Of a DNA stretch of 64,000 nt, positions 1 through 64,000 are shown piece by piece (within the stretch, counting starts at the first letter, position 1; the number at the start of each line of letters is the position of its first letter). A model generated the notes under the pieces. That model had not been told where the DNA came from, made no database searches, and was given only the letters and a program-made list of their open reading frames with translations. The stretch is from a candidate division WOR-3 bacterium (lineage in GTDB: Bacteria > Hydrothermota > 32-111). The translations under genes were made by a program, and so were the position numbers. The stretch is taken from contig JBDRZU010000001.1 in the NCBI GenBank assembly GCA_039804105.1, positions 1,248,001 through 1,312,000 of the forward strand. The letters are read 5' to 3'.

Positions 1-11
1 TTGCAGATCTG

Positions 12-836
12 ATGCTTTTGTTTACAACTTTGATGTGGGGCTTAACTTTTGTTACAGTAAAAGATGGGACAAAATATTCCTCTTTTTCGGTTTTTATCTT
101 TGTAAGATTTTTTGTATCATCTATTCTTATTTTTCCCTTTACAATCAAAAAATTAAAATCTTTAAGTTCTAAAAATATTTTTGATGGATTTGTTCTTGGC
201 GTTTTTGTTTTCCTTGGTTTTTTACTTCAAACTGCAGGTCTTAAATACACAACACCTTCAAGATCAGCATTCATTACTGGGTTATCCGTTATTATAGTCC
301 CATTTCTTTCATTTTTCTTTTTTAAGAAAAAAGTTTCGCTTACAATTTTTTTCGCTCTGTTATTATCAGTTACAGGACTTCTTTTCATGTTTAATCCTTC
401 TTTTTCAACAGGAATCAACAGAGGAGATGTTTATACATTTTTCTGTGCTTTTGTTTTCGCTTTTGTTATAATATTTGTTCAAATATTCAACAAAAGGAAT
501 GACAGTTTTTTACTTGTTTTTATACAATTTCTGACGGTTTCGTTTTTTTCTTTGATTTTTATATTTCTTGACGATTTTTATATTTCTTTTAATAAAAATT
601 TTTTTGTTGGTATGTTTTATACTTCAGTATTCGCAACATTTCTTGCACTCTTGATACAAAATAGATTTCAAAAGGATACAGATGAAATAAGAGCAGGGAT
701 AATCTATACACTTGAACCTGTTTTTGCTTCAATTTTTTCATATTTTATATTCAAAGAGCACTTTACAATAGGATTTTTAATCGGGAGTTTCTTGATTTTT
801 TCTGGATTTTTGATTTCAAAAATTTTTGTCAAATAA
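12..836 (+). CDS. EamA/DMT family transporter (probably 5'-truncated by window edge)
   Basis: ~10 hydrophobic helices; WG..F near N-terminus, GLKYTTPSRSAFITGL and LEPVFA motifs; frame is open upstream of position 12. Confidence 0.85.
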   Translation: MLLFTTLMWGLTFVTVKDGTKYSSFSVFIFVRFFVSSILIFPFTIKKLKSLSSKNIFDGFVLGVFVFLGFLLQTAGLKYTTPSRSAFITGLSVIIVPFLSFFFFKKKVSLTIFFALLLSVTGLLFMFNPSFSTGINRGDVYTFFCAFVFAFVIIFVQIFNKRNDSFLLVFIQFLTVSFFSLIFIFLDDFYISFNKNFFVGMFYTSVFATFLALLIQNRFQKDTDEIRAGIIYTLEPVFASIFSYFIFKEHFTIGFLIGSFLIFSGFLISKIFVK

Positions 837-909
837 TTGCCAGCTTATTGATTTTTACAAAAAATAATATACAATAAATAAGTTTTAATAATTTTTAGGA
901 GGTTTTTAA

Positions 910-2022
910 ATGGTGAAAGTTCCTTTTCTTGATCTTAAAATTCAATATCATTCGATAAAGAATGAAGTTGACAAAAAACTTGTTGAAGTTTGTGAAAACA
1001 CCGCTTTTTCTATGGGTCCTTTTGTTGAAGAGTTTGAAAAAAACTTTGCTGAATATTTAGGTGTAAAACATTTTGTTGCCACAAGTACGGGAACGAGTGC
1101 TCTACATTCTGCACTTCTGGCTTTTGGAATAGGTAATGGTGATGAGGTTCTTGTTCCAGTTAACACTTTCACAGCGACAGCTGAAGCGGTTGTTATGGTT
1201 GGTGCAAAACCTGTTTTTGTTGACAACGATCCTTTGACATACAATATGGATATATCAAAAATAGAAAAACTTATAACCCATAAGACAAGAGCAATAATTC
1301 CTGTTCATCTTTATGGTCAACCGATAGATATGGAAAAGATAGTTGAAATCGCATCTAAACACAATCTTATCGTAATTGAAGATTGTGCACAGGCACATGG
1401 AGCAAAATTTAAGGGAAAAATGGTTGGAACTTTTGGACATGCTGCATGTTTTTCTTTTTACCCTGGAAAAAATCTTGGATCCTATGGTGAAGGTGGAGGA
1501 GTAGCAACAAATTCAGATGAGGTTGCTGAAAAGATAGATAAAATCAGAAACCATGGATCGAAGATAAAATATGTGCATGAATTTGTTGGATATAACTACC
1601 ATATGCATGGTTTTCAGGGTGCTGTTTTAACTATCAAATTGAAATACCTTGATGGCTGGAACAAAAAAAGAAGGGAGATTGCGGAGAAATATACTCAAAA
1701 ACTTAAAGAGATAAAAGATCTTGCATTGCCCTATGTTCAAAAGGAATGTGAACATGTTTTTCATCTTTATGTTATAAGAACAAGTTATAGAGAAGAATTG
1801 AAACAGTTTTTGAACGATAATGGAGTTGGAACAAATATACATTATCCATATCCATTACATCTTCAGGAATCATACAAGTTTCTCGGATACAAACAGGGAG
1901 ATTTTCCTGTTGCTGAAGATTATGCACCGAAACTTCTTTCTTTGCCAATGTTCCCCGAGATGACGGATGAACAGATCGATTATGTGGTTGAAAAGATAAA
2001 AGAATTTTACAGAGGAAAATAG
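910..2022 (+). CDS. DegT/DnrJ/EryC1/StrS family PLP-dependent sugar aminotransferase
   Basis: GTSALH, PVHLYGQ, EDCAQAHG and FSFYPGKNLG motifs; SD AGGAGG. Confidence 0.95.
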   Translation: MVKVPFLDLKIQYHSIKNEVDKKLVEVCENTAFSMGPFVEEFEKNFAEYLGVKHFVATSTGTSALHSALLAFGIGNGDEVLVPVNTFTATAEAVVMVGAKPVFVDNDPLTYNMDISKIEKLITHKTRAIIPVHLYGQPIDMEKIVEIASKHNLIVIEDCAQAHGAKFKGKMVGTFGHAACFSFYPGKNLGSYGEGGGVATNSDEVAEKIDKIRNHGSKIKYVHEFVGYNYHMHGFQGAVLTIKLKYLDGWNKKRREIAEKYTQKLKEIKDLALPYVQKECEHVFHLYVIRTSYREELKQFLNDNGVGTNIHYPYPLHLQESYKFLGYKQGDFPVAEDYAPKLLSLPMFPEMTDEQIDYVVEKIKEFYRGK

Positions 2023-3012
2023 ATGAAAACAGTTGCTGTGGTTGGTTATGGTTATTGGGGACCGAATCTTTTGAGAGTTCTCGATTCTTTAAAAAAGACG
2101 AAAGTAAAGTATGTCTGTGATCTGAATGAAAGAAGGTTACATGAAGCAAAAGAGAAATATCCAAACTATATCTATACAACGAATGTTGAAAACATATTTA
2201 ACGATAAAGAAGTCGATGGAATAATAATAGCAACTCCAATAGAATCACATTATACTCTTGCAAAAAAAGGTTTTGAGAGCGGAAAAGATGTTTTTGTTGA
2301 AAAACCTCTCACAGGTTCTTCAAAAGAATCTCTTGAACTGGTGGAGTTGAGTAAAAAACATGGAAAGATTCTGATGGTTGGACATACGTTCGTATATTCT
2401 CCGCCAGTAAGAAAGATGAAAAGTTTGATCGATTCTGGAGAGCTTGGAGAAATATATTTTATGACAAGTTCAAGAGTCAACCTTGGGTTACACAGAAAAT
2501 CGATTTCAGTTGTTTGGGATCTTGCACCACACGATCTTTCGATAATCTTTTATTGTCTTGGAGAGTTTCCAACATTTATCGATGCTATAGGTAGAGATTC
2601 GATAATAAAAGGAATTCCCGATGTATCCTTCATAAATTTAAAGTTTCCTTCAAACATAGTTGCCAATATTGAACTATCATGGCTTGCTCCAACAAAGATG
2701 AGAAGGACAGTTGTTGTTGGTTCAAAAAAGATGCTTGTTTACGATGATGGTGAACCAAATGAAAAAGTGAGAGTTTACGATAAAGGTATAGAGATAAAAG
2801 AGCCAGAATCGTTTGGAGAGTATCAATTGACATATAGAACAGGTGATATGTATGTTCCAAGGATTGAGAATGTTGAACCGTTGAAACTGGAAATGGAAGA
2901 GTTCATCGATTGTATGGAAACAAGAAACAAACCTCTTTCCGATGGAGAGTTTGGTTTGAAGATTGTCGAAACCATAGAAAAGGCGGATAAGATTCTTTAT
3001 GAATCTCTATGA
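2023..3012 (+). CDS. Gfo/Idh/MocA family NAD-dependent oxidoreductase
   Basis: GYGYWG Rossmann motif, VEKPL, WDLAPHD. Confidence 0.92.
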   Translation: MKTVAVVGYGYWGPNLLRVLDSLKKTKVKYVCDLNERRLHEAKEKYPNYIYTTNVENIFNDKEVDGIIIATPIESHYTLAKKGFESGKDVFVEKPLTGSSKESLELVELSKKHGKILMVGHTFVYSPPVRKMKSLIDSGELGEIYFMTSSRVNLGLHRKSISVVWDLAPHDLSIIFYCLGEFPTFIDAIGRDSIIKGIPDVSFINLKFPSNIVANIELSWLAPTKMRRTVVVGSKKMLVYDDGEPNEKVRVYDKGIEIKEPESFGEYQLTYRTGDMYVPRIENVEPLKLEMEEFIDCMETRNKPLSDGEFGLKIVETIEKADKILYESL

Positions 3013-4409
3013 TAGTGAAAAGTTCAAAGATTGAAAAAACCATAATAATTTTTACAGATATTTTAATAATTCTTCTTTCCTATCTTTTTGCTTTATGGTT
3101 TCGAATGCATTCAGGCCTTTTCCCAAGTTCAACTCCAATAACATTGACTTTTCAACATCTTTTAACTCTGTTTGGAGTCACATTTTTTCAGATTTATATT
3201 TTTTACGAAAAAGGTTTATATTCTGAAAAAAATTTTTTAAGAAGAGTAAAACAGATTCCCATAATAATTCAATCCGCTCTTATAACGATCATTTTTCTAC
3301 TCTTTTTCTCCTACCTTACAAAAGGAAATCCTTTTCTTGAAAGAAGATCTGTTATCGTTGTTGCTTTTATCGTTGAGATTTTTCTTTTGATACTCTTCCG
3401 TCTTGTGATATTCAGAAATTTTTTTCATACACTTTTAAAAAAAGGTATAGGAAGAGAAAATATTTTGATCGTTGGAAACAGAGATATTGCGGAAAGATTA
3501 GAACTCGCTTTATATGATTTTGATAGGTTCAGATTTGTTATAAAAGGAAAAATTTCGGAAAATATCACAGTTGAAAATATCCAGAAAATTCTTGAACAGA
3601 AAGATATAGATACAGTTTTTTTAATCGAAGAAGGTATAGAAAAAAATGTTCTCGTAAATCTTATAGCACTCTGTAAGAATAACAATCTTCAGGTCTTTTT
3701 ACTTTCGAATATGTTTGATCTTGCAGTTTCAAATGTTGATATGACAACATTTGAAGGGATCCCGGTAATTGAGTTGACTCAGAAAAATAAATTTTTCAAT
3801 CTCTTTTTGAAAAGAACCGTTGATATCATAGTTTCATTTTTACTTCTTTTGATTCTTTCGCCTTTATTTCTGATAATCGGTATCATAATTAAGATAGATT
3901 CGGAAGGACCAGTGTTCTTTTTGCAGGAAAGAGTTGGAAAAAATGGTAAAAAATTTAAAATGTTCAAATTCAGAACAATGTATAAAGACAACGATCAAAA
4001 CCTTCATAAAGAGTATGTTACAAAACTCATAAAAGAGGGCAAAAGGGATGACTCTGGATTATATAAGATAAAAAATGATCCAAGGATAACAAAAATTGGA
4101 AAATTTTTAAGAGAGTTTTCACTCGATGAGTTTCCACAGTTGATAAATGTTTTAAAAGGTGATATGTCTCTTGTTGGTCCAAGGCCTCCAATTGAGTATG
4201 AAGTTGAACATTATGATGAATGGCATAAAAGAAGGTTATCCGTAAAACCTGGAATGACAGGTATGTGGCAGGTATCTGGTAGAAACAGAATAGGTTTTGA
4301 AGATATGGTTTTACTTGATATTTACTATGTTGAAAATTTCAATCTCTGGCTTGATATAATTATACTTTTGAAAACTATACCGGCGATCATTAAAAGGGAA
4401 GGGGAATGA
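3009..4409 (+). CDS. Undecaprenyl-phosphate glycosylphosphotransferase (bacterial sugar transferase)
   Basis: N-terminal TMs; KFRTM, DPRITKIG, SLDEFPQLINVLKGDMSLVGPRP motifs. Confidence 0.93.
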   Translation: MIVKSSKIEKTIIIFTDILIILLSYLFALWFRMHSGLFPSSTPITLTFQHLLTLFGVTFFQIYIFYEKGLYSEKNFLRRVKQIPIIIQSALITIIFLLFFSYLTKGNPFLERRSVIVVAFIVEIFLLILFRLVIFRNFFHTLLKKGIGRENILIVGNRDIAERLELALYDFDRFRFVIKGKISENITVENIQKILEQKDIDTVFLIEEGIEKNVLVNLIALCKNNNLQVFLLSNMFDLAVSNVDMTTFEGIPVIELTQKNKFFNLFLKRTVDIIVSFLLLLILSPLFLIIGIIIKIDSEGPVFFLQERVGKNGKKFKMFKFRTMYKDNDQNLHKEYVTKLIKEGKRDDSGLYKIKNDPRITKIGKFLREFSLDEFPQLINVLKGDMSLVGPRPPIEYEVEHYDEWHKRRLSVKPGMTGMWQVSGRNRIGFEDMVLLDIYYVENFNLWLDIIILLKTIPAIIKREGE

Positions 4410-5158
4410 ATCCCATTTTGAGTGTTAAAAATCTGAAAAAAGTTTATGGAAAATTTTTGCTTGATAACATATCTTTTGATATTTTTGAAAAAGAGATGGT
4501 TGGTTTTCTTGGTCCAAATGGATCCGGTAAAACCACCACGATAAAACTTATAATGAACAGTGTTCAAAAGGATGGTGGAGAGATAATCTTTGATGGGAAA
4601 AAAATAGAAAAGGATGATGTTGTTTTTAGAAAAAATATTGGATATATGCCTGAAAGTGGAACTCCTTATGAATTTCTGACTGGAAGGGAGTATATCGATT
4701 TTATTCTTGGAGTATTCAAGGTGAAAAAAGATGAAAATAAAATTGATGAACTTTTTAAAATCTTCAATCTGAAAGAAGAAAAAAAGAAAATAGGAAAATA
4801 TTCGAAAGGAATGAAACAGAAACTCCTCTTCATATCCGCAATAATTCACAATCCAAAACTTTTGATACTCGATGAACCATTCAACGCTGTTGAGCCACAG
4901 ACCGCATTTTTGATGAAAAATATATTGAACAGGTTGAAAAGTGAAGGAACCTCAATACTTTTTTCAACTCATACTCTTGAAATTGTTGAAAAATTGTCCG
5001 ATAAAGTGATTCTTTTGAATGATGGAAGAAAAGTTGGAGAGGGTGAGATCGGGCAGATAAAACAGGAAGGGGGAGTTGAAGAGTTCTTTAACAGGTTGGT
5101 GGATTCTTCTGAAAATGATGATAATTTAAAAAAGATAATCGAAATTATCAAAGAATGA
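4406..5158 (+). CDS. ABC transporter ATP-binding protein
   Basis: GPNGSGKTT, YSKGMKQK, LILDEP. Confidence 0.93.
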   Translation: MNPILSVKNLKKVYGKFLLDNISFDIFEKEMVGFLGPNGSGKTTTIKLIMNSVQKDGGEIIFDGKKIEKDDVVFRKNIGYMPESGTPYEFLTGREYIDFILGVFKVKKDENKIDELFKIFNLKEEKKKIGKYSKGMKQKLLFISAIIHNPKLLILDEPFNAVEPQTAFLMKNILNRLKSEGTSILFSTHTLEIVEKLSDKVILLNDGRKVGEGEIGQIKQEGGVEEFFNRLVDSSENDDNLKKIIEIIKE

Positions 5159-6696
5159 TCAAAACGATAATTCCAGTTGTTTTTAAAGAATATTTTAGAA
5201 CGGATAACACAAAACGAATTTTTCAATTTATATTTTTTATAATAGTTCCAGTACTTCTTTTTCTATCCTTAACTTTAACAAATGCGTCTACATTCTCAAA
5301 TAAGGAAAGTGTTCTTCTTTCAATAGATTTTTTAATAACTATTCTTGTGATCTCTTTTTCTCTTCTCTACTTCTCCGATCCAGAAGATAAAATCTTTGAA
5401 GATTATCCTGTTAACTATTTGCCTGTAAAAAAGTTTTATATCTTCATGGTTATCTTTATTTTTCTTTTTGTTTTTCTGCTGTTAACATTTTATCTAACTT
5501 TTATTTCTGTCTCTTTCCTTTTATCTTTGATCAAAATAAATGGAAACAAAATTTTTTCGTTAACAGATATTCTGTCTTTTCTCTTTCCATCTTTCCTCTC
5601 TTTACCTTTCAACTTATTGTTTTCAATTGTTTTAGGTGGATTTATAGGTCTTATGGTTAAAAAAATATCGGAAGTTTTTGAAGGAAGTTTTAAAAAATTT
5701 ATACTTTTTCTTTCATACTTTCTGATACTTCTTCTTTTTAGAAAATATTTTTCTTTTGTTTATTCTTTCATTCAAAAAAGTGATACTAAAAATTTTTGGT
5801 TTTTATTTTCTGTTATTGGTATTTCTTCAAATATTCTCCTTTTGATTTTGAAACTGAGTAGTTTTTTCCATTCTATTTTTTCGATTCTAATATTTGTTGG
5901 ATTATTTTCTATTTTCAGATTTATATCTTCGAAGGAATTTCTGTTACCTTTTCAAAAAGACATAGAATTTGATCTAAAAACAAGAGGATTCTATAATATT
6001 TCATCAGTTTTTCTCCTTATTTTCAAAAGAACTTTTACATTTTTAACAACGGTATTTTTTTCAAATTGGATCATGTTTCTCATTTTGAGTAGGATCTTTC
6101 CACAGAAGTTATTCTTTATTACATTTTTAACTTTGGTTCTATATATTTATCTTTTTGTCTTTTTTGACAGGATTCTTCCATCGAGAGATGAAAATTACAT
6201 ATCAATACTTGAAACTATTCCTGTTGGATATCAAAAATTTGAAGGAGTGGTTTATTTTTTCTACTATCTGTTTGCTGTTTTTCCAGTTATTTTAACCAGT
6301 GTTGTTTCGCTTTTAAACACAAACTTTTTCTTAAAATTTCATTTTATAAAAACTTTTGACTTCTATCTGTTTTTAATTTTCTTTCCGATCACAATGTCAG
6401 CGGTATTTCCTTTCTATTATTCTTTTTTTCCAAATTTTCTCTCGGAAAACAGAAAAGGTAAAAAACTCACAAAAGGTAGTTTACTTTTTGTTTTTATAAT
6501 CTCTTATTTTTTACTTTCAACAGTTACATCAATTATCTCTGCTTATTATTCATCACCTGAATTGAGAATGTTTGTTAACAATCTTTTCTGGAAAAAAGGT
6601 TATTTTGTTGGAAAAACGATTTTTTATTTTTTGATTTTGTTCTCAACATTTGTTCATTTGAAATCTTTTGTTAAGATTTTAAAATCTTTCAGGTAA
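5155..6696 (+). CDS. Putative ABC transporter permease (multi-pass membrane protein)
   Basis: Highly hydrophobic; overlaps the stop of the ABC ATPase. Confidence 0.6.
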   Translation: MIKTIIPVVFKEYFRTDNTKRIFQFIFFIIVPVLLFLSLTLTNASTFSNKESVLLSIDFLITILVISFSLLYFSDPEDKIFEDYPVNYLPVKKFYIFMVIFIFLFVFLLLTFYLTFISVSFLLSLIKINGNKIFSLTDILSFLFPSFLSLPFNLLFSIVLGGFIGLMVKKISEVFEGSFKKFILFLSYFLILLLFRKYFSFVYSFIQKSDTKNFWFLFSVIGISSNILLLILKLSSFFHSIFSILIFVGLFSIFRFISSKEFLLPFQKDIEFDLKTRGFYNISSVFLLIFKRTFTFLTTVFFSNWIMFLILSRIFPQKLFFITFLTLVLYIYLFVFFDRILPSRDENYISILETIPVGYQKFEGVVYFFYYLFAVFPVILTSVVSLLNTNFFLKFHFIKTFDFYLFLIFFPITMSAVFPFYYSFFPNFLSENRKGKKLTKGSLLFVFIISYFLLSTVTSIISAYYSSPELRMFVNNLFWKKGYFVGKTIFYFLILFSTFVHLKSFVKILKSFR

Positions 6697-6755
6697 TATT
6701 TGATTTTTTTCGTAAATTTCTTATAATCTTATTATCTTAAAAGTAGGAGGAAAAA

Positions 6756-7481
6756 ATGCTTTTAGGTGTTAATATAGATCATGTTGCCACATTAAGGGAA
6801 GCGAGAAAATCTTTTGAGCCAGATATAATGACAGCAGCCATACTTGCACAACTTGGTGGTGCTGATGGAATAACGGTTCATTTGAGACAGGATCGAAGAC
6901 ACATACAGGAAGAGGATATAGTTGTTTTAAAAAGTGGAATCTCTGTTCCCTTAAATGTCGAAATATCTCTTGATGATTCCATAGTAGAATTTATAAGAAC
7001 TATAAGGCCTGAGAAAGTATGTCTTGTGCCTGAAAATCCAGAAGAGATAACAACTGAAGGTGGATTGAATCTTCTTTCAAAAAGTGTTTATGAAAAGACA
7101 AAAAAAGTTGTAAAAAGGTTACATTCAAGAGATATTGAGGTTTCCATATTTATTGAACCTGATTTGAAAATGGTAGATCTTGCAAAAAATATTGGTGCTG
7201 ATGCTGTTGAACTAAATACGAAAGCATACTCAGAATGTGAAAATCTCAAACAGATTGAAAAAGAGTTTGAAAGGTTAGCAGAATGTGCAAACTATGCGGT
7301 TTATGAGAAAAAATTGATAGTGAATGCAGGGCATGGTTTAAATTATGAAAATGTTTCACCAATAGTTGAAATCGAAGAGATAAATGAATTGAATATAGGG
7401 CACTCAATAGTAGCGAAATCAGTTTTTTATGGAATTGAAAAAGCGGTCAAAATGATGAGGGATCTAATTGAAAAAAGATAA
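6756..7481 (+). CDS. pdxJ: Pyridoxine 5'-phosphate synthase
   Basis: LGVNIDHVATLR, TVHLRQDRRHIQ, TTEGGL, NAGHGL, ELNIGHSI. Confidence 0.97.
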   Translation: MLLGVNIDHVATLREARKSFEPDIMTAAILAQLGGADGITVHLRQDRRHIQEEDIVVLKSGISVPLNVEISLDDSIVEFIRTIRPEKVCLVPENPEEITTEGGLNLLSKSVYEKTKKVVKRLHSRDIEVSIFIEPDLKMVDLAKNIGADAVELNTKAYSECENLKQIEKEFERLAECANYAVYEKKLIVNAGHGLNYENVSPIVEIEEINELNIGHSIVAKSVFYGIEKAVKMMRDLIEKR

Positions 7482-8817
7482 ATTTTTCTTTAACTTAATT
7501 TTTCTTTTTTTGTTTTTTTTAATTTCCTGTAAAAAAAATTATCTTGAAAAAGAGATAGAAAAGAAAACAGAAAAACCCCAGGAGAAATATTCATATTTTG
7601 CTGTTACTGAAAAAAATTTTAGAATTTATGATGAAAATTTTAACTTAAAAAAAGATTTTTCTTTTCAAATACCAATAGTTGATTTTTCAGAATTCAAAGA
7701 AAAAGTATATGTGGTGACTCAGGATCAGAAGGTTATTCTTTTTAACAGAAAAACCTTCTCCCAGGATTATCTGTTCTCATTTATTCAAAGTCCTACACTT
7801 TATAAAATATTTTCAACAGAAAGAGGATTTTTTTATATATCGAAAAATAGATTGTTATATAAGGAAAAAAATAAAGAGGAAACGATAATTTCCGTTGATA
7901 CAAATTTTGTAAACATTTTCAAAAATCCATTTCAAAATTTTTTATACCTTGTTGACGAAAAGGGTTTTTTGTATTCGATAGATTCTTCAAAAAGGATTTT
8001 GAAAAGAAGGTTGTTTGTTGGAACCATCCTTGAAATAAAATTTGAAAAATATGGAACACGACTCATCGTTGTTTCCCCGAGGTCAACATTAATACTTGAT
8101 TATGAGACATTGAATATCATAGAAGAGATAAAAGATTATTTCACGAATTGTTTCACTTTTGATAAAAATCCGGAATTTTTCCTCTATTCTTCTGCTGATG
8201 GAAGATTGTTTATGTATAACGGAATAGATTATTCTCCAGAAGAAAAAATCGATGTAAAAGATAAAAATAGTGATATAAAGAGTTTCAACGATTCGATACT
8301 TGTTATACATTCGAAAACAAGAAACACTTTTGATATTTTTATTAAAGGGAAAAGGATCAAAAAATTTCAACTGGACATGGATCAAAAAGTTGAAATGGCT
8401 GATTTGCTTGTTGATAAAAATATTTATCTTGTAAATGATTCTTCCCTTTTAGTTTACAACATGTTTACAGATAGTTTTAAAACCTTTTCTGTTAAAGAAA
8501 AAATAAAAAAACTTGAAGTGATCTCAGAAGATTTTGAAGAAAAGATTGAAGAAAAAAAGAGAACAGAACTTTATACGATCCAGATATATTCTCTTTCAAA
8601 TGAAATTTCAGCAAAGAGTGAGATTGAAAGGTTGAAAGCAAAAAATCCAAAGGATACTGTTTTTGTAAAAGATACAACGATCCTTGATAAAAAGATATAT
8701 AGGGTTTATCTTGGTATCTTCGACAATATGGATGATGCTTCGATAAAAAGGGATGAACTCATAAAAATAGGTTATGGAAGAGATATTGTGATCAAAAAGA
8801 TAAAAGTAAATGATTGA
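7468..8817 (+). CDS. Lipoprotein with C-terminal SPOR-like domain
   Basis: Lipobox LISC; C-terminal YTIQIYS...IYRVYLG pattern; TTG start. Confidence 0.65.
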   Translation: MKKDKFFFNLIFLFLFFLISCKKNYLEKEIEKKTEKPQEKYSYFAVTEKNFRIYDENFNLKKDFSFQIPIVDFSEFKEKVYVVTQDQKVILFNRKTFSQDYLFSFIQSPTLYKIFSTERGFFYISKNRLLYKEKNKEETIISVDTNFVNIFKNPFQNFLYLVDEKGFLYSIDSSKRILKRRLFVGTILEIKFEKYGTRLIVVSPRSTLILDYETLNIIEEIKDYFTNCFTFDKNPEFFLYSSADGRLFMYNGIDYSPEEKIDVKDKNSDIKSFNDSILVIHSKTRNTFDIFIKGKRIKKFQLDMDQKVEMADLLVDKNIYLVNDSSLLVYNMFTDSFKTFSVKEKIKKLEVISEDFEEKIEEKKRTELYTIQIYSLSNEISAKSEIERLKAKNPKDTVFVKDTTILDKKIYRVYLGIFDNMDDASIKRDELIKIGYGRDIVIKKIKVND

Positions 8818-10039
8818 ACCGAAACTTTTCAAAAACCTTTACAACCTTGAACACAGACCTGTTAAAACATACAAATTTGATCTGAAAAATTTCAAAAATT
8901 TTTTAAAAGAGTTTTCTTCCCCTGAAAATAAGATTGGGAAAATAGTTCATGTTGCTGGAACAAATGGAAAAGGAAGTGTTGTAGGGATAATTTCTCAAAT
9001 TTTAATCGAAAGTTCATATAGAGTTGGGATATATACTTCACCACATTTAAAATATGTGAACGAAAGGATCAAGATAAATAACAGGATGATTTCGGATAAA
9101 GATTTTAGAAAATATGAAAAAGTGATATATGAAAAAATTAAAAATAAAGGTAAAGATTATAGAACATTTTTTGAAGCTATAACAACACTTGCTTTTCTCT
9201 ATTTTCAGGAGAAAAAAGTTGACTATTCTGTTATAGAGGTTGGACTTGGGGGAAGGTTGGATTCAACAAATGTGGTTGAAAAATCTATCTCGGTTATTAC
9301 AAAAATTGATTATGATCATACACACCTTTTGGGTGATACTATCGAAAAGATTGCTTATGAGAAAGGTGGAATAATTAAAAAAAATAGTGTTGTTTTTACA
9401 TTTCAACAGAACAAAAGTATTCTTGATGTTTTAAAAAGTATTGCTCATAAAAGAAAAAGTAAACTTATTGTCGTTGATGCGACCGATTATATAAGAAAAA
9501 CCGACGGTTTTGTGTACAAGAACGAATTCTTTAAATTTCAATATCCTTACTCATATCAGATAGAAAACGCGATTCTCTCTTTAAATGTTGCAAAATTTCT
9601 TGGTGTTGATGAAAAGAACATCAAAAAGGGAGTTGAGAATTTTAGAATCGAAGGGAGAGGTGAAATCGTCAGTAAAAATCCTTTTGTTATAGTTGATGGA
9701 AGTCATAATCCTGCGGCTGTTGAAAGAACTCTAAGTGAGTTAAAATATTTGTATCCGGGGAAAAAAATAAATACGATCTCAGTTTTTATGGTTGATAAGG
9801 ATTATAAAAAATCTATAGAGATTTTAAAAAAATATGCTTCAAAAGTTTTTTTAACAGAGATAAAATTTTTTAGATGTGCAAAAATAAAGGATTATGAAAA
9901 CATAGATGGTGTGAATCTTTTTAAAAGACCTGAAGAAGCTTTTGAAAATGCTCTGGAAAAAGATAGTATCATACTTTTTATCGGTTCATTCTATTTGATT
10001 GAGAAAGCAAAAAGGATTTTAAAAAGTTATGGACTCTAA
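8810..10039 (+). CDS. folC: Folylpolyglutamate synthase/dihydrofolate synthase
   Basis: HVAGTNGKGS, YTSPHL, EVGLGGRLDSTN, DGSHNP. Confidence 0.95.
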   Translation: MIEPKLFKNLYNLEHRPVKTYKFDLKNFKNFLKEFSSPENKIGKIVHVAGTNGKGSVVGIISQILIESSYRVGIYTSPHLKYVNERIKINNRMISDKDFRKYEKVIYEKIKNKGKDYRTFFEAITTLAFLYFQEKKVDYSVIEVGLGGRLDSTNVVEKSISVITKIDYDHTHLLGDTIEKIAYEKGGIIKKNSVVFTFQQNKSILDVLKSIAHKRKSKLIVVDATDYIRKTDGFVYKNEFFKFQYPYSYQIENAILSLNVAKFLGVDEKNIKKGVENFRIEGRGEIVSKNPFVIVDGSHNPAAVERTLSELKYLYPGKKINTISVFMVDKDYKKSIEILKKYASKVFLTEIKFFRCAKIKDYENIDGVNLFKRPEEAFENALEKDSIILFIGSFYLIEKAKRILKSYGL

Positions 10040-10256
10040 TTTAAAACTTCTTGTTGAATTAGATAACAAAATTGAGGCAGAGATAGTAAAATCTCTACTT
10101 GAAAGTAATGGAATAAATGTTTTTCTTTCAACGGATGATGCTTATGGATACTATCCATCCTTCGATTTGGAAAGAAAAATAAAACTTTTTGTTTTAGAAA
10201 AGGATTATGATGAGGCAAAAAATATTATCACAAAATATAATGAAACTGAAGAATGA
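10029..10256 (+). CDS. DUF2007-like small protein
   Basis: EAEIVKSLLESNGI...KLFV...DYDEAK pattern. Confidence 0.75.
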   Translation: MDSNLKLLVELDNKIEAEIVKSLLESNGINVFLSTDDAYGYYPSFDLERKIKLFVLEKDYDEAKNIITKYNETEE

Positions 10257-11298
10257 GTTTTTAATTTTTTTGTTTTTATTTTTTTCAGTTTCCTGTTCAA
10301 AAATTCCCAAAGATGATCTTTTTAAAGAATACCTTTATATAAAAACACATAAAGATTTTAAAAATACAACAATAAACGAGAAGATACAAGAGGATATATC
10401 TTTGGTTTTAAAAAATCACAAAGTTCCCTATGGGGTCGTAATAATTTCTGATGCAAGAGATGGAAGAATTCTTGCTATAGATGAATATTCTCAAAGAGGA
10501 TATGATTTTGGAAAATATATAAATAAACCACTCCAGGCCGCATCGATATTTAAAATAGTAACTTTTTTTGCTTCATTGAATTCCAATGTTTATAATAGCA
10601 AAGATACGATCAAGTATTACGATAGAATGTATTCAGAACTAAGAAACTACCTTGCGAAAAGAAAGAGCATAAGAATATATAACAAAACAACAGTCAAAGA
10701 AGCTATGGCGTTTTCAAACAATTCTGCTTTTGCTGAGATATCTTTAAAATTGAAAAAAGAAAGAATAATCGATTCGGCTGAACGATTGTTTTTTACTAAT
10801 GATAAAATAAAGGGAATAAACACCGGATATATTGAAATACCGAAGGATTCGAACTCACTTATAAAACTTGCATCAGGTCTTGACTATTCCTATATGTCAC
10901 CTCTTCATGCTCTTCTAATAATAATGGCTATTGGTAATTCTGGGAAACTTGTTTTGCCCTATATAAACAAAAAAGATGGAAAAAAGACCATAAATGTTAT
11001 GAATAATTATCTTGCAAACGAGATTTTAAATTCATTGTCTTTAACTACAAAAATTGGAACAGCGAGAAAGCAGTTTTCAAAAAATATTGACATTGCATCA
11101 AAAACTTATGCAAAAACTGGCTCGCTTTATGCTAACGATCCAGATGGTTATTATAACTGGTTTGTTGGAATATATGATGGAAGGAAAAGCAGATACGGTA
11201 TAGTAGTTCTTACTGTAAACGATCCTCAGTGGTCTGTTAAAGCCAACTATATAGCGTTTAAGGCGATAGAGTTTATAAGGAAATATGAGGAAAATTGA
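10240..11298 (+). CDS. Penicillin-binding transpeptidase-domain lipoprotein
   Basis: SxxK (ASIFK), SNN, KTG motifs; lipobox if started at ATG 10240. Confidence 0.75.
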   Translation: MKLKNEFLIFLFLFFSVSCSKIPKDDLFKEYLYIKTHKDFKNTTINEKIQEDISLVLKNHKVPYGVVIISDARDGRILAIDEYSQRGYDFGKYINKPLQAASIFKIVTFFASLNSNVYNSKDTIKYYDRMYSELRNYLAKRKSIRIYNKTTVKEAMAFSNNSAFAEISLKLKKERIIDSAERLFFTNDKIKGINTGYIEIPKDSNSLIKLASGLDYSYMSPLHALLIIMAIGNSGKLVLPYINKKDGKKTINVMNNYLANEILNSLSLTTKIGTARKQFSKNIDIASKTYAKTGSLYANDPDGYYNWFVGIYDGRKSRYGIVVLTVNDPQWSVKANYIAFKAIEFIRKYEEN

Positions 11299-12730
11299 TT
11301 TTTCTTCTTTAAACCTAAAAAAATTTTTGAACGATGAAATTGTTGATCTTTTGCCTTCAAGAATAGAAAAAGTTTATTTTCAAAAATTTCTTGAAGAAAG
11401 ATTTTTGACTTTTGAAACAGAGAAATTTAACTTAACTTTTCTCTGTAACAAAAATTTTTCCTTTCTGATGAAAGATAAAGTTGATGGAGAAAAGTTAAAA
11501 ATAAATTTTTCAGAACCTTTGAAAAATTTCTGTAAAGGTGTTAAAATAAAAAAAGTTGTTCAATATGGATTTGAAAGAATAATGACTCTTGAACTCTCCA
11601 ATGGAAAAAAGATTATTTTCAATCTTATTCCCTCAAAATTCAACATAATTATCACAGATGAAAGTTTTAAAATTTTAAACCTTTACTCTTTTCCCAAAAA
11701 CAAAGAGGGGGAACTTGTATATAAAATAGGAGATGAATTCAAAATTGAAGTACAAAACGATTATCTTTCCTATATTGATAACAGAACAAAAAAATTTTTA
11801 TCTGAGAAGAATTTAGATATAGAAACGATTTTAAAAATGGAGAACTATCTTCTTGAAAACAAAGGAAAGTTTACTATTTTGCCTTTTGTTGATGAAGGAT
11901 TTGTTGTTTTAAAAAAGAGTTTTTTGATAACCGATCTTGTGAAGGAATATCTATCCTATGAAGAGGAAAGTTTAAAAAAGAAAGCAAAAGATGTGATTTT
12001 AAATCAGATTGAAAAAGAGATAGAGAATATAAAAGAAAAACTCAGTGGTAATGAAGAAGAAAAATTAAACCTCTTGTTAAATGAGTTAAATGAAAAGATA
12101 GAAACATTGAAAACGAATATTACAAATATAAAGGGAACAGGTATATTTGAGGCAGCATCCGTTTTTAACCAGAACAAAAAAATAGAGATTTTTATAGAGA
12201 AAAATCCTTTTTATACTCTTGATAAACTTTATAAAAAGGTGAAAGATGTAAGAAATGATCTTGAAAAGATTGAACTTTACAAACAAAATCTTTTAAAAAA
12301 ATTAAATGAACTTGAACAGAAAAAGGAAAATTTAGATAAAATACCTTTGAAAATAAAAAAAGAGAAAGAAGAAAAAAGGATAGGAAAAATTTTTTATTCT
12401 CCAAATGGATTTATGGTTATATGTGGAAGAAACAGTGAAGAGAATGACATTATAACTTTAAAGATAGCATCAAAAGAGGATCTTTTTTTTCATGCAAGAG
12501 AAGCTAAAGGTGCTCATGTGATTTTGAAAAAAGGTGGTAAAGAGCCAAAAAAAGAGGATATTTACTATGCTGCTTCGATTGCAGCATACAATTCAAAAGG
12601 AAAACATTCCAGAATTGTTCCAGTTTCATATACTGAAAGAAGATATGTTACAAAAAGGAAGAATAGTCCAAAAGGAGAGGTTGTTCTTTTACGGGAAGAG
12701 GTAATTTTTGTTGAACCAAAAGAAAGATAA
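11285..12730 (+). CDS. NFACT family protein (RqcH/FbpA-like)
   Basis: GRNSEENDIIT, FFHAREAKGAHV, VSYTERRYV (NFACT-R domain). Confidence 0.85.
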   Translation: MRKIDFSSLNLKKFLNDEIVDLLPSRIEKVYFQKFLEERFLTFETEKFNLTFLCNKNFSFLMKDKVDGEKLKINFSEPLKNFCKGVKIKKVVQYGFERIMTLELSNGKKIIFNLIPSKFNIIITDESFKILNLYSFPKNKEGELVYKIGDEFKIEVQNDYLSYIDNRTKKFLSEKNLDIETILKMENYLLENKGKFTILPFVDEGFVVLKKSFLITDLVKEYLSYEEESLKKKAKDVILNQIEKEIENIKEKLSGNEEEKLNLLLNELNEKIETLKTNITNIKGTGIFEAASVFNQNKKIEIFIEKNPFYTLDKLYKKVKDVRNDLEKIELYKQNLLKKLNELEQKKENLDKIPLKIKKEKEEKRIGKIFYSPNGFMVICGRNSEENDIITLKIASKEDLFFHAREAKGAHVILKKGGKEPKKEDIYYAASIAAYNSKGKHSRIVPVSYTERRYVTKRKNSPKGEVVLLREEVIFVEPKER

Positions 12731-12783
12731 TTGAATTAAACAGAAAAATAAGTTAAAATTTATATTATAAATCGGAGGTTTTT

Positions 12784-14529
12784 ATGAAAGAGTTGTTATC
12801 TGGAAACGAGGCGGTTGCAAGAGGTGCTTTTGAAGGTGGAGTTCATTTTGCAACAGCATATCCTGGAACCCCATCAACAGAAATATTAGAAAATATGGCA
12901 AAATATAAAGAAGTCCATTCACAATGGTCTGTTAACGAAAAAACGGCACTTGAAACAGCAATAGGTGCTTCATTCGGCGGGATGAGATCTATTGTTGCGA
13001 TGAAACATGTTGGACTCAATGTTGCTGCCGATCCTTTATTTTCTGTTGGATATATTGGAGCGAAAGGTGGTCTTGTTATAGTGAGTGCAGATGACCCGGG
13101 GATGCATTCTTCACAGAACGAGCAGGACAACAGGAATTATGCAAGATCGGCAAAGATTCCAATGCTTGAACCATCAGATTCTCAGGAAGCAAAAGATTTT
13201 ACGAAAATGGCTTTCGTTATCAGTGAAGAGTTTGATACTCCCGTTTTGCTCAGGTTAACAACGAGAATTTCACATTCAAAAAGTGTTGTTAAACTTGGAG
13301 ATAGAGAGGTTGTTCCTGTTAAAGGATATGAAAAGGATATAAAAAAGAACCTTATTCTTCCTGCACATGCAAGATTGCTTCACAAAAAGGTTGAGGAAAG
13401 GTTCAAAAAGTTGAAAGAACTTTCAAATGATTTTAAGTTTAATTTTATCGAATATAAAGATAAAAAAGTTGGAATAATAACATCTGGAATATCATACCAG
13501 TACGCAAAAGAAGCGATGCCTGATGCTTCATTTCTAAAAATATCTTTAACATGGCCTTTACCTGAGGAGTTGATAAAAGAGTTTGCCAAAAATGTTCAAG
13601 TGTTATATGTTGTTGAAGAGAATGATCCCTTCCTTGAAACTGAGATAAAAGCGATGGGGATTGATGTTGTTGGAAAAGAGTTGATACCGGAAGTTGGGGA
13701 ACTCAATCCCTATATAGTAAAAGTTTCTCTTGGTGTAATTAAACCTTATACTCCAAAGAATGTTGAAGTTAAAGCACCACCAAGACCACCAGCACTCTGT
13801 CCTGGTTGTCCGCACACATCAGTTTTTTATGCGATAAACAAGAATAAACTTATCGCAACAGGTGATATTGGTTGCTATACACTTGGAGCACTTCCACCTC
13901 TTAATGCTATGGATACATGTGTTGATATGGGTGCATCTATAACAAACGCTATAGGTCTTGAATATGCTTTGAAAAAGGCAAATGATAACAGAAAGATTGT
14001 TGCAGTTATCGGTGATTCAACATTTTATCATTCAGGGATCACAGGTCTTATCGATATGATATATAATGGGTCCAAAGGAACAGTGATAATTCTTGATAAT
14101 TCAATAACCGCAATGACAGGACACCAGGATAATCCAGGCACAGGAAAAACATTGATGGGAGAAGAAGCGCCAATAGTTGATATTGAAAAACTTGTGAGAG
14201 GTCTTGGAGTAAAAAATGTAAAGGTTATAGATACATATAACCTTGAAGAGGTCATGAAAACGATCAAAGAGGAAAGCGAAAAGGATGAACTTTCAGTTAT
14301 AATAGCAAAAAGACCATGTATGCTTTTACCTGACATGAAGAAGAAAAAGTTTGATAAATACGAGGTTGACCAGACAAAGTGCACCGGCTGTCAGATGTGC
14401 GTAAAGATTGGTTGTCCAGCAATATCTTTTGATAAAAAAGAAAAGAAAGCTAAAATCAATTATGATCTCTGTGTTGGTTGTTCACTATGTTTTCAGGTTT
14501 GCAAATTCAACGCTATCAAAAAAGTGTAA
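12784..14529 (+). CDS. iorA: Indolepyruvate:ferredoxin oxidoreductase alpha subunit
   Basis: YPGTPSTE, MKHVGLNVAADP, CPGCPH, GDIGCY, two C-terminal 4Fe-4S motifs. Confidence 0.95.
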   Translation: MKELLSGNEAVARGAFEGGVHFATAYPGTPSTEILENMAKYKEVHSQWSVNEKTALETAIGASFGGMRSIVAMKHVGLNVAADPLFSVGYIGAKGGLVIVSADDPGMHSSQNEQDNRNYARSAKIPMLEPSDSQEAKDFTKMAFVISEEFDTPVLLRLTTRISHSKSVVKLGDREVVPVKGYEKDIKKNLILPAHARLLHKKVEERFKKLKELSNDFKFNFIEYKDKKVGIITSGISYQYAKEAMPDASFLKISLTWPLPEELIKEFAKNVQVLYVVEENDPFLETEIKAMGIDVVGKELIPEVGELNPYIVKVSLGVIKPYTPKNVEVKAPPRPPALCPGCPHTSVFYAINKNKLIATGDIGCYTLGALPPLNAMDTCVDMGASITNAIGLEYALKKANDNRKIVAVIGDSTFYHSGITGLIDMIYNGSKGTVIILDNSITAMTGHQDNPGTGKTLMGEEAPIVDIEKLVRGLGVKNVKVIDTYNLEEVMKTIKEESEKDELSVIIAKRPCMLLPDMKKKKFDKYEVDQTKCTGCQMCVKIGCPAISFDKKEKKAKINYDLCVGCSLCFQVCKFNAIKKV

Positions 14530-14538
14530 GGAGTTATT

Positions 14539-15123
14539 ATGGAAAATAAAAGAATAATAATCGCAGGTGTAGGTGGACAGGGAATACTGCTCGCTTCCGA
14601 TCTGTTGTCTGATGCTGCAATGAGAGCGGGTTTTGATGCAAAAAAATCTGAAGTTCATGGTATGAGCCAGAGAGGTGGAGATGTTGTGAGTCATATAGTT
14701 TTTGGTGAAAAGGTTTATTCTCCTCTGATCTCTTTTAACGAAGCGGATGTGATACTCTCCTTTGAACAGATCGAAGCGCTAAGAAACATAGATTTTTTGA
14801 AAGACGATGGAGTTATGATAATAAACACAACAAAAATATTGCCACTGCCGGTTGCTGCTGGACTTATGGATTATCCAGAGGATCCAATTGGAGAGGTGAA
14901 AAAATTTATCAAGAAAACCTATGTTGTTGATGCTGAAAAAATCGCAAAAGAGATAGGGAACATTAAGGTGATGAACGTGGTTCTTCTCGGTTTCCTTGCA
15001 AAGAACATAAAAGAGATTGAAAAAAAATATTGGGAAGAATCTTTGAAGGAAAGATTACCAGAAAAAGTTTTTGATATAAATTTACAGGCATTCAATAGAG
15101 GATACAACTTAGAAGAGAAATGA
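14539..15123 (+). CDS. iorB: Indolepyruvate:ferredoxin oxidoreductase beta subunit
   Basis: GVGGQG, SEVHGMSQRGG; follows iorA. Confidence 0.95.
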   Translation: MENKRIIIAGVGGQGILLASDLLSDAAMRAGFDAKKSEVHGMSQRGGDVVSHIVFGEKVYSPLISFNEADVILSFEQIEALRNIDFLKDDGVMIINTTKILPLPVAAGLMDYPEDPIGEVKKFIKKTYVVDAEKIAKEIGNIKVMNVVLLGFLAKNIKEIEKKYWEESLKERLPEKVFDINLQAFNRGYNLEEK

Positions 15124-16331
15124 AAATAATCTATGGTGTTGCTGGTCATGGAAATGGACATATAACAAGAAGCACCTATGTGATAAATTTTCTTGAACAG
15201 CATGGCTGTAAGGTGAAAATCCTTACCTATGGGCAGGGTATAAAATATTTAAACATTGTAAAAAAAGATGCTGACTTTCATGATATTTCAGGATTCGATA
15301 TAGTTTACAAAGATGGTGTTGTAAGAAATTACAGAACATTTTATGAATTTTTGAAAAAACTCCCTTTAAACACGACAAAACAATTCATATATTTTTTCAG
15401 AATGCTTTATCAGTATAAACCTGATCTTGTGATTTCTGATTTTGAACCTTTTTCCCAGATATTTGCAAAAACAGTTGGAATACCACTTATCAATATTGAC
15501 AACAACATTACCGTTAACATTTTAAAAGAGATACCCGACAAAACATCCTTTACAGAAAAATATTTTACACAACTTGTGATAAACCTTTTTGAAAGAAAAG
15601 CAAACTACCATTTCATTCTATCATTCGCTGATAAATTTATAGAACTTCCAAAAGAATCAAAATATAAAATAATTGTTGTTCCACCGATTATAAGAAAAGA
15701 GGTTATAGAAGCAGCGAAAGAAAAAGAGGAGGGAGATTTTATCTTAATATATCAAACATCAACAAGTATGATTGAACAGATAAATAAAATCGTCTGGACT
15801 TTTCCAGATGTTAATTTCGTTTCATTCGGTTTAGATCTTGAGGATAGTAAAAATTTAAAGAAGGAGAACTTTTCCAAAGATGGATTTTTAAAAGCGTTAT
15901 CCAAATGTAAAGGAGTTATAACAAACGGTGGTTTTTCTTTGATCACTGAAGCGATTTATTTAAAAAAGCCAATCTTTACGGTTCCAATCAAAGGACAGTA
16001 TGAACAGAGGGTAAACAGTTTTCTCGTTGAGAAAATGGGATATGGACTTTCATCTTTGAATTTTTCAATAGATGATTTTAAAAAGTTTTTAAATAATCTT
16101 GATGATTACAAAAAAAATCTTGAGAACTATAAACAGGATGAAAACAGGGTCTTCGAATCAAAACTTTTAAAAATAATTTCCAGAATAGAACCTGGATCTT
16201 TGAACCGATTCTATGAGACAATATTTATAACTGTGATTCCAGTGATCCAGTTAAACCTGTTAAAATTTTTCTTTGCGAAAATTTTTCCGATTTACAAAAA
16301 GCAGATCAGAAGGTTAAGAAATTTAATTTAA
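15120..16331 (+). CDS. GT-B glycosyltransferase (MJ1255/VC2487-like)
   Basis: GHGNGHITRS, PDLVISDFEP, NGGFSLITEA, GQYEQ. Confidence 0.8.
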   Translation: MKIIYGVAGHGNGHITRSTYVINFLEQHGCKVKILTYGQGIKYLNIVKKDADFHDISGFDIVYKDGVVRNYRTFYEFLKKLPLNTTKQFIYFFRMLYQYKPDLVISDFEPFSQIFAKTVGIPLINIDNNITVNILKEIPDKTSFTEKYFTQLVINLFERKANYHFILSFADKFIELPKESKYKIIVVPPIIRKEVIEAAKEKEEGDFILIYQTSTSMIEQINKIVWTFPDVNFVSFGLDLEDSKNLKKENFSKDGFLKALSKCKGVITNGGFSLITEAIYLKKPIFTVPIKGQYEQRVNSFLVEKMGYGLSSLNFSIDDFKKFLNNLDDYKKNLENYKQDENRVFESKLLKIISRIEPGSLNRFYETIFITVIPVIQLNLLKFFFAKIFPIYKKQIRRLRNLI

Positions 16332-16711
16332 TCTCTCAACAAATCTTTCAACTTTTCAATTTTTTTGTTATACCAGAAAATTGCGTTTTCATAATCTCCA
16401 AGCATCTCGTAGACCTTTGCTATTTCATCTTCTGTGTATTCTATTATTTTTTCACTTTTCTTTTCATCATCTTTATTTTTTATTCTATCAAGAATTTTTT
16501 TCACTTCATCCGTTGCAAAATTTTTTTCTAAAAGTGAAAAACATAAATCTTTTGCTCTTCTGTAAAGACCAAGACCTTCGAATGCAATTATTTTGTAGAA
16601 TGTTATACCGGGATCATTGTTTTCTTTTTCGAGTTCCTCCAGTATCTCGAGTGCTTCTTTGAAGAGTCCCTGTTGCAAATAGATTTTTGCAGCAGTTAAT
16701 GTTTTGAACAT
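16328..16711 (-). CDS. TPR-like protein
   Basis: TLTAAKIYLQQG...EAL and AKVYEMLGDYENAIFWY helical repeats. Confidence 0.65.
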   Translation of the reverse strand: MFKTLTAAKIYLQQGLFKEALEILEELEKENNDPGITFYKIIAFEGLGLYRRAKDLCFSLLEKNFATDEVKKILDRIKNKDDEKKSEKIIEYTEDEIAKVYEMLGDYENAIFWYNKKIEKLKDLLRD

Positions 16712-16713
16712 TA

Positions 16714-16926
16714 TTATATTTCTCTCTGTTGTTCTTCTGTTCCGTTATAACAATAGGAATGAAATTTGTATTTTTTTTCAATGTGATGTTTACATTTTAT
16801 ACATAAACATTTTTCTGGATTTATATTTTCAAATATGTTAAAAAACTCTTCACAGAAAAACTTTGAATTTGAATCCTTTTTGAAATTTGCACATTTAACG
16901 CATAAACACTCTTGTTTTTTATTCAT
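16714..16926 (-). CDS. Cys-rich small protein, DUF2769-like
   Basis: CxCxxC...FC...CxCxxC...YC pattern; SD AAGGAG and own promoter. Confidence 0.6.
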   Translation of the reverse strand: MNKKQECLCVKCANFKKDSNSKFFCEEFFNIFENINPEKCLCIKCKHHIEKKYKFHSYCYNGTEEQQREI

Positions 16927-17056
16927 AAATGAACTCCTTTTTAAAATTATAAAATCTAATAAAAAAAATACAATATAAAAAAATAAAAAAAACTCTTGAA
17001 AAAAAATTTTTTTGTGATATAAATTTTTTAGAAACCTTTAACAAGTAGGAGGGACA

Positions 17057-17122
17057 ATGCCAGCAAAGAAAACTGCAAAGAAGCCAGCGAAAAAGGCAGC
17101 AAAAAAGACAACAAAGAAGTAA
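17057..17122 (+). CDS. 21-aa Lys/Ala-rich micro-protein MPAKKTAKKPAKKAAKKTTKK (histone H1-tail-like)
   Basis: SD AGGAGG, promoter TTGAAA-16-TATAAA (16996-17023), intrinsic terminator immediately downstream. Confidence 0.75.
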   Translation: MPAKKTAKKPAKKAAKKTTKK

Positions 17123-17137
17123 GCAGCGGGAAAGAGT

Positions 17138-17167
17138 AGAGCCGGTCGATGACCGGCTCTTTTTTTT
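17138..17167 (+). terminator. Rho-independent terminator
   Basis: AGAGCCGGTC-gat-GACCGGCTCT hairpin followed by a T tract. Confidence 0.9.
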
Positions 17168-17180
17168 GAGGGAGGTTTTT

Positions 17181-18209
17181 GTGAAAGAGATTGTTGTTCT
17201 TCATAACAAAAAAAGAATTGAAAAATTTTTCGGAAAAAATTCTTTAACAAAAATTCAGGATACTCTTGTTTCGCTTCTTGATAATCTTACTTTTATAGAT
17301 GTTGAAGATGGAAATGAAAGGAAAGTGAAAAAGTATATTTTTGAAGAGTTGAAGGATTCTATACTGATTGTAATTGGAAACGATAATCTTTTTCCCTTTC
17401 ACAGAATAAAATCTCCAATAGATGATGGAGATGGAATGATCTTAACTGACAATTTTTTTGTTTGTGATGATAAAGATTTGCTTCTACCTGAAATCGAAAT
17501 CACAAGAGTTCCAAATTCGATGGATGAAAAGATAGATTCGTTCCTAACAAAAATTGAAAAAATTTTTTCAACGAAAAACATTAGAGTTTGTGAGAAAAAT
17601 GGAATAACTGCTGAAATTTGGAAAAAAGCATCATTTGAAGTTTTTAATAAAATAAAAGGTCAGGGAGAGATTTTGATTTCACCACCTTTTGAAGTTTCTC
17701 AAAAGTACGAGTTTAAAAATTTTTCCGGTTCATTTTATTTTAACCTACATGGAAGCGATCAACTTCCTGGATGGTATGGACAGAGAGCAAGAAACTCTGA
17801 TTATAAAGAGGAATATCCTTTAGCACTACTTCCAAAAAGTTTAGAAAGTGGAATTAAAAATTCTTTTTTCTTTTCTGAAGCGTGTTTTGGTGGTTATGTT
17901 TACAACAAGAAAGAAAAAGATTCTATTGTTTTATCAGCGTTAAAAAATTCATTTTTGTTCTGTGCATGTTCGACAGCAACCGCTTATGGACCACTCTATC
18001 CCCCTTCAAGTGAGGCGGATCTTTTAGCAAAATTATTTTTTGAAAATCTACAAAGAGGTCAGAGATCATCACTTGCTTTCTTAAATGCTAAGAAAGATTT
18101 TATCCGATTGAATATTGAAAAAAATAAATATCTTGATGATGATGATAAAAAAACGATAATCGAATTTACTCTCTATGGTAATCCTTTAGTGGAGGTCTCT
18201 TATGAATAA
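17181..18209 (+). CDS. Peptidase C25/caspase-fold protein without signal peptide
   Basis: NLHGS and SEACFG His/Cys dyad, terminal LYGNP; GTG start after GGAGG. Confidence 0.65.
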   Translation: MKEIVVLHNKKRIEKFFGKNSLTKIQDTLVSLLDNLTFIDVEDGNERKVKKYIFEELKDSILIVIGNDNLFPFHRIKSPIDDGDGMILTDNFFVCDDKDLLLPEIEITRVPNSMDEKIDSFLTKIEKIFSTKNIRVCEKNGITAEIWKKASFEVFNKIKGQGEILISPPFEVSQKYEFKNFSGSFYFNLHGSDQLPGWYGQRARNSDYKEEYPLALLPKSLESGIKNSFFFSEACFGGYVYNKKEKDSIVLSALKNSFLFCACSTATAYGPLYPPSSEADLLAKLFFENLQRGQRSSLAFLNAKKDFIRLNIEKNKYLDDDDKKTIIEFTLYGNPLVEVSYE

Positions 18210-18462
18210 GAAAGAGTTAAAAAATATTGTTAATGAATATGTTGAGAAAAACTATAAAGAATTTTTTGAACTGAAACCAAAAATAAAAGAGATTGATACA
18301 GATATAGAATCTTTTCAAAAGAGATTGAAAATAAAAGCAAAACCTGTAAAACAGAAACTCTATTCGTTTGTCTATGTTAAGGATGAGAAGCCATTCAAGA
18401 AAATATTAAAACTAACTGTTGATGAGAATGGATCAATAATAAAAGTGGTAGCAAGCAGATAA
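18202..18462 (+). CDS. Hypothetical small protein coupled to the C25-like gene
   Basis: SD GGAGG; overlaps upstream stop. Confidence 0.7.
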   Translation: MNKKELKNIVNEYVEKNYKEFFELKPKIKEIDTDIESFQKRLKIKAKPVKQKLYSFVYVKDEKPFKKILKLTVDENGSIIKVVASR

Positions 18463-18571
18463 AGATTTTGCAAATTTTAATACCTTTTTTAATAAGATCT
18501 AAAAATTATTATTTTTTTGTATTATGAATATATCTTCTATCTTATTAATTTTTTATATGTTGCAAAAAAAA

Positions 18572-18595
18572 GTCAAAAAGTCAAGCACCGTCCCC
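18572..18595 (+). repeat. Island repeat R1 (GTCAAAAAGTCAAGCACCGTCCCC)
   Basis: Exact 24-mer, intergenic. Confidence 0.95.
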
Positions 18596-18732
18596 AAATT
18601 TAAAAAAAATTTTATTGTAAAATTTTTTGATTATCCATTTTGCTCGATTTTTAATTATGTAGAGTTAATAATTGGTATGAAAAGAAATTTGTCAGTTGAC
18701 TCAATTGAATAGCGAGTTATAATATTTAAATT

Positions 18733-18930
18733 ATGATAAAAAACAAAGAAAAATTCTTTAAATTTGAAAAAAAATTAATTAAAAAAACAAAATATAATGT
18801 AAAAAAAAATTTTGAAATTTTTGAAACACTAAAAAGATACTATATTTTATTAGGGAGAAAACAATCGAATAAAGTAAATAGCATTGAACCAAAAATCAGA
18901 ATCGCCAGAGTATTAAATGAAAAAAAATAA
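18733..18930 (+). CDS. Small basic protein, putative antitoxin/partner of the nucleotidyltransferase
   Basis: Promoter TTGACT-16-TATAAT just upstream; overlaps the next gene. Confidence 0.6.
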   Translation: MIKNKEKFFKFEKKLIKKTKYNVKKNFEIFETLKRYYILLGRKQSNKVNSIEPKIRIARVLNEKK

Positions 18931-19474
18931 AAATCTCCTCTCCAGAATTGGAAAAGCACTCGATAAATTCGGAATAGATTATATGGTTATTGGTGGACAA
19001 GCGGTATTGTTATATGGAGAACCTCGTTTTACAAGAGATATTGATATTGTTATAGGAATTACCCCATCAAAAAAAGAAAAAATATTTGATTTGGTTAAAG
19101 AATTGAAATTAAAAATTATAGTAAAAAATCCAGAGAAGTTTATAAAAGAAACCTATGTTTTACCTTGTGAATCTTCTTTAGATGTTATGAGAGTTGATTT
19201 TATTTTTTCAGATTCCGAGTTTGAAAAGAATGCTTTAAAAAGGGTAAGAGTAAAAAAAATTGATGATTGCAAAGTAAAATTTGCTTCTATTGAAGACATT
19301 ATAATTTTAAAAATAGTTGCTGGCAGAGAAAGGGATCTTGAAGATGTTTACAACATTTTGTTAAAAAATAAAACAGTTGATTACAATTATATTTATAAAT
19401 CTTTGAAGTTTTTTGAAACTATATTAAATACAGATTTATCATCAATTTTTAAAAATATCGTCTCCCGTACTTAA
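18917..19474 (+). CDS. Nucleotidyltransferase (AbiEii/DUF6036-like)
   Basis: IGGQAV...TRDID and LKIVAGRERDLED motifs. Confidence 0.8.
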   Translation: MKKNKNLLSRIGKALDKFGIDYMVIGGQAVLLYGEPRFTRDIDIVIGITPSKKEKIFDLVKELKLKIIVKNPEKFIKETYVLPCESSLDVMRVDFIFSDSEFEKNALKRVRVKKIDDCKVKFASIEDIIILKIVAGRERDLEDVYNILLKNKTVDYNYIYKSLKFFETILNTDLSSIFKNIVSRT

Positions 19475-19568
19475 TACTCATAATTTTATATTTTCCTAAG
19501 AAATAATGAAGTATTTTTCTTTAATAAATTACATAAAAAAATTTATTTTTTTATATGTTGCAAAAAAA

Positions 19569-19591
19569 GTCAAAAAGTCAAGCACCGTCCC
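19569..19591 (+). repeat. Island repeat R2
   Basis: 23/24 match; a partial copy CAAGCACCTTTCC follows at 19603-19615. Confidence 0.95.
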
Positions 19592-19632
19592 TAAAAATTT
19601 AACAAGCACCTTTCCTGAAAATTTAAATAATC

Positions 19633-19687
19633 GGTAGGCGCAACCTTCAGGTTGCGCAAATTCTGTATGCTAAAGCCTGAGCCTACC
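19633..19687. repeat. GTAG-type REP inverted pair (REPIN-like)
   Basis: GGTAGGCGCAACCTTCAGGTTGCGC ... GCTAAAGCCTGAGCCTACC. Confidence 0.8.
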
Positions 19688-20095
19688 ATTTTTTGTTTTT
19701 TATAGATTTTTACAAACAAGAATTCAAATCTAAAAAATTTCCAAATGTCATATTCTTCTTAGTGATTATGAATTATTATTGGTTAATTTTTTTAAGAAAT
19801 AATTGTTTTGAGTGATTTTAAATAAGAGTGAAGTGAAAACTGGTGAAAAAAAGAGTTATTTTTGTTAATAATGTGAAGTTAGAAGAGGAATTGAAGAATA
19901 AAAACTAGCAATAAAATATAGAGATAAGGGTATTGACATAAAAGAAAGAAGTTGCTAATATAAATTTAAATAGTTGACATTAAATAGAAAGGGGAAATAG
20001 AAATAATAGAAGGGAAGAATTTTGGATAGTAGATATATAGAGAGAAGTGGAAAGATGGATAGAGAGAAAAAGGATAAAAATAAATGGGGGGTTAG

Positions 20096-23000
20096 ATGAA
20101 AAGAGTGGTGCTGTTTTTTGTTTTAATTTTTGTTGGAGTGATGATATTTGCAATTGAGAGTGGGAAACTGAATGGAGATTATTTGATGATGAGTGAGAGT
20201 GAAGATGAGGGCACATGGGGAGATATACCGAAGTGGGCAACAGATAGTTTGAATGTTAGGGGAATAGGAAGGGTACCATATTTTGGAGATGCTTATGATG
20301 TATTTATTGTTGACACATTTGCGTATGTTTGTATGGGGAAAAACCTTGTAATACTCAATATTTCAAACAAAACAAACCCACAACTAATAGGTTATATTGA
20401 TTTGCCTAACACAGCAAATGGTGTCTATGTCTCAGGCAGTTATGCATATGTTGTTGATTATGATTATGGCTTACGAATAATCAACATAAGTAATCCTTCA
20501 AGTCCAACAGAAGTAGGCTATTATGATACACCTGGGTATGCATATGGTGTCTATGTCTCAGGCAGTTATGCATATGTTGCTGATTATGATTATGGCTTAC
20601 GAATAATCAACATAAGTAATCCTTCAAGTCCAAAAGAAGTAGGATATTATGATACACCTGGGTATGCATATGGGGTTTATGTCTCAGGCAGTTATGCATA
20701 TGTTGCTGATGGAAGTTCTGGCTTACGAATAATTGACATAAGTAATCCTTCAAGTCCAACAGAAGTGGGCTATTATGATACACCTGGGATTGCATATGAT
20801 GTCTATGTATCAGGTAGTTATGCATATGTTGCTGATGGAAGTTCTGGCTTACGAATAATTGACATAAGTAATCCTTCAAATCCAACAGAAGTGGGATATT
20901 ATGATACAGCTGGGGGTGCATATGGGGTTTATGTCTCAGGCAGTTATGCATATGTTGCTGATGAAGATTATGGCTTACGAATAATCAACATAGGAAACCC
21001 TTCAAGTCCAACAGAAGTGGGATATTATAATACACCTGGGGATGCATGGGATGTTTATGTATCAGGCAGTTATGCATATGTTGCTGATGAAGATTATGGC
21101 TTACGAATAATCAACATAAGTAATCCTTCAAGTCCAACACAAGTAGGATATTATGATACACCTGGGTGGGCATTAGGGGTTTATGTATCAGGCAGTTATG
21201 CATATCTTGCTGATTGGGATTATGGCTTACGAATAATCAACATAAGTAACCCATCTAGTCCAACAGAAGTAGGATATTATAATACACCTGGGTATGCATG
21301 GGATGTTTATGTCTCAGGCAGTTATGCATATGTTGCTGATGAAGATTATGGCTTACGAATAATCAACATAAGTAATCCTTCAAGTCCAACAGAAGTAGGC
21401 TATTATGATACACCTGGGTGGGCATTAGGGGTTTATGTATCAGGCAGTTATGCATATGTTGCTGATGAAGATTATGGCTTACGAATAATCAACATAAGTA
21501 ATCCTTCAAGTCCAACGAGTGTAGGCTATTATGATACACCAGGGTATGCATATGATGTTTATGTCTCAGGCAGTTATGCATATGTTGCTGATGATTATGA
21601 CTTACGAATAATTGATATAAGTAACCCTTCAAGTCCAACAGAAGTAGGCTATTATGATACACCTGGGTATGCATGTGGGGTCTATGTCTCAGGCAGTTAT
21701 GCATATGTTGCTGATTATGATTATGGCTTACGAATAATCAATATAAGTAACCCAACAAGTCCAACAGAAGTAGGCTATTATGATACACCTGGGTATGCAT
21801 GTGGGGTCTATGTCTCAGGCAGTTATGCATATGTTGCTGATGAAGATTATGGCTTACGAATAATCAATATAAGTAATCCAACAAATCCAACAGAAGTAGG
21901 ATATTATAATACACCTGGGAGTGCATTAGGGGTTTATGTATCAAACAGTTATATATATCTTGCTGATGGAAATAGTGGTTTTTACATTTTACAAAATTTG
22001 TTATTAGATACAATACCTCCTTCAGCATTTAACTTAATATCTCCAAGTGGTAATATAACAGATAATACCCCGACATATACATGGAATAAGTCGTATGATA
22101 CTAATTTTAAGGAATATAGGTTATATGTTAATGGAAGTTTAAAATCAACTACAACAGATACTACATATACAGAGCCAACACCGATATCAGATGGACAGTA
22201 TATATGGTATGTAACGGCGGTTGATAGTGCAGGCAATGTAAGACAATCAAGCCAAGTTGATACATTCATACTTGATGTAACAAAACCACCAATACCAATA
22301 TTGGTAAGTCCTGGAAATAACAGCATAAGTTCCACTAACACAATCCATTTTACATGGAGGAGTGTTGTAGACAACTATAGTGGGATAAAGAGGTATGAAT
22401 TGATGTATGATGAAGATTCATTGTTTGGAAGTCCAGTGATACAGAGCGTTACAGATACGACATATACAGCAGTGTTATCAGAGGGCAGGTACTATTGGAA
22501 AGTAAGGGCAGTAGATAATTTTGATAATGTAGGGGATTGGAGTTTGAGGTGGAGTTTTGAGTATGATGGGACAGCGCCTGTGGCACCTGTTTTGATAAGT
22601 CCGAAGTGGGGCGTGGAGGTAGAGGATTCGTTAGTGTTATTTGATTGGGGGGTATTGGTAAAGGGGATAACGATAGGTATTAAGGAAAGGGAAGTGGAGA
22701 AGGAGAAGGATGGGCTAAAGGGTACGAAGGTGTATTATGAGATAGAGGTGGATACGAGCAGGAGTTTTGGTAGTGTGCTATATAGAGACACTGTGGATGT
22801 AGATAGTGTAAGAGTGAAGATAGTGAGAGATGATGTATATTATTGGAGAGTGAGGGGTTACGATGAGGCGGGGAATGTTGGTAGTTGGGGGATTGATTCA
22901 TTTGAGTTAGATATAAAGATACCAGTATTGAGTTTGAGCAAAAAGGTATATGAATTTGGAGATTTGGACACAAACAGAGTGTATAATTGGAGAGATTTAT

Positions 23001-23872
23001 ATATAAAAAATATTGGAGATGCGACATTAACAGTAGATTCAGTGAAATATAGTGATACTAAATTTTTTGCTGATACAACATACATATATCCTCTTACAAT
23101 AAATCCTGGAGATAGTGTTAGATATGGGACAAAGGCATTTTCATTGGATACAGGAGTAGTAGAAGGTAACTTGAGGGTGTATACGAGTATATACAGTGTG
23201 AAAGCGGATACAGTGATATTGAGAGCGCATTTTGGGAAGCCATTGAGGATAGATTCAGCGATAGCATTTGATGGAAGTGTATATGGAGGTGGGATAGATG
23301 AAGATGATTATGTGGTGTTATATTTTAATCAATCTACGAATGGATATAATATAAGTTCATTAAACATAGACGATGTATTGAGATTATCGAATGGACACAA
23401 ATGGACAGATGGAATTGGTATGATTGATACAGCATATTGGGATCCATCGAAAACGACATTAATGGTACAACTAAGTACAACGATAACACCACCGACTATA
23501 AGTGTAGGAGATACAATATATCCTGACTCTATGAGTATAATAGGAACGTTGAACTCATTTAGATGTCATTATCCAATGGTGATAAGAGGGTCATTTGTAT
23601 CGGGGTTAGAAGGGAAAGATATACTTGGAGTGAAGGGAGAGGAATACAAGACATATTTAGAGGTAAAACGAAATGAGATAATTTATAGTTTTAAGAATGA
23701 GGAGAATGAATTTGTGATATATGATATTTTAGGGAAGGTTATGTATAAAGAGAGATTTGTGAAGAGAGGATTACACAGATATAGTATAAAGAATATAGCA
23801 ACTGGGATATATTTTGTGAAGATGAGGGATAAAGACAAAGAGATAAACAAGAAGATAGTGATAATGAAGTGA
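20096..23872 (+). CDS. Secreted LVIVD-repeat beta-propeller protein with Ig/FN3-like domains and T9SS-like C-terminal domain
   Basis: Signal peptide; 14 ~42-aa repeats (YAYVAD..GLRIINISNP); YYWKVRAVD modules; terminal YDILGK...GIYFVK...KKIVI. Confidence 0.85.
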   Translation: MKRVVLFFVLIFVGVMIFAIESGKLNGDYLMMSESEDEGTWGDIPKWATDSLNVRGIGRVPYFGDAYDVFIVDTFAYVCMGKNLVILNISNKTNPQLIGYIDLPNTANGVYVSGSYAYVVDYDYGLRIINISNPSSPTEVGYYDTPGYAYGVYVSGSYAYVADYDYGLRIINISNPSSPKEVGYYDTPGYAYGVYVSGSYAYVADGSSGLRIIDISNPSSPTEVGYYDTPGIAYDVYVSGSYAYVADGSSGLRIIDISNPSNPTEVGYYDTAGGAYGVYVSGSYAYVADEDYGLRIINIGNPSSPTEVGYYNTPGDAWDVYVSGSYAYVADEDYGLRIINISNPSSPTQVGYYDTPGWALGVYVSGSYAYLADWDYGLRIINISNPSSPTEVGYYNTPGYAWDVYVSGSYAYVADEDYGLRIINISNPSSPTEVGYYDTPGWALGVYVSGSYAYVADEDYGLRIINISNPSSPTSVGYYDTPGYAYDVYVSGSYAYVADDYDLRIIDISNPSSPTEVGYYDTPGYACGVYVSGSYAYVADYDYGLRIINISNPTSPTEVGYYDTPGYACGVYVSGSYAYVADEDYGLRIINISNPTNPTEVGYYNTPGSALGVYVSNSYIYLADGNSGFYILQNLLLDTIPPSAFNLISPSGNITDNTPTYTWNKSYDTNFKEYRLYVNGSLKSTTTDTTYTEPTPISDGQYIWYVTAVDSAGNVRQSSQVDTFILDVTKPPIPILVSPGNNSISSTNTIHFTWRSVVDNYSGIKRYELMYDEDSLFGSPVIQSVTDTTYTAVLSEGRYYWKVRAVDNFDNVGDWSLRWSFEYDGTAPVAPVLISPKWGVEVEDSLVLFDWGVLVKGITIGIKEREVEKEKDGLKGTKVYYEIEVDTSRSFGSVLYRDTVDVDSVRVKIVRDDVYYWRVRGYDEAGNVGSWGIDSFELDIKIPVLSLSKKVYEFGDLDTNRVYNWRDLYIKNIGDATLTVDSVKYSDTKFFADTTYIYPLTINPGDSVRYGTKAFSLDTGVVEGNLRVYTSIYSVKADTVILRAHFGKPLRIDSAIAFDGSVYGGGIDEDDYVVLYFNQSTNGYNISSLNIDDVLRLSNGHKWTDGIGMIDTAYWDPSKTTLMVQLSTTITPPTISVGDTIYPDSMSIIGTLNSFRCHYPMVIRGSFVSGLEGKDILGVKGEEYKTYLEVKRNEIIYSFKNEENEFVIYDILGKVMYKERFVKRGLHRYSIKNIATGIYFVKMRDKDKEINKKIVIMK
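20411..21985 (+). repeat. Intragenic 126-bp tandem repeat (12 near-identical units plus a divergent last unit)
   Basis: Period measured directly, e.g. 20423 to 20549; one unit has a 3-bp deletion. Confidence 0.92.
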
Positions 23873-23879
23873 TAACAAG

Positions 23880-23905
23880 AGGGGTGTTAAAAACACCCCT
23901 TTTTT
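23880..23905 (+). terminator. Rho-independent terminator
   Basis: AGGGGTGTT...AACACCCCT hairpin plus T tract. Confidence 0.85.
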
Positions 23906-23980
23906 AAGATTTTTCTTTTGTTTCCTAAAAACTAAGACTCCTTTATTGATGAACAGAGTCAAATGTTCACATTCAAAAAA

Positions 23981-24004
23981 GTCAAAAAGTCAAGCACCGT
24001 CCCC
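23981..24004 (+). repeat. Island repeat R3
   Basis: Exact 24-mer. Confidence 0.95.
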
Positions 24005-24178
24005 AAATGAAAAAATGATTGAAAATTTTTTAATTTTTTGGTAAAATCAAAAAAATTTTGATGAGGGTTGATGGGGAAAATTTTAAAAAAGTGTAGAAAT
24101 TCCTTGTATTTAACAAATATTATTATTGAAATTCTTTTTTACTGTTTTTCAAAAAATTTGTTTCTATTTTTGAAAAAA

Positions 24179-24202
24179 GTCAAAAAGTCAAGCACCGTCC
24201 CC
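24179..24202 (+). repeat. Island repeat R4
   Basis: Exact 24-mer. Confidence 0.95.
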
Positions 24203-24245
24203 AAATTTAGTAACTTTTAAAATAAAGTGAGTTAGGAGAAGGAGT

Positions 24246-27200
24246 ATGAAAAATTTTATTACAAATAGTGGTGCGGAGAATCTCGAAAAAAGATTATCTG
24301 AACTTATCATAAGCAGTGAGGAGTTAAAGTTTCTTGTTGGGTTTTTCTATTTTTCGGGATTGAAGGAACTTTATAATTCTCTTGTGAAAAATCAAAATGT
24401 AAATTTAAAAGTTCTTGTAGGACTCAATGTTGATAAGTTGAACGAAGAGATTATTGAATTTGCTGATCTTGAAGATAGGAAGGGATCTTGTTCTGGTGAA
24501 GAAATTTACAGTAAATTTCTGGTATCTTTGAAAAAGTCTATAAATAGTGAAAAGTTTGATAACAAAGAGTTTTATGAGCAGGTGAAATTTTTTATTGAAC
24601 TTATAAAAAACGGAAATCTAAAGATCAGAAAAACAACAAAACCTAACCATTCAAAACTTTACATTTTTAAACTCAACAATTTACAGGTCGGAAGAAAAAC
24701 TCTGTTTATTACTGGAAGCAGTAATCTGACAGGTTCTGGACTTTTAACACAGGAAGAGTTCAACATCGAAGTTTCTGATTATGGTTTCAAAGAGGCAGAA
24801 AAATACTTTGATGATTTATGGGATAAAGCGATTCCAATAACTGAAAATACTGTTAATAAAAATAGAATGTTAAAAATTCTTGAAAAAGAAACTTTTATAA
24901 AAGAGATAACACCTTTTGAAGCGTATCTTCTGGTTTTAAAATTCTATCTTGATTCATTTGAAATGAAGAATATTGGAAAATCTCTTGTTAGAATTATGGA
25001 AAAAAATAATTATACACCATACAAGTATCAACTTGATGCTATACAACAGGCAATTTCAATAATTGAAAAAAATAATGGTGTGATTCTTGCCGATGTTGTT
25101 GGTCTTGGAAAAAGTGTCATAGCATCTTTAATAGCAAGAGAACTCAACAAAAGGGGAGTTATAATCTGTCCACCTGCTCTTATGGGTGATAGTCGTTTGA
25201 AAAACACTGGCTGGTATATGTATAGGGAACAATTTGAACTATACGATTGGGATGTCTGGTCTATTGGAGATATTGAAAAACTTGAAAAATTTCTAAAAAA
25301 TAAACAGGATATAGAGGTTGTGATAATTGACGAAGCACACAGGTTTCGAAATCAGGATACGAAAGGATATGAGTGTTTAAAAAATATTTGCAGAGGGAGA
25401 AATGTTATACTTTTAACTGCAACTCCTTTCAACAACAGACCTGAAGACATTTTATCACTTTTAAAACTTTTTGTTATTCCCAAAAAATCATCGATTACAC
25501 TTGAAAACAATCTTGTTGAAAGATTCAGAAAATTCAAAAGTGTTTTTGAGGATCTTGCTTTGATAAAGAAAAATTATAAATCAACAGATAATAAAAAAAG
25601 AAAGAAAGCACTTGATACCTATAAATCACTTTTCGGGAAAGAGTTTTCAGGTGAAGAATCATTAAAAGATGTTAAAAAGCGTGCTCAATACCTTTCAAAA
25701 CAGATTAGAGATGTTATTGAACCAGTTGTGATAAGAAGGAATAGGTTGGATTTACAAAATAATCCATTATATAAAGATGAGATAAAACACCTTTCAAAAG
25801 TTGCTGATCCACAGGAATGGTTTTATGAGTTAACAAAAGAACAATCTGAATTTTACGATTCAATAGTTGAACATTATTTTGCTGATCCTGATGATGGTGG
25901 AGAGTTTAAAGGAGCGATATATAGACCTTTTGAATACGAAAAGGGAAAAGCAACAATAAAAGAACTCGAAAAGTTGTCTGATAAAGAAAATTTTGAATAT
26001 AACCAGCAAAAGAACCTGTGTGATTTTATGAGAAGATTGCTTGTTAAAAGGTTTGAAAGTTCGTTTGGTTCATTTGAACAGAGTTTGAAAAATTTTAAAG
26101 AGACAACCGAGACAGTTAAAAGTTTTATTGATAAAACTGGAAAATATATTCTTGATAGGGATTTGCTTGAACGGATTTATGAGATGGATATAGAAGATAT
26201 AGAGGAGAGATTGAAAGAGTATGCTGAAACTATGAAAAGAAAGAATTATCCAAAATATTATAAGGTCTATGATATTAACAAGTTTCAAGATAAAGAAAAA
26301 TTTCTTGCAGATATAGATAACGATTTAAAAATCTTTGATGAGATACTTTCAAAACTGAAAAAGTTGAAACTTACAGAAAACTTTGATCCCAAAACGAAAT
26401 GCCTCATCGAAAATTTAAAAAAACAGTTAAAAAAAGATGAAAAAAGAAAAATTGTAATTTTCTCAGAATATGTTGATACAGTAAAATATTTGCAACCAGC
26501 ACTTGAAAAAGTTTTTAAAGGAAGAGTTCTTTCTGTTCCGGGATTGTTGAATCAGACAAAGGAACATGAAATTTACGCAAACTTTGATGCATCGTTTGAA
26601 AAACAGAAAGATGATTATGATATTTTGTTAACATCTGATAAACTTTCTGAGGGGTTTAATCTCAATAGAGCAGGAATGATTATCAACTATGATATACCAT
26701 GGAATCCTGTGAGAGTTATTCAAAGGGTTGGAAGAATCAATCGTATAAGTAAAAAAGTGTTTGATGAACTTTATATCGTGAACTTCTTTCCAACAGAAAC
26801 TGGAGCAGACATTGTTAAATCAAGAGAGATCGCATCACATAAAATGTTTTTGATACACAACACCCTTGGAGAGGACTCAAAGATTTTTGATATTGATGAA
26901 ACACCTCAACCGTCAAAACTTTATGATAAGATAAATCAGAATCCTGAAAATATTGAACACGAAAGTTTTTATACAAAAGTTTTAAAAGAATTTTCTGAAA
27001 TCAAAAACAAATATCCTGAACTTCTTGAATCATTAAAAGATTTTCCAACAAGAGTCAAAGTTGCGAAAAAAGCGAAAGAGGATGAATTGATAGTTGTGAT
27101 AAAAAAGGGAAGATTGTTTATAAATTCAATCAAAGATTTTGAAAATCCTGAACAGATGACTTTTGAAGAGGCATTTGAAAAGATCAAGTGTTCTCCAAAT

Positions 27201-27602
27201 GAAAAATCGATTGAACTCAGTGAAAAATTTTGGGAAAAATACGATAAGATAAAAAATTTTAAAGAAACAGAAAAACCACTGCCAGAAAAAAGCAATGAAC
27301 AGCAAGCGATAAATGTGTTAAAAAAACTAAAATCAAATCAAAATGACAAAATACTTGAATATCATAGTTTTATAAAAATGTTGCTTGAAGATATTGTTGA
27401 CTATGGAACATTATCATCTTACACCTTACGCAGAATAGCGAACCTTGAAACTGATGAGTCAAAAATCGAAAAGACGATAGAAGAATTGAAAAAACTCAAA
27501 GATGAACTTGGAGAAAATTATCTTGAATATGAAAAGAAAAAGTATATTGAAGAGAGTAAAGAAATAATTGTTGCGATAGAAAATAGAAAAATAACAACCT
27601 AA
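24246..27602 (+). CDS. PLD-nuclease domain fused to SNF2-type helicase
   Basis: HSKLYIF...TGSSNLT (PLD-like); ADVVGLGKS, DEAH, TATP, SEGFNL, QRVGRINR. Confidence 0.88.
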   Translation: MKNFITNSGAENLEKRLSELIISSEELKFLVGFFYFSGLKELYNSLVKNQNVNLKVLVGLNVDKLNEEIIEFADLEDRKGSCSGEEIYSKFLVSLKKSINSEKFDNKEFYEQVKFFIELIKNGNLKIRKTTKPNHSKLYIFKLNNLQVGRKTLFITGSSNLTGSGLLTQEEFNIEVSDYGFKEAEKYFDDLWDKAIPITENTVNKNRMLKILEKETFIKEITPFEAYLLVLKFYLDSFEMKNIGKSLVRIMEKNNYTPYKYQLDAIQQAISIIEKNNGVILADVVGLGKSVIASLIARELNKRGVIICPPALMGDSRLKNTGWYMYREQFELYDWDVWSIGDIEKLEKFLKNKQDIEVVIIDEAHRFRNQDTKGYECLKNICRGRNVILLTATPFNNRPEDILSLLKLFVIPKKSSITLENNLVERFRKFKSVFEDLALIKKNYKSTDNKKRKKALDTYKSLFGKEFSGEESLKDVKKRAQYLSKQIRDVIEPVVIRRNRLDLQNNPLYKDEIKHLSKVADPQEWFYELTKEQSEFYDSIVEHYFADPDDGGEFKGAIYRPFEYEKGKATIKELEKLSDKENFEYNQQKNLCDFMRRLLVKRFESSFGSFEQSLKNFKETTETVKSFIDKTGKYILDRDLLERIYEMDIEDIEERLKEYAETMKRKNYPKYYKVYDINKFQDKEKFLADIDNDLKIFDEILSKLKKLKLTENFDPKTKCLIENLKKQLKKDEKRKIVIFSEYVDTVKYLQPALEKVFKGRVLSVPGLLNQTKEHEIYANFDASFEKQKDDYDILLTSDKLSEGFNLNRAGMIINYDIPWNPVRVIQRVGRINRISKKVFDELYIVNFFPTETGADIVKSREIASHKMFLIHNTLGEDSKIFDIDETPQPSKLYDKINQNPENIEHESFYTKVLKEFSEIKNKYPELLESLKDFPTRVKVAKKAKEDELIVVIKKGRLFINSIKDFENPEQMTFEEAFEKIKCSPNEKSIELSEKFWEKYDKIKNFKETEKPLPEKSNEQQAINVLKKLKSNQNDKILEYHSFIKMLLEDIVDYGTLSSYTLRRIANLETDESKIEKTIEELKKLKDELGENYLEYEKKKYIEESKEIIVAIENRKITT

Positions 27603-27696
27603 AAATGAAAAGTGTGATTTATTAAACTTTGAGGTGTTAATTTTTACACTTCAAAAAATTTTGATGGGAAGGTAAAAAATTAAAAAAGGAATATAA

Positions 27697-30600
27697 ATGG
27701 GAGAAAAAGAAATTTTAAAAAAGATAATAGAAGATTTTGACCTTGAAAAGTTTGAAACATTTTTTCGCAGAAAAAATGATAGATTAAGATTTGATAGAGA
27801 AACTTTAAGCAATTATGGTAATCAAAATTTTACTGATGGATTGAAATTTGCTGAAGGTGAACTTGATGATGGAGAGTTTATCGTTTGTGCCTATAAAATC
27901 CAAAAGAACCTATCAGAAAGAAGTAGTAAAAAAGAGCAGTATGAAATCGGTAAAAAGATATTAAAAAATTATCAGAAGGATGCTGGAATATTCATTTTTT
28001 ATGATAAAGAAAAAAATTTCAGATTCAGTTTAATCTATCCGATTTATTATGGAAGAAAAAGAGATTGGAGTAATTTTAAGAGATTCACTTATTTTGTAAG
28101 TAAACAGGAAACAAACAAAACATTTTTAACACAAATAGGTGAAGGTGATTTTTCAAGTATTGAAAAGATTAAATATGCGTTTTCAGTTGAAAAAGTTACA
28201 AAAGAATTTTATCAGGAAATTGCTTATTGGTATTTCTGGGCTTTGAAAGAATCAAAGTTTCCCGAAGATGCTGAAATTGAAAAAAATGGAAGAAACATAG
28301 CGCTTATCCGTCTTATTACACGATTGATTTTTATCTGGTTTATGAGACAGAAGGGAATAATCAAAAGGGAACTTTTTGATAAAAAGTTTTTAGAAACAAT
28401 TTTAAAAGATTTCTCTCCAGAAGAAAGCACATTTTATCCTGCAATCCTTCAAAATCTCTTTTTTGCAACATTGAACACTCCAGTTGAGGATCGAAAATTC
28501 CGCAGAGAGGAAAGACATAAAGGATATTTGAATAAGGATTATATGAACCATTCTTATTATAGACATCATTCGCTTTTTAAAGATTCAGACAAAATGATAG
28601 AACTTTTTAATGATATTCCATTTTTAAATGGAGGACTTTTTGAATGTCTTGATAAAAGAAAGGATGATGAATCAAACGATACAGGAAAAGAGATAAGAAT
28701 AGATGGATTTTCAGATAATCCCAAAAAACAGCCCATTGTTCCAAACTTTTTATTCTTCTCAGATGAAAAAGAGGTTGATTTGAATAAGGACTTTGGAACA
28801 AAAGATAAAAGATACAAAGTAAGAGGAATAATCAATATTTTAAATTCCTACAATTTTACTATAGATGAGAATACTCCAATTGATGAGGAAGTCGCACTTG
28901 ACCCTGAACTTTTAGGTAGAGTGTTTGAAAATCTACTTGCAAGTTATAACCCTGAAACTTCAACAACAGCAAGAAAAGCAACAGGAAGTTATTACACTCC
29001 TCGTGAAATTGTTGATTTTATGGTGAAAGAGTCGTTGAAAGAGTATTTTAAAACAAAGATTGAAAATATTGATGAGGAAAAACTTGAAAAAGTTTTTCAA
29101 TACGATGATTCTGAAAATCCTTTTGATGAGAAAACAACCAAAGAACTTATAAATGCAATAAATAACCTAAAACTTCTTGATCCTGCTGTTGGATCAGGAG
29201 CATTTCCGATGGGTGCTTTACACCAACTTGTGAATATTTTACATAAGTTGGATCCCCATAATAAAAGATGGAAAGAGGAACAAATAAAAGCGGTTGATTA
29301 TATAACAGATCCAAAAATAAAGCAGGAAATGATTAATAAAATTGAAGAAAATTTTTCTCTGAACGAACTTGATTATGGAAGGAAACTTTATCTCATACAG
29401 AATTGTATTTATGGAGTTGATATACAGCCGATTGCAATACAGATAGCAAAGTTAAGATGCTTTATCTCACTTCTTGTTGATGAGAATGTTGACAAAAACA
29501 AAAAAAATTTTGGTATAGAGCCACTTCCTAACCTTGAAACAAAGTTTGTGGTAACAGATAGTTTAAAAAAATTAAAAGTGGAAACAGTTCTTAGATCAAA
29601 CGATATAGTGCAAACAGAAATAGATCTTACAGAGATAAGGAACCGATATTTTATTTCATCAGATATAAGAGAAAAAAATAAACTCAAAAAGAAGGATAGT
29701 GAATTAAGGAAAAAACTTGCAGAAAATTTTTTGAAATTTGGTAATTTATCGAAAACTGATTCAGAAAAAATTGCCTCATGGAATCCATACAATACAGATA
29801 AACCTGCAGACTGGTTTGATCCTGAATTTATGTTTGGAATAAGAGATGGTTTTGATATTGTTATTGGAAATCCTCCTTACATTCAATTACAAAAGGATAG
29901 TGGAAAACTTGCTGAAGAATATCAAAGTTATAAATATGAAACTTTTGCACGGACTGGAGATATTTATACTTTGTTTTATGAAAGAGGAATTGATTTACTA
30001 CAAGACAATGGATTGCTCTGTTATATAACTTCAAACAAATGGATGAGATCTGGCTATGGAGAAAAATTGAGATGCTATTTCACTCAGTATAATCCACTTC
30101 TTCTTATTGATTTGGGACCAGGAGTTTTTGAACATGCGACTGTTGATACAAACATTTTACTTTTACAGAAAAAAGAAAGCAAAAGGTATGATTATAAATT
30201 GAAGGGACTAATACTTCAAAAAACTGATAAACTATCGATAGAACAACAAATTAAAGAAAACAGCACAAAGATTAAAAAACTAACAAAAGAAGCGTGGTTT
30301 ATTGGATCAAGTGCAGAGCAAAAGTTAAAAGAAAAAATTGAACATATTGGAAAACCTTTAAAATTATGGGATGTGAAAATTTATTATGGCATCAAGACAG
30401 GGCTCAATGAAGCGTTTATTATTACAACTGAAAAGAGAGAAGAGATCCTTGCAAATTGTAAAGATAAAGAAGAAAGAAAACGAACCGAAGCGATAATAAA
30501 ACCGATTCTCCGTGGTAGAGACATCAGTCGCTACTACTACGAATGGGCAGGATTGTGGGTGATAGGAACTTTTCCTGCTTTGAATTTGAATATAGAAGAA

Positions 30601-31176
30601 TATCCTGCTTTAAAAAAATATTTTCTTGATAATTTTGATATTCGTCGATTAGAACAATCAGGGAAAAAATATCCTCATCTTGGTATTGATGCTCGTAAAA
30701 AAACAGATAATAAATGGTTTGAAACGCAAGATCAAATTGCCTACTACCCTGAGTTCGAAAAAGAGAAGGTGGTGTGGACTGCTGTAAACAGTAAATATAG
30801 CTTTACCATATTACCCCCTGGATTTTATTTTAATAATTCTATTTTTATGATAACTGGTTGTAACGCTAAATTATGGTGTGCAATATTTAATTCAAAACTT
30901 ATTAGAAAATATATGCAATTTTTATTTGCCTCTGAAGAAAATTATACCTACGCTTCAAAAGAAAATGTAGAAAAAATCCCTATTCCCATTATAACTAATG
31001 AAAATGAAAGTATTGTTAAACAGATAGAAAATTTAGTAGATAAAATTCTTATCGCTAAAAAACAATGTCCTCAAAGTGATATAAAAAGTGATATAAAAAA
31101 TTGGGAGCAAGAAATAGATCAGCTTGTGTATAAATTATATAAATTAAACAAGGAGGAAATATGTTTAGTAAATTAA
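27697..31176 (+). CDS. Type IIG-like restriction-modification enzyme (Eco57I/TaqI-type adenine MTase with C-terminal TRD)
   Basis: GSYYTPREIV, LDPAVGSGAF, GNPPY, TaqI-C-like tail ending EIDQLVYKLY. Confidence 0.88.
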   Translation: MGEKEILKKIIEDFDLEKFETFFRRKNDRLRFDRETLSNYGNQNFTDGLKFAEGELDDGEFIVCAYKIQKNLSERSSKKEQYEIGKKILKNYQKDAGIFIFYDKEKNFRFSLIYPIYYGRKRDWSNFKRFTYFVSKQETNKTFLTQIGEGDFSSIEKIKYAFSVEKVTKEFYQEIAYWYFWALKESKFPEDAEIEKNGRNIALIRLITRLIFIWFMRQKGIIKRELFDKKFLETILKDFSPEESTFYPAILQNLFFATLNTPVEDRKFRREERHKGYLNKDYMNHSYYRHHSLFKDSDKMIELFNDIPFLNGGLFECLDKRKDDESNDTGKEIRIDGFSDNPKKQPIVPNFLFFSDEKEVDLNKDFGTKDKRYKVRGIINILNSYNFTIDENTPIDEEVALDPELLGRVFENLLASYNPETSTTARKATGSYYTPREIVDFMVKESLKEYFKTKIENIDEEKLEKVFQYDDSENPFDEKTTKELINAINNLKLLDPAVGSGAFPMGALHQLVNILHKLDPHNKRWKEEQIKAVDYITDPKIKQEMINKIEENFSLNELDYGRKLYLIQNCIYGVDIQPIAIQIAKLRCFISLLVDENVDKNKKNFGIEPLPNLETKFVVTDSLKKLKVETVLRSNDIVQTEIDLTEIRNRYFISSDIREKNKLKKKDSELRKKLAENFLKFGNLSKTDSEKIASWNPYNTDKPADWFDPEFMFGIRDGFDIVIGNPPYIQLQKDSGKLAEEYQSYKYETFARTGDIYTLFYERGIDLLQDNGLLCYITSNKWMRSGYGEKLRCYFTQYNPLLLIDLGPGVFEHATVDTNILLLQKKESKRYDYKLKGLILQKTDKLSIEQQIKENSTKIKKLTKEAWFIGSSAEQKLKEKIEHIGKPLKLWDVKIYYGIKTGLNEAFIITTEKREEILANCKDKEERKRTEAIIKPILRGRDISRYYYEWAGLWVIGTFPALNLNIEEYPALKKYFLDNFDIRRLEQSGKKYPHLGIDARKKTDNKWFETQDQIAYYPEFEKEKVVWTAVNSKYSFTILPPGFYFNNSIFMITGCNAKLWCAIFNSKLIRKYMQFLFASEENYTYASKENVEKIPIPIITNENESIVKQIENLVDKILIAKKQCPQSDIKSDIKNWEQEIDQLVYKLYKLNKEEICLVN

Positions 31177-31670
31177 TTCAATCAATTTTAGTGCTAACTT
31201 CAATAGCACCTGTTTTGCTAACTTTTTGGTTCAAAAACTTTAGTAAAGATTGGAAACCATTTTCTGGTTTTATTTATTTATTTTTTTCATTTCTTTTGAT
31301 TATTTTGCTTGTTATAATAATTAAAATCGCAAAAAGCAAACTTGAAGTTAAAGAAATTTCTATCAATGAAATTTCTAATGCTGATAATGAAAGTGTTATA
31401 TTTATCTTTACATATCTTATTCCTTTATTAAATATAGATGAACCTTTGGTTTTATTTTTATTAGGTCTAACTTTTGTTATTGTATCAACAACTAATATTT
31501 ATCATTTTAATCCATTTCTTGGTTTGTTGGGTTATCATCAATATAAGATGAAATTACAAGAAGGAATGAGTTTTATTTTGATAACAAAAAAAACATTATA
31601 TAATACAAAACAAATAAAAAAAGTAGTACAATTAACCAATTATATTTTGTTAGAAAGGGAGGAATTATGA
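31161..31670 (+). CDS. kwaA: Kiwa anti-phage membrane protein KwaA-like
   Basis: 4 TMs, FIFTYLIPLL and FNPFLGLLGY motifs; coupled to a KwaB-like gene. Confidence 0.75.
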   Translation: MFSKLIQSILVLTSIAPVLLTFWFKNFSKDWKPFSGFIYLFFSFLLIILLVIIIKIAKSKLEVKEISINEISNADNESVIFIFTYLIPLLNIDEPLVLFLLGLTFVIVSTTNIYHFNPFLGLLGYHQYKMKLQEGMSFILITKKTLYNTKQIKKVVQLTNYILLEREEL

Positions 31671-32518
31671 ATGTTTATGCAGTTTTAAGAGACTCTGATT
31701 CAAATGGTAGCTGCATTATTAAAAGTATTAGTTTAACCCAAAAGTTACAAAAAGAACTGACGGGTTACATTCCTTTTAAAAGTTATGAAGATGAAAACAT
31801 AAAGCAAATTAGATTTTCAGGAGAGTATAAACCAGATGAACAAGAAGTACTTTATATTAACAAATTTTACAATCCTTTTAAAGAGTTTGACTCAATTACT
31901 GATACATTAAATAAAAGTGATATTGATAATATTAAATTTTTAGCTTTTGTAGATAGTCAAAAAATTGCATATCAATCTTTTGACAGTAGAAAAATAATAA
32001 CACCTGAAAAGTGGTTTTTAATATATTCCGATAATACCTATTCTAAAATAGATAAGAAAGGGTTAATAATAGATTCCAGAATCGATGCATTATATTTGAA
32101 AAAGGAAGAGAAATTATTATTTTTTTCTTATCGCAATGCAATAAAAATATTTGATTTAGGAAAATATTATCGAGAAGCAACCGAAGACGAGTTAAATTTG
32201 TTTACAAAAGAAGAAATTTTTATATTTAATGAAGGTTTTGATAAAAATCTATTAAGCTCAAAAATGCGAAAAAAAATTTTTATGATACAAAAAAATGAGA
32301 TCTTAACAAAAATTAAAAATAATTTTAACCAAGTAGTAAATTATGCTAAAAAATTAAACGTTGATGAAATGTTTGACAAAAACAATAAAAAAATCATTTT
32401 TCCAAAAGAAAAGAAAAATATAGAAAAATTATTAAATTTTTTGAATGAGGATTTATACGAATCTCCTATTAGTGGTTTAATATACGAGACAAATTCAAAA
32501 AAATTGGTAACTGAATAG
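31667..32518 (+). CDS. kwaB: Kiwa anti-phage protein KwaB-like (DUF4868)
   Basis: KIFDLGKYYREAT and LLNFLNEDLYESPISGLIYETNSKK C-terminal motif. Confidence 0.78.
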   Translation: MNVYAVLRDSDSNGSCIIKSISLTQKLQKELTGYIPFKSYEDENIKQIRFSGEYKPDEQEVLYINKFYNPFKEFDSITDTLNKSDIDNIKFLAFVDSQKIAYQSFDSRKIITPEKWFLIYSDNTYSKIDKKGLIIDSRIDALYLKKEEKLLFFSYRNAIKIFDLGKYYREATEDELNLFTKEEIFIFNEGFDKNLLSSKMRKKIFMIQKNEILTKIKNNFNQVVNYAKKLNVDEMFDKNNKKIIFPKEKKNIEKLLNFLNEDLYESPISGLIYETNSKKLVTE

Positions 32519-32695
32519 ATTTATTAATTGAACTTTTTTTAACTAAGAAACAACTTTTAACTTTACGATCTATACTTGATTTTATTGAAGTGATATTTTT
32601 AATTAAAGTTGGCTTATGTTGTTAAAAATTGCTTTGTTGGTTTAGAAAAAAGGATAAAGTTGTTTAAAAGTATAAAGATAAAAAGTAAACTATTA

Positions 32696-33595
32696 TTAAT
32701 TTTTAGTACTTGACAAAATATAGTAGATTGAACTTACTTGATTCACGTATGATTCATCTGGATTATATCCATAAAAAATTAATTCAATGTTGTTAAGATC
32801 GATTTTTTTATATAGATCAATTAAAATTTTTAATCCTTCTTTTAAACTTTCTTCATCACTTAAAGGTTTAATCGATTTTACTTGCATAATACCAGTAGTT
32901 CTTGATTTTTTGCTAAAAAAGAAAAACTTATTTTCTAAAATTCTTATAAATTTTGGCCTATTAAAATTTTCATATATCATAATTGAGAGAATAATGTTTT
33001 TTAAGTTAGGATCTTCAATTTCATTTAAAATTTTAGAAAAATTTTTCTTTAATTTTTGTGCCATTTTGATGATGTAATTTTTTTTTACGTAATCATCCCT
33101 TTGGGAAGTAGAATAATTTTTGTAATTAAAAATACTATAAATATATAAAATTATCAATAACCATAATTCATTTGAAAGTGATTTAATATCAGGAATAATT
33201 AGGTTTTTATTTTTCAGAAGTTTAAAATATGTTATTAAAGAAAATAAAATTATTAAAATGTCGTTTAGTATTTCTTTTTTCCAATTCGTTAAGTAAACTC
33301 TATCGAAAAAAAATTTATAAAAAATTCTTAATAGTATATAAAAAACAGAGACAAAATAAATGTTTTCTATTAAAAAATTAAAATTTAATACATAAAAAAA
33401 AGCAGATATTATAAACAAAAAAATTGAAGGACCTAAAATTTTATAGACAAAATTAAAAGCAGGAGAGTAAAATTGATCATTTTCAAAATTTAAAGGTTCA
33501 TAACCATAAAAAGAGGATTTTTTTCCAAAAAAATTTATAAAAAAGAACAATATAAAAGAAAAAATTAAATGAAAAACAATTTTAATAATTACCAT
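32696..33595 (-). CDS. Hypothetical membrane protein
   Basis: N-terminal TMs and a soluble tail (YENFNRP, TTGIMQV, YNP..Y) that may be lysozyme-like; very AT-rich; leaderless promoter. Confidence 0.65.
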   Translation of the reverse strand: MVIIKIVFHLIFSFILFFFINFFGKKSSFYGYEPLNFENDQFYSPAFNFVYKILGPSIFLFIISAFFYVLNFNFLIENIYFVSVFYILLRIFYKFFFDRVYLTNWKKEILNDILIILFSLITYFKLLKNKNLIIPDIKSLSNELWLLIILYIYSIFNYKNYSTSQRDDYVKKNYIIKMAQKLKKNFSKILNEIEDPNLKNIILSIMIYENFNRPKFIRILENKFFFFSKKSRTTGIMQVKSIKPLSDEESLKEGLKILIDLYKKIDLNNIELIFYGYNPDESYVNQVSSIYYILSSTKN

Positions 33596-33709
33596 ATTAA
33601 AAATTTTAATAGATTTTTTTTAAAGTTCAAGATACTGATTAAAAATATTATTATAAGGAAGGTTTTTGAAAAAATATGTGATATCTTTCATTTTAGTTGT
33701 TAACTTTCA

Positions 33710-33732
33710 GGGACGGTGCTTGACTTTTTGAC
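33710..33732 (-). repeat. Island repeat R5
   Basis: GGGACGGTGCTTGACTTTTTGAC. Confidence 0.95.
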
Positions 33733-33971
33733 ATTTTTGGGGTAATGCTGAAAAAATAATAACTTAAAGGAAATAGGAGATAACTGAAAATTATTGTTTT
33801 GTCAGATTAAAATATCTGACATGCTTTATGAAAAACTTTATCAATTATTTCAGAAACGAGAGGTATTTTTTTAGATTAATTTGTTTTGATTTATACTAAA
33901 ATAAATTTTTAAGAACAAAATTTTTTATTTTATTAATTGACAAAATAAAAATTCTAATTAAATTATCACTA

Positions 33972-34394
33972 ATGAATTTTATTAATTTAATTAAAATTCA
34001 AAAAAATAACATAGAAATCATTTTACCCCTTGTTTTTGAAAAAAATAAAATTGAATTAAAAGAGAAATTCCAATCTATCTTGGAAACAGAGAATTTTAAT
34101 GTTTTTTGGATTAAAGAAATATTTAAAAACTACAGGGAATTAAAAGTTTTTTTAGAAGAAAAAAATTACAACTTTAAAACAGAAATAAGTATAAATTTTA
34201 AGAAAACAGAGTTTAAAAATAGAACTTATTTTGTAACAATATACAGGACAAGTTTGGTAGGTTTTTCTTCTTTTAATTTTGAAGGGTTTTTGTTAAATGT
34301 TGGAGAAAATTATGATATTGTTAAATGGCTTATAAAATGTAATAAACCTTTCAAAAGAAGGAGGGAGCAAAATGGTTTTTTCCAAAAGATGTAA
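33972..34394 (+). CDS. Hypothetical protein
   Basis: ORF preceded by TTGACA-16-TAAATT 7 nt before ATG. Confidence 0.55.
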   Translation: MNFINLIKIQKNNIEIILPLVFEKNKIELKEKFQSILETENFNVFWIKEIFKNYRELKVFLEEKNYNFKTEISINFKKTEFKNRTYFVTIYRTSLVGFSSFNFEGFLLNVGENYDIVKWLIKCNKPFKRRREQNGFFQKM

Positions 34395-35229
34395 AAATTT
34401 AATTGGTTTAAGAAACCTGGAATTAGAATTTAATGAAACAATCAGGAATAGAATTTATAAGCTAATGGAAAAATTTAATTTAAGTCTAGAAAGAGTTACA
34501 GAAAGTAATTATAATTATGTAATTTATTGTTTTGATGAATTAGTTGAAAATATTAAATACACTTATGGTATTATTGAAAATAATATTGATATAAAAAATA
34601 TCATACATGATTCATCGACTTACTATCTATTTGATATAGTTGAATTATTTTATAATGTTTTAAAAGAGAAAAATGAAGAAAATAATTTTGAGAAAAGGTT
34701 TAATGAAATAATGAAAGAAGAAAAACTTCCATGGATAATGTCAGAGGGAGAAATAATTCAGATATCTTCTATATATCATCAAGAAGTAATCCTGAAACCT
34801 TTAATTTCTTTGTTAAACAAAAGTAAATTTAAAGGTGCAGAAGAGGAACTTATAGAATCATTAAAATTTTTGACAGGAGGAGAATATAAAGAAGCAATAA
34901 ACAATGCCTGGAAAGCAACAGAAAGTATTATTAAGTGTATTACAAAAACCCCAGAAGCAAAACCTGGAGAACTTATTGAAAAAATTAGTAAAATGGATTT
35001 TATTCCAATTGAGTTACAAAAATCGATAGATGACTTTATTTCTGGAGTTTCTTGTTTAAGAAGTTTTAGTGGTTCAGTTCATGGACAGGGAGAGAAAAAT
35101 ATTGATATACCTCAAAATTTTGCAGAATTAGTTATTAATGTAAACGCTACTCTAATGTTATATTTGATAAAAAGTTATAATGATAAAAAAGAAGAAAAAG
35201 AAAAAATAAAAGAAGATATTACTTTTTGA
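34372..35229 (+). CDS. AbiJ-like protein with Abi_C/HEPN C-terminal domain
   Basis: EAINNAWKATESIIK...LRSFSGSVHGQG...FAELVIN HEPN-like pattern; SD GGAGG. Confidence 0.7.
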   Translation: MVFSKRCKNLIGLRNLELEFNETIRNRIYKLMEKFNLSLERVTESNYNYVIYCFDELVENIKYTYGIIENNIDIKNIIHDSSTYYLFDIVELFYNVLKEKNEENNFEKRFNEIMKEEKLPWIMSEGEIIQISSIYHQEVILKPLISLLNKSKFKGAEEELIESLKFLTGGEYKEAINNAWKATESIIKCITKTPEAKPGELIEKISKMDFIPIELQKSIDDFISGVSCLRSFSGSVHGQGEKNIDIPQNFAELVINVNATLMLYLIKSYNDKKEEKEKIKEDITF

Positions 35230-35245
35230 TAAAAGGGGGGATAAG

Positions 35246-35806
35246 TTGAAGGCAAAAGTCAAAAAATTTTTCGTTTTTTTTGTTGTTTCATTTATTTTAA
35301 TTATTTTTTTTATTGTTTCTATAATTAATTTTCGTTTTTTTATTAAACATCTTCAGATTATAAAAGATTTTCTAACAGTGCTTCAACTATTAACAATAAT
35401 TATAATTTCAATTTTTTCTGCCTGGTGGACATATAAAACTTTTGGTGAAAAAGAAAGAAGAGAAGAGATAAGAAAAATCAAAAAAACAATCATGGATTCT
35501 CTTATAAGAGTAGTGAATTATATTGAAACTACTAAATTAGTCGAGAAAAAAAATAAAGATTTACCGGGCTTTCCCTTTAAATGTAGAATGGAACTAAGAA
35601 ATTTAATAGTTCCAATTTTTATTGAATTAGAGACATTGGTTTATTTTGATAAAAATAAAAAAGAAAAATTGAAAAATGAACTTTTTACAATTGCTTCTTA
35701 TGAAAATGTTAAAGATTATATAATTGATGAAAGAAAAGATGTTAAACTTGAAGAGAATAATCCCATAGTCCAAAAATTTGAAGAATGGATTAGATTAATA
35801 AATTAG
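35246..35806 (+). CDS. Hypothetical protein with two N-terminal TMs
   Basis: TTG start after GGGGG SD; hydrophobic N-terminus. Confidence 0.6.
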   Translation: MKAKVKKFFVFFVVSFILIIFFIVSIINFRFFIKHLQIIKDFLTVLQLLTIIIISIFSAWWTYKTFGEKERREEIRKIKKTIMDSLIRVVNYIETTKLVEKKNKDLPGFPFKCRMELRNLIVPIFIELETLVYFDKNKKEKLKNELFTIASYENVKDYIIDERKDVKLEENNPIVQKFEEWIRLIN

Positions 35807-35832
35807 GTCTTTTTTGGAGGATTATGTCCTTC

Positions 35833-35856
35833 GGGGACGGTGCTTGACTTTTTGAC
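35833..35856 (-). repeat. Island repeat R6
   Basis: Exact 24-mer (reverse complement). Confidence 0.95.
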
Positions 35857-35901
35857 ATTTTTATAATACTATCGATAAAACAATAACTTAAAGGAGGGGT
35901 G

Positions 35902-37122
35902 ATGGAGAAAAATTTTATCGTTTGTCCCAAATGTAAAACAGAGATTGATGTTAATGAAGTTTTGTATTCACAGATTGAGGAGAGTTTAAAAAAAGATTTT
36001 GAAGCAAGATTAAAAGAGAAAGAAGAAAAGTTGAAAAAAGAATTTGAAAATCTCCAGAAAGCACAAGAAGATTTTGAAAAAAAGATAAAAGAAAAGGTGG
36101 AAGAAAAATTAATTGCTGAAAAAAAGGAACTTGAAAAGAAAATAAAAAAGGACTATGAGGTTGAATATTCTTCACAGATTGAAGAGTTTAAAAAAACACT
36201 TGAAGAAAAATCAAATCAAGTAAAAGAGTTGAATAAAACGAAAGCGGAGATAGAAAGGTTAAAGAGAGAAAAAGAGGAGTTAAGAGATCAAATAATACTT
36301 GAAAAAGAAAAAGAATTGAATGAGAAATTGAGAGCAGAAAGAGAAAGAATAAGAAAAACTATTGAAGAAGATATTTATATGAAAATGAAAGAAAAAGATA
36401 AACTTATTGAGGATTTAAAAAAAGAAATAGAAAATGCAAAAAGAAAAGCGGAACAGGGCTCAGTGCAAATTCAAGGAGAGGTTCAGGAACTTGAAATAGA
36501 AAAAATTTTGAAAGAAAATTTTCCAGATGACAAAATTGAGCCAATTGAGAAAGGGAAAAGTGGAGCAGATGTGTTGCAAATAATAATTGAGAAAGGAAGG
36601 CAAATTGGAAAGATATATTATGAAAGTAAAAGAACAAAAACTTTTGGTAAAGATTGGATAAAAAAACTAAAAGAAGATAATCTTGAAAAGAAAGCAGATC
36701 TTCTTGTGTTGGTTACAGATGCATTTCCTGATGGGCATAAGAATTTCTTCAACATGGAAGGTGTCTGGGTATGTTCGCTTGAAGAGTTAAAACCGCTTGC
36801 GATGATTTTAAGGCATATGCTGGTTCAAATCAATTTACAGAAGAATATTCAAAGCAATCGAAAAGAAAAAGCAGAAATTTTGTATGATTATATAACAAGC
36901 AATGAGTTTAAAAATCAATTTGAAGCAATTGTGAACGGTTTTGTTGAACTAAAAAAAGGGTATGATGATGAAAAATTGAAAATGCAAAAAATCTGGAAAG
37001 AAAGAGAGAAACAACTTGAAATGATACTTTCAAATGCTGCTGGTTTATATGGATCTTTTAAAGGTTATCTTGGCGGTTCAATGAAAGAGATAAAGTTATT
37101 GGAAAGTGAAGAGAAAAAATAA
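35902..37122 (+). CDS. DUF2130 family protein (coiled coil plus PD-(D/E)XK-like nuclease)
   Basis: CPKC, coiled coil, QGEVQELEIE, GADVLQ, YESKRTK. Confidence 0.85.
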   Translation: MEKNFIVCPKCKTEIDVNEVLYSQIEESLKKDFEARLKEKEEKLKKEFENLQKAQEDFEKKIKEKVEEKLIAEKKELEKKIKKDYEVEYSSQIEEFKKTLEEKSNQVKELNKTKAEIERLKREKEELRDQIILEKEKELNEKLRAERERIRKTIEEDIYMKMKEKDKLIEDLKKEIENAKRKAEQGSVQIQGEVQELEIEKILKENFPDDKIEPIEKGKSGADVLQIIIEKGRQIGKIYYESKRTKTFGKDWIKKLKEDNLEKKADLLVLVTDAFPDGHKNFFNMEGVWVCSLEELKPLAMILRHMLVQINLQKNIQSNRKEKAEILYDYITSNEFKNQFEAIVNGFVELKKGYDDEKLKMQKIWKEREKQLEMILSNAAGLYGSFKGYLGGSMKEIKLLESEEKK

Positions 37123-37154
37123 AAAAATTATTAAATTATAGAATTTGTAAAATT

Positions 37155-37178
37155 GGGGACGGTGCTTGACTTTTTGAC
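37155..37178 (-). repeat. Island repeat R7
   Basis: Exact 24-mer (reverse complement). Confidence 0.95.
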
Positions 37179-37233
37179 ATTTTTGAAATAATAATGAAAA
37201 TTTTTAAACAAAGACAAAAAGACAAATAAAAAA

Positions 37234-38361
37234 TTATACTGCCAAACTTGAAAGGTACTCTCCTGCTGGAATAATTTTTATTCCATCTTTTTTTAATTCA
37301 TATTTTAGATTATGAACGAGTTGAATATATTCTAATTGAGGAAACAACTTTTTAAAATATAATAAATTTTTATCAGGATTATCATCTGAAAGTTTTACTT
37401 CAACCATTTGAATAATTTTGTTGTTTTCAGTTATTACAAAATCAATTTCTTTTTTTTCTTTTGTCCTTATGTAATGAAGTTGAAGATCTTTGCCTTCTGA
37501 GTCCTGTAAAAATTGGCAATGTTTCAAAAGTGAAACAGCAACAGTGTTTTCAAGTTTTAAACCATCATCTTTGTCAATAAAACCGGAGTCAAAAAAATAA
37601 ACTTTTGGTTCTTTTAAAATTGAACGAGAAATATTTTTATGAAAAGGTCTTATTAGGAAAATTATATTCAATGCTTCAAGAATAAAAATGTATTTTTTGA
37701 CTGTGTTTACAGAAATCTGTAAATCCTGAGCAAGAGATGAATAAGAAATTGGGGAACCAACTCTATCTTTGAGTAAATACAAAAGAGTTTTAATCGATCT
37801 TATTTCGAGAATTTTTGCAAAATCAAGGACATCTGTAGTTATTATATCTGAATAATATTCTTTTCTCCATCTTTGAGATTCTGTTTCTGAGTCAGAAAGA
37901 AAAGGTTCAGGAAAACCACCAAATTTGTTTAATTTTTCTACAGCATCATAAGGTTTTAAAATATGTTGAAGTTCTTTTACTGAAAATGGAAAAAGATGAT
38001 ATAAATAATATCTTCCTGCGAGTGAATCACCTGTGTGTTTAAAGATGTCAAGTTTTGCACTACCAGTTATTAAAAGTTTCTGTTTTTTTTCTTTTGTATC
38101 ATAGACACCTTTTAGATAGTTTTTCCACTTTTCAAGTTTTTGAATTTCATCTAAAACGACGAGTTGAGTATCAAGTGTCCATTCCTTGTTTAGAATAGTT
38201 CTTTTATCTTTTATATCGTCAAAATTTAAATAAATGCTCTTTTGGAAATTTTTTAAAATCTCCTTTGAAAGATAAGTTTTTCCAACTTGACGTGGTCCAG
38301 TTAAAATGACCATCTTTTTATTCAAATCTTTTAAAATAAATCGTTGCAAATACCTTTCCAT
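37234..38361 (-). CDS. AAA+ ATPase with DUF4143 C-terminal domain (copy 1)
   Basis: GPRQVGKT, LDEIQ, TGSA, GGFPE, KVYFFDSG, EIDF...EVK; start set at MERY by comparison with copy 2. Confidence 0.9.
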   Translation of the reverse strand: MERYLQRFILKDLNKKMVILTGPRQVGKTYLSKEILKNFQKSIYLNFDDIKDKRTILNKEWTLDTQLVVLDEIQKLEKWKNYLKGVYDTKEKKQKLLITGSAKLDIFKHTGDSLAGRYYLYHLFPFSVKELQHILKPYDAVEKLNKFGGFPEPFLSDSETESQRWRKEYYSDIITTDVLDFAKILEIRSIKTLLYLLKDRVGSPISYSSLAQDLQISVNTVKKYIFILEALNIIFLIRPFHKNISRSILKEPKVYFFDSGFIDKDDGLKLENTVAVSLLKHCQFLQDSEGKDLQLHYIRTKEKKEIDFVITENNKIIQMVEVKLSDDNPDKNLLYFKKLFPQLEYIQLVHNLKYELKKDGIKIIPAGEYLSSLAV

Positions 38362-38464
38362 ATTAACTAATATAGAATACTTTGCAAAAAAGTCAAGATT
38401 ATTTTGCAAAGAACTGCAAAAAAGTCAAGATTATAAATTGTTTATAAATAAAAAATTTTATTTC

Positions 38465-38488
38465 GGGGACGGTGCTTGACTTTTTGAC
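38465..38488 (-). repeat. Island repeat R8
   Basis: Exact 24-mer (reverse complement). Confidence 0.95.
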
Positions 38489-38563
38489 ATTTTTGGGAAT
38501 AAGCAGTTGAAAATGCTTATCAATAAAGGAGTTTGAGAGTTTTGGAAACAAGGATAAGAAACT

Positions 38564-38592
38564 AAAAAAAGGGGTAATTTTTGCCCCTTTTT
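38564..38592 (-). terminator. Rho-independent terminator of LVIVD gene 2
   Basis: AAAAAGGGGC...CCCC hairpin plus T tract on the minus strand. Confidence 0.75.
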
Positions 38593-38636
38593 ATTGTGGA
38601 TGACAAATATTTAAAAGTTTTCTAAACCTGTAGATA

Positions 38637-41066
38637 TTATTTTATCACAAAAACTTTTTTGTTTATCTTAGTATCTCCATCTTTTAGTTTAACAAAATAA
38701 ATACCTGATGGAAGTTGATCGAACTTATAATAATGTGTCCCTATTTTTTTATTTTTCTCTTTATATATTTGGTTGCCCATCAGGTCGTATATTTCGAACT
38801 CATTTTCAAAATTTGATACAGAATAGCAAATACCTTTCAAATCAATCTCTAATTTTTTTACTTTTTGATCACGATTTTTTATATCGTTTATACTCCATGT
38901 GTTTATTGTAAATGTATCAATTTGGTTTGATGTTGTAACATTATCGAAACTATCAACTGCTTCAACATACCAGAAATATATACCATCTGGTAATGGAATA
39001 GGTTCGGTATATGTAGTATCTGTCGTAGTTGCAATTAAATTATCATAAGAATATACTCGATATTCTTTAAAGTGAGCATCGGTTGATTTATGCCAGATAT
39101 ATGTTGGAGTGTTATCGGTAATTTCTCCTGATGGAGATATGAGATCAAATTTGGTTGGTGGAACAAAATCTGAACTTAATATATAAAACCCAGTAGTTCC
39201 ATTTGCAAGATAAATATAATCGTTGTTTACAAAAACTTCGTAACATTCTCCATAGGTGTTATAATAACCTACTTCTTTTGGAAAATATGGATTTGAGACA
39301 TCTATGACTCTGACTCCATAATCAAAATCAGCAACATAAGCGTAATTGCCTTCAACATAAACACTATGAGCTATTCCATCTGTATCATAATATCCAACCT
39401 CAACCGGATTTGCTGGATCCGTTACATTTATTATTCTTAAGCCACTGTAAAAATCAGCAACATAAGCATAGTTACCTGAAACATAGACACCATAAGCACC
39501 ACCTGGTGTATCATAATAACCGACTTCAACAGGGCTTGATGGATTTGATATATCTATAATTCTTAACCCATTTAAAAAACCAGCAAGATAAGCATGGTTG
39601 CCTGAAACATAAACATCGTAAGTCCACCCAGGAGGAACAATTGAACCAACCTGTGTAGGATTTGAAGGATTTGAGATATTAATTATTCTAAGTCCATAAG
39701 AACCATCAGCAAGATATAAATAATTTCCATCTACAAAAAGTTTCGAAGCATAAACAGAAGACTGGAAAGATCCGACCTCTACTGGATTAATAGGATTTGT
39801 GATATTTATTACTCTTAAACCTTTATAGTTATCAGCTACATAGGCATAATTGCTAAAAATATGTACACCTGTTGCATAACCTGGAGTATCACAGTTTCCA
39901 AGTTTTACAGGGTTTGAAGGGTTTGAGATATCAATTATCTGTAGACCATCATCACCACTTGCAATGTATGCATAATTTCCACTTATATATAAACCCTCTG
40001 CGATTCCTGTGCTAATAAAATTTGATATTTCGACAGGATTTGAAATGTTTGAAACATCAATTATTTTCAATCCAGAACTTCCATCTGCAAGGTAAACATA
40101 ATTGTTTAAAACAAAAATTCCCTGAGATTCTCCAGAAGTGTTATATGAACTTGTTAATCCTGGTGATGCGGGATTTGAAACATTGATTATTTTTAGTCCA
40201 TTTGTGTCATCTGCAAGATAGGCGTAATTACCAATAACATAGACATCCATAGCATTAAAACTGCTAAAAACACCAGATTCAACTGGTGTTGTGGGATCAA
40301 CTATATTGATTATTCTAAGACCTCCATTTTTATCTGCAATGTATGCATAATTTCCAGAGACATACACTCCATTAGCATCACCAGGTGTATTATAAGAACC
40401 GATTATATATGGGGAAATGGGGTTAGTTATATTAATAATTTTTAATCCTTCGGTTCCAGATGCAACATAAGCATAATTACCCGAAACATAAAGTGCTCTT
40501 GCAATACCAGGAATAATACATGAACCTTTTTCCTGTGGATTTGAAGGATTTGAAACATCTAATATATGTAAACCTGTTAAACTGTCAAGAATATAAGTAT
40601 AACTTGCAACAACAAAAACTGTCCGGATATCGTTTAAAGAATATGTGGTTATTAACGATGGTTTTTTTGGATCTGAAACATCAACAATTTTTAAGCCGTT
40701 TGTTCCATTTGCAACATAAGCATAATTACCTGAAACAAAAATGTCTATTGCTGATGTAGAAAAATCTATATAACCTGTCAATTCTGGATTTGCTTTGTTG
40801 GATATGTTCAATATCACAAGATTATTTCCCATACCTGCATAAGCAAAAGTATCAACAACAAAAACATCATAAGTTTCTCCAAAATATGGTATCCTTCCAA
40901 CTCCTCTGATATTCAAACTATCAGAAGCCCAAAAAGGTGAATAGTCCCATAATGTTCTTTGTTGTTTTTCTGTAGTTGTGTTGAACTCTTGAAAAGGTAT
41001 TTTAATTTTGGAAAACAGGTTCAGTCCAAGGAAAAGAATTATAACAAACAAAAAGAATCTTTTCAT
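38637..41066 (-). CDS. Secreted LVIVD-repeat beta-propeller protein with T9SS-like C-terminal domain (paralog of 20096..23872)
   Basis: Signal peptide; shared WAxDSLN.RG.GR.PYFG cap; 14 diverged repeats; ISPSG.ITDNTPTY domain; GIYFVK tail. Confidence 0.85.
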   Translation of the reverse strand: MKRFFLFVIILFLGLNLFSKIKIPFQEFNTTTEKQQRTLWDYSPFWASDSLNIRGVGRIPYFGETYDVFVVDTFAYAGMGNNLVILNISNKANPELTGYIDFSTSAIDIFVSGNYAYVANGTNGLKIVDVSDPKKPSLITTYSLNDIRTVFVVASYTYILDSLTGLHILDVSNPSNPQEKGSCIIPGIARALYVSGNYAYVASGTEGLKIINITNPISPYIIGSYNTPGDANGVYVSGNYAYIADKNGGLRIINIVDPTTPVESGVFSSFNAMDVYVIGNYAYLADDTNGLKIINVSNPASPGLTSSYNTSGESQGIFVLNNYVYLADGSSGLKIIDVSNISNPVEISNFISTGIAEGLYISGNYAYIASGDDGLQIIDISNPSNPVKLGNCDTPGYATGVHIFSNYAYVADNYKGLRVINITNPINPVEVGSFQSSVYASKLFVDGNYLYLADGSYGLRIINISNPSNPTQVGSIVPPGWTYDVYVSGNHAYLAGFLNGLRIIDISNPSSPVEVGYYDTPGGAYGVYVSGNYAYVADFYSGLRIINVTDPANPVEVGYYDTDGIAHSVYVEGNYAYVADFDYGVRVIDVSNPYFPKEVGYYNTYGECYEVFVNNDYIYLANGTTGFYILSSDFVPPTKFDLISPSGEITDNTPTYIWHKSTDAHFKEYRVYSYDNLIATTTDTTYTEPIPLPDGIYFWYVEAVDSFDNVTTSNQIDTFTINTWSINDIKNRDQKVKKLEIDLKGICYSVSNFENEFEIYDLMGNQIYKEKNKKIGTHYYKFDQLPSGIYFVKLKDGDTKINKKVFVIK

Positions 41067-41172
41067 ATTTCCTCCAGAATATGTTTCAAATTGTTTGAAA
41101 TAATTTTTTCATGATTTCTCCCTGAGTTTTATTGTAATAAAAGCAAAAAAATTTTCAATATTTTTCAATTTT

Positions 41173-41196
41173 GGGGACGGTGCTTGACTTTTTGAC
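41173..41196 (-). repeat. Island repeat R9
   Basis: Exact 24-mer (reverse complement). Confidence 0.95.
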
Positions 41197-41211
41197 ATTT
41201 TTTAAGTATAT

Positions 41212-41485
41212 CGCACCCTAAAGGGTGCGGCTACAAAAAAACAAAAAACAAAAAATTCATGGTAGCCTCAGGCTTCAGTCTGAGAGAAGAAACATAAAAC
41301 ATATAGCGCAACCTAAAGGTTGCGGCTACCATGCGAGGGATTTTGAAATGGTAGCATCAGGCTTTAGCCCGAGTGGAATTTTCGCAACCTAAAGGTTGCG
41401 GCTACCAAAAAAAATAAACAAAATAAATGTGGTAGGCGCGGGTTTCAGATTGCGGGATATCGTGCACCCTGAAGGGGGCGGCTAC
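41212..41485. repeat. Cluster of 7 GTAG-type REP palindromes in alternating orientation (BIME/REPIN-like)
   Basis: Units at 41212, 41261, 41307, 41350, 41383, 41431 and 41461, e.g. CGCAACCTAAAGGTTGCGGCTACC. Confidence 0.85.
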
Positions 41486-41502
41486 AGATAGTTTATATCT
41501 TT

Positions 41503-41521
41503 GGGGACTGTGCTTGACTTT
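41503..41521 (-). repeat. Island repeat R10 (degenerate)
   Basis: GGGGACTGTGCTTGACTTT: one mismatch and a truncated tail. Confidence 0.8.
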
Positions 41522-41577
41522 GTTGGATAATGAAAAATTTTCATACAAAGACAAAAAGAAGAAAAACGAAAAAATGA

Positions 41578-42705
41578 TTATACTGCCAAATTTGAAAGGT
41601 ATTCTCCTGCGGGAATAATTTTTATTCCGTCTTTTTTTAACTCATATTTTAAATTGTGAACGATTTGAATATATTCCAATTGTGGGAAAAACTTTTTAAA
41701 ATATAATAAATTTTTATCGGGATTTTCATCTGAAAGTTTTACTTCAACCATCTGAATAATTTTGTTATTTTCAGTTATAACAAAATCAATTTCTTTTTTT
41801 TCTTTTGTTCTTATGTAATGAAGTTGAACATCTTTGCCTTCTGAGTCCTGTAAAAATTGGCAATGTTTCAAAAGTGAAACAGCAACAGTGTTTTCAAGTT
41901 TTAAACCATTATCTTTGTCAATAAAACCGGAGTCAAAAAAATAAACTTTTGGTTCTTTTAAAATTGAACGAGAAATATTTTTATGAAAAGGTCTTATTAA
42001 AAAAATTATATTCAATGCTTCAAGAATAAAAATGTATTTCTTTACTGTGTTTACAGAAATCTGTAAATCCTGAGCGAGAGATGAATAAGAGATTGGGGAA
42101 CCAACTCTGTCTTTGAGTAAATATAAAAGAGTTTTAATCGATCTTATTTCGAGAATTTTTGCAAAATCAAGAACATCTATAGTTATTATATCTGAATAGT
42201 ACTCTTTTCTCCATCTTTGAGCTTCAGTTTCTGAATCAGAAAGAAATGGCTCAGGGAAACCACCGAATTTATTTAATTTTTCTACAGCATCGTAAGGTTT
42301 TAGAATATGTTGAAGTTCTTTTACTGAAAAGGGAAAAAGATGATAGTAAAAATACCTTCCAGCAAGAGAATCTCCTGTCTGTTTGAAAATATCAAGTTTT
42401 GCACTGCCTGTTATTAAAAACTTTTGATTTTTCTCTTTTGTATCATATACGCCTTTTAAAAAAGTTTTCCATTTTTTAAGTTTCTGAATTTCATCTAAAA
42501 CGATGAGTTCAGTATCAAGTGTCCATTCTTTATTTAGAATAATGTTTTTATCTTTAGTATCATCAAAATTCAAATAAATACTCTTTTGAAAGTTTTTAAA
42601 AATCTCCTTTGCAAGATAAGTTTTCCCAACCTGTCTTGGTCCAGTTAAAATAACCATCTTTTTACTTAAATCTTTTAAGATAAATTTTTGTAAATACCTT
42701 TCCAT
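41578..42705 (-). CDS. AAA+ ATPase with DUF4143 C-terminal domain (copy 2)
   Basis: Near-identical to 37234..38361 and the same 375-aa length. Confidence 0.9.
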   Translation of the reverse strand: MERYLQKFILKDLSKKMVILTGPRQVGKTYLAKEIFKNFQKSIYLNFDDTKDKNIILNKEWTLDTELIVLDEIQKLKKWKTFLKGVYDTKEKNQKFLITGSAKLDIFKQTGDSLAGRYFYYHLFPFSVKELQHILKPYDAVEKLNKFGGFPEPFLSDSETEAQRWRKEYYSDIITIDVLDFAKILEIRSIKTLLYLLKDRVGSPISYSSLAQDLQISVNTVKKYIFILEALNIIFLIRPFHKNISRSILKEPKVYFFDSGFIDKDNGLKLENTVAVSLLKHCQFLQDSEGKDVQLHYIRTKEKKEIDFVITENNKIIQMVEVKLSDENPDKNLLYFKKFFPQLEYIQIVHNLKYELKKDGIKIIPAGEYLSNLAV

Positions 42706-42785
42706 ATTGACTAATATATACTATATTGCAAAAAAGTCAAGATTTTTTTGCAAAATATTGCAAAAAAGTTAAAATCATTATATCT

Positions 42786-42809
42786 GGGGACGGTGCTTGA
42801 CTTTTTGAC
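42786..42809 (-). repeat. Island repeat R11
   Basis: Exact 24-mer (reverse complement). Confidence 0.95.
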
Positions 42810-42916
42810 ATTTTTGAAAAATATTTAATGCAAATATATTTAAAATAAAAACTTTTGAGAATTAAAACTTTTTAAAAAAGTGTTGATTTCCATAGAAGTT
42901 TTCTTAAAATAATACA

Positions 42917-43687
42917 ATGATTTTTAATGAATATGTTGTAAAACTTCTGATAATTTTACCATCAATTTTTATCGCAGGTTTTGTTGATTCTATTGCTGGT
43001 GGTGGAGGATTAATTTCAGTTCCAGCATACCTTGCTGCTGGTATTCCTCCGCATTTTGCTCTTGGAACGAATAAGTTTTCATCAACATTTGGAACTCTTT
43101 TTGCCACTATCACATACAAAAAAAACAGAATGATTGATTTGAAAGTTGCTCTGACAGCAGGAATATTCGCACTTTTGGGTTCGTCTCTTGGAGCGAAGAC
43201 CGTTCTTTTGATTAAACCAGATTTTCTTAGATATATTCTCTTGTTTCTGATACCAGTTATAACGATTTTTGTGTTAATCAAAAAAGATTTTGGGATGGTT
43301 GATAGATCAAAAAGTATCGATGGAAGAAGAGCAATTTTTCTCTCATCTCTGGCTGGTTTAACAATCGGTTTTTATGATGGATTTTTTGGGCCGGGAACTG
43401 GAACTTTTTTGATTTTATTTTTTTCTTTACTTTTAAAATATGATTTCAGAATGAGTAATGGAAATACAAAAGTTGTAAACCTTTCTTCGAATGTTGCTGC
43501 ACTTATCACCTTTATCATAAATGGAAAAGTTCTGTTTTTAATAGGAATTCCCGCTGCTATCTGTGGTATCGCAGGAAATCTTTTGGGATCAAAGTTTGCC
43601 GTTCAAAAAGGAAACAGATTAATCAAGATATTTTTTGTTTTGGTTCTTGCAATACTTTTTGTAAAAATAGTGCTTGATACTTTTTAA
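42917..43687 (+). CDS. TSUP (TauE/SafE) family transporter
   Basis: AGFVDSIAGGGGLI, GFYDGFFGPGTG. Confidence 0.92.
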   Translation: MIFNEYVVKLLIILPSIFIAGFVDSIAGGGGLISVPAYLAAGIPPHFALGTNKFSSTFGTLFATITYKKNRMIDLKVALTAGIFALLGSSLGAKTVLLIKPDFLRYILLFLIPVITIFVLIKKDFGMVDRSKSIDGRRAIFLSSLAGLTIGFYDGFFGPGTGTFLILFFSLLLKYDFRMSNGNTKVVNLSSNVAALITFIINGKVLFLIGIPAAICGIAGNLLGSKFAVQKGNRLIKIFFVLVLAILFVKIVLDTF

Positions 43688-43688
43688 T

Positions 43689-45854
43689 CTATTTCAAAAT
43701 CAAAAAACCTTCTTTTAATGTTTTATCTCCATCAACAACAAGGAAATATTTTCCAGAGTTCAAAAAGTTAAGATCAAAATCTATATGTCTTTCAACTTTG
43801 AAATTTTTGTAAAAAACTTTTCGACCAGTAATATCAAAAATGTTTATTCTCAAGTGTTTTGCAGAGTTTGATAGATTGTTTATCGTTAGAATTCTATTAG
43901 AGAAGTTTATCGATAAAGTGCCATCATCTTCTGTATCAGGTAAAGAATCTTTTATTATAGATCTTAAAGTGTAAAAGAAAAATCTGTCAGATTTTTTTGT
44001 AAATCCAACAGTGTTGTTATGTGGAGTTACTAAATAATATTTTAAAGTATCATTTGTTGAGATGAAAGTGTCTATGTTAGATGGATATAAAACGGTTCTT
44101 GTTTTTGAAGTTGTTATCGGATATATATTATCTATTTTTACTCCGTTTGTATTGATTGTTCCATCATCGTAAACAGTTTTCAACCTTATAGAAATTTCTT
44201 TATTCAAAAATTTTGATAAGGGATAAGAATATCTTCTCCATGTTGTGTTTGTGCCAGTAAAAATACCGTTTATTGTATCAAGTGGTTCATAGAAAAAACC
44301 ATCATAAGAGTACTCCAGGAATGCTTTGTCATAATTGGTTTCAAGGTCATAAGACATATAAAATGTTAAAGAGTCAGTGGTGCTTTGAACTAAAAATCTA
44401 TCAAAAAATTCAAGAGAGGATATCGTTGTATCTTTTTTCAAAGGTCTAAACGAATAAGGTGCAGAATATGGTGAAGTTTTTGAAAGTTCGATTCTGAAAG
44501 TTTTATAGTCAGAAGAAATTATTGAATCAACAGATCCATTCAAACTATCTCGATATGTATAAACTGAATCGTAAACTTCAACTTTATAATAATCTGCCTT
44601 GTTTGAATTTTTTAAACTCCATAAAATTTGATTACCAGTTGAACTGATGGATGGTTTTAATGGGACCTCTTTTGGAAGACCATAAACAGATTCACATAAA
44701 AATGCTGAATAGAGTATACCGGGAAAAACTCTTCGATGGAGTTGTGCAAGAGTAGTTGTTGGCGGTGAGAATCCGGTATCGATTTCAAAAGTGAAAGGAA
44801 GAGTTGTAAATCCTTTAACGAATTTTGTATAGCCGTATATCCATCCATCAGAATCACCAGAGGTTGGATATAAAGCGTCAGATTTTTCCGGGGTGTATGT
44901 TCCAGATGTTTGTTTGGTCATCTTTGATGCTATTTTTGTTGCAAGAGAACTCAAAAGTGTATTATCTGGTGCAGTATCTGATGTTGCACCATAAGGGTAT
45001 AAGACAAGTTCACTGTAAGAATGGAGTGAAATAGAAATGTTGAATGAAAACCTCTTGATAAGGTTCATCAACGATTGAACCTCTTTTTCAGAAGCAGAGT
45101 ATGGACCACAATAAACATCTGAAGAAGGATAGTGTGTTGTGCTTGAATTGTAGATTGCTCCCCATTCTCCCCTGATATCACCGTTGACCTGTCCGGGATA
45201 GTTTCTGTTTAGGTCAACTCCATAAACAGAATTTCTTAAAGTTCTATTTTTTCTCCAGAGTTCATTGTTCTGGTCTCTTGAATAGTAATATCCATCAGGA
45301 TTAAACATTGGAAGAACAACTATAAAAGTTGAATCTATCAACCTTTTTATAGAACTGTTTGTATTGTATGCTCTTAAAATTGAATCAACAAAAAATAAAG
45401 ATGTTGAAATCGTCTGCCATTCTCTTGCGTGATGGTTCGCAACAAGAAAGAACTGGTATCTAACAAGACATGTATCAGGATTTTTCCCGTTTATTTTCAT
45501 AATGACGATAGGTCTATTGTTATAAGTTGTTCCAATAGTTTCAACATCAACAAGTTGTGGAAAATTTGTTGCAAGTTTTGTTATCGAATCATAAACCTGT
45601 GCTGTTGTTGGATAAACATCTTTATAAAATTTTTTTTCAACTATAAAATATTTGATACCACTATTTTTCAATGTTGTTATCTGATCTTCATCCATAACGA
45701 TATCAACTGTTTGGTCGTTTGCTCTTCCTGCAACATCGATGAATTTATATATTGAGGATACTTTTTGAAAATCCTCTCTGTTGATCCTCACAATCTCCTT
45801 TGAAAATATGAATAAACTTGAAATGATGATGAGAATTGCAAAAAACTTTTTAAT
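43689..45854 (-). CDS. Secreted M14 zinc carboxypeptidase with T9SS-like C-terminal domain
   Basis: HHARE, WRKNR, GVDLNRN, LHSYS, FTFEI; a signal peptide is present only if started at ATT 45854. Confidence 0.88.
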   Translation of the reverse strand: MKKFFAILIIISSLFIFSKEIVRINREDFQKVSSIYKFIDVAGRANDQTVDIVMDEDQITTLKNSGIKYFIVEKKFYKDVYPTTAQVYDSITKLATNFPQLVDVETIGTTYNNRPIVIMKINGKNPDTCLVRYQFFLVANHHAREWQTISTSLFFVDSILRAYNTNSSIKRLIDSTFIVVLPMFNPDGYYYSRDQNNELWRKNRTLRNSVYGVDLNRNYPGQVNGDIRGEWGAIYNSSTTHYPSSDVYCGPYSASEKEVQSLMNLIKRFSFNISISLHSYSELVLYPYGATSDTAPDNTLLSSLATKIASKMTKQTSGTYTPEKSDALYPTSGDSDGWIYGYTKFVKGFTTLPFTFEIDTGFSPPTTTLAQLHRRVFPGILYSAFLCESVYGLPKEVPLKPSISSTGNQILWSLKNSNKADYYKVEVYDSVYTYRDSLNGSVDSIISSDYKTFRIELSKTSPYSAPYSFRPLKKDTTISSLEFFDRFLVQSTTDSLTFYMSYDLETNYDKAFLEYSYDGFFYEPLDTINGIFTGTNTTWRRYSYPLSKFLNKEISIRLKTVYDDGTINTNGVKIDNIYPITTSKTRTVLYPSNIDTFISTNDTLKYYLVTPHNNTVGFTKKSDRFFFYTLRSIIKDSLPDTEDDGTLSINFSNRILTINNLSNSAKHLRINIFDITGRKVFYKNFKVERHIDFDLNFLNSGKYFLVVDGDKTLKEGFLILK

Positions 45855-45866
45855 TTTTTCCCCCTT

Positions 45867-46493
45867 TTAATACCTTATGAAAAATATTTTTGGATCAAAA
45901 TAGAAGTTATCTATTTCATCTTTTCTTTTTATGTTTATGGAATAAGAATTAAAAATTGAATCACCCCTGTCAAATCCTACAAATTTTGGAGGGACTTTCA
46001 ACATCTCAAAATGGAGATGGTTTAAAAATTCTCCCCATTTATCAAGGTTTTTGTAATCAATAAATGAACCTAAAACAGTTTTTTCATCAACAGTGTCGTT
46101 TATGTTCACCATAATATCTGAAATATGCAGATAAACCGAGTATACTTTTTTGTTGTTTCTTAAAGTGTGTTCAATTATAACTGTTGATGAAGGACCATTT
46201 TTTATGACCGATTTTACAACTCCAACTCCACAAGAAAATATTGGTTCCAAAGCACCTTTTTTGCTTCCAGGATTTTTGAAATCTATTCCGGTATGATAAT
46301 GTCCTTTTATTCCCTTATAGGGTTTTCTCCAGATTCCAAAATCACCTTCAGGGTTTATGTAATAATTTTTCAGAACTCTCCGGTTTTCGACATCTATTGG
46401 TAAGTAAAATATATCCGTTATCAACTCTGGAAATGTTTTAGAGAAGATAAAAAGGGAGAAAAAAATTAAAAAAAATACTTTATTTTTTTTCAT
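45867..46493 (-). CDS. M23 family metallopeptidase
   Basis: HTGID and HLHFE motifs; signal peptide. Confidence 0.85.
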   Translation of the reverse strand: MKKNKVFFLIFFSLFIFSKTFPELITDIFYLPIDVENRRVLKNYYINPEGDFGIWRKPYKGIKGHYHTGIDFKNPGSKKGALEPIFSCGVGVVKSVIKNGPSSTVIIEHTLRNNKKVYSVYLHISDIMVNINDTVDEKTVLGSFIDYKNLDKWGEFLNHLHFEMLKVPPKFVGFDRGDSIFNSYSINIKRKDEIDNFYFDPKIFFIRY

Positions 46494-46526
46494 TTTAACT
46501 TATAATCACTATTTAAGGAAAATTAT

Positions 46527-47717
46527 ATGTATAAAAAGATAGAAGTCAATAAAAGTGCAAGGAATGCGATACTTGCCGGACATCCATGGATTTTTTCAGG
46601 TAAAATTGACTCTCCTCTTCAGGATTACGAAAATGGAGATGTCGTATACATTTTCTGTGAAAAAAAATTCCTTGGAACTGGATTTGTATCACCAAAAAAT
46701 TCTATAGCGATAAGGGTTATCTCAAAGTCAAAAATTGTTGTTGATGAGGATTTTTTTGTTCAGAGGTTTATCCAACTTCAGAAGTATAAAAGAAAGATAC
46801 TTTCGTTTAACACAAACATGTATCGTCTTGTATTTTCTGAAGCAGATTTTATTCCCGGACTTATAGTTGATGTTTATAACAGAAACATCGTTATTCAAAC
46901 CAACTGTGCTGGTGTGATAAAAAGAAGAGATATGATAGTTTCCGCACTTCAAAAAGTTTTTAAGCCAGTAGCGATAATCGATCGAACAACACCGGAAACT
47001 TACAATGTTGAACATTGTGAAAAATACAGGTTGAACGAAAACCAGAAAGTTCTGTATGGAAAGGTTCAAAACAATGTTCAGATATTCAGTGAAAATGGGA
47101 TGCTTTTTTATGTTGATCTACTTTACGGACACAAAACAGGATTTTATCTTGATCAGAGAGAGAATAGAGAACTTGTTGGAAAAATATCCCTTCAAAATCA
47201 GGTGTTAAATTTATGTTCCTATTCTGGAGGTTTTACAGTGTATTCTCTTGCAAATGGAGCAACAGGAACAGTTTCTGTGGATATTTCAAAATCGGCACTT
47301 GACCTTGTTGAAAGAAATATTGAGTTAAACAAATTTTCCAAAGAAAAGAATGTTAATGTTCAAGCAGACCTTTTTGATTTTATAACAAACGAAAATCTTT
47401 CAAAATATGATGTTGTTGTAATAGATCCGCCATCTTTTGCAAAACATATAACTGAAACTGAAAAAGCACTCAAAGCGTATAAATTTTTAAACTCAACAGT
47501 GTTAAAAAAAGTTAAAAAGGAAAGTTTTGTTTTCACATCATCGTGTACATCTGTTGTTAACGAAATGATGTTTAAAGAAATTATAGAAAAGTCGATAAGG
47601 GATTCCAAAAGGGATGTTAAAATTATAAAAAGAACTTTTCTGCCAGTAGACCATTCATCTTTACTTAACTTCAAAGAAACTGAATATTTAAAATCGTTTC
47701 TGCTTTTTGTGTTATGA
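46527..47717 (+). CDS. rlmI: RlmI-like 23S rRNA m5C methyltransferase
   Basis: GHPWIF PUA domain, HKTGFYLDQRENR, DPPSF. Confidence 0.85.
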   Translation: MYKKIEVNKSARNAILAGHPWIFSGKIDSPLQDYENGDVVYIFCEKKFLGTGFVSPKNSIAIRVISKSKIVVDEDFFVQRFIQLQKYKRKILSFNTNMYRLVFSEADFIPGLIVDVYNRNIVIQTNCAGVIKRRDMIVSALQKVFKPVAIIDRTTPETYNVEHCEKYRLNENQKVLYGKVQNNVQIFSENGMLFYVDLLYGHKTGFYLDQRENRELVGKISLQNQVLNLCSYSGGFTVYSLANGATGTVSVDISKSALDLVERNIELNKFSKEKNVNVQADLFDFITNENLSKYDVVVIDPPSFAKHITETEKALKAYKFLNSTVLKKVKKESFVFTSSCTSVVNEMMFKEIIEKSIRDSKRDVKIIKRTFLPVDHSSLLNFKETEYLKSFLLFVL

Positions 47718-48844
47718 AACCAAATTTGATGATACTCTCAACAAACAGATCCGATTTTTCACATTTAAAACTTATCGTTGAAAAATTGAAAAGTTCAAAA
47801 AAAATAAACACTTTTTTTGTTGCTTCAGGTTCACATTTTGATAAAGAAAAAGGATATTCTTTCGAGGAAATAAAGGATGAAGGTGTAAAGGTTGACTATA
47901 AAATCAAAACAACGATCAACTGGAGGTCAGAAGCAAAACTCTTTAATTCGCTTGTATCATTTCAGAAAAAGTTGAGAACACTTATAAAGATGACAAAAAC
48001 TGATTACATAATGGTTCTTGGAGACAGAATAGAACTCTTACCTGTTATAAACCTTTCTTTGGTAATGGAAAAAAAAATAATCCATATTTCAGGTGGTGAA
48101 GAAACAAAAGGTGCAATCGATGATAATATAAGGAAGATGCTTTCTTTAAATTCTTATATTCATTTCGTATCTGGAGAAATGTTCAAAAAAAATCTTGTAG
48201 AATTTTTGAAAACTGAAAAGAGGATTTTTAATGTTGGAGATCCGATACTTGAATATATAGATTCCATCCAAATAGAACCATTTGAAAATGTTTTAAACGA
48301 TTTAAAGTTAGATCTTGAAAAAGGGAAGTATTTACTTTTCACCTTTCATCCTGAGACAAAAAGTTCTGTTGATGTTAAAGAGCAGTTTAATGGGTTGGAA
48401 AAATTTTTACTTGAAGTTGATATACCTGTTCTATGTACTTCTCCAAATCCTGATAAAGGTGAAGAGTATATTTTAAAAAGGTTAAAACATATAATTTCTT
48501 TGAAAAAAGATATATCTTTTGTTCCACATCTGGGTTTTAGGAAGTATATCTCACTTATAAAAAATTCATTTGCAGTTATGGGAAATTCATCATCACTTCT
48601 TATTGAAACACCATATCTATGCGTGCCTTCAATACTTATAGGAAAAAGGCAGGATGGAAGACCTCTTGCTGATTCGGTTTTCAAAACTGGATATCAAGCA
48701 GAGGAAATAAAATCTGTGTATAATAAGATAAAAGAGTTAAAAGTGAACGGATATTTTGAAAAGGGAGTAAAAAACCTTTTCTATGAGAGAAAGAATACAT
48801 CAGATTTGGTATTAAAACATCTTGAGGACGAAATTGGTTTTTAA
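47714..48844 (+). CDS. neuC: UDP-GlcNAc 2-epimerase (hydrolysing, NeuC-like)
   Basis: LGDRIE, HISGGE..GAID, TFHPET, GNSSS, RQDGR. Confidence 0.82.
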   Translation: MKPNLMILSTNRSDFSHLKLIVEKLKSSKKINTFFVASGSHFDKEKGYSFEEIKDEGVKVDYKIKTTINWRSEAKLFNSLVSFQKKLRTLIKMTKTDYIMVLGDRIELLPVINLSLVMEKKIIHISGGEETKGAIDDNIRKMLSLNSYIHFVSGEMFKKNLVEFLKTEKRIFNVGDPILEYIDSIQIEPFENVLNDLKLDLEKGKYLLFTFHPETKSSVDVKEQFNGLEKFLLEVDIPVLCTSPNPDKGEEYILKRLKHIISLKKDISFVPHLGFRKYISLIKNSFAVMGNSSSLLIETPYLCVPSILIGKRQDGRPLADSVFKTGYQAEEIKSVYNKIKELKVNGYFEKGVKNLFYERKNTSDLVLKHLEDEIGF

Positions 48845-48898
48845 TATTGACACTTACATCACTTTTTGGTATAAGGAAATGTTAAAAATGGAGGATAA

Positions 48899-51800
48899 TT
48901 GTATTTAAGTGAGTTGAGGATCTATGGATTTAAGTCGTTTCCAGACCCTATAACGATAAGATTTGAAAGGGGAATAACTGGTTTTGTTGGTCCAAATGGT
49001 TCAGGTAAATCAAACATTGTTGATGCGATAAGATGGGTTTTAGGAGAACAGTCAGCGAAAGAGTTAAGGGCAACTTTGCATGAAGACCTTATATTTGATG
49101 GAACGAACAAAAGAGCACCATCAAACCTTGCGTCAGTTTCCGTAAGGTTTGTTAACGACGATGGTGAATTGCCTTTAAATTTTACTGAAATAGAGATAGA
49201 AAGAAAAATTTATAAATCAGGTGAATCACAATATCTTATAAACAAAGAGAGTGTAAGATTAAAAGATGTTCAGCATCTACTTGCTGAGATGGGACTTGGA
49301 ACTAAAACATATTCACTATTTAAAAAGTCATTGATAGAGGATATTGTTAACGATAGGGCGGATGCTTTAAGGAATCTATTTGAAGAGTCAGCGGGAATAA
49401 CTATATATAAAAACTCGAAAAAGGAAACTTTAAGAAAACTGATAGCAACACAGGAGAATCTAAACAGGATAAACGATCTTATAATGGAGATAGAAAAGAA
49501 TGCAAAAGAGTTGAAAAAACAGGCAGGGAGAACGAAAAAATATTTTGAGATGAAAACTCTATATCAGAATCTTTCTCAGGATTTTTACAGAAAAAAGAAT
49601 GTTAAACTTGAAGAAGAACTTTTAAAAATTGAAAAACAGATAAATGAAAAGAATGAAAGGATAGAGAACTTTCATAAAGAGATAGAAAATATAAAAAAAC
49701 AGATAGAAGAAAAAAGAAATGAAAAATATGAACTTGAAAATCAACTTGAGATAAAACTTGGAGAAAAAGAAAGTTTACAGAAAAATCTTTTTGAACTCAA
49801 AAACGGTGTTTCAATTTTGAACGAAAGAATAAAAGGTCTTGAAACTCAGATTAAAAATAAAGAAGAGTTTAAGGAAAAGATTACAGAAGAAATGCCTTTG
49901 AAAAGGGAAAGGTTAAAAAATGATTTGGAAAAGGTCGAGAATTTAAAAACAAGGATAGAAAAGATTGAAAATGATAGAAATTCTTTAGGGGAAAACGATG
50001 TTGAAACACTTTACAGAAAAAGTGAAAACGAGTTTGAGCAAATCTCATCCCAAATCAGAAAGATAGATGGAGAGATAGTTGTTTTGAATTCAAAGGTTAA
50101 CTCTTTGAAAACAAGGATTGAGTATGAGGAAAATATAATACAAGAAAAGAAAAAAGAGTTGGATGAAGAGAACAAGAAAAGTGAAACGAATTTTGTTGAA
50201 CTTGAAAAATTAAAAAAAGAGAAGGAAGAGATTTTAAACCAGATAGAAAAGATAAAAGAAGAAATAAATGGAATTGATTCAAAAAGACAGGAGTTAAGAT
50301 CAAAAGAAAAAGAACTTTATGATAAAAGGGATCTTTTAAACAAAAATATCATCGTTGAAAAAACAAAGATAGAGCAGATTGAACAGAGAATAAGAGAAAC
50401 AAAGGAAAGTTTTAAAGATGTTTTAAAAATATTACAAAAAGATGATATCGAACTGATAAGAAACCTTGTAAAACCAAAAGAAGGTTATGAGCAAGTAGTT
50501 GAAACAGCACTCTCAGTTATTTTGAATGGTATAGTGTTAAGTAAAGATGATATAGAAAAGTTGAAAGGAAAAGTGACTCCTCAGGTTCAAATAATATTGA
50601 AAGATTTAAAATATAAAAAAGATGAAAGTGAGGATGTATACCTACTTTCAAATTATATCGATGGACCAGATTTCATAAAGGATTACTTTTCAAACTTTAA
50701 AATTGTTCAAAGTGTAGATTTTGATAACCTTGAAGGTGAAAAATATCTTGTCACTAAAGATGGATTCCTTGTTACGCCTGACAAAATCTTTATAAAATCA
50801 GGTGAAATAAAAGTTTTGAATTTTGTAAATGAGATAGAGAGTTGCCATAAAAACATAAATGAATATGAAAGGGAAATCGAACAGGTTCAAAAACAAATCG
50901 ATCAGATAAAAAACGAAATAAAAGATTTGAATTTAAACTATGATAAAAAGAGGAACCTATTGAATGAATTTTCTGCAAAAGAAAAGTTTACTCTTGAAAG
51001 TATAAAGGCGTTTGAAAAAAATGTTGAAGCGAAAAAATCTTATATTTTAAAAATAGAGGAGAAAATAAAAGAAGTAAATGAGAAAAAATTGGGTTATGAG
51101 AAGGAAATGGATGATAGCAAAGAAAAGATAAAAGAACTTGAACAGGAGAAAGAGAAACTTTTAGGTGAGGTTAAAAGGGTTGAAGAAGAGTTTACAAAGA
51201 AAAGGGATGAATACATAGTTTTTAAAAACAGAAAAGATGAAATAGAAACTGTTTACAGAGAACTTCTGAAAGAAAAAGAAAATGTTGAAAGGGATATAAA
51301 AGAGATAGAAAACATTTTGGCTGGATATGAAAAAGAAGTTTCAAATTTTAACACTTTCTTTGAAGAAGCGAAATCACAGATTAAAAAGTATGAAAGTGAG
51401 ATAGATCAAAAAGAAGAGAATATTCTTAAACTTGAAAAGGATGTGGAAACAATAGACGATCAGATCAAAAATCTAAATGAAAAGATAGATGAGATAGAAA
51501 GTATTTTGAAAGAGGAAGAAGAAAAGGAAGAAGAGTTAAGAAATCTAATAGAAGAGATTACAAGAGAAAATGAAGAAAATTTACTTGCAAGAGAAAGGGT
51601 TTTAATAGAAAAGAAAAATAATGATGAAAAGATAGATTTGAATTTTGAAATAGATTACGATCTGATCTCAAAATATGTTGATACAGAAGAGGAAGAGATA
51701 AAATTTCTTGATGAAAAGATTAAAAATTTTGGTCCCGTTAACGAACTCGCTTTTCAGGAATATACTGAAACATCAGCACGTCTTGAAGAAATCTTAAAAC

Positions 51801-52357
51801 AGAAAGAGGATGTTGTTCAATCAAAAGAAAATCTTGAAAAAACGATAAAAACACTTGATGCTAAAGCAAAAATTTTATTCTCTCAATATTTTGATACGAT
51901 AAGGGTTTCTTTCAAGGAACTATTTTCAGAGATATATAAAAATGGAAAAGCCGATATAATCCTTGTTGATGAGGAAAACCCCCTTGAAAGTGATATAAAT
52001 ATTATTTTTGAACCTGGTGAGAAAAAGATAGGAAATCTTATAAAACTTTCTGAAGGTGAAAGAGGGATGATGATAGTTATACTCCTTTTTGCAATGTATA
52101 TGGTTAAACCGACACCTGTATGTATAATGGATGAGATAGATGCACCATTTGATGATGCAACAGTTGAAAGTTTCAGCAATTTGCTTAGAAAATTCAGAGA
52201 TAAAACTCAGTTTATAATAATTACACATAACAAAAGAACGATGGAATTCTGCGATTTTCTATTTGGAGTTACGATGGAAGAAAGTGGAGTCACAAATGTT
52301 TTCTCTTTGAATCTTCAGACGATATCAGAAAGGTTTTTGAAAGATGCTACTTCATAA
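48899..52357 (+). CDS. smc: Chromosome segregation protein SMC
   Basis: GFKSF, GPNGSGKSN, coiled coils, GPVN..A..EY, DEIDAP.D, ITHN. Confidence 0.93.
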   Translation: MYLSELRIYGFKSFPDPITIRFERGITGFVGPNGSGKSNIVDAIRWVLGEQSAKELRATLHEDLIFDGTNKRAPSNLASVSVRFVNDDGELPLNFTEIEIERKIYKSGESQYLINKESVRLKDVQHLLAEMGLGTKTYSLFKKSLIEDIVNDRADALRNLFEESAGITIYKNSKKETLRKLIATQENLNRINDLIMEIEKNAKELKKQAGRTKKYFEMKTLYQNLSQDFYRKKNVKLEEELLKIEKQINEKNERIENFHKEIENIKKQIEEKRNEKYELENQLEIKLGEKESLQKNLFELKNGVSILNERIKGLETQIKNKEEFKEKITEEMPLKRERLKNDLEKVENLKTRIEKIENDRNSLGENDVETLYRKSENEFEQISSQIRKIDGEIVVLNSKVNSLKTRIEYEENIIQEKKKELDEENKKSETNFVELEKLKKEKEEILNQIEKIKEEINGIDSKRQELRSKEKELYDKRDLLNKNIIVEKTKIEQIEQRIRETKESFKDVLKILQKDDIELIRNLVKPKEGYEQVVETALSVILNGIVLSKDDIEKLKGKVTPQVQIILKDLKYKKDESEDVYLLSNYIDGPDFIKDYFSNFKIVQSVDFDNLEGEKYLVTKDGFLVTPDKIFIKSGEIKVLNFVNEIESCHKNINEYEREIEQVQKQIDQIKNEIKDLNLNYDKKRNLLNEFSAKEKFTLESIKAFEKNVEAKKSYILKIEEKIKEVNEKKLGYEKEMDDSKEKIKELEQEKEKLLGEVKRVEEEFTKKRDEYIVFKNRKDEIETVYRELLKEKENVERDIKEIENILAGYEKEVSNFNTFFEEAKSQIKKYESEIDQKEENILKLEKDVETIDDQIKNLNEKIDEIESILKEEEEKEEELRNLIEEITRENEENLLARERVLIEKKNNDEKIDLNFEIDYDLISKYVDTEEEEIKFLDEKIKNFGPVNELAFQEYTETSARLEEILKQKEDVVQSKENLEKTIKTLDAKAKILFSQYFDTIRVSFKELFSEIYKNGKADIILVDEENPLESDINIIFEPGEKKIGNLIKLSEGERGMMIVILLFAMYMVKPTPVCIMDEIDAPFDDATVESFSNLLRKFRDKTQFIIITHNKRTMEFCDFLFGVTMEESGVTNVFSLNLQTISERFLKDATS

Positions 52358-53231
52358 ATTAAAAAATATTTTTCAAAAAGCAAAACTCCCTTTAAAAGAT
52401 GTTGTTCAAAGTGCTGTTTTTGGTGGAAAGAGAGAGGACTATGATTTTATTGAAGAACAGTTGATCCTTTCAGATATAGGAATTGAAACAGCACAAAAAA
52501 TTATTAAAAAGTTGAAAGAACGAGTAAAAGAAGGTGTAATAATTGGAAGAGAGAATATTGTCGAAGAGTTGAAAAAGATATTAAAGGAAATACTCAAAGA
52601 TCCAGTTTATTTCAATCTTGATGAAACAAATATAATTCTTGTTTCAGGTGTTAACGGTTCTGGAAAGACAACATCTATAGGTAAACTTGCAAACTACCTT
52701 GTAAAAAATGAAAAAAAGGTTCTTCTTGGTGCATGTGATACATTCAGGGCTGCTGCGTTTGATCAGATAGAGATATGGGGTAACAGGGCAAACTCATTTG
52801 TTTATATACCTGAAAATGAGAAAGAACCGGCAGCAGCTGCGTTTGAATCGGTAAAATATGGCATTGAGAACAGGTTTGATAAAATTATAATAGATACAGC
52901 AGGAAGGATGCATACAAACAAGAATCTTATGGAAGAATTGAAAAAACTTTATAATGTATTAAAGTTAAAATTTCCACAATTACCAATTTTTTCAATACTT
53001 GTAATAGATGCAACAAATGGAAAAAACACTTTACAACAGGCAAAAAACTTTAAAGAAGCGGTCAATATTGATACGATTTTTTTGACCAAAATGGATGGAA
53101 CAGCAAAGGGTGGGTCTGTGATCACGATTGCAGATGAGCTGTGTTTGCCGATTTCATATATTGGTGTTGGGGAAGGTATAGACGATTTAGAGTTTTTTGA
53201 TAAAGATCTTTTCGTCAATTCTATTCTATAA
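52344..53231 (+). CDS. ftsY: SRP receptor FtsY
   Basis: GVNGSGKTT, DTFRAAA, DTAGR, TKMDGTAKGG. Confidence 0.96.
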   Translation: MLLHKLKNIFQKAKLPLKDVVQSAVFGGKREDYDFIEEQLILSDIGIETAQKIIKKLKERVKEGVIIGRENIVEELKKILKEILKDPVYFNLDETNIILVSGVNGSGKTTSIGKLANYLVKNEKKVLLGACDTFRAAAFDQIEIWGNRANSFVYIPENEKEPAAAAFESVKYGIENRFDKIIIDTAGRMHTNKNLMEELKKLYNVLKLKFPQLPIFSILVIDATNGKNTLQQAKNFKEAVNIDTIFLTKMDGTAKGGSVITIADELCLPISYIGVGEGIDDLEFFDKDLFVNSIL

Positions 53232-53243
53232 TCTATAAAAATA

Positions 53244-53273
53244 AAAACTCCCTCTTTTACAAGAGGGAGTTTT
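53244..53273. terminator. Bidirectional intrinsic terminator
   Basis: AAAACTCCCTCTT-ttac-AAGAGGGAGTTTT between convergent genes. Confidence 0.88.
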
Positions 53274-53295
53274 CAGCGGGATTGGGAAACACTTT

Positions 53296-56097
53296 TTATT
53301 TTACGATATTCAATTTTAAAGATAGGTTATTGTTCTTCTCTTTTATGAAATAAACACCTGATGGTAAATCTTTAACATTTACAAAGAACTTTGAATAACC
53401 TTTTTCTATTATACCAGAAAAAATATTTTTTACAAGAGCACCTGAAGAGTTATATATACCGAGTTCAATTTTTTGCTCCTTTGGGATTGAAAGTTCCAAA
53501 ACGATGTTATCTTTGGTTAAGTTATTGTTTAATAACATGTTAAACTCTTTAACCAGTGCTTTTGGAGTTATGGATATTTTCCCGATCTCAACAACTTTAC
53601 CATTATTTGTAATCCCAATAACTCGATATTCTGTTGAAATATTTTTAATATCTTTATCTTTATAAAATCTCTGGTCAGGTTTCAATTCAGCAACAATTGT
53701 ATAAAATTTTTCATCAATTCTTTTTCTTTCGACTCTTATAAGTGTTATATCATTTATTTCTGAAAAATTCCATTTCAAAAGAATACCGTCTTTCTGTAAA
53801 ATTGCTGAAATCGATGATTCGTTGATTCCAATATTTGTTGTCATATCGAGTATTGATCTTGGATAAACTTCATAGGTTGACCAGTAAGGTTCAGAAGTAT
53901 CATACTGAGTTAAAATTCCAACTATCTGCTTTGGCCATGTTGGTTCTGGAGAATCATCTATGTCAGTATCAGAATCAACCCATACAAGAAATGTATCTAT
54001 TTGTTTTGTTCCATTTTTACTAAACACAGTATCCCTGAAAACAAGAAGTGCATTTGTTCCTGGTGTTGGCCATGTTCCACCTATTCTTGCTGCTGCGTTT
54101 ATTTTTAAAAGTAGTCCCTCATAAGTATCTCCAACAGTATCTCTTAAATGGTCAGCTGTTAAAAGTATTGTATCGATAAGGTGACCTGTACTTATCTTTG
54201 TTAATTTTGAATATGGATTTCCAATTCTTGTTTGACCATTATAAAATGTTATAGTTCCTTCAACAATAACAGAGTCAGTAGGTATAACAGTTTCAGAACC
54301 ATCATTTTTTATAGAGTCGTTTTTCCAGACAGCACCGAGGATATAATTTTGCTGTATATTTATTATATTCTGTGTTGGGGTGAATGCACCAGTTCCAACA
54401 GTTACAATTCCTGTTGTTCTTGTAAGATAACCAAGGTATTTTGGTTTTCCCACAGAATCATTTTCTTTATACCTTGGAATTGGAGTGATACCCCAGAAAA
54501 ATCTTTCGGGATTTGATTGAACAACTCTATTTAAAGAATCAACTACTTCAACATAACATTCAAATCTACATCCATCACCCCTACTACTTAAAATATATCT
54601 ATAAAGAGTATCTCCTGAAATTAAAGACATGTTATAGGTATCTATTACCGAACTGTCATAACTACTTGCAATGAGTTTAACTGATTTTAAAGGCACTTCA
54701 TGTTTTATAATAGCCCAAACAGTATCTTGTTGTGTAGATAAAGGAATAACTGGATTTCTTGTTACGCTTGAGATTACCGTGTTTGCAGCACCGATAGTAT
54801 CGTTGTAAAGTTCGATATACTCATAAAGGTAGTTTGTTGTATTATCAACAACCTCAGTAATAACCATTCCTCTACCTTTATTTATAATTGTGGATCCAAC
54901 TGAACCCGGGGTTGCATTTGTGGTAGTGAAAGTGTTGAAAGAAAAATTGTTTAGATTTGTTGAATCCCTAAAATAAATTCTGTTCGTTACCAGATTGAAG
55001 AATGTGGTGTCAACTTTGTTTCCAAGATTATCATATAAAGAGAAAGTTTCATCTCCATTTATAGTTGGCATATTGTATGTTGAGTCAATAAAAATCACAT
55101 TCGAAGGAAGTGTAATTCCATAATGTGCTTCAAAATTTGATTTTGTAGCACCTCTACAAACTATGACAAAATATCCACCAGGGACATTTATATCACCAAA
55201 AGTATAGGTATAAGATGAATTATACTGTTTTAACTGCCATCCGTTCAGATTGAAAGATTGTGTTATTTTTTGTTTTACTATAAATGTAAAAGTATCAGAA
55301 ACGGTTTCGTCTCCATAATCATCTTTTGCTTTTATAACATATCTTACAGTATCATTTGCCGAAAAATTTCCTATTTTATAAAAATAAGTTGTAAGATATA
55401 AAGAATCATGTGTTTTTTTATTCCAAGAGCCATTGTTTATGCTGTAAAAAATAGTATCAGAAACAAGCGATCCATCATCTGTTATGTTACAAGAAATTGT
55501 AACATTATCGTTTTCAAACGGTATTGCCGGAATAGTCGTGACATTGCTGATTGTTGGTTTTGTATTAACAAATCCACCTGTATCATTGTAAAGTTCAACA
55601 TATTCGTAAAGATAGTTTGCAGCATCACAAACTTCTGTAATAACAATTCCTTTTCCTTTGTTAAAAACTGTTGAACCAATTGATCCAGGTGTTGCGCTGG
55701 TTGTTGAGAATGTCAGAGAAGAAAAAGTGTTTGTGTTTGTTGAATCTCTATAATAAACCCTTCCAGTTGTTAAAGACATATAAGTTGTATCAATTTTAAC
55801 ACCTAAATTGTTATAGAGTGAAAAGGTTTCAGCACCATTTAAAACTGGAAGAGTTCCAACAGAGTCAAGGAAAATCACATTTGAAGGAAGTGTGACTCCA
55901 TAGTATGCTTCAAAATTTGCTTTTCTTGCACCTCTACACACAATCACAAAATATCCACCAGGGACATTTATGTTACCAAAAGTGTAAGTGTAAGAAGAGT
56001 TGTACTGTTTTAATTGCCATCCGTTAATATTGTAATCTGTTGAAAAAATCCAAAGAAATGCCATTAAAATCAAAATAAAAATAAATGATTTTTTCAT
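53296..56097 (-). CDS. Secreted multi-domain protein with a duplicated lamin-tail-like domain and T9SS-like C-terminal domain
   Basis: Signal peptide; two ~150-aa copies starting NGWQLKQYNSSYTYTFG; SGVYFIK tail. Confidence 0.7.
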   Translation of the reverse strand: MKKSFIFILILMAFLWIFSTDYNINGWQLKQYNSSYTYTFGNINVPGGYFVIVCRGARKANFEAYYGVTLPSNVIFLDSVGTLPVLNGAETFSLYNNLGVKIDTTYMSLTTGRVYYRDSTNTNTFSSLTFSTTSATPGSIGSTVFNKGKGIVITEVCDAANYLYEYVELYNDTGGFVNTKPTISNVTTIPAIPFENDNVTISCNITDDGSLVSDTIFYSINNGSWNKKTHDSLYLTTYFYKIGNFSANDTVRYVIKAKDDYGDETVSDTFTFIVKQKITQSFNLNGWQLKQYNSSYTYTFGDINVPGGYFVIVCRGATKSNFEAHYGITLPSNVIFIDSTYNMPTINGDETFSLYDNLGNKVDTTFFNLVTNRIYFRDSTNLNNFSFNTFTTTNATPGSVGSTIINKGRGMVITEVVDNTTNYLYEYIELYNDTIGAANTVISSVTRNPVIPLSTQQDTVWAIIKHEVPLKSVKLIASSYDSSVIDTYNMSLISGDTLYRYILSSRGDGCRFECYVEVVDSLNRVVQSNPERFFWGITPIPRYKENDSVGKPKYLGYLTRTTGIVTVGTGAFTPTQNIINIQQNYILGAVWKNDSIKNDGSETVIPTDSVIVEGTITFYNGQTRIGNPYSKLTKISTGHLIDTILLTADHLRDTVGDTYEGLLLKINAAARIGGTWPTPGTNALLVFRDTVFSKNGTKQIDTFLVWVDSDTDIDDSPEPTWPKQIVGILTQYDTSEPYWSTYEVYPRSILDMTTNIGINESSISAILQKDGILLKWNFSEINDITLIRVERKRIDEKFYTIVAELKPDQRFYKDKDIKNISTEYRVIGITNNGKVVEIGKISITPKALVKEFNMLLNNNLTKDNIVLELSIPKEQKIELGIYNSSGALVKNIFSGIIEKGYSKFFVNVKDLPSGVYFIKEKNNNLSLKLNIVK

Positions 56098-56119
56098 AAG
56101 AAACTCCCCTTAAAAATTT

Positions 56120-56476
56120 TTATTTTTCTTGAAATGTTCTTCCCACCTCTAAAGAAATTGAAAAATTATCTTTTTTATAAGTTAATCCAATGTTTGAAAG
56201 TATAAGATTTTCTTTTAAATTATAATTTAGATACCCAAAACCATAATTAATGATAATATTGTCATTAAGTTTTGAGAAATAGTTAGCATTTAATAACGAA
56301 TATGATATTTTATAATTGTTATTGAATAAAAATCCGGTTGAAAAAGAGTATGATTGGGAATCAGGTTTTAAAAATGATGAAATAGTTTTAAAGTTTTTGT
56401 AATCACTAAAATTTTGTGGAAAAACAGAAGAAAACAAAACGAAAATAATAAACGATATAAAAAATATCTTTTTCAT
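56120..56476 (-). CDS. Hypothetical exported protein
   Basis: Signal peptide; beta-rich sequence. Confidence 0.65.
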   Translation of the reverse strand: MKKIFFISFIIFVLFSSVFPQNFSDYKNFKTISSFLKPDSQSYSFSTGFLFNNNYKISYSLLNANYFSKLNDNIIINYGFGYLNYNLKENLILSNIGLTYKKDNFSISLEVGRTFQEK

Positions 56477-56615
56477 ACAACTAAATTTTAAACATCAAAA
56501 ATATTAAAGTCAAGGGTAACCAAATTTTTTAACAGAAAATTAACATTTTGTGAAGAATTTGACAAAAAATTGATTTTTGACAAAAAAATGTTATAATCTA
56601 AAAAAAGGAGAAGAG

Positions 56616-57833
56616 ATGCTCATTGATGAACTCAACAAAAGTATGGTTGACTCATTTTTAGAAAAGTTTAAAAGGTTAAATCAAGAGGAACCTGATAAAA
56701 GAATAGTGGAAGGATTTTTGAAAGTTTATAGACATTATTTTGTCCCCTATGTATATGAAGAAAAGGATGGGATTTTTGTGAAGCAGGATTTGAATTATAC
56801 ATTTTTAAAAGATGAACTTTTGAAAAAAATTTATGTAGATACACCACTTGTTGTTCTTGTAGAAAATAACAAAGTTATTTCAACATCTTCTCAACCATTT
56901 GTTATGGCGATCATGGCAAGAGATGCAAACATCAGAGAAGGTGGAAAAATCCTTGAAATAGGAACTGGTTCAGGATACAACGCTGCGATACTCGCTTATA
57001 TATCAGGAAAAGAGGAAAATGTTGTTACAATCGAGATAGACAAAAAAGTAACAGAGTTTGCTTTAGAAAATTTGAAAAGGGCAGGATTTTCAAAGATAAA
57101 GGTTATAAACATAGATGGGGGACTTGGATATTCTCAGTTAGCCCCTTATGATTCAATAATAGCAACATGTGGTTGCCCTGAAATCCCTTTCTTTGAACAG
57201 TTGAAGGATGGAGGGTATCTTTCCATACCACTTGTAACAAGAGGGATTGAAACTCTTGTCTCCTTTAGAAAAGAGAATAACAAACTTGTTGGAAAACCAA
57301 CACTTTTTGTGAAATTCCTTCATTTTGAAGGTGTGTTTTCAGATAAAAGACAATTTGCAAAAAATATTCAATCATTACAAAGAATTGTTGAAACTTATGG
57401 TAAAAAAAGGGATGATTTAAAGCAAGAACTCTCAGATATTATTGAAAATGAAAACGATGAGGAAAATTTAAAACTCGAAAAAAGAAAAAGAAGAGCAAAT
57501 TTTAACTTTTTCCTTGCGATTTCAAATGATGATGCCATCATGTATGAGTCAGATATAAAAGGAAGGGAAAGTGGTTATGGTTTATGGCACTCAGTTTTAA
57601 AAACATCGGACAATGGACTTGTGATACTTTTTTCGAACGAGATAATAAGTTGGGGAAGCGAGAGTGTTGTTGAGAAATATGTTTCTTTCTATAAAAAATG
57701 GAAAGAATTGAATTGCCCATCTCTTGAAAATTATTCTATAGAATTTTTTCCTGAAAATGTTGCTTTTTCATCCGAAGAAGATGACTATACTGTTAACAGA
57801 AAATATGGAAGAACTGTTTTCAGATTAACTTAA
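56616..57833 (+). CDS. Protein-L-isoaspartate O-methyltransferase-like protein with long C-terminal extension
   Basis: RHYFVP, STSSQP, LEIGTGSGYNAA, APYDSIIAT; ATG after SD AAGGAG. Confidence 0.8.
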   Translation: MLIDELNKSMVDSFLEKFKRLNQEEPDKRIVEGFLKVYRHYFVPYVYEEKDGIFVKQDLNYTFLKDELLKKIYVDTPLVVLVENNKVISTSSQPFVMAIMARDANIREGGKILEIGTGSGYNAAILAYISGKEENVVTIEIDKKVTEFALENLKRAGFSKIKVINIDGGLGYSQLAPYDSIIATCGCPEIPFFEQLKDGGYLSIPLVTRGIETLVSFRKENNKLVGKPTLFVKFLHFEGVFSDKRQFAKNIQSLQRIVETYGKKRDDLKQELSDIIENENDEENLKLEKRKRRANFNFFLAISNDDAIMYESDIKGRESGYGLWHSVLKTSDNGLVILFSNEIISWGSESVVEKYVSFYKKWKELNCPSLENYSIEFFPENVAFSSEEDDYTVNRKYGRTVFRLT

Positions 57834-58639
57834 TTTTTAAGAAGCAAAATACGGACTGCAACAATAAATAGGGCAACCGAAAGAAAATATAAAAGAAATT
57901 CATCTTTGACTTTTTTTGAAAGTTTTGCTCCAATCTGAGCCCCTGGGATTATTCCGAGAATAAGAAAAAAAGAGTTCAAAAGAATAAATTTATCGATACC
58001 GGATAGTATATGGGTTAAAACGCTAACAAAACTCATCACCATCAGAACAAAATGTGATGTTGCGGTCGCTATATGAGGTGGGAAGCATAAAAGTTTTATC
58101 ATAAATGGAACATGTAATACTCCACCACCGATTCCAAAAATTGGTGAAAGAAAACCGACAATAAAACTTAAAATTAAACCTGTTAAAAGATTATATGAAA
58201 ATTTAAACTCATTATCAAATCCATCTTTGATATAACAAGTTTTTAAAAAATTAGAAAAATTTTTCTCATTCTGTTCAATTCTTTTAAAGAAGAGTAGAAA
58301 TAAAGTTATAAATATCAGAAAAATTCCAAATATGAGATTATATCTTTCTCTGTTTATATGGTTTGTTATAATTGTTCCAGCTATAGAACCTGGTATGATT
58401 ATCAAAGAAAAAAGGAAAGCAGTTTGAAGTTCAACCCTTTTCATTTTTAAATATGCGTATGTTCCTGAAAGTGAATTGAAAAATATTGAAATCATCGATA
58501 TAGATGTTAACTCTTTTGGTGTTTTGTTTGAAAAGTATACCATCATAAAAGGCATCAATAAAAATCCACCACCAGCTCCCATAAGAGTTCCTATGATTCC
58601 CACTAAAAATCCAACAGGTATCAAAATTAATATTTTCAT
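57830..58639 (-). CDS. TSUP (TauE/SafE) family transporter
   Basis: GTLMGAGGG, GIGGG...VP, ATATSHF, GAQIGA. Confidence 0.9.
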   Translation of the reverse strand: MKILILIPVGFLVGIIGTLMGAGGGFLLMPFMMVYFSNKTPKELTSISMISIFFNSLSGTYAYLKMKRVELQTAFLFSLIIIPGSIAGTIITNHINRERYNLIFGIFLIFITLFLLFFKRIEQNEKNFSNFLKTCYIKDGFDNEFKFSYNLLTGLILSFIVGFLSPIFGIGGGVLHVPFMIKLLCFPPHIATATSHFVLMVMSFVSVLTHILSGIDKFILLNSFFLILGIIPGAQIGAKLSKKVKDEFLLYFLSVALFIVAVRILLLKN

Positions 58640-58728
58640 AAACAAGATTATAACAGACCTTTTGAAAATTTAAAAGAAAATTTACATAATTGACTAATGT
58701 AAAATATAAAATATACTTTATGATTAGT

Positions 58729-60162
58729 ATGGATAATTTAAAAAAATTTTTTGTTATCTTTTCACTTATTATTATTTTTATAAACATTTTATTTTCAAGT
58801 GAAATCACAATTTCAGATTATTATTACAAAACAATAGAAGCGGGCGAAAGATTATACATAAATGGGCTATATGGAGTAGAGAGTTATTCAATAGATTTTA
58901 ACAGAAAACTTTTTTCAGATGGTGGAGTTTTAAAATTTGAAGGTGATAGATTACTTGTTGGAAGTTTGAGACAGGATCTTATTCCTGGAACCGTTGATAC
59001 TATAATATTTTCAACAAAAGAAGGAATGGAATATCTTGAACTAAAGATCTCCCCTTCAGATTTTGACCTAAGAATTGATAGTGTTAGAAGTTCTGTTAAA
59101 GGAAGAGTTTTGTTTTTTTATAACAACAATTTCATAAAAAATGGAATAGATTCCTTGTTCTTATTGTATGAATCAAACGAGAATTTTGTTTCCCAAAAGA
59201 TCTTTTCAATTCTTGAAGATAGCTCTAACGATAATAACTCTTTTCCTTTTGAAATAAAAAAACCTGTTGATGAAAAAGATTATTCAATTTCTTTGGTTAA
59301 ATTTACAGGGTCACTCTCTGATACTTTTTACTACCTTGAAGGTTTTACAACAAAAGCAAAAATTGAGAATTTCGTTTATCCCTTTCTAATGGATTCGAGA
59401 AGTAAAATGGTAACAGATAACATCACAGGACTTTATTCAGATTTCAATTTTGATTTTATAAGTACATTTTATAATTATGAAATTCCATCAGAATCGATTA
59501 TTCAATATGATTCAAAATATTTTGTTTATTTGAATGTTGATGGTGGGAAACTTTTAAAAGAAACAAAATTTCTATCAGAACTAAAAGAGATATCAAAAAA
59601 GGTTCCAACTTTTATATTTACAAGAAACATAATACAATTTTTAAATCTACCTGAAAACAGGAGTTCAAAGGATTTTTTAGAGTTGATGTTTGGTATAGAG
59701 TTTAGAGAATATGATGAAATAGAGCAAAAAGAATTTTTACTCGATCCACTTGATAATGAAGATGTAGAATTTTTCTGGGACAAAAGTGTTAATGATTACA
59801 GTGCATATTATCTATCCGATACAATATCTTTTTTTATGTATCTTCCAAAAAATTTGAACATTGATATTCTTGATCAGATTTTAAGAAATGCAAAAAACAT
59901 CAAAAAACAAGAAATCTTTGGAAAACTCTCTTCAATTATAGAATTTGAAAATCCTGATAAAAACGAAATAAAAATTTCCTATTATGATAATAGAGGAAAT
60001 TTTATTGGAGAAGTATTTCAAGATATAAATTATTTAAACATAGTTCTTCTTGATATCTCAAAAACCTTTAAGCAGAATTTTGTTAGTGGTGATGGATTTT
60101 ATATTTATAAGGTCTATTCAGGTGGGGAAGAAAAAAGAAAGGGTATATTTTTAGTATTTTGA
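58729..60162 (+). CDS. Hypothetical exported protein
   Basis: Signal-like N-terminus; GFYIYKV C-terminus; start uncertain. Confidence 0.6.
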   Translation: MDNLKKFFVIFSLIIIFINILFSSEITISDYYYKTIEAGERLYINGLYGVESYSIDFNRKLFSDGGVLKFEGDRLLVGSLRQDLIPGTVDTIIFSTKEGMEYLELKISPSDFDLRIDSVRSSVKGRVLFFYNNNFIKNGIDSLFLLYESNENFVSQKIFSILEDSSNDNNSFPFEIKKPVDEKDYSISLVKFTGSLSDTFYYLEGFTTKAKIENFVYPFLMDSRSKMVTDNITGLYSDFNFDFISTFYNYEIPSESIIQYDSKYFVYLNVDGGKLLKETKFLSELKEISKKVPTFIFTRNIIQFLNLPENRSSKDFLELMFGIEFREYDEIEQKEFLLDPLDNEDVEFFWDKSVNDYSAYYLSDTISFFMYLPKNLNIDILDQILRNAKNIKKQEIFGKLSSIIEFENPDKNEIKISYYDNRGNFIGEVFQDINYLNIVLLDISKTFKQNFVSGDGFYIYKVYSGGEEKRKGIFLVF

Positions 60163-60209
60163 TTCTTTTATATCCTTGACAATCTTTCTTTCGAACTTAA
60201 ATTGAAATA

Positions 60210-61436
60210 ATGGAAAACATTATAAAACTTGTTATTTCTTTACCAGGATTATCAATTTTTTATTCAATGTCAGAATATCTTTTGATTGGTTTTTTAGCAG
60301 CAGGTATTGCAAAATTTTTTGTTTCTGAAGATCAAATATATAAAAATTTATCTGGCAAAAGATTTTCAGATATTTTTAAAGCAGCAGTTCTTGGAGTTCC
60401 AATTCCAGTTTGTTCATGTGGAGTTATACCTCTTGTTGAACATTTAAAAAGAAGTGGTGCTTCAAAAAAATCAATAGTTTCTTTTTTAATCTCAACACCA
60501 ACAACAGGTTTTGATTCTATTCTTGCAACATATTCTCTTTTGGGGCCAATTTTTGCTGTTTTTAGACCAATAAGTTCTTTTTGGGGTGGACTGCTTGGGG
60601 GAACACTTGTCAAATTTTTTGTTAAAGAAGAAGATGTTGTAATTGAAAAAGAAGTAAAAGTATGTGAATATTTAGATGGAAAAAATAGAAATTTAAAAGA
60701 AAAATTTTTACAATCCTTAAAATATTCATTTTTTGAATTGGTTGAATCAACTGGGAAATGGATAATTTTGGGAATAGTTTTAGGAACATTGATCTCCTTT
60801 CTTATACCCGATACTGTTTTTAAAAACTATTTTTCAAATAGATTTCTTTCATATCTTTTTATGATGTTTGTTGGAATTCCTTTGTATGTTTGTGCAACAG
60901 GTTCGATTCCAATCGCTCTTTCTCTTATCTTAAAAGGTATTTCTCCTGGTGCTGCTCTTGTTTTTTTGATTACAGGACCTGCGACCAATAGTGCAACGAT
61001 ACTTTTTGTTTTAAAAAGATTGGGGAAAAAAACACTTCTGGTATACTTGATTTCTGTTGTAATAATATCAATTGTTTCTGGTTTTATTCTTGATCTTATT
61101 TTTAATAATTTTGATTTTACAATACAAAAGAACATGCATAGCCATACACAAGAGATAAATTATTTGAAATTACTTTCTTCTTTAATTTTGATCGTATTAA
61201 TTTTAAGACCATATTTTATAAGAATCTGGAGGAAAAAGATGGAAGGTAGAAAATTTTATGTTCCGGATATATCGTGTTCTCATTGTGCTAAAACCATAGA
61301 GAATAGTGTTATAAAAGTAAAGGGAGTAAAAAAGGTATTTGTTGATATTAAAAGGAAAGAAGTTTATGTGCAAGGAGAGTTCGACAACTTAGAAGTTGAA
61401 CAGGCGATCAGGGATGCAGGATATACTCCACAATAA
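60210..61436 (+). CDS. ArsP/SO_0444-type permease fused to a C-terminal HMA (CopZ-like) domain
   Basis: PVCSCGVIP, YVCATGSIP, GPATN; ISCSHC metal-binding motif. Confidence 0.88.
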   Translation: MENIIKLVISLPGLSIFYSMSEYLLIGFLAAGIAKFFVSEDQIYKNLSGKRFSDIFKAAVLGVPIPVCSCGVIPLVEHLKRSGASKKSIVSFLISTPTTGFDSILATYSLLGPIFAVFRPISSFWGGLLGGTLVKFFVKEEDVVIEKEVKVCEYLDGKNRNLKEKFLQSLKYSFFELVESTGKWIILGIVLGTLISFLIPDTVFKNYFSNRFLSYLFMMFVGIPLYVCATGSIPIALSLILKGISPGAALVFLITGPATNSATILFVLKRLGKKTLLVYLISVVIISIVSGFILDLIFNNFDFTIQKNMHSHTQEINYLKLLSSLILIVLILRPYFIRIWRKKMEGRKFYVPDISCSHCAKTIENSVIKVKGVKKVFVDIKRKEVYVQGEFDNLEVEQAIRDAGYTPQ

Positions 61437-61492
61437 ACTTTTAAAGTTGATATTTTTTTACAATAATTTATAATTTTTAGTAAGAGGTTTTT

Positions 61493-64000
61493 ATGAATAA
61501 AAAAATTCTTTTTATTTTTTTATTGTTTTTATATATCTTAATCTATTCAGAAAAATTGGAAATAAACTTTCAAAAGGAAAATGATCTTAGAGAGATCAGT
61601 ATTTTAAAAGTAATGGAAAACAAATTTAATGTTAACCTTCCATCTTATATTATATTTTTTAAAGATAAGTCAATCAAACTTCAAAATGTTGAATTTGAAA
61701 ATTTGTCTGAGATAAAAGATTATAAGTTAGTAAATTTTTTCCAACAACCGTTATCTATAAGAAAAGTTGAACATGAAAAGTTATTCAAAGGAGAATTGAA
61801 AGAATATTTTCAGTATTCTCCTTCTAATAATTCTATAAAAATATTTCCATATTTTATAAAAGATGGAAAAATATTTTCATATGAGAAAGCGATTATTTCC
61901 TATTCAAAAGGTTTCCCCTTCAAAGAAAAAGAAAATTCTTTGTATGATTATCTTATAATAACTTCAATAAAATATGATACTGTTTTTTCACGCCTTAAAG
62001 AATGGAAAATAAAAAAAGGATATAAAACAAAATTAAGTTTCATAGAATCGATACTCCCACACTATTCGGGAGTTGATAGTGCTGAAAAGATAAGGAATTA
62101 CATAATAGATGAATATAACTCAAACAGGTTCAAATACCTTTTGCTTGGTGGTGATAGAGCGATTATACCTGTAAGACGGCTTTATGCTATGAACTGCAAT
62201 GCTGATTATTATCCAGATGAGGATTCAATACCTTCAGATTTATACTATTCAAATCTTGATGGAAACTTTAATTTTGATGGAGATAATATTTGGGGAGAGA
62301 TTGAGGATTCTTCTGATCTTATTCCTGAGGTTATAGTTGGAAGAATACTTTTTGACACGATTTATTATGGTCCATCTCCAATAATATCAAGAATAATAGA
62401 TTATGATCGTGTAAAAAATATTGAGCATCTTTCAAGAGGTGTTTTTCTTGGAATGGTTCTTTGGGATGATCCGATGACTTCTGGTGGAGTTGCAAAAGAT
62501 ATGATAGATAATGATATAATTCCTCAAGATTTTCATCTTTTAAAATTTTATGAAGATTTGGGACATACTGGAAAGGCGGATATTCTTGATTCTCTTGATA
62601 TGGGTTACAACATAGTTAACCACAATGGACACGGTTCTTTTAAAGGGGTATGGGTTGATTATAAAACTGCTATCACAAGAGGAGATGCAACAACTTTGAC
62701 TAACGGAAGTAAAACTGGACTTTTTTATTCAATAGGATGTTGGGTGGGGGCTTTTGATCGAGAGGATACTACCTATATTCTACATTCGATAACAGAAAAT
62801 TTTCAGGATTCTCCAACAGGTGGGTTTATCTCTCTCATAACAAATTCAAGATATGGTTGGGGTGCTCCAGGTTATCCAGGGTATGGTGTTTCTGAGGTGC
62901 TTGATTACAGGTTTTTCCAAATTCTTTTTCAAGAAAGTGAATACAAAAGACCAGCAGAAATTTTAAACCAGGTGAAAAGTGAAATCGAACCTTTTTCGTA
63001 TGATGAGAATCTCTATAGATGGCATATTTATCAGTTGAACTACTTTGGTGATCCAGAACTTCCAATATTTACACAAAATCCTAACAATTTGAATGTATTT
63101 TTCAAAAAGAACACAGATTTTATCGAAATATTTATTAGAGACCAAAACGATTATCCAGTAAACAATGTTTTGGTATGTTTTTCAAAAGATACTATTTTAA
63201 GAAGAGGTATTACTGATGGTAATGGATATATAAGTTTTTTAACAAATGGAATAAATGATAGTGATTACATATACTTTGTTGCGAGCAAGGTGAATTATAA
63301 AACCGTCTATGATTCATTGGTTTTGAAAAATGTTGGAACCAAATATGTCTCAATCTTTTCAGATAGTTTTTATGCTGGTGCAAACAACTATTTGAAGATA
63401 AAAAATTTTGATCTAACTCCACACAATATTAAACTGGTTTCAAAATTCTTGAACGATGAACTTATTTTGCAGGGTAGTTCAACAGATTCTATAATTTATG
63501 TTCCGCTGTCTTCAGGTGAAATTATAGATACTCTTTATCTTTATATTGATAATGTTCTTGAAGACACACTTTTTTTAAAAATTTATAAATTGAAATTTTC
63601 CGTTGAAAACCTTTACTTTTCAAATTCAAACTTTAATTTAAAAATTAAAAAAGAAAAAAGTCCTGTAGTTGAAAATGCAAAATTCCGTGTTGTTCTTCAA
63701 GGTTCTTACAATCTTCTTGATACTATATTTTTTGAGAATATGGACAGTATTATTCAGAAAACATTTTTCTGTGGTGTTCCAACTGGAGAAAATTATTTAA
63801 AATTTTCTTTTTACATCTATAAAAACGATACACTCCTTGCTCAGAAAACTGATTATCTGAACAATGGAGAATATTCTTTTTATGATGATTTTATCGGAGA
63901 TCTGTCAAAATGGGAGCAGTATACTTCAAATTGGATCATAACAAAAAATCAAAATCTTCATCCGGGAAACGAAACTGGTTATTTCAACAACATGTCTGAT
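61493..64000 (+). CDS. Secreted peptidase C25 (gingipain-like), runs off the window end
   Basis: Not in the ORF track because there is no stop in the window. Translated by hand: signal MNKKILFIFLLFLYILIYS, YLLLGGD, SDLYYSNLDG, HNGHGS, SIGCWVG, FGDPEL. Confidence 0.85.
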   Translation, partial: MNKKILFIFLLFLYILIYSEKLEINFQKENDLREISILKVMENKFNVNLPSYIIFFKDKSIKLQNVEFENLSEIKDYKLVNFFQQPLSIRKVEHEKLFKGELKEYFQYSPSNNSIKIFPYFIKDGKIFSYEKAIISYSKGFPFKEKENSLYDYLIITSIKYDTVFSRLKEWKIKKGYKTKLSFIESILPHYSGVDSAEKIRNYIIDEYNSNRFKYLLLGGDRAIIPVRRLYAMNCNADYYPDEDSIPSDLYYSNLDGNFNFDGDNIWGEIEDSSDLIPEVIVGRILFDTIYYGPSPIISRIIDYDRVKNIEHLSRGVFLGMVLWDDPMTSGGVAKDMIDNDIIPQDFHLLKFYEDLGHTGKADILDSLDMGYNIVNHNGHGSFKGVWVDYKTAITRGDATTLTNGSKTGLFYSIGCWVGAFDREDTTYILHSITENFQDSPTGGFISLITNSRYGWGAPGYPGYGVSEVLDYRFFQILFQESEYKRPAEILNQVKSEIEPFSYDENLYRWHIYQLNYFGDPELPIFTQNPNNLNVFFKKNTDFIEIFIRDQNDYPVNNVLVCFSKDTILRRGITDGNGYISFLTNGINDSDYIYFVASKVNYKTVYDSLVLKNVGTKYVSIFSDSFYAGANNYLKIKNFDLTPHNIKLVSKFLNDELILQGSSTDSIIYVPLSSGEIIDTLYLYIDNVLEDTLFLKIYKLKFSVENLYFSNSNFNLKIKKEKSPVVENAKFRVVLQGSYNLLDTIFFENMDSIIQKTFFCGVPTGENYLKFSFYIYKNDTLLAQKTDYLNNGEYSFYDDFIGDLSKWEQYTSNWIITKNQNLHPGNETGYFNNMSD

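Follow-up and report, generated by a model that had tools for sequence, protein, structure and literature searches.

TIRtrons were named in 2013 by Di Nocera, De Gregorio & Rocco, in whose account (PMC3733652) a single-copy gene for a RAYT-like Y1/HUH 'TIR-associated tyrosine transposase' (TIRYT) of ~300 aa, with an NH[YF]H HuH motif and a Y---NP tyrosine motif, lies between non-hairpin terminal inverted repeats (TIRs) that start with GGGG (GGGGWSAS box), one of which overlaps the gene 3' end. The same account describes 'moderately abundant families of TIRs', dispersed as singles, dimers or groups, and a patchy taxonomic spread that crosses phyla. Quentin et al. 2018 (PMC6006769) state that their TnpA-Y1 subclass 2.1 'probably corresponds' to TIRtron/TIRYT. 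REPIN-RAYT systems, as portrayed by Bertels & Rainey 2011 (PMC3116915) and Nunvar 2010 (PMC2817692), likewise pair a domesticated single-copy Y1 transposase with a short repeat that brackets its gene and is scattered through intergenic DNA; repeat families differ from paralogue to paralogue, and some copies form doublets. Pseudomonas REPs are described as marking stable DNA, strain-specific DNA forming 'REP deserts' (PMC3390384). Our literature search, limited in scope, found no published TIRYT biochemistry.

Two further groups invite comparison. Integron arrays and CALINs consist mostly of single-gene or single-operon units, each ending in one site copy; strains differ in which units they hold and in what order, the cargo includes defence and toxin-antitoxin genes, and the catalyst need not adjoin the array. 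IS200/IS605 elements (IS608, ISDra2) and IS91/ISCR share an HUH mechanism that acts on single-stranded DNA and cuts at a set distance from the end it recognises. ISCR-type elements, whose enzymes are Y2 Rep-like rather than Y1, mobilise DNA beyond one particular end.

The window analysed here is a 64,000-nucleotide stretch of a candidate division WOR-3 genome (G000), which we compared with its congeners G001-G004 and with related MAGs, using simple ORF calls. The window contains an array of a 24-mer, GTCAAAAAGTCAAGCACCGTCCCC, which is very probably the core of the ~32-nt TIR of a TIRtron. Ten copies occur at ≤3 mismatches, eight exact and two with one mismatch, and no others were found in the window at that threshold; the chance expectation is 0 (no match in 100 dinucleotide-preserving shuffles). 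Four copies on the plus strand are followed by seven on the minus strand (a degenerate eleventh copy with 5 mismatches included), all intergenic and all with their CCCC ends directed to the centre. The inward-facing two-armed array proposed by an earlier note, made from the sequence alone, is thus real, as is the lack of copies in the flanks within the window. The gene content that the note named (nucleotidyltransferase, LVIVD, DUF4143, DUF2130, Abi_C, helicase/R-M/Kiwa) was also found, and its repeat coordinates hold with one exception, a start shifted by one base. TIR copies and genes are as follows.

18572..18595, +: TIR copy, exact; left island border, with the core flank on its AAAAAT side
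18733..19474, +: 65-aa ORF and DUF6036/DUF2204/AbiEii-like nucleotidyltransferase, likely a toxin-antitoxin-type pair, between the first two TIRs
19569..19592, +: TIR copy, 1 mismatch (...CCCT)
19603-19616: partial second TIR copy (CAAGCACCTTTCCT) after the 19569 copy
near 19639-19688: GTAG-type hairpin repeats after the 19569 TIR copy
20096..23872, +: LVIVD / Por_Secre_tail surface protein gene (1258 aa), bounded by TIRs 19569 and 23981
23981..24004, +: TIR copy, exact; follows that LVIVD gene
24179..24202, +: TIR copy, exact; the ATG of the HKD-Snf2 helicase lies 43 nt further on
24246..32518, +: central block of four genes
24246-27602: HKD-Snf2 helicase, central block
27697-31176: type IIG R-M enzyme, central block
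31161-31670: KwaA, central block
31667-32518: KwaB, central block
32696..33595, -: gene for a 299-aa protein with no family match; last gene ahead of the first minus-strand TIR
33709..33732, -: TIR copy, 1 mismatch (33710 in the earlier note)
33972..35806, +: three-gene module with an AbiJ_NTD4/Abi_C protein (PADLOC PDC-S32)
35833..35856, -: TIR copy, exact
35899..37122, +: DUF2130 gene module
37155..37178, -: TIR copy, exact
37234..38409, -: DUF4143/AAA_14 ATPase (PDC-S01), copy a
38465..38488, -: TIR copy, exact
38637..41066, -: LVIVD / Por_Secre_tail surface protein gene
41173..41196, -: TIR copy, exact
41212-41234, 41307-41329 and 41383-41405, -: three GTAG-headed hairpin repeats of canonical REP shape, between two TIR copies
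41503..41526, -: degenerate TIR copy; 5 mismatches overall, 1 in the last 16 nt
41578..42705, -: DUF4143/AAA_14 ATPase (PDC-S01), copy b, a paralogue of copy a
42786..42809, -: TIR copy, exact; right island border, where G001 homology (91%) stops

The conserved unit extends over ~32 nt (AAAAAT + 24-mer + R-A), with sharp edges and unrelated flanks. DNA folding of five copies gave no hairpin (z-scores -1.7 to +0.8), in agreement with the earlier view that the repeat is not an attC-like palindrome, and no Rfam family matched it at E up to 0.1. As that note also held, no recombinase, nor any transposase, was found among the 45 window proteins scanned. Both window LVIVD proteins are type-IX-secreted, the AbiJ_NTD4/Abi_C module runs opposite to its bounding TIRs, and the unit duplicated in DUF4143 copies a and b extends from TIR to TIR. 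True GTAG hairpins adjoin some TIRs, yet the genome has no second Y1 gene.

The Y1 HUH (RAYT-related) enzyme that the earlier note suggested might act in trans does have a counterpart in the genome, at C1:1070308-1071225, 178 kb upstream of the window. This 305-aa ORF is the only PF01797 (Y1_Tnp) match in the whole genome (3.5e-12); among NCBIfam profiles it scores 59.7 bits with REP_Tyr_transpos, below the cut-off of 80, versus 23.2 bits with IS200. It carries NHFH and YTLLNP motifs, and its AlphaFold model (pLDDT 85.9) has E. coli RAYT, 4er8_A, as best structural match (E = 6e-7, TM 0.69 on target), so that the predicted fold is nearest that of a RAYT. The gene lies between inverted TIR copies, at 1070314 (-) and 1071277 (+), whose GGGG/CCCC ends point outward, and the last 11 codons of the gene are the TIR itself. 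Orthologues in G002, G003 and G001 (in the last split over two contigs) are bracketed likewise, each by its own genome's TIR variant, and 20 of the 22 paralogue loci long enough to test carry flanking inverted repeats of their own, 12-31 nt in length.

Many of these paralogue repeats show the same two-part build as the TIR. Part 1 is the terminal box GGGGACGG, common to the protein family and corresponding to the published GGGGWSAS box, from which the first 8 bases of the TIR differ at one position. Part 2 consists of two tandem 5-7-mers, here TTGAC-N3-TTGAC, which look like a specificity determinant because they co-vary with the protein paralogue. Variant TIRs are dispersed too (21 in G006, 15 in G009), mostly as doublets whose starts are 85-88 nt apart. 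In a set of 59 relatives, a Y1 match is present in every one of the 12 genomes that have at least 2 TIR matches, and the 21 without a Y1 match have 0 TIR matches, except for one 3-mismatch match in G004. No Pfam HTH family was detected in the C-terminal domain of any of 14 TIRYT homologues, so DNA binding by that domain stays only a proposal.

The locus therefore agrees with the published TIRtron in its single-copy RAYT-like gene, both motifs, the non-hairpin repeats (one of them overlapping the gene 3' end), a moderately abundant repeat family, and a patchy distribution over several phyla. It differs from the description in PMC3733652 in the one-base departure from the box, in lacking a Pfam-detectable C-terminal HTH, and in that the 38 copies other than the TIRtron pair are mostly singlets, not dimers. 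Unlike the repeats of REPIN-RAYT systems as described, this one lacks both palindromic symmetry and a GT[AG]G head. The 'new site type' of the earlier note is thus, in all probability, one described in 2013 (PMC3733652), and formally its match to a known IS end, that of the TIRtron, counts against that reading. So does its scatter over the genome: there are 40 copies, 32 of them identical over 24 nt, and since 30 lie elsewhere the repeat is not confined to the window locus, nor is the latter a dedicated platform. Even so, 10 of the 40 fall in a single 24.2-kb part of the window, against 0.54 expected (Poisson P = 3e-10).

Congeners do not share identical content here, for gain and loss breakpoints fall at the repeats, and the modules that the earlier note saw between them are strain-variable. 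The island measures 0 kb in G004, where it is absent and the flanks are 58 nt apart; in G003 it measures 6.5 kb, in G000 24 kb, and in G002, where inward-facing TIRs enclose a type I-B CRISPR-Cas locus, 10.8 kb. Conservation of the left flank in G002, G003 and G004 reaches to about window position 18444-18469. In G001, the right flank is 91% identical as far as the TIR, beyond which modules occur in a different order: part of the AbiJ_NTD4/Abi_C module is present at another array position, and the TIR-to-TIR unit of DUF4143 copy a is 90.6% identical with both neighbours different. In two G001 genes the truncation point lies ~10 nt past the CCCC end of a TIR. The DUF2130 module retains only its first 258 nt, joined ~10 nt past the CCCC end of another TIR, and the LVIVD gene at 38637..41066 keeps its 3' end alone, joined near another TIR. 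These truncations look like adjacent deletions by a transposase end rather than homologous exchange.

Similar joints occur elsewhere in the genome, where units of a gene with its repeat are gained or missing precisely at a TIR. An arrangement U-TIR-D in G000 corresponds to U-TIR-5.5 kb-TIR-D in G002, and an LVIVD gene with one TIR, present in G000, is missing from G001. G002-G004 lack an 8.2-kb island of type I R-M and Fic genes that inward-facing TIRs enclose, and G001 has the same flanks and TIRs there with different cargo, diverging 2-4 nt after CCCC. In post hoc tallies of clustered copies chosen for examination in related MAGs, made without a formal null, 22/28 G000 copies are located at or within segments that a congener lacks or has replaced, and the CCCC end points toward the variable side at 8/9 single-TIR borders (the exception being C1:1067687). 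We are fairly confident that copies in the genus lie mainly at joints of strain-variable defence and secreted surface-protein modules, the window being the densest array. This is the reverse of the Pseudomonas REPs as described in PMC3390384, and such a placement, with CCCC toward variable DNA, is unreported in the accounts of PMC3733652 and PMC6006769 considered here. We thus have a known kind of element, possibly in a new role as cassette joint. For a transposon it is awkward that the 'outer' TIR end (CCCC) faces inward around cargo, the reverse of the TIRtron itself.

The best explanation, which we offer tentatively, is that TIRYT itself may drive the exchanges at TIR joints. The enzyme would bind the tandem half-sites, nick single-stranded DNA at or just past the ...CCGTCCCC end, as Y1 enzymes do at IS608/REP ends, and then ligate this end to a second nicked TIR. 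The outcome would be excision or insertion of a [cargo + TIR] unit where the copies are direct, and exchange of the DNA next to CCCC where the TIR is a border one. With one TIR anchored on each core flank, arrays would extend inward, which would give the two inward-facing arms. One-ended mobilisation of the ISCR type would yield the one-sided polarity seen here, though this locus has no sign of the rolling-circle copying of IS91/ISCR, and none of the subterminal hairpins, tnpB or multiple identical gene copies of IS200/IS605. The earlier reading as a whole is thus partly supported: the end-products of exchange are observed in genome comparisons, from which active capture and shuffling by an enzyme is inferred.

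It is also quite possible that the repeats, while belonging to the TIR family of TIRYT, are selfish or neutral passengers which the enzyme only spreads or maintains. They would accumulate where insertions are tolerated, in the long AT-rich intergenic DNA of recently acquired islands; whole islands would enter through homologous recombination in the core flanks, and RecA-type exchange between the identical 32-nt repeats would delete or duplicate units. Four examined copies are indeed plain singlets with unchanged gene content (C1:1190955, 279483, 280700 and 496165), the first of them present in G001-G003 and absent from the same intergenic site in G004. Every direct-TIR indel observed is the expected product of homologous recombination between repeats, 32 nt being short, however, for efficient RecA exchange. 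The long homologous core flanks would allow whole islands to be swapped, and comparison with empty sites places the island edges 80-140 nt outside the TIRs instead of at them. Segments have clearly been exchanged between lineages by recombination, as in a 6-kb stretch that is 98% identical among G000, G002 and G003, versus 75-88% elsewhere, with the donor-type TIR unchanged. REPs have long been proposed as homologous-recombination sites (PMC3390384), but the same paper describes classical Pseudomonas REPs as marking old stable DNA, a behaviour opposite to that of the repeats here. Passive repeats also leave the CCCC polarity (8/9 in the post hoc tally) and the two truncations ~10 nt from a TIR end unexplained. 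Nor do they account for the cargo differences within the same inverted TIR pair, which at either side begin 2-4 nt past CCCC, since homologous recombination between inverted repeats gives inversions, not replacement.

That the repeat is a transcription or RNA signal carried along with accessory genes (operator, promoter module, anti-termination site or 5'-leader), inverted copies of which at operon ends could pair in mRNA, is improbable. A co-oriented ORF does lie downstream of 26/40 copies, some only 21-60 nt off, and 8/11 window copies point at the next gene; in the G002, G003 and type I R-M islands the first gene is preceded by a co-oriented copy and the last followed by an inverted one, and the tandem half-sites resemble a protein-binding site. 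Against this, 14/40 copies face the 3' end of a convergent gene, the stop of which is often 6-33 nt off, and four even provide the stop codon of such a gene; the next start codon is anywhere from 21 to >1200 nt distant. Identity over 24 nt in 32/40 copies goes far beyond operator needs, the same 24-mer recurs in several phyla along with the TIRYT gene, often adjoining it, and the repeat has neither Rfam match nor hairpin, as noted above. On inspection, a sigma-54 or ECF promoter reading fails on orientation or spacing.

An integron- or shufflon-like array of one-armed sites served by a tyrosine or serine recombinase elsewhere is very unlikely: the cassette-array layout and the single conserved, sharp-edged arm (a likeness, we presume, to shufflon sfx sites) fit it, but the window proteins scanned include no recombinase, the only two PF00589 matches in the genome (304 and 309 aa, at C1:656 kb and C1:1328.5 kb) are each >37 kb from any TIR, the site is no attC-type palindrome, and the only consistently bracketed gene, in four genus genomes and adjoining in other phyla, is the Y1/HUH one. 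The integron likeness drawn in the earlier note is a partial one, lying in the array layout, the strain-variable units, the cargo and a candidate catalyst encoded apart from the array, but not in the parts: there is no IntI, attI or attC-type folded palindrome here, the sites are chromosome-wide in both orientations, and the candidate enzyme is a single-strand HUH nuclease, not a tyrosine recombinase.

A two-armed layout like that of the window also occurs in an Aminicenantes MAG, where five strict-pattern plus copies, followed by two minus copies, enclose Mrr, methylase, ResIII, DUF2130 and AAA_13 genes.

The 24-bp repeat, called TIR here, carries a CCCC end on one side and AAAAAT on the other. 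At three or fewer mismatches there are ten copies in the window, eight of them exact and two with a final T, and dinucleotide-controlled shuffles of the window (n = 100) gave zero matches to the 24-mer. The copies punctuate a two-armed array of defence and surface gene modules, with their CCCC ends facing inward:

18572 to 42809: the island
18572 to 24179, plus strand: four TIRs
33709 to 42786, minus strand: six TIRs
41503 to 41526, minus strand: an eleventh TIR with five mismatches, just one of them within the last 16 bases
20350 to 22032 and 39187 to 40751: two LVIVD genes, both long runs of 126-nt (42-codon) tandem repeats
19639 to 19688 and 41212 to 41405: canonical hairpin repeats with a GTAG head

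The module contents listed in the earlier note were all found again, Kiwa included, and as it had said there is no recombinase among the 45 window proteins scanned. The repeat also occurs outside this locus: the source genome (G000; two contigs, 1.81 Mb) carries 40 copies, 32 of them exact, while a reversed control pattern has 0 matches there. The copies are clustered, with 10 of the 40 inside the 24.2-kb island against 0.54 expected (P = 3e-10). Aligned with one another, all G000 copies have in common about 32 nt, made up of AAAAAT, the 24-mer and a closing R-A; conservation stops sharply at both edges, and the flanking sequences are unrelated. By simple ORF calling (gene calls are our own longest-ORF calls), 3 of the 40 TIRs lie wholly within ORFs, despite 93% of G000 being covered by such ORFs, and at a further four a convergent ORF takes its final codons and stop from the TIR. 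Past the CCCC end, the nearest ORF runs in the same direction as the TIR in 26 cases and against it in 14; the TIR is not a plain promoter. No self-complementarity occurs in the 24-mer, five copies folded as DNA had z-scores from -1.7 to +0.8 relative to shuffled controls, and Rfam gave no family at E up to 0.1 for window 18000-43500.

The GTAG-headed hairpin repeats were found next to TIRs only, sometimes as inverted pairs, and occur likewise in the congener G001 (locus L182:495-580 and 1993-2178). In a MAG of a different lineage, TIR doublets enclose similar hairpins (L064, L071); G000 has no second Y1 gene able to serve such hairpins. The two LVIVD repeat runs are about 70-75% complementary across the arms, which accounts for the longest 'inverted repeats' of the window.

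Two inverted TIRs 963 nt apart, at C1:1070314 (-) and 1071277 (+) with GGGG/CCCC ends outward, bracket a 305-aa ORF (C1:1070308-1071225), the sole match to PF01797 (Y1_Tnp) in G000 (Pfam score 3.5e-12). NCBIfam scores it at 59.7 bits as a REP-associated tyrosine transposase (below the cut-off of 80) and at 23.2 bits as IS200 (cut-off 55). The protein has NHFH at residues 58-61 and YTLLNP at 118-123, with N58, H59, H61, Y118 and N122 invariant in 14 homologues. A PDB sequence search gave no match; the AlphaFold model (14 homologues, pLDDT 85.9) is closest to E. coli RAYT bound to REP (4er8_A), followed by IS608 and ISDra2 TnpA. This ORF is a Y1/HUH enzyme of the RAYT-like kind. Its C-terminal domain (residues about 224-301) is conserved, helical and confidently modelled, Pfam HTH families have no match in the 14 homologues at E up to 0.05, and the TIR itself makes up the final 11 codons of the gene.

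RAYT-like genes flanked by long terminal inverted repeats rather than REPs were named TIRtrons, and their enzymes TIRYTs, in the description of Di Nocera et al. (2013; PMC3733652), where a GGGGWSAS box is present in many TIRs and 'moderately abundant families of TIRs' occur as singles, dimers or groups. In the classification of Quentin et al. (2018; PMC6006769), TIRtron enzymes probably correspond to TnpA-Y1 subclass 2.1, whose members have a median of 238 aa, carry an NH[YF]H motif and extend at the C terminus into an HTH-like part resembling Bac_DnaA_C, HTH_23 and HTH_28; Table 1 of that paper defines the motifs as NH[YF]H (or NHVH) for HuH and, for the class-2 tyrosine, Y---NP. Where these papers describe the class, they assign no function to TIRYTs. 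The G000 protein fits both motifs and matches the RAYT/TnpA fold, its gene is flanked by non-REP, non-folding terminal inverted repeats, and the TIRs form a dispersed family with singles, groups and a doublet, a 288-nt one at C1:1386957-1387244 (copies starting at 1386957 and 1387221). The box differs from the published one by a base: G000 TIRs start GGGGACGG, matching GGGGWSAS at 7 of 8 positions with G instead of A at position 7, and several paralogue TIRs in relatives start GGGGTCAG, an exact fit. The 24-mer is very probably the TIR of a TIRtron, and the new site type that had been proposed gives way to a kind described under that name in 2013 (PMC3733652).

Other classes were compared. A REP/RAYT (REPtron) repeat is a palindrome of 20-40 nt with a 5' GT[AG]G head, whereas the G000 24-mer is neither palindromic nor folding; GTAG hairpins adjoin some TIRs but do not flank the Y1 gene. 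IS200/IS605 elements have subterminal hairpins, several near-identical tnpA genes, often tnpB, and no TIRs, in contrast to the one PF01797 match, the TIRs and the lack of such hairpins in G000. The array lacks the parts of an integron: an integron comprises IntI with adjacent attI and promoter, whereas the window proteins include no IntI and G000 has two PF00589 matches only, each more than 37 kb from any TIR; attC sites are imperfect palindromes that fold as single strands, whereas the TIR folds no better than shuffled controls. CRISPR arrays have regular short spacers by cas genes, unlike the TIR spacings of 0.17 to 9.5 kb, which hold genes.

The two-part build of the TIR co-varies with the protein. 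TIRYT orthologues of the congeners G002 and G003 are bracketed by inverted TIRs as in G000, and likewise that of G001, which is split over two small contigs; the bracketing TIR is in each case the own-genome variant, starting GTCACACT in G002 and G003 and GTCAAAAA in G000 and G001. These genomes carry 35 (G001), 24 (G002) and 24 (G003) TIR copies. In G004, of the same genus and 99% complete, there is no match to the TIRYT protein and no TIR family, a single match with three mismatches aside; the TIRtron is absent from the syntenic spot, where intergenic DNA is too diverged to give exact empty-site borders. Among 59 relatives, all 12 with at least two TIR matches have a Y1 match, and the 21 without a Y1 match have zero TIR matches except the single one of G004; these genomes are kin, so the tally does not amount to formal statistics. 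Flanking inverted repeats of their own, 12-31 nt long, were found at 20 of the 22 paralogue loci long enough to examine. Many are built alike: after a GGGGACGG or GGGGTCAG end come two tandem 5-7-mers, which change in concert (TTGAC/TTGAC, TTGGA/TTGGA, TGTAAAC/TGTAAAC, TTCTCA/TTCTCA), and one variant is dispersed in two relatives (21 copies in G006, 15 in G009), mostly as doublets with starts 85-88 nt apart.

At shared intergenic sites, e.g. C1:1190955 of G000 versus G002:C17:14064 and G003:C7:112180 (alignment A1), the last 16 TIR bases are identical, and the first eight follow the genome-wide variant (GTCAAAAA in G000 and G001, GTCACACT in G002 and G003). This change is concerted, in step with a TIRYT identity of 65-66%; conversion by TIRYT and repeated re-insertion are both possibilities.

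As an identification by itself, a further TIRtron from uncultured low-GC bacteria adds little; the interest lies in the layout. The window locus is a hypervariable island. G002, G003 and G004 have conserved counterparts of both its flanks, the left one at window 12802-18469 and the right one from about 42883 on; in G004 the two lie 58 nt apart. Between them are 6.5 kb in G003 and 10.8 kb in G002, each with one plus and one minus TIR facing inward around cargo. In G002 that cargo is a full type I-B CRISPR-Cas locus, with 33 nt between the end of its array and a TIR. The right flank of G001 is 91% identical up to the TIR at 42786, beyond which come nine plus TIRs and modules in another order. 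The DUF4143 unit, TIR to TIR, is 90.6% identical in G001, with different neighbours on both sides, and the LVIVD and DUF2130 genes of G001 are stumps, joined about 10 nt past the CCCC end of another TIR. In G003 an IS110-family transposase gene (Transposase_20, DEDD_Tnp_IS110; L181:832-1734) separates the first TIR from the conserved left flank; IS110 relatives target REPs, and by analogy this element may have inserted next to the TIR.

Similar joints occur elsewhere in G000, in comparisons among MAG-grade, mutually related genomes (G000 itself 85% complete):

C1:1175534 (+) and 1183544 (-): TIRs bracketing 8.2 kb with HsdR, HsdS, a Fic protein and HsdM; missing from G002-G004, with a terminator hairpin in place; in G001 flanks and both TIRs are kept around different inner DNA, diverging 2-4 nt after CCCC on each side
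C1:709648: upstream-TIR-downstream in G000 versus upstream-TIR-5.5 kb-TIR-downstream in G002, the homology switching exactly at the TIRs
261183 and 263692: direct TIRs that hold an LVIVD gene plus one TIR; G001 has a single TIR there
1055930: TIR in which a CstA gene ends; the gene is missing from G002-G004
1236875 (-): TIR ending a 7.7-kb segment missing at the site in G004, part of it placed elsewhere in G001 and G002
470786 (+): TIR before which synteny with all four congeners stops, at about 145 nt

Of 28 TIRs examined among the 40, picked because they are clustered, 22 border or lie within a segment that some congener lacks or has replaced, two are those around the TIRYT gene and four are plain singlets; for one of the four, G004 has the matching intergenic site but no TIR in it. 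The CCCC end points towards the variable side at 8 of 9 single-TIR borders between conserved and variable DNA, the exception being C1:1067687; this tally and the 22 of 28 are post hoc and have no formal null. TIRs probably mark, with polarity, the joints at which strain-variable modules are gained, lost or replaced. Classical REPs of Pseudomonas have the opposite distribution, as described in PMC3390384: they mark stable DNA and avoid strain-specific regions, whereas the TIRs prefer variable DNA.

Several assembly features involve TIRs. Each contig of G000 finishes with a copy of one arm of the 288-nt doublet, over 125 nt in C2 and 121 nt in C1. A second such doublet probably bridges C1 and C2 and led the assembly to break there. 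Twelve G001 contigs of 542-1010 nt (among C4-C20; L042-L053) have one TIR each, mostly near the middle; in eight the match to G000 runs straight through the TIR, and in four it breaks there. The G001 assembly thus seems to fragment around TIRs, possibly due to strains in the sample that differ beyond them. In addition, a 6-kb stretch at C1:493298-499324, in which a TIR separates two convergent genes of about 740 aa each, is 98.2-98.5% identical in G000, G002 (L209) and G003 (L210), against 75-88% for the other regions compared, a sign of recent exchange between lineages. Its TIR keeps the G000-type first eight bases within G002 and G003, whose own TIRs differ.

Y1 enzymes nick and rejoin single strands at IS608 and REP ends. 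By extension, TIRYT would bind the tandem half-sites of the TIR, nick one strand at the CCCC end and rejoin nicked TIR ends to one another; between direct TIRs this would move (excise, insert or swap) units of cargo plus TIR; at border TIRs, the DNA next to the CCCC end would be exchanged. That TIRYT catalyses the exchanges at TIRs is, from sequence comparison, a plausible reading to which we give slightly less than even weight. The main rival is that the TIRs are passengers and every rearrangement is homologous recombination. Such recombination explains indels between direct TIRs, and also segment exchange between lineages, as with the 98% identical 6-kb stretch including its donor-type TIR. 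It explains the CCCC polarity less well, however, and struggles with the replacement of cargo between inverted TIRs and with gene truncations that begin beside a TIR end. Broader still, and rather doubtful, is the proposal that TIRYT and TIR form an HUH-driven single-strand counterpart of integrons, in which a lone chromosomal Y1 enzyme would assemble and rearrange surface-protein loci and defence islands (CRISPR-Cas, R-M, Kiwa, Abi, PDC-S01) across many chromosomal sites, in several phyla.

At the joints that TIRs mark, close relatives differ in entire defence systems: type I-B CRISPR-Cas, type I and IIG R-M, Kiwa, Abi-like genes and PDC-S01; TIRs also adjoin secreted surface-protein genes, and the two-armed layout recurs in an Aminicenantes MAG. 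Defence islands acquire and swap systems even where no recognisable mobile-element genes are present, and by what route they do so is a standing question; TIRYT, if the true enzyme, would offer a concrete and testable one. A single-strand integron counterpart, if real, would be the first function for the TIRYT class and a concrete mechanism for defence-island turnover. If TIRYT is not the enzyme, TIRs would still be useful landmarks of cassette borders in these genomes.

Further readings of the TIR were considered, all but (ii) being rejected: (i) A classical MITE with target-site duplication fails on 12 tail-to-tail pairs in other phyla, whose inner spacers are unrelated (total 73-160 nt) and show no direct duplications. 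(ii) For a fixed cleavage offset 10 nt beyond CCCC the evidence is mixed: the two G001 truncations suggest one, and the cargo-replacement junctions give it no support (only 5-7 of 10 bases shared). (iii) A tracrRNA or stray CRISPR repeat was considered, as the TIR shares AAATGT...GTCAAGC...CCCC with the II-C repeat, but that is a different 36-nt sequence and a proper anti-repeat lies by cas9 at C2:415306; nor is the TIR a CRISPR part, as it also ends the unrelated type I-B array in G001 and G002. (iv) For a sigma-54 promoter, the GGGG strand loosely fits TGGCAC-N5-TTGC on inspection, but it lacks the -12 C, and a gene starts on that side at just 20 of the 40 copies; for an ECF-type promoter, inspection against the consensus finds the 12-nt spacing from GTCAA to CGTC too short. 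(v) A Ter-like replication terminator is at odds with TIR orientation, which changes back and forth between short runs of copies along the contig and shows no switch on the scale of replichores. (vi) A tRNA or tmRNA fragment or att site was suggested by one TIR near a class II tRNA gene, yet the TIR sequence is not tRNA-derived.

Two of these loci have details of their own. The type II-C-like CRISPR-Cas9 locus of G000 (C2:415306-422116) has cas9 (1038 aa), cas1, cas2 and 34 repeats of 36 nt, with the anti-repeat just upstream of cas9, and its array ends 14 nt from a TIR. TIRs at C1:1147956 and on G001 contig C12 (L048) lie 24-30 nt past the 3' CCA of a class II (long variable arm) tRNA gene; the 3' end of a tRNA gene is a classic spot for island insertion.

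A scan for GTCANNNNGTCAAGCACCGTCCCC with one genome per species found at least 78 stretches, about 310 being estimated in all; in 2.9 million viral contigs a pattern of 20 specified bases had 0 matches. Among the matches listed are MAGs labelled Aminicenantes, TA06, Stahlbacteria, Cloacimonadota, Elusimicrobia, Wallbacteria, Thermodesulfovibrionales, Chrysiogenales and Brevinematales, and one Thermoplasmatota. A TIRYT homologue lies in the 400-nt flank at 11 of the 78 loci listed, so enzyme and end sequence travel together across phyla; N-terminal stretches of these homologues are about 50-58% identical, and shorter pieces 38% to 73%. One Aminicenantes MAG (G060; 3.1 Mb, about 50% GC in the stretches taken) has 20 TIR copies. 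Five plus TIRs of the strict pattern followed by two minus ones enclose Mrr, methylase, ResIII, DUF2130 and AAA_13 genes, and three Y1 genes lie within the arrays of this MAG. DUF2130 genes are found in TIR-bounded islands of both this MAG and the window. The same arrays (L211-L214) hold a second repeat family, AAAACATATAAACA[AC]GC.CCGTCCC, which has the CAAGCACCGTCCC end in common with the TIR.
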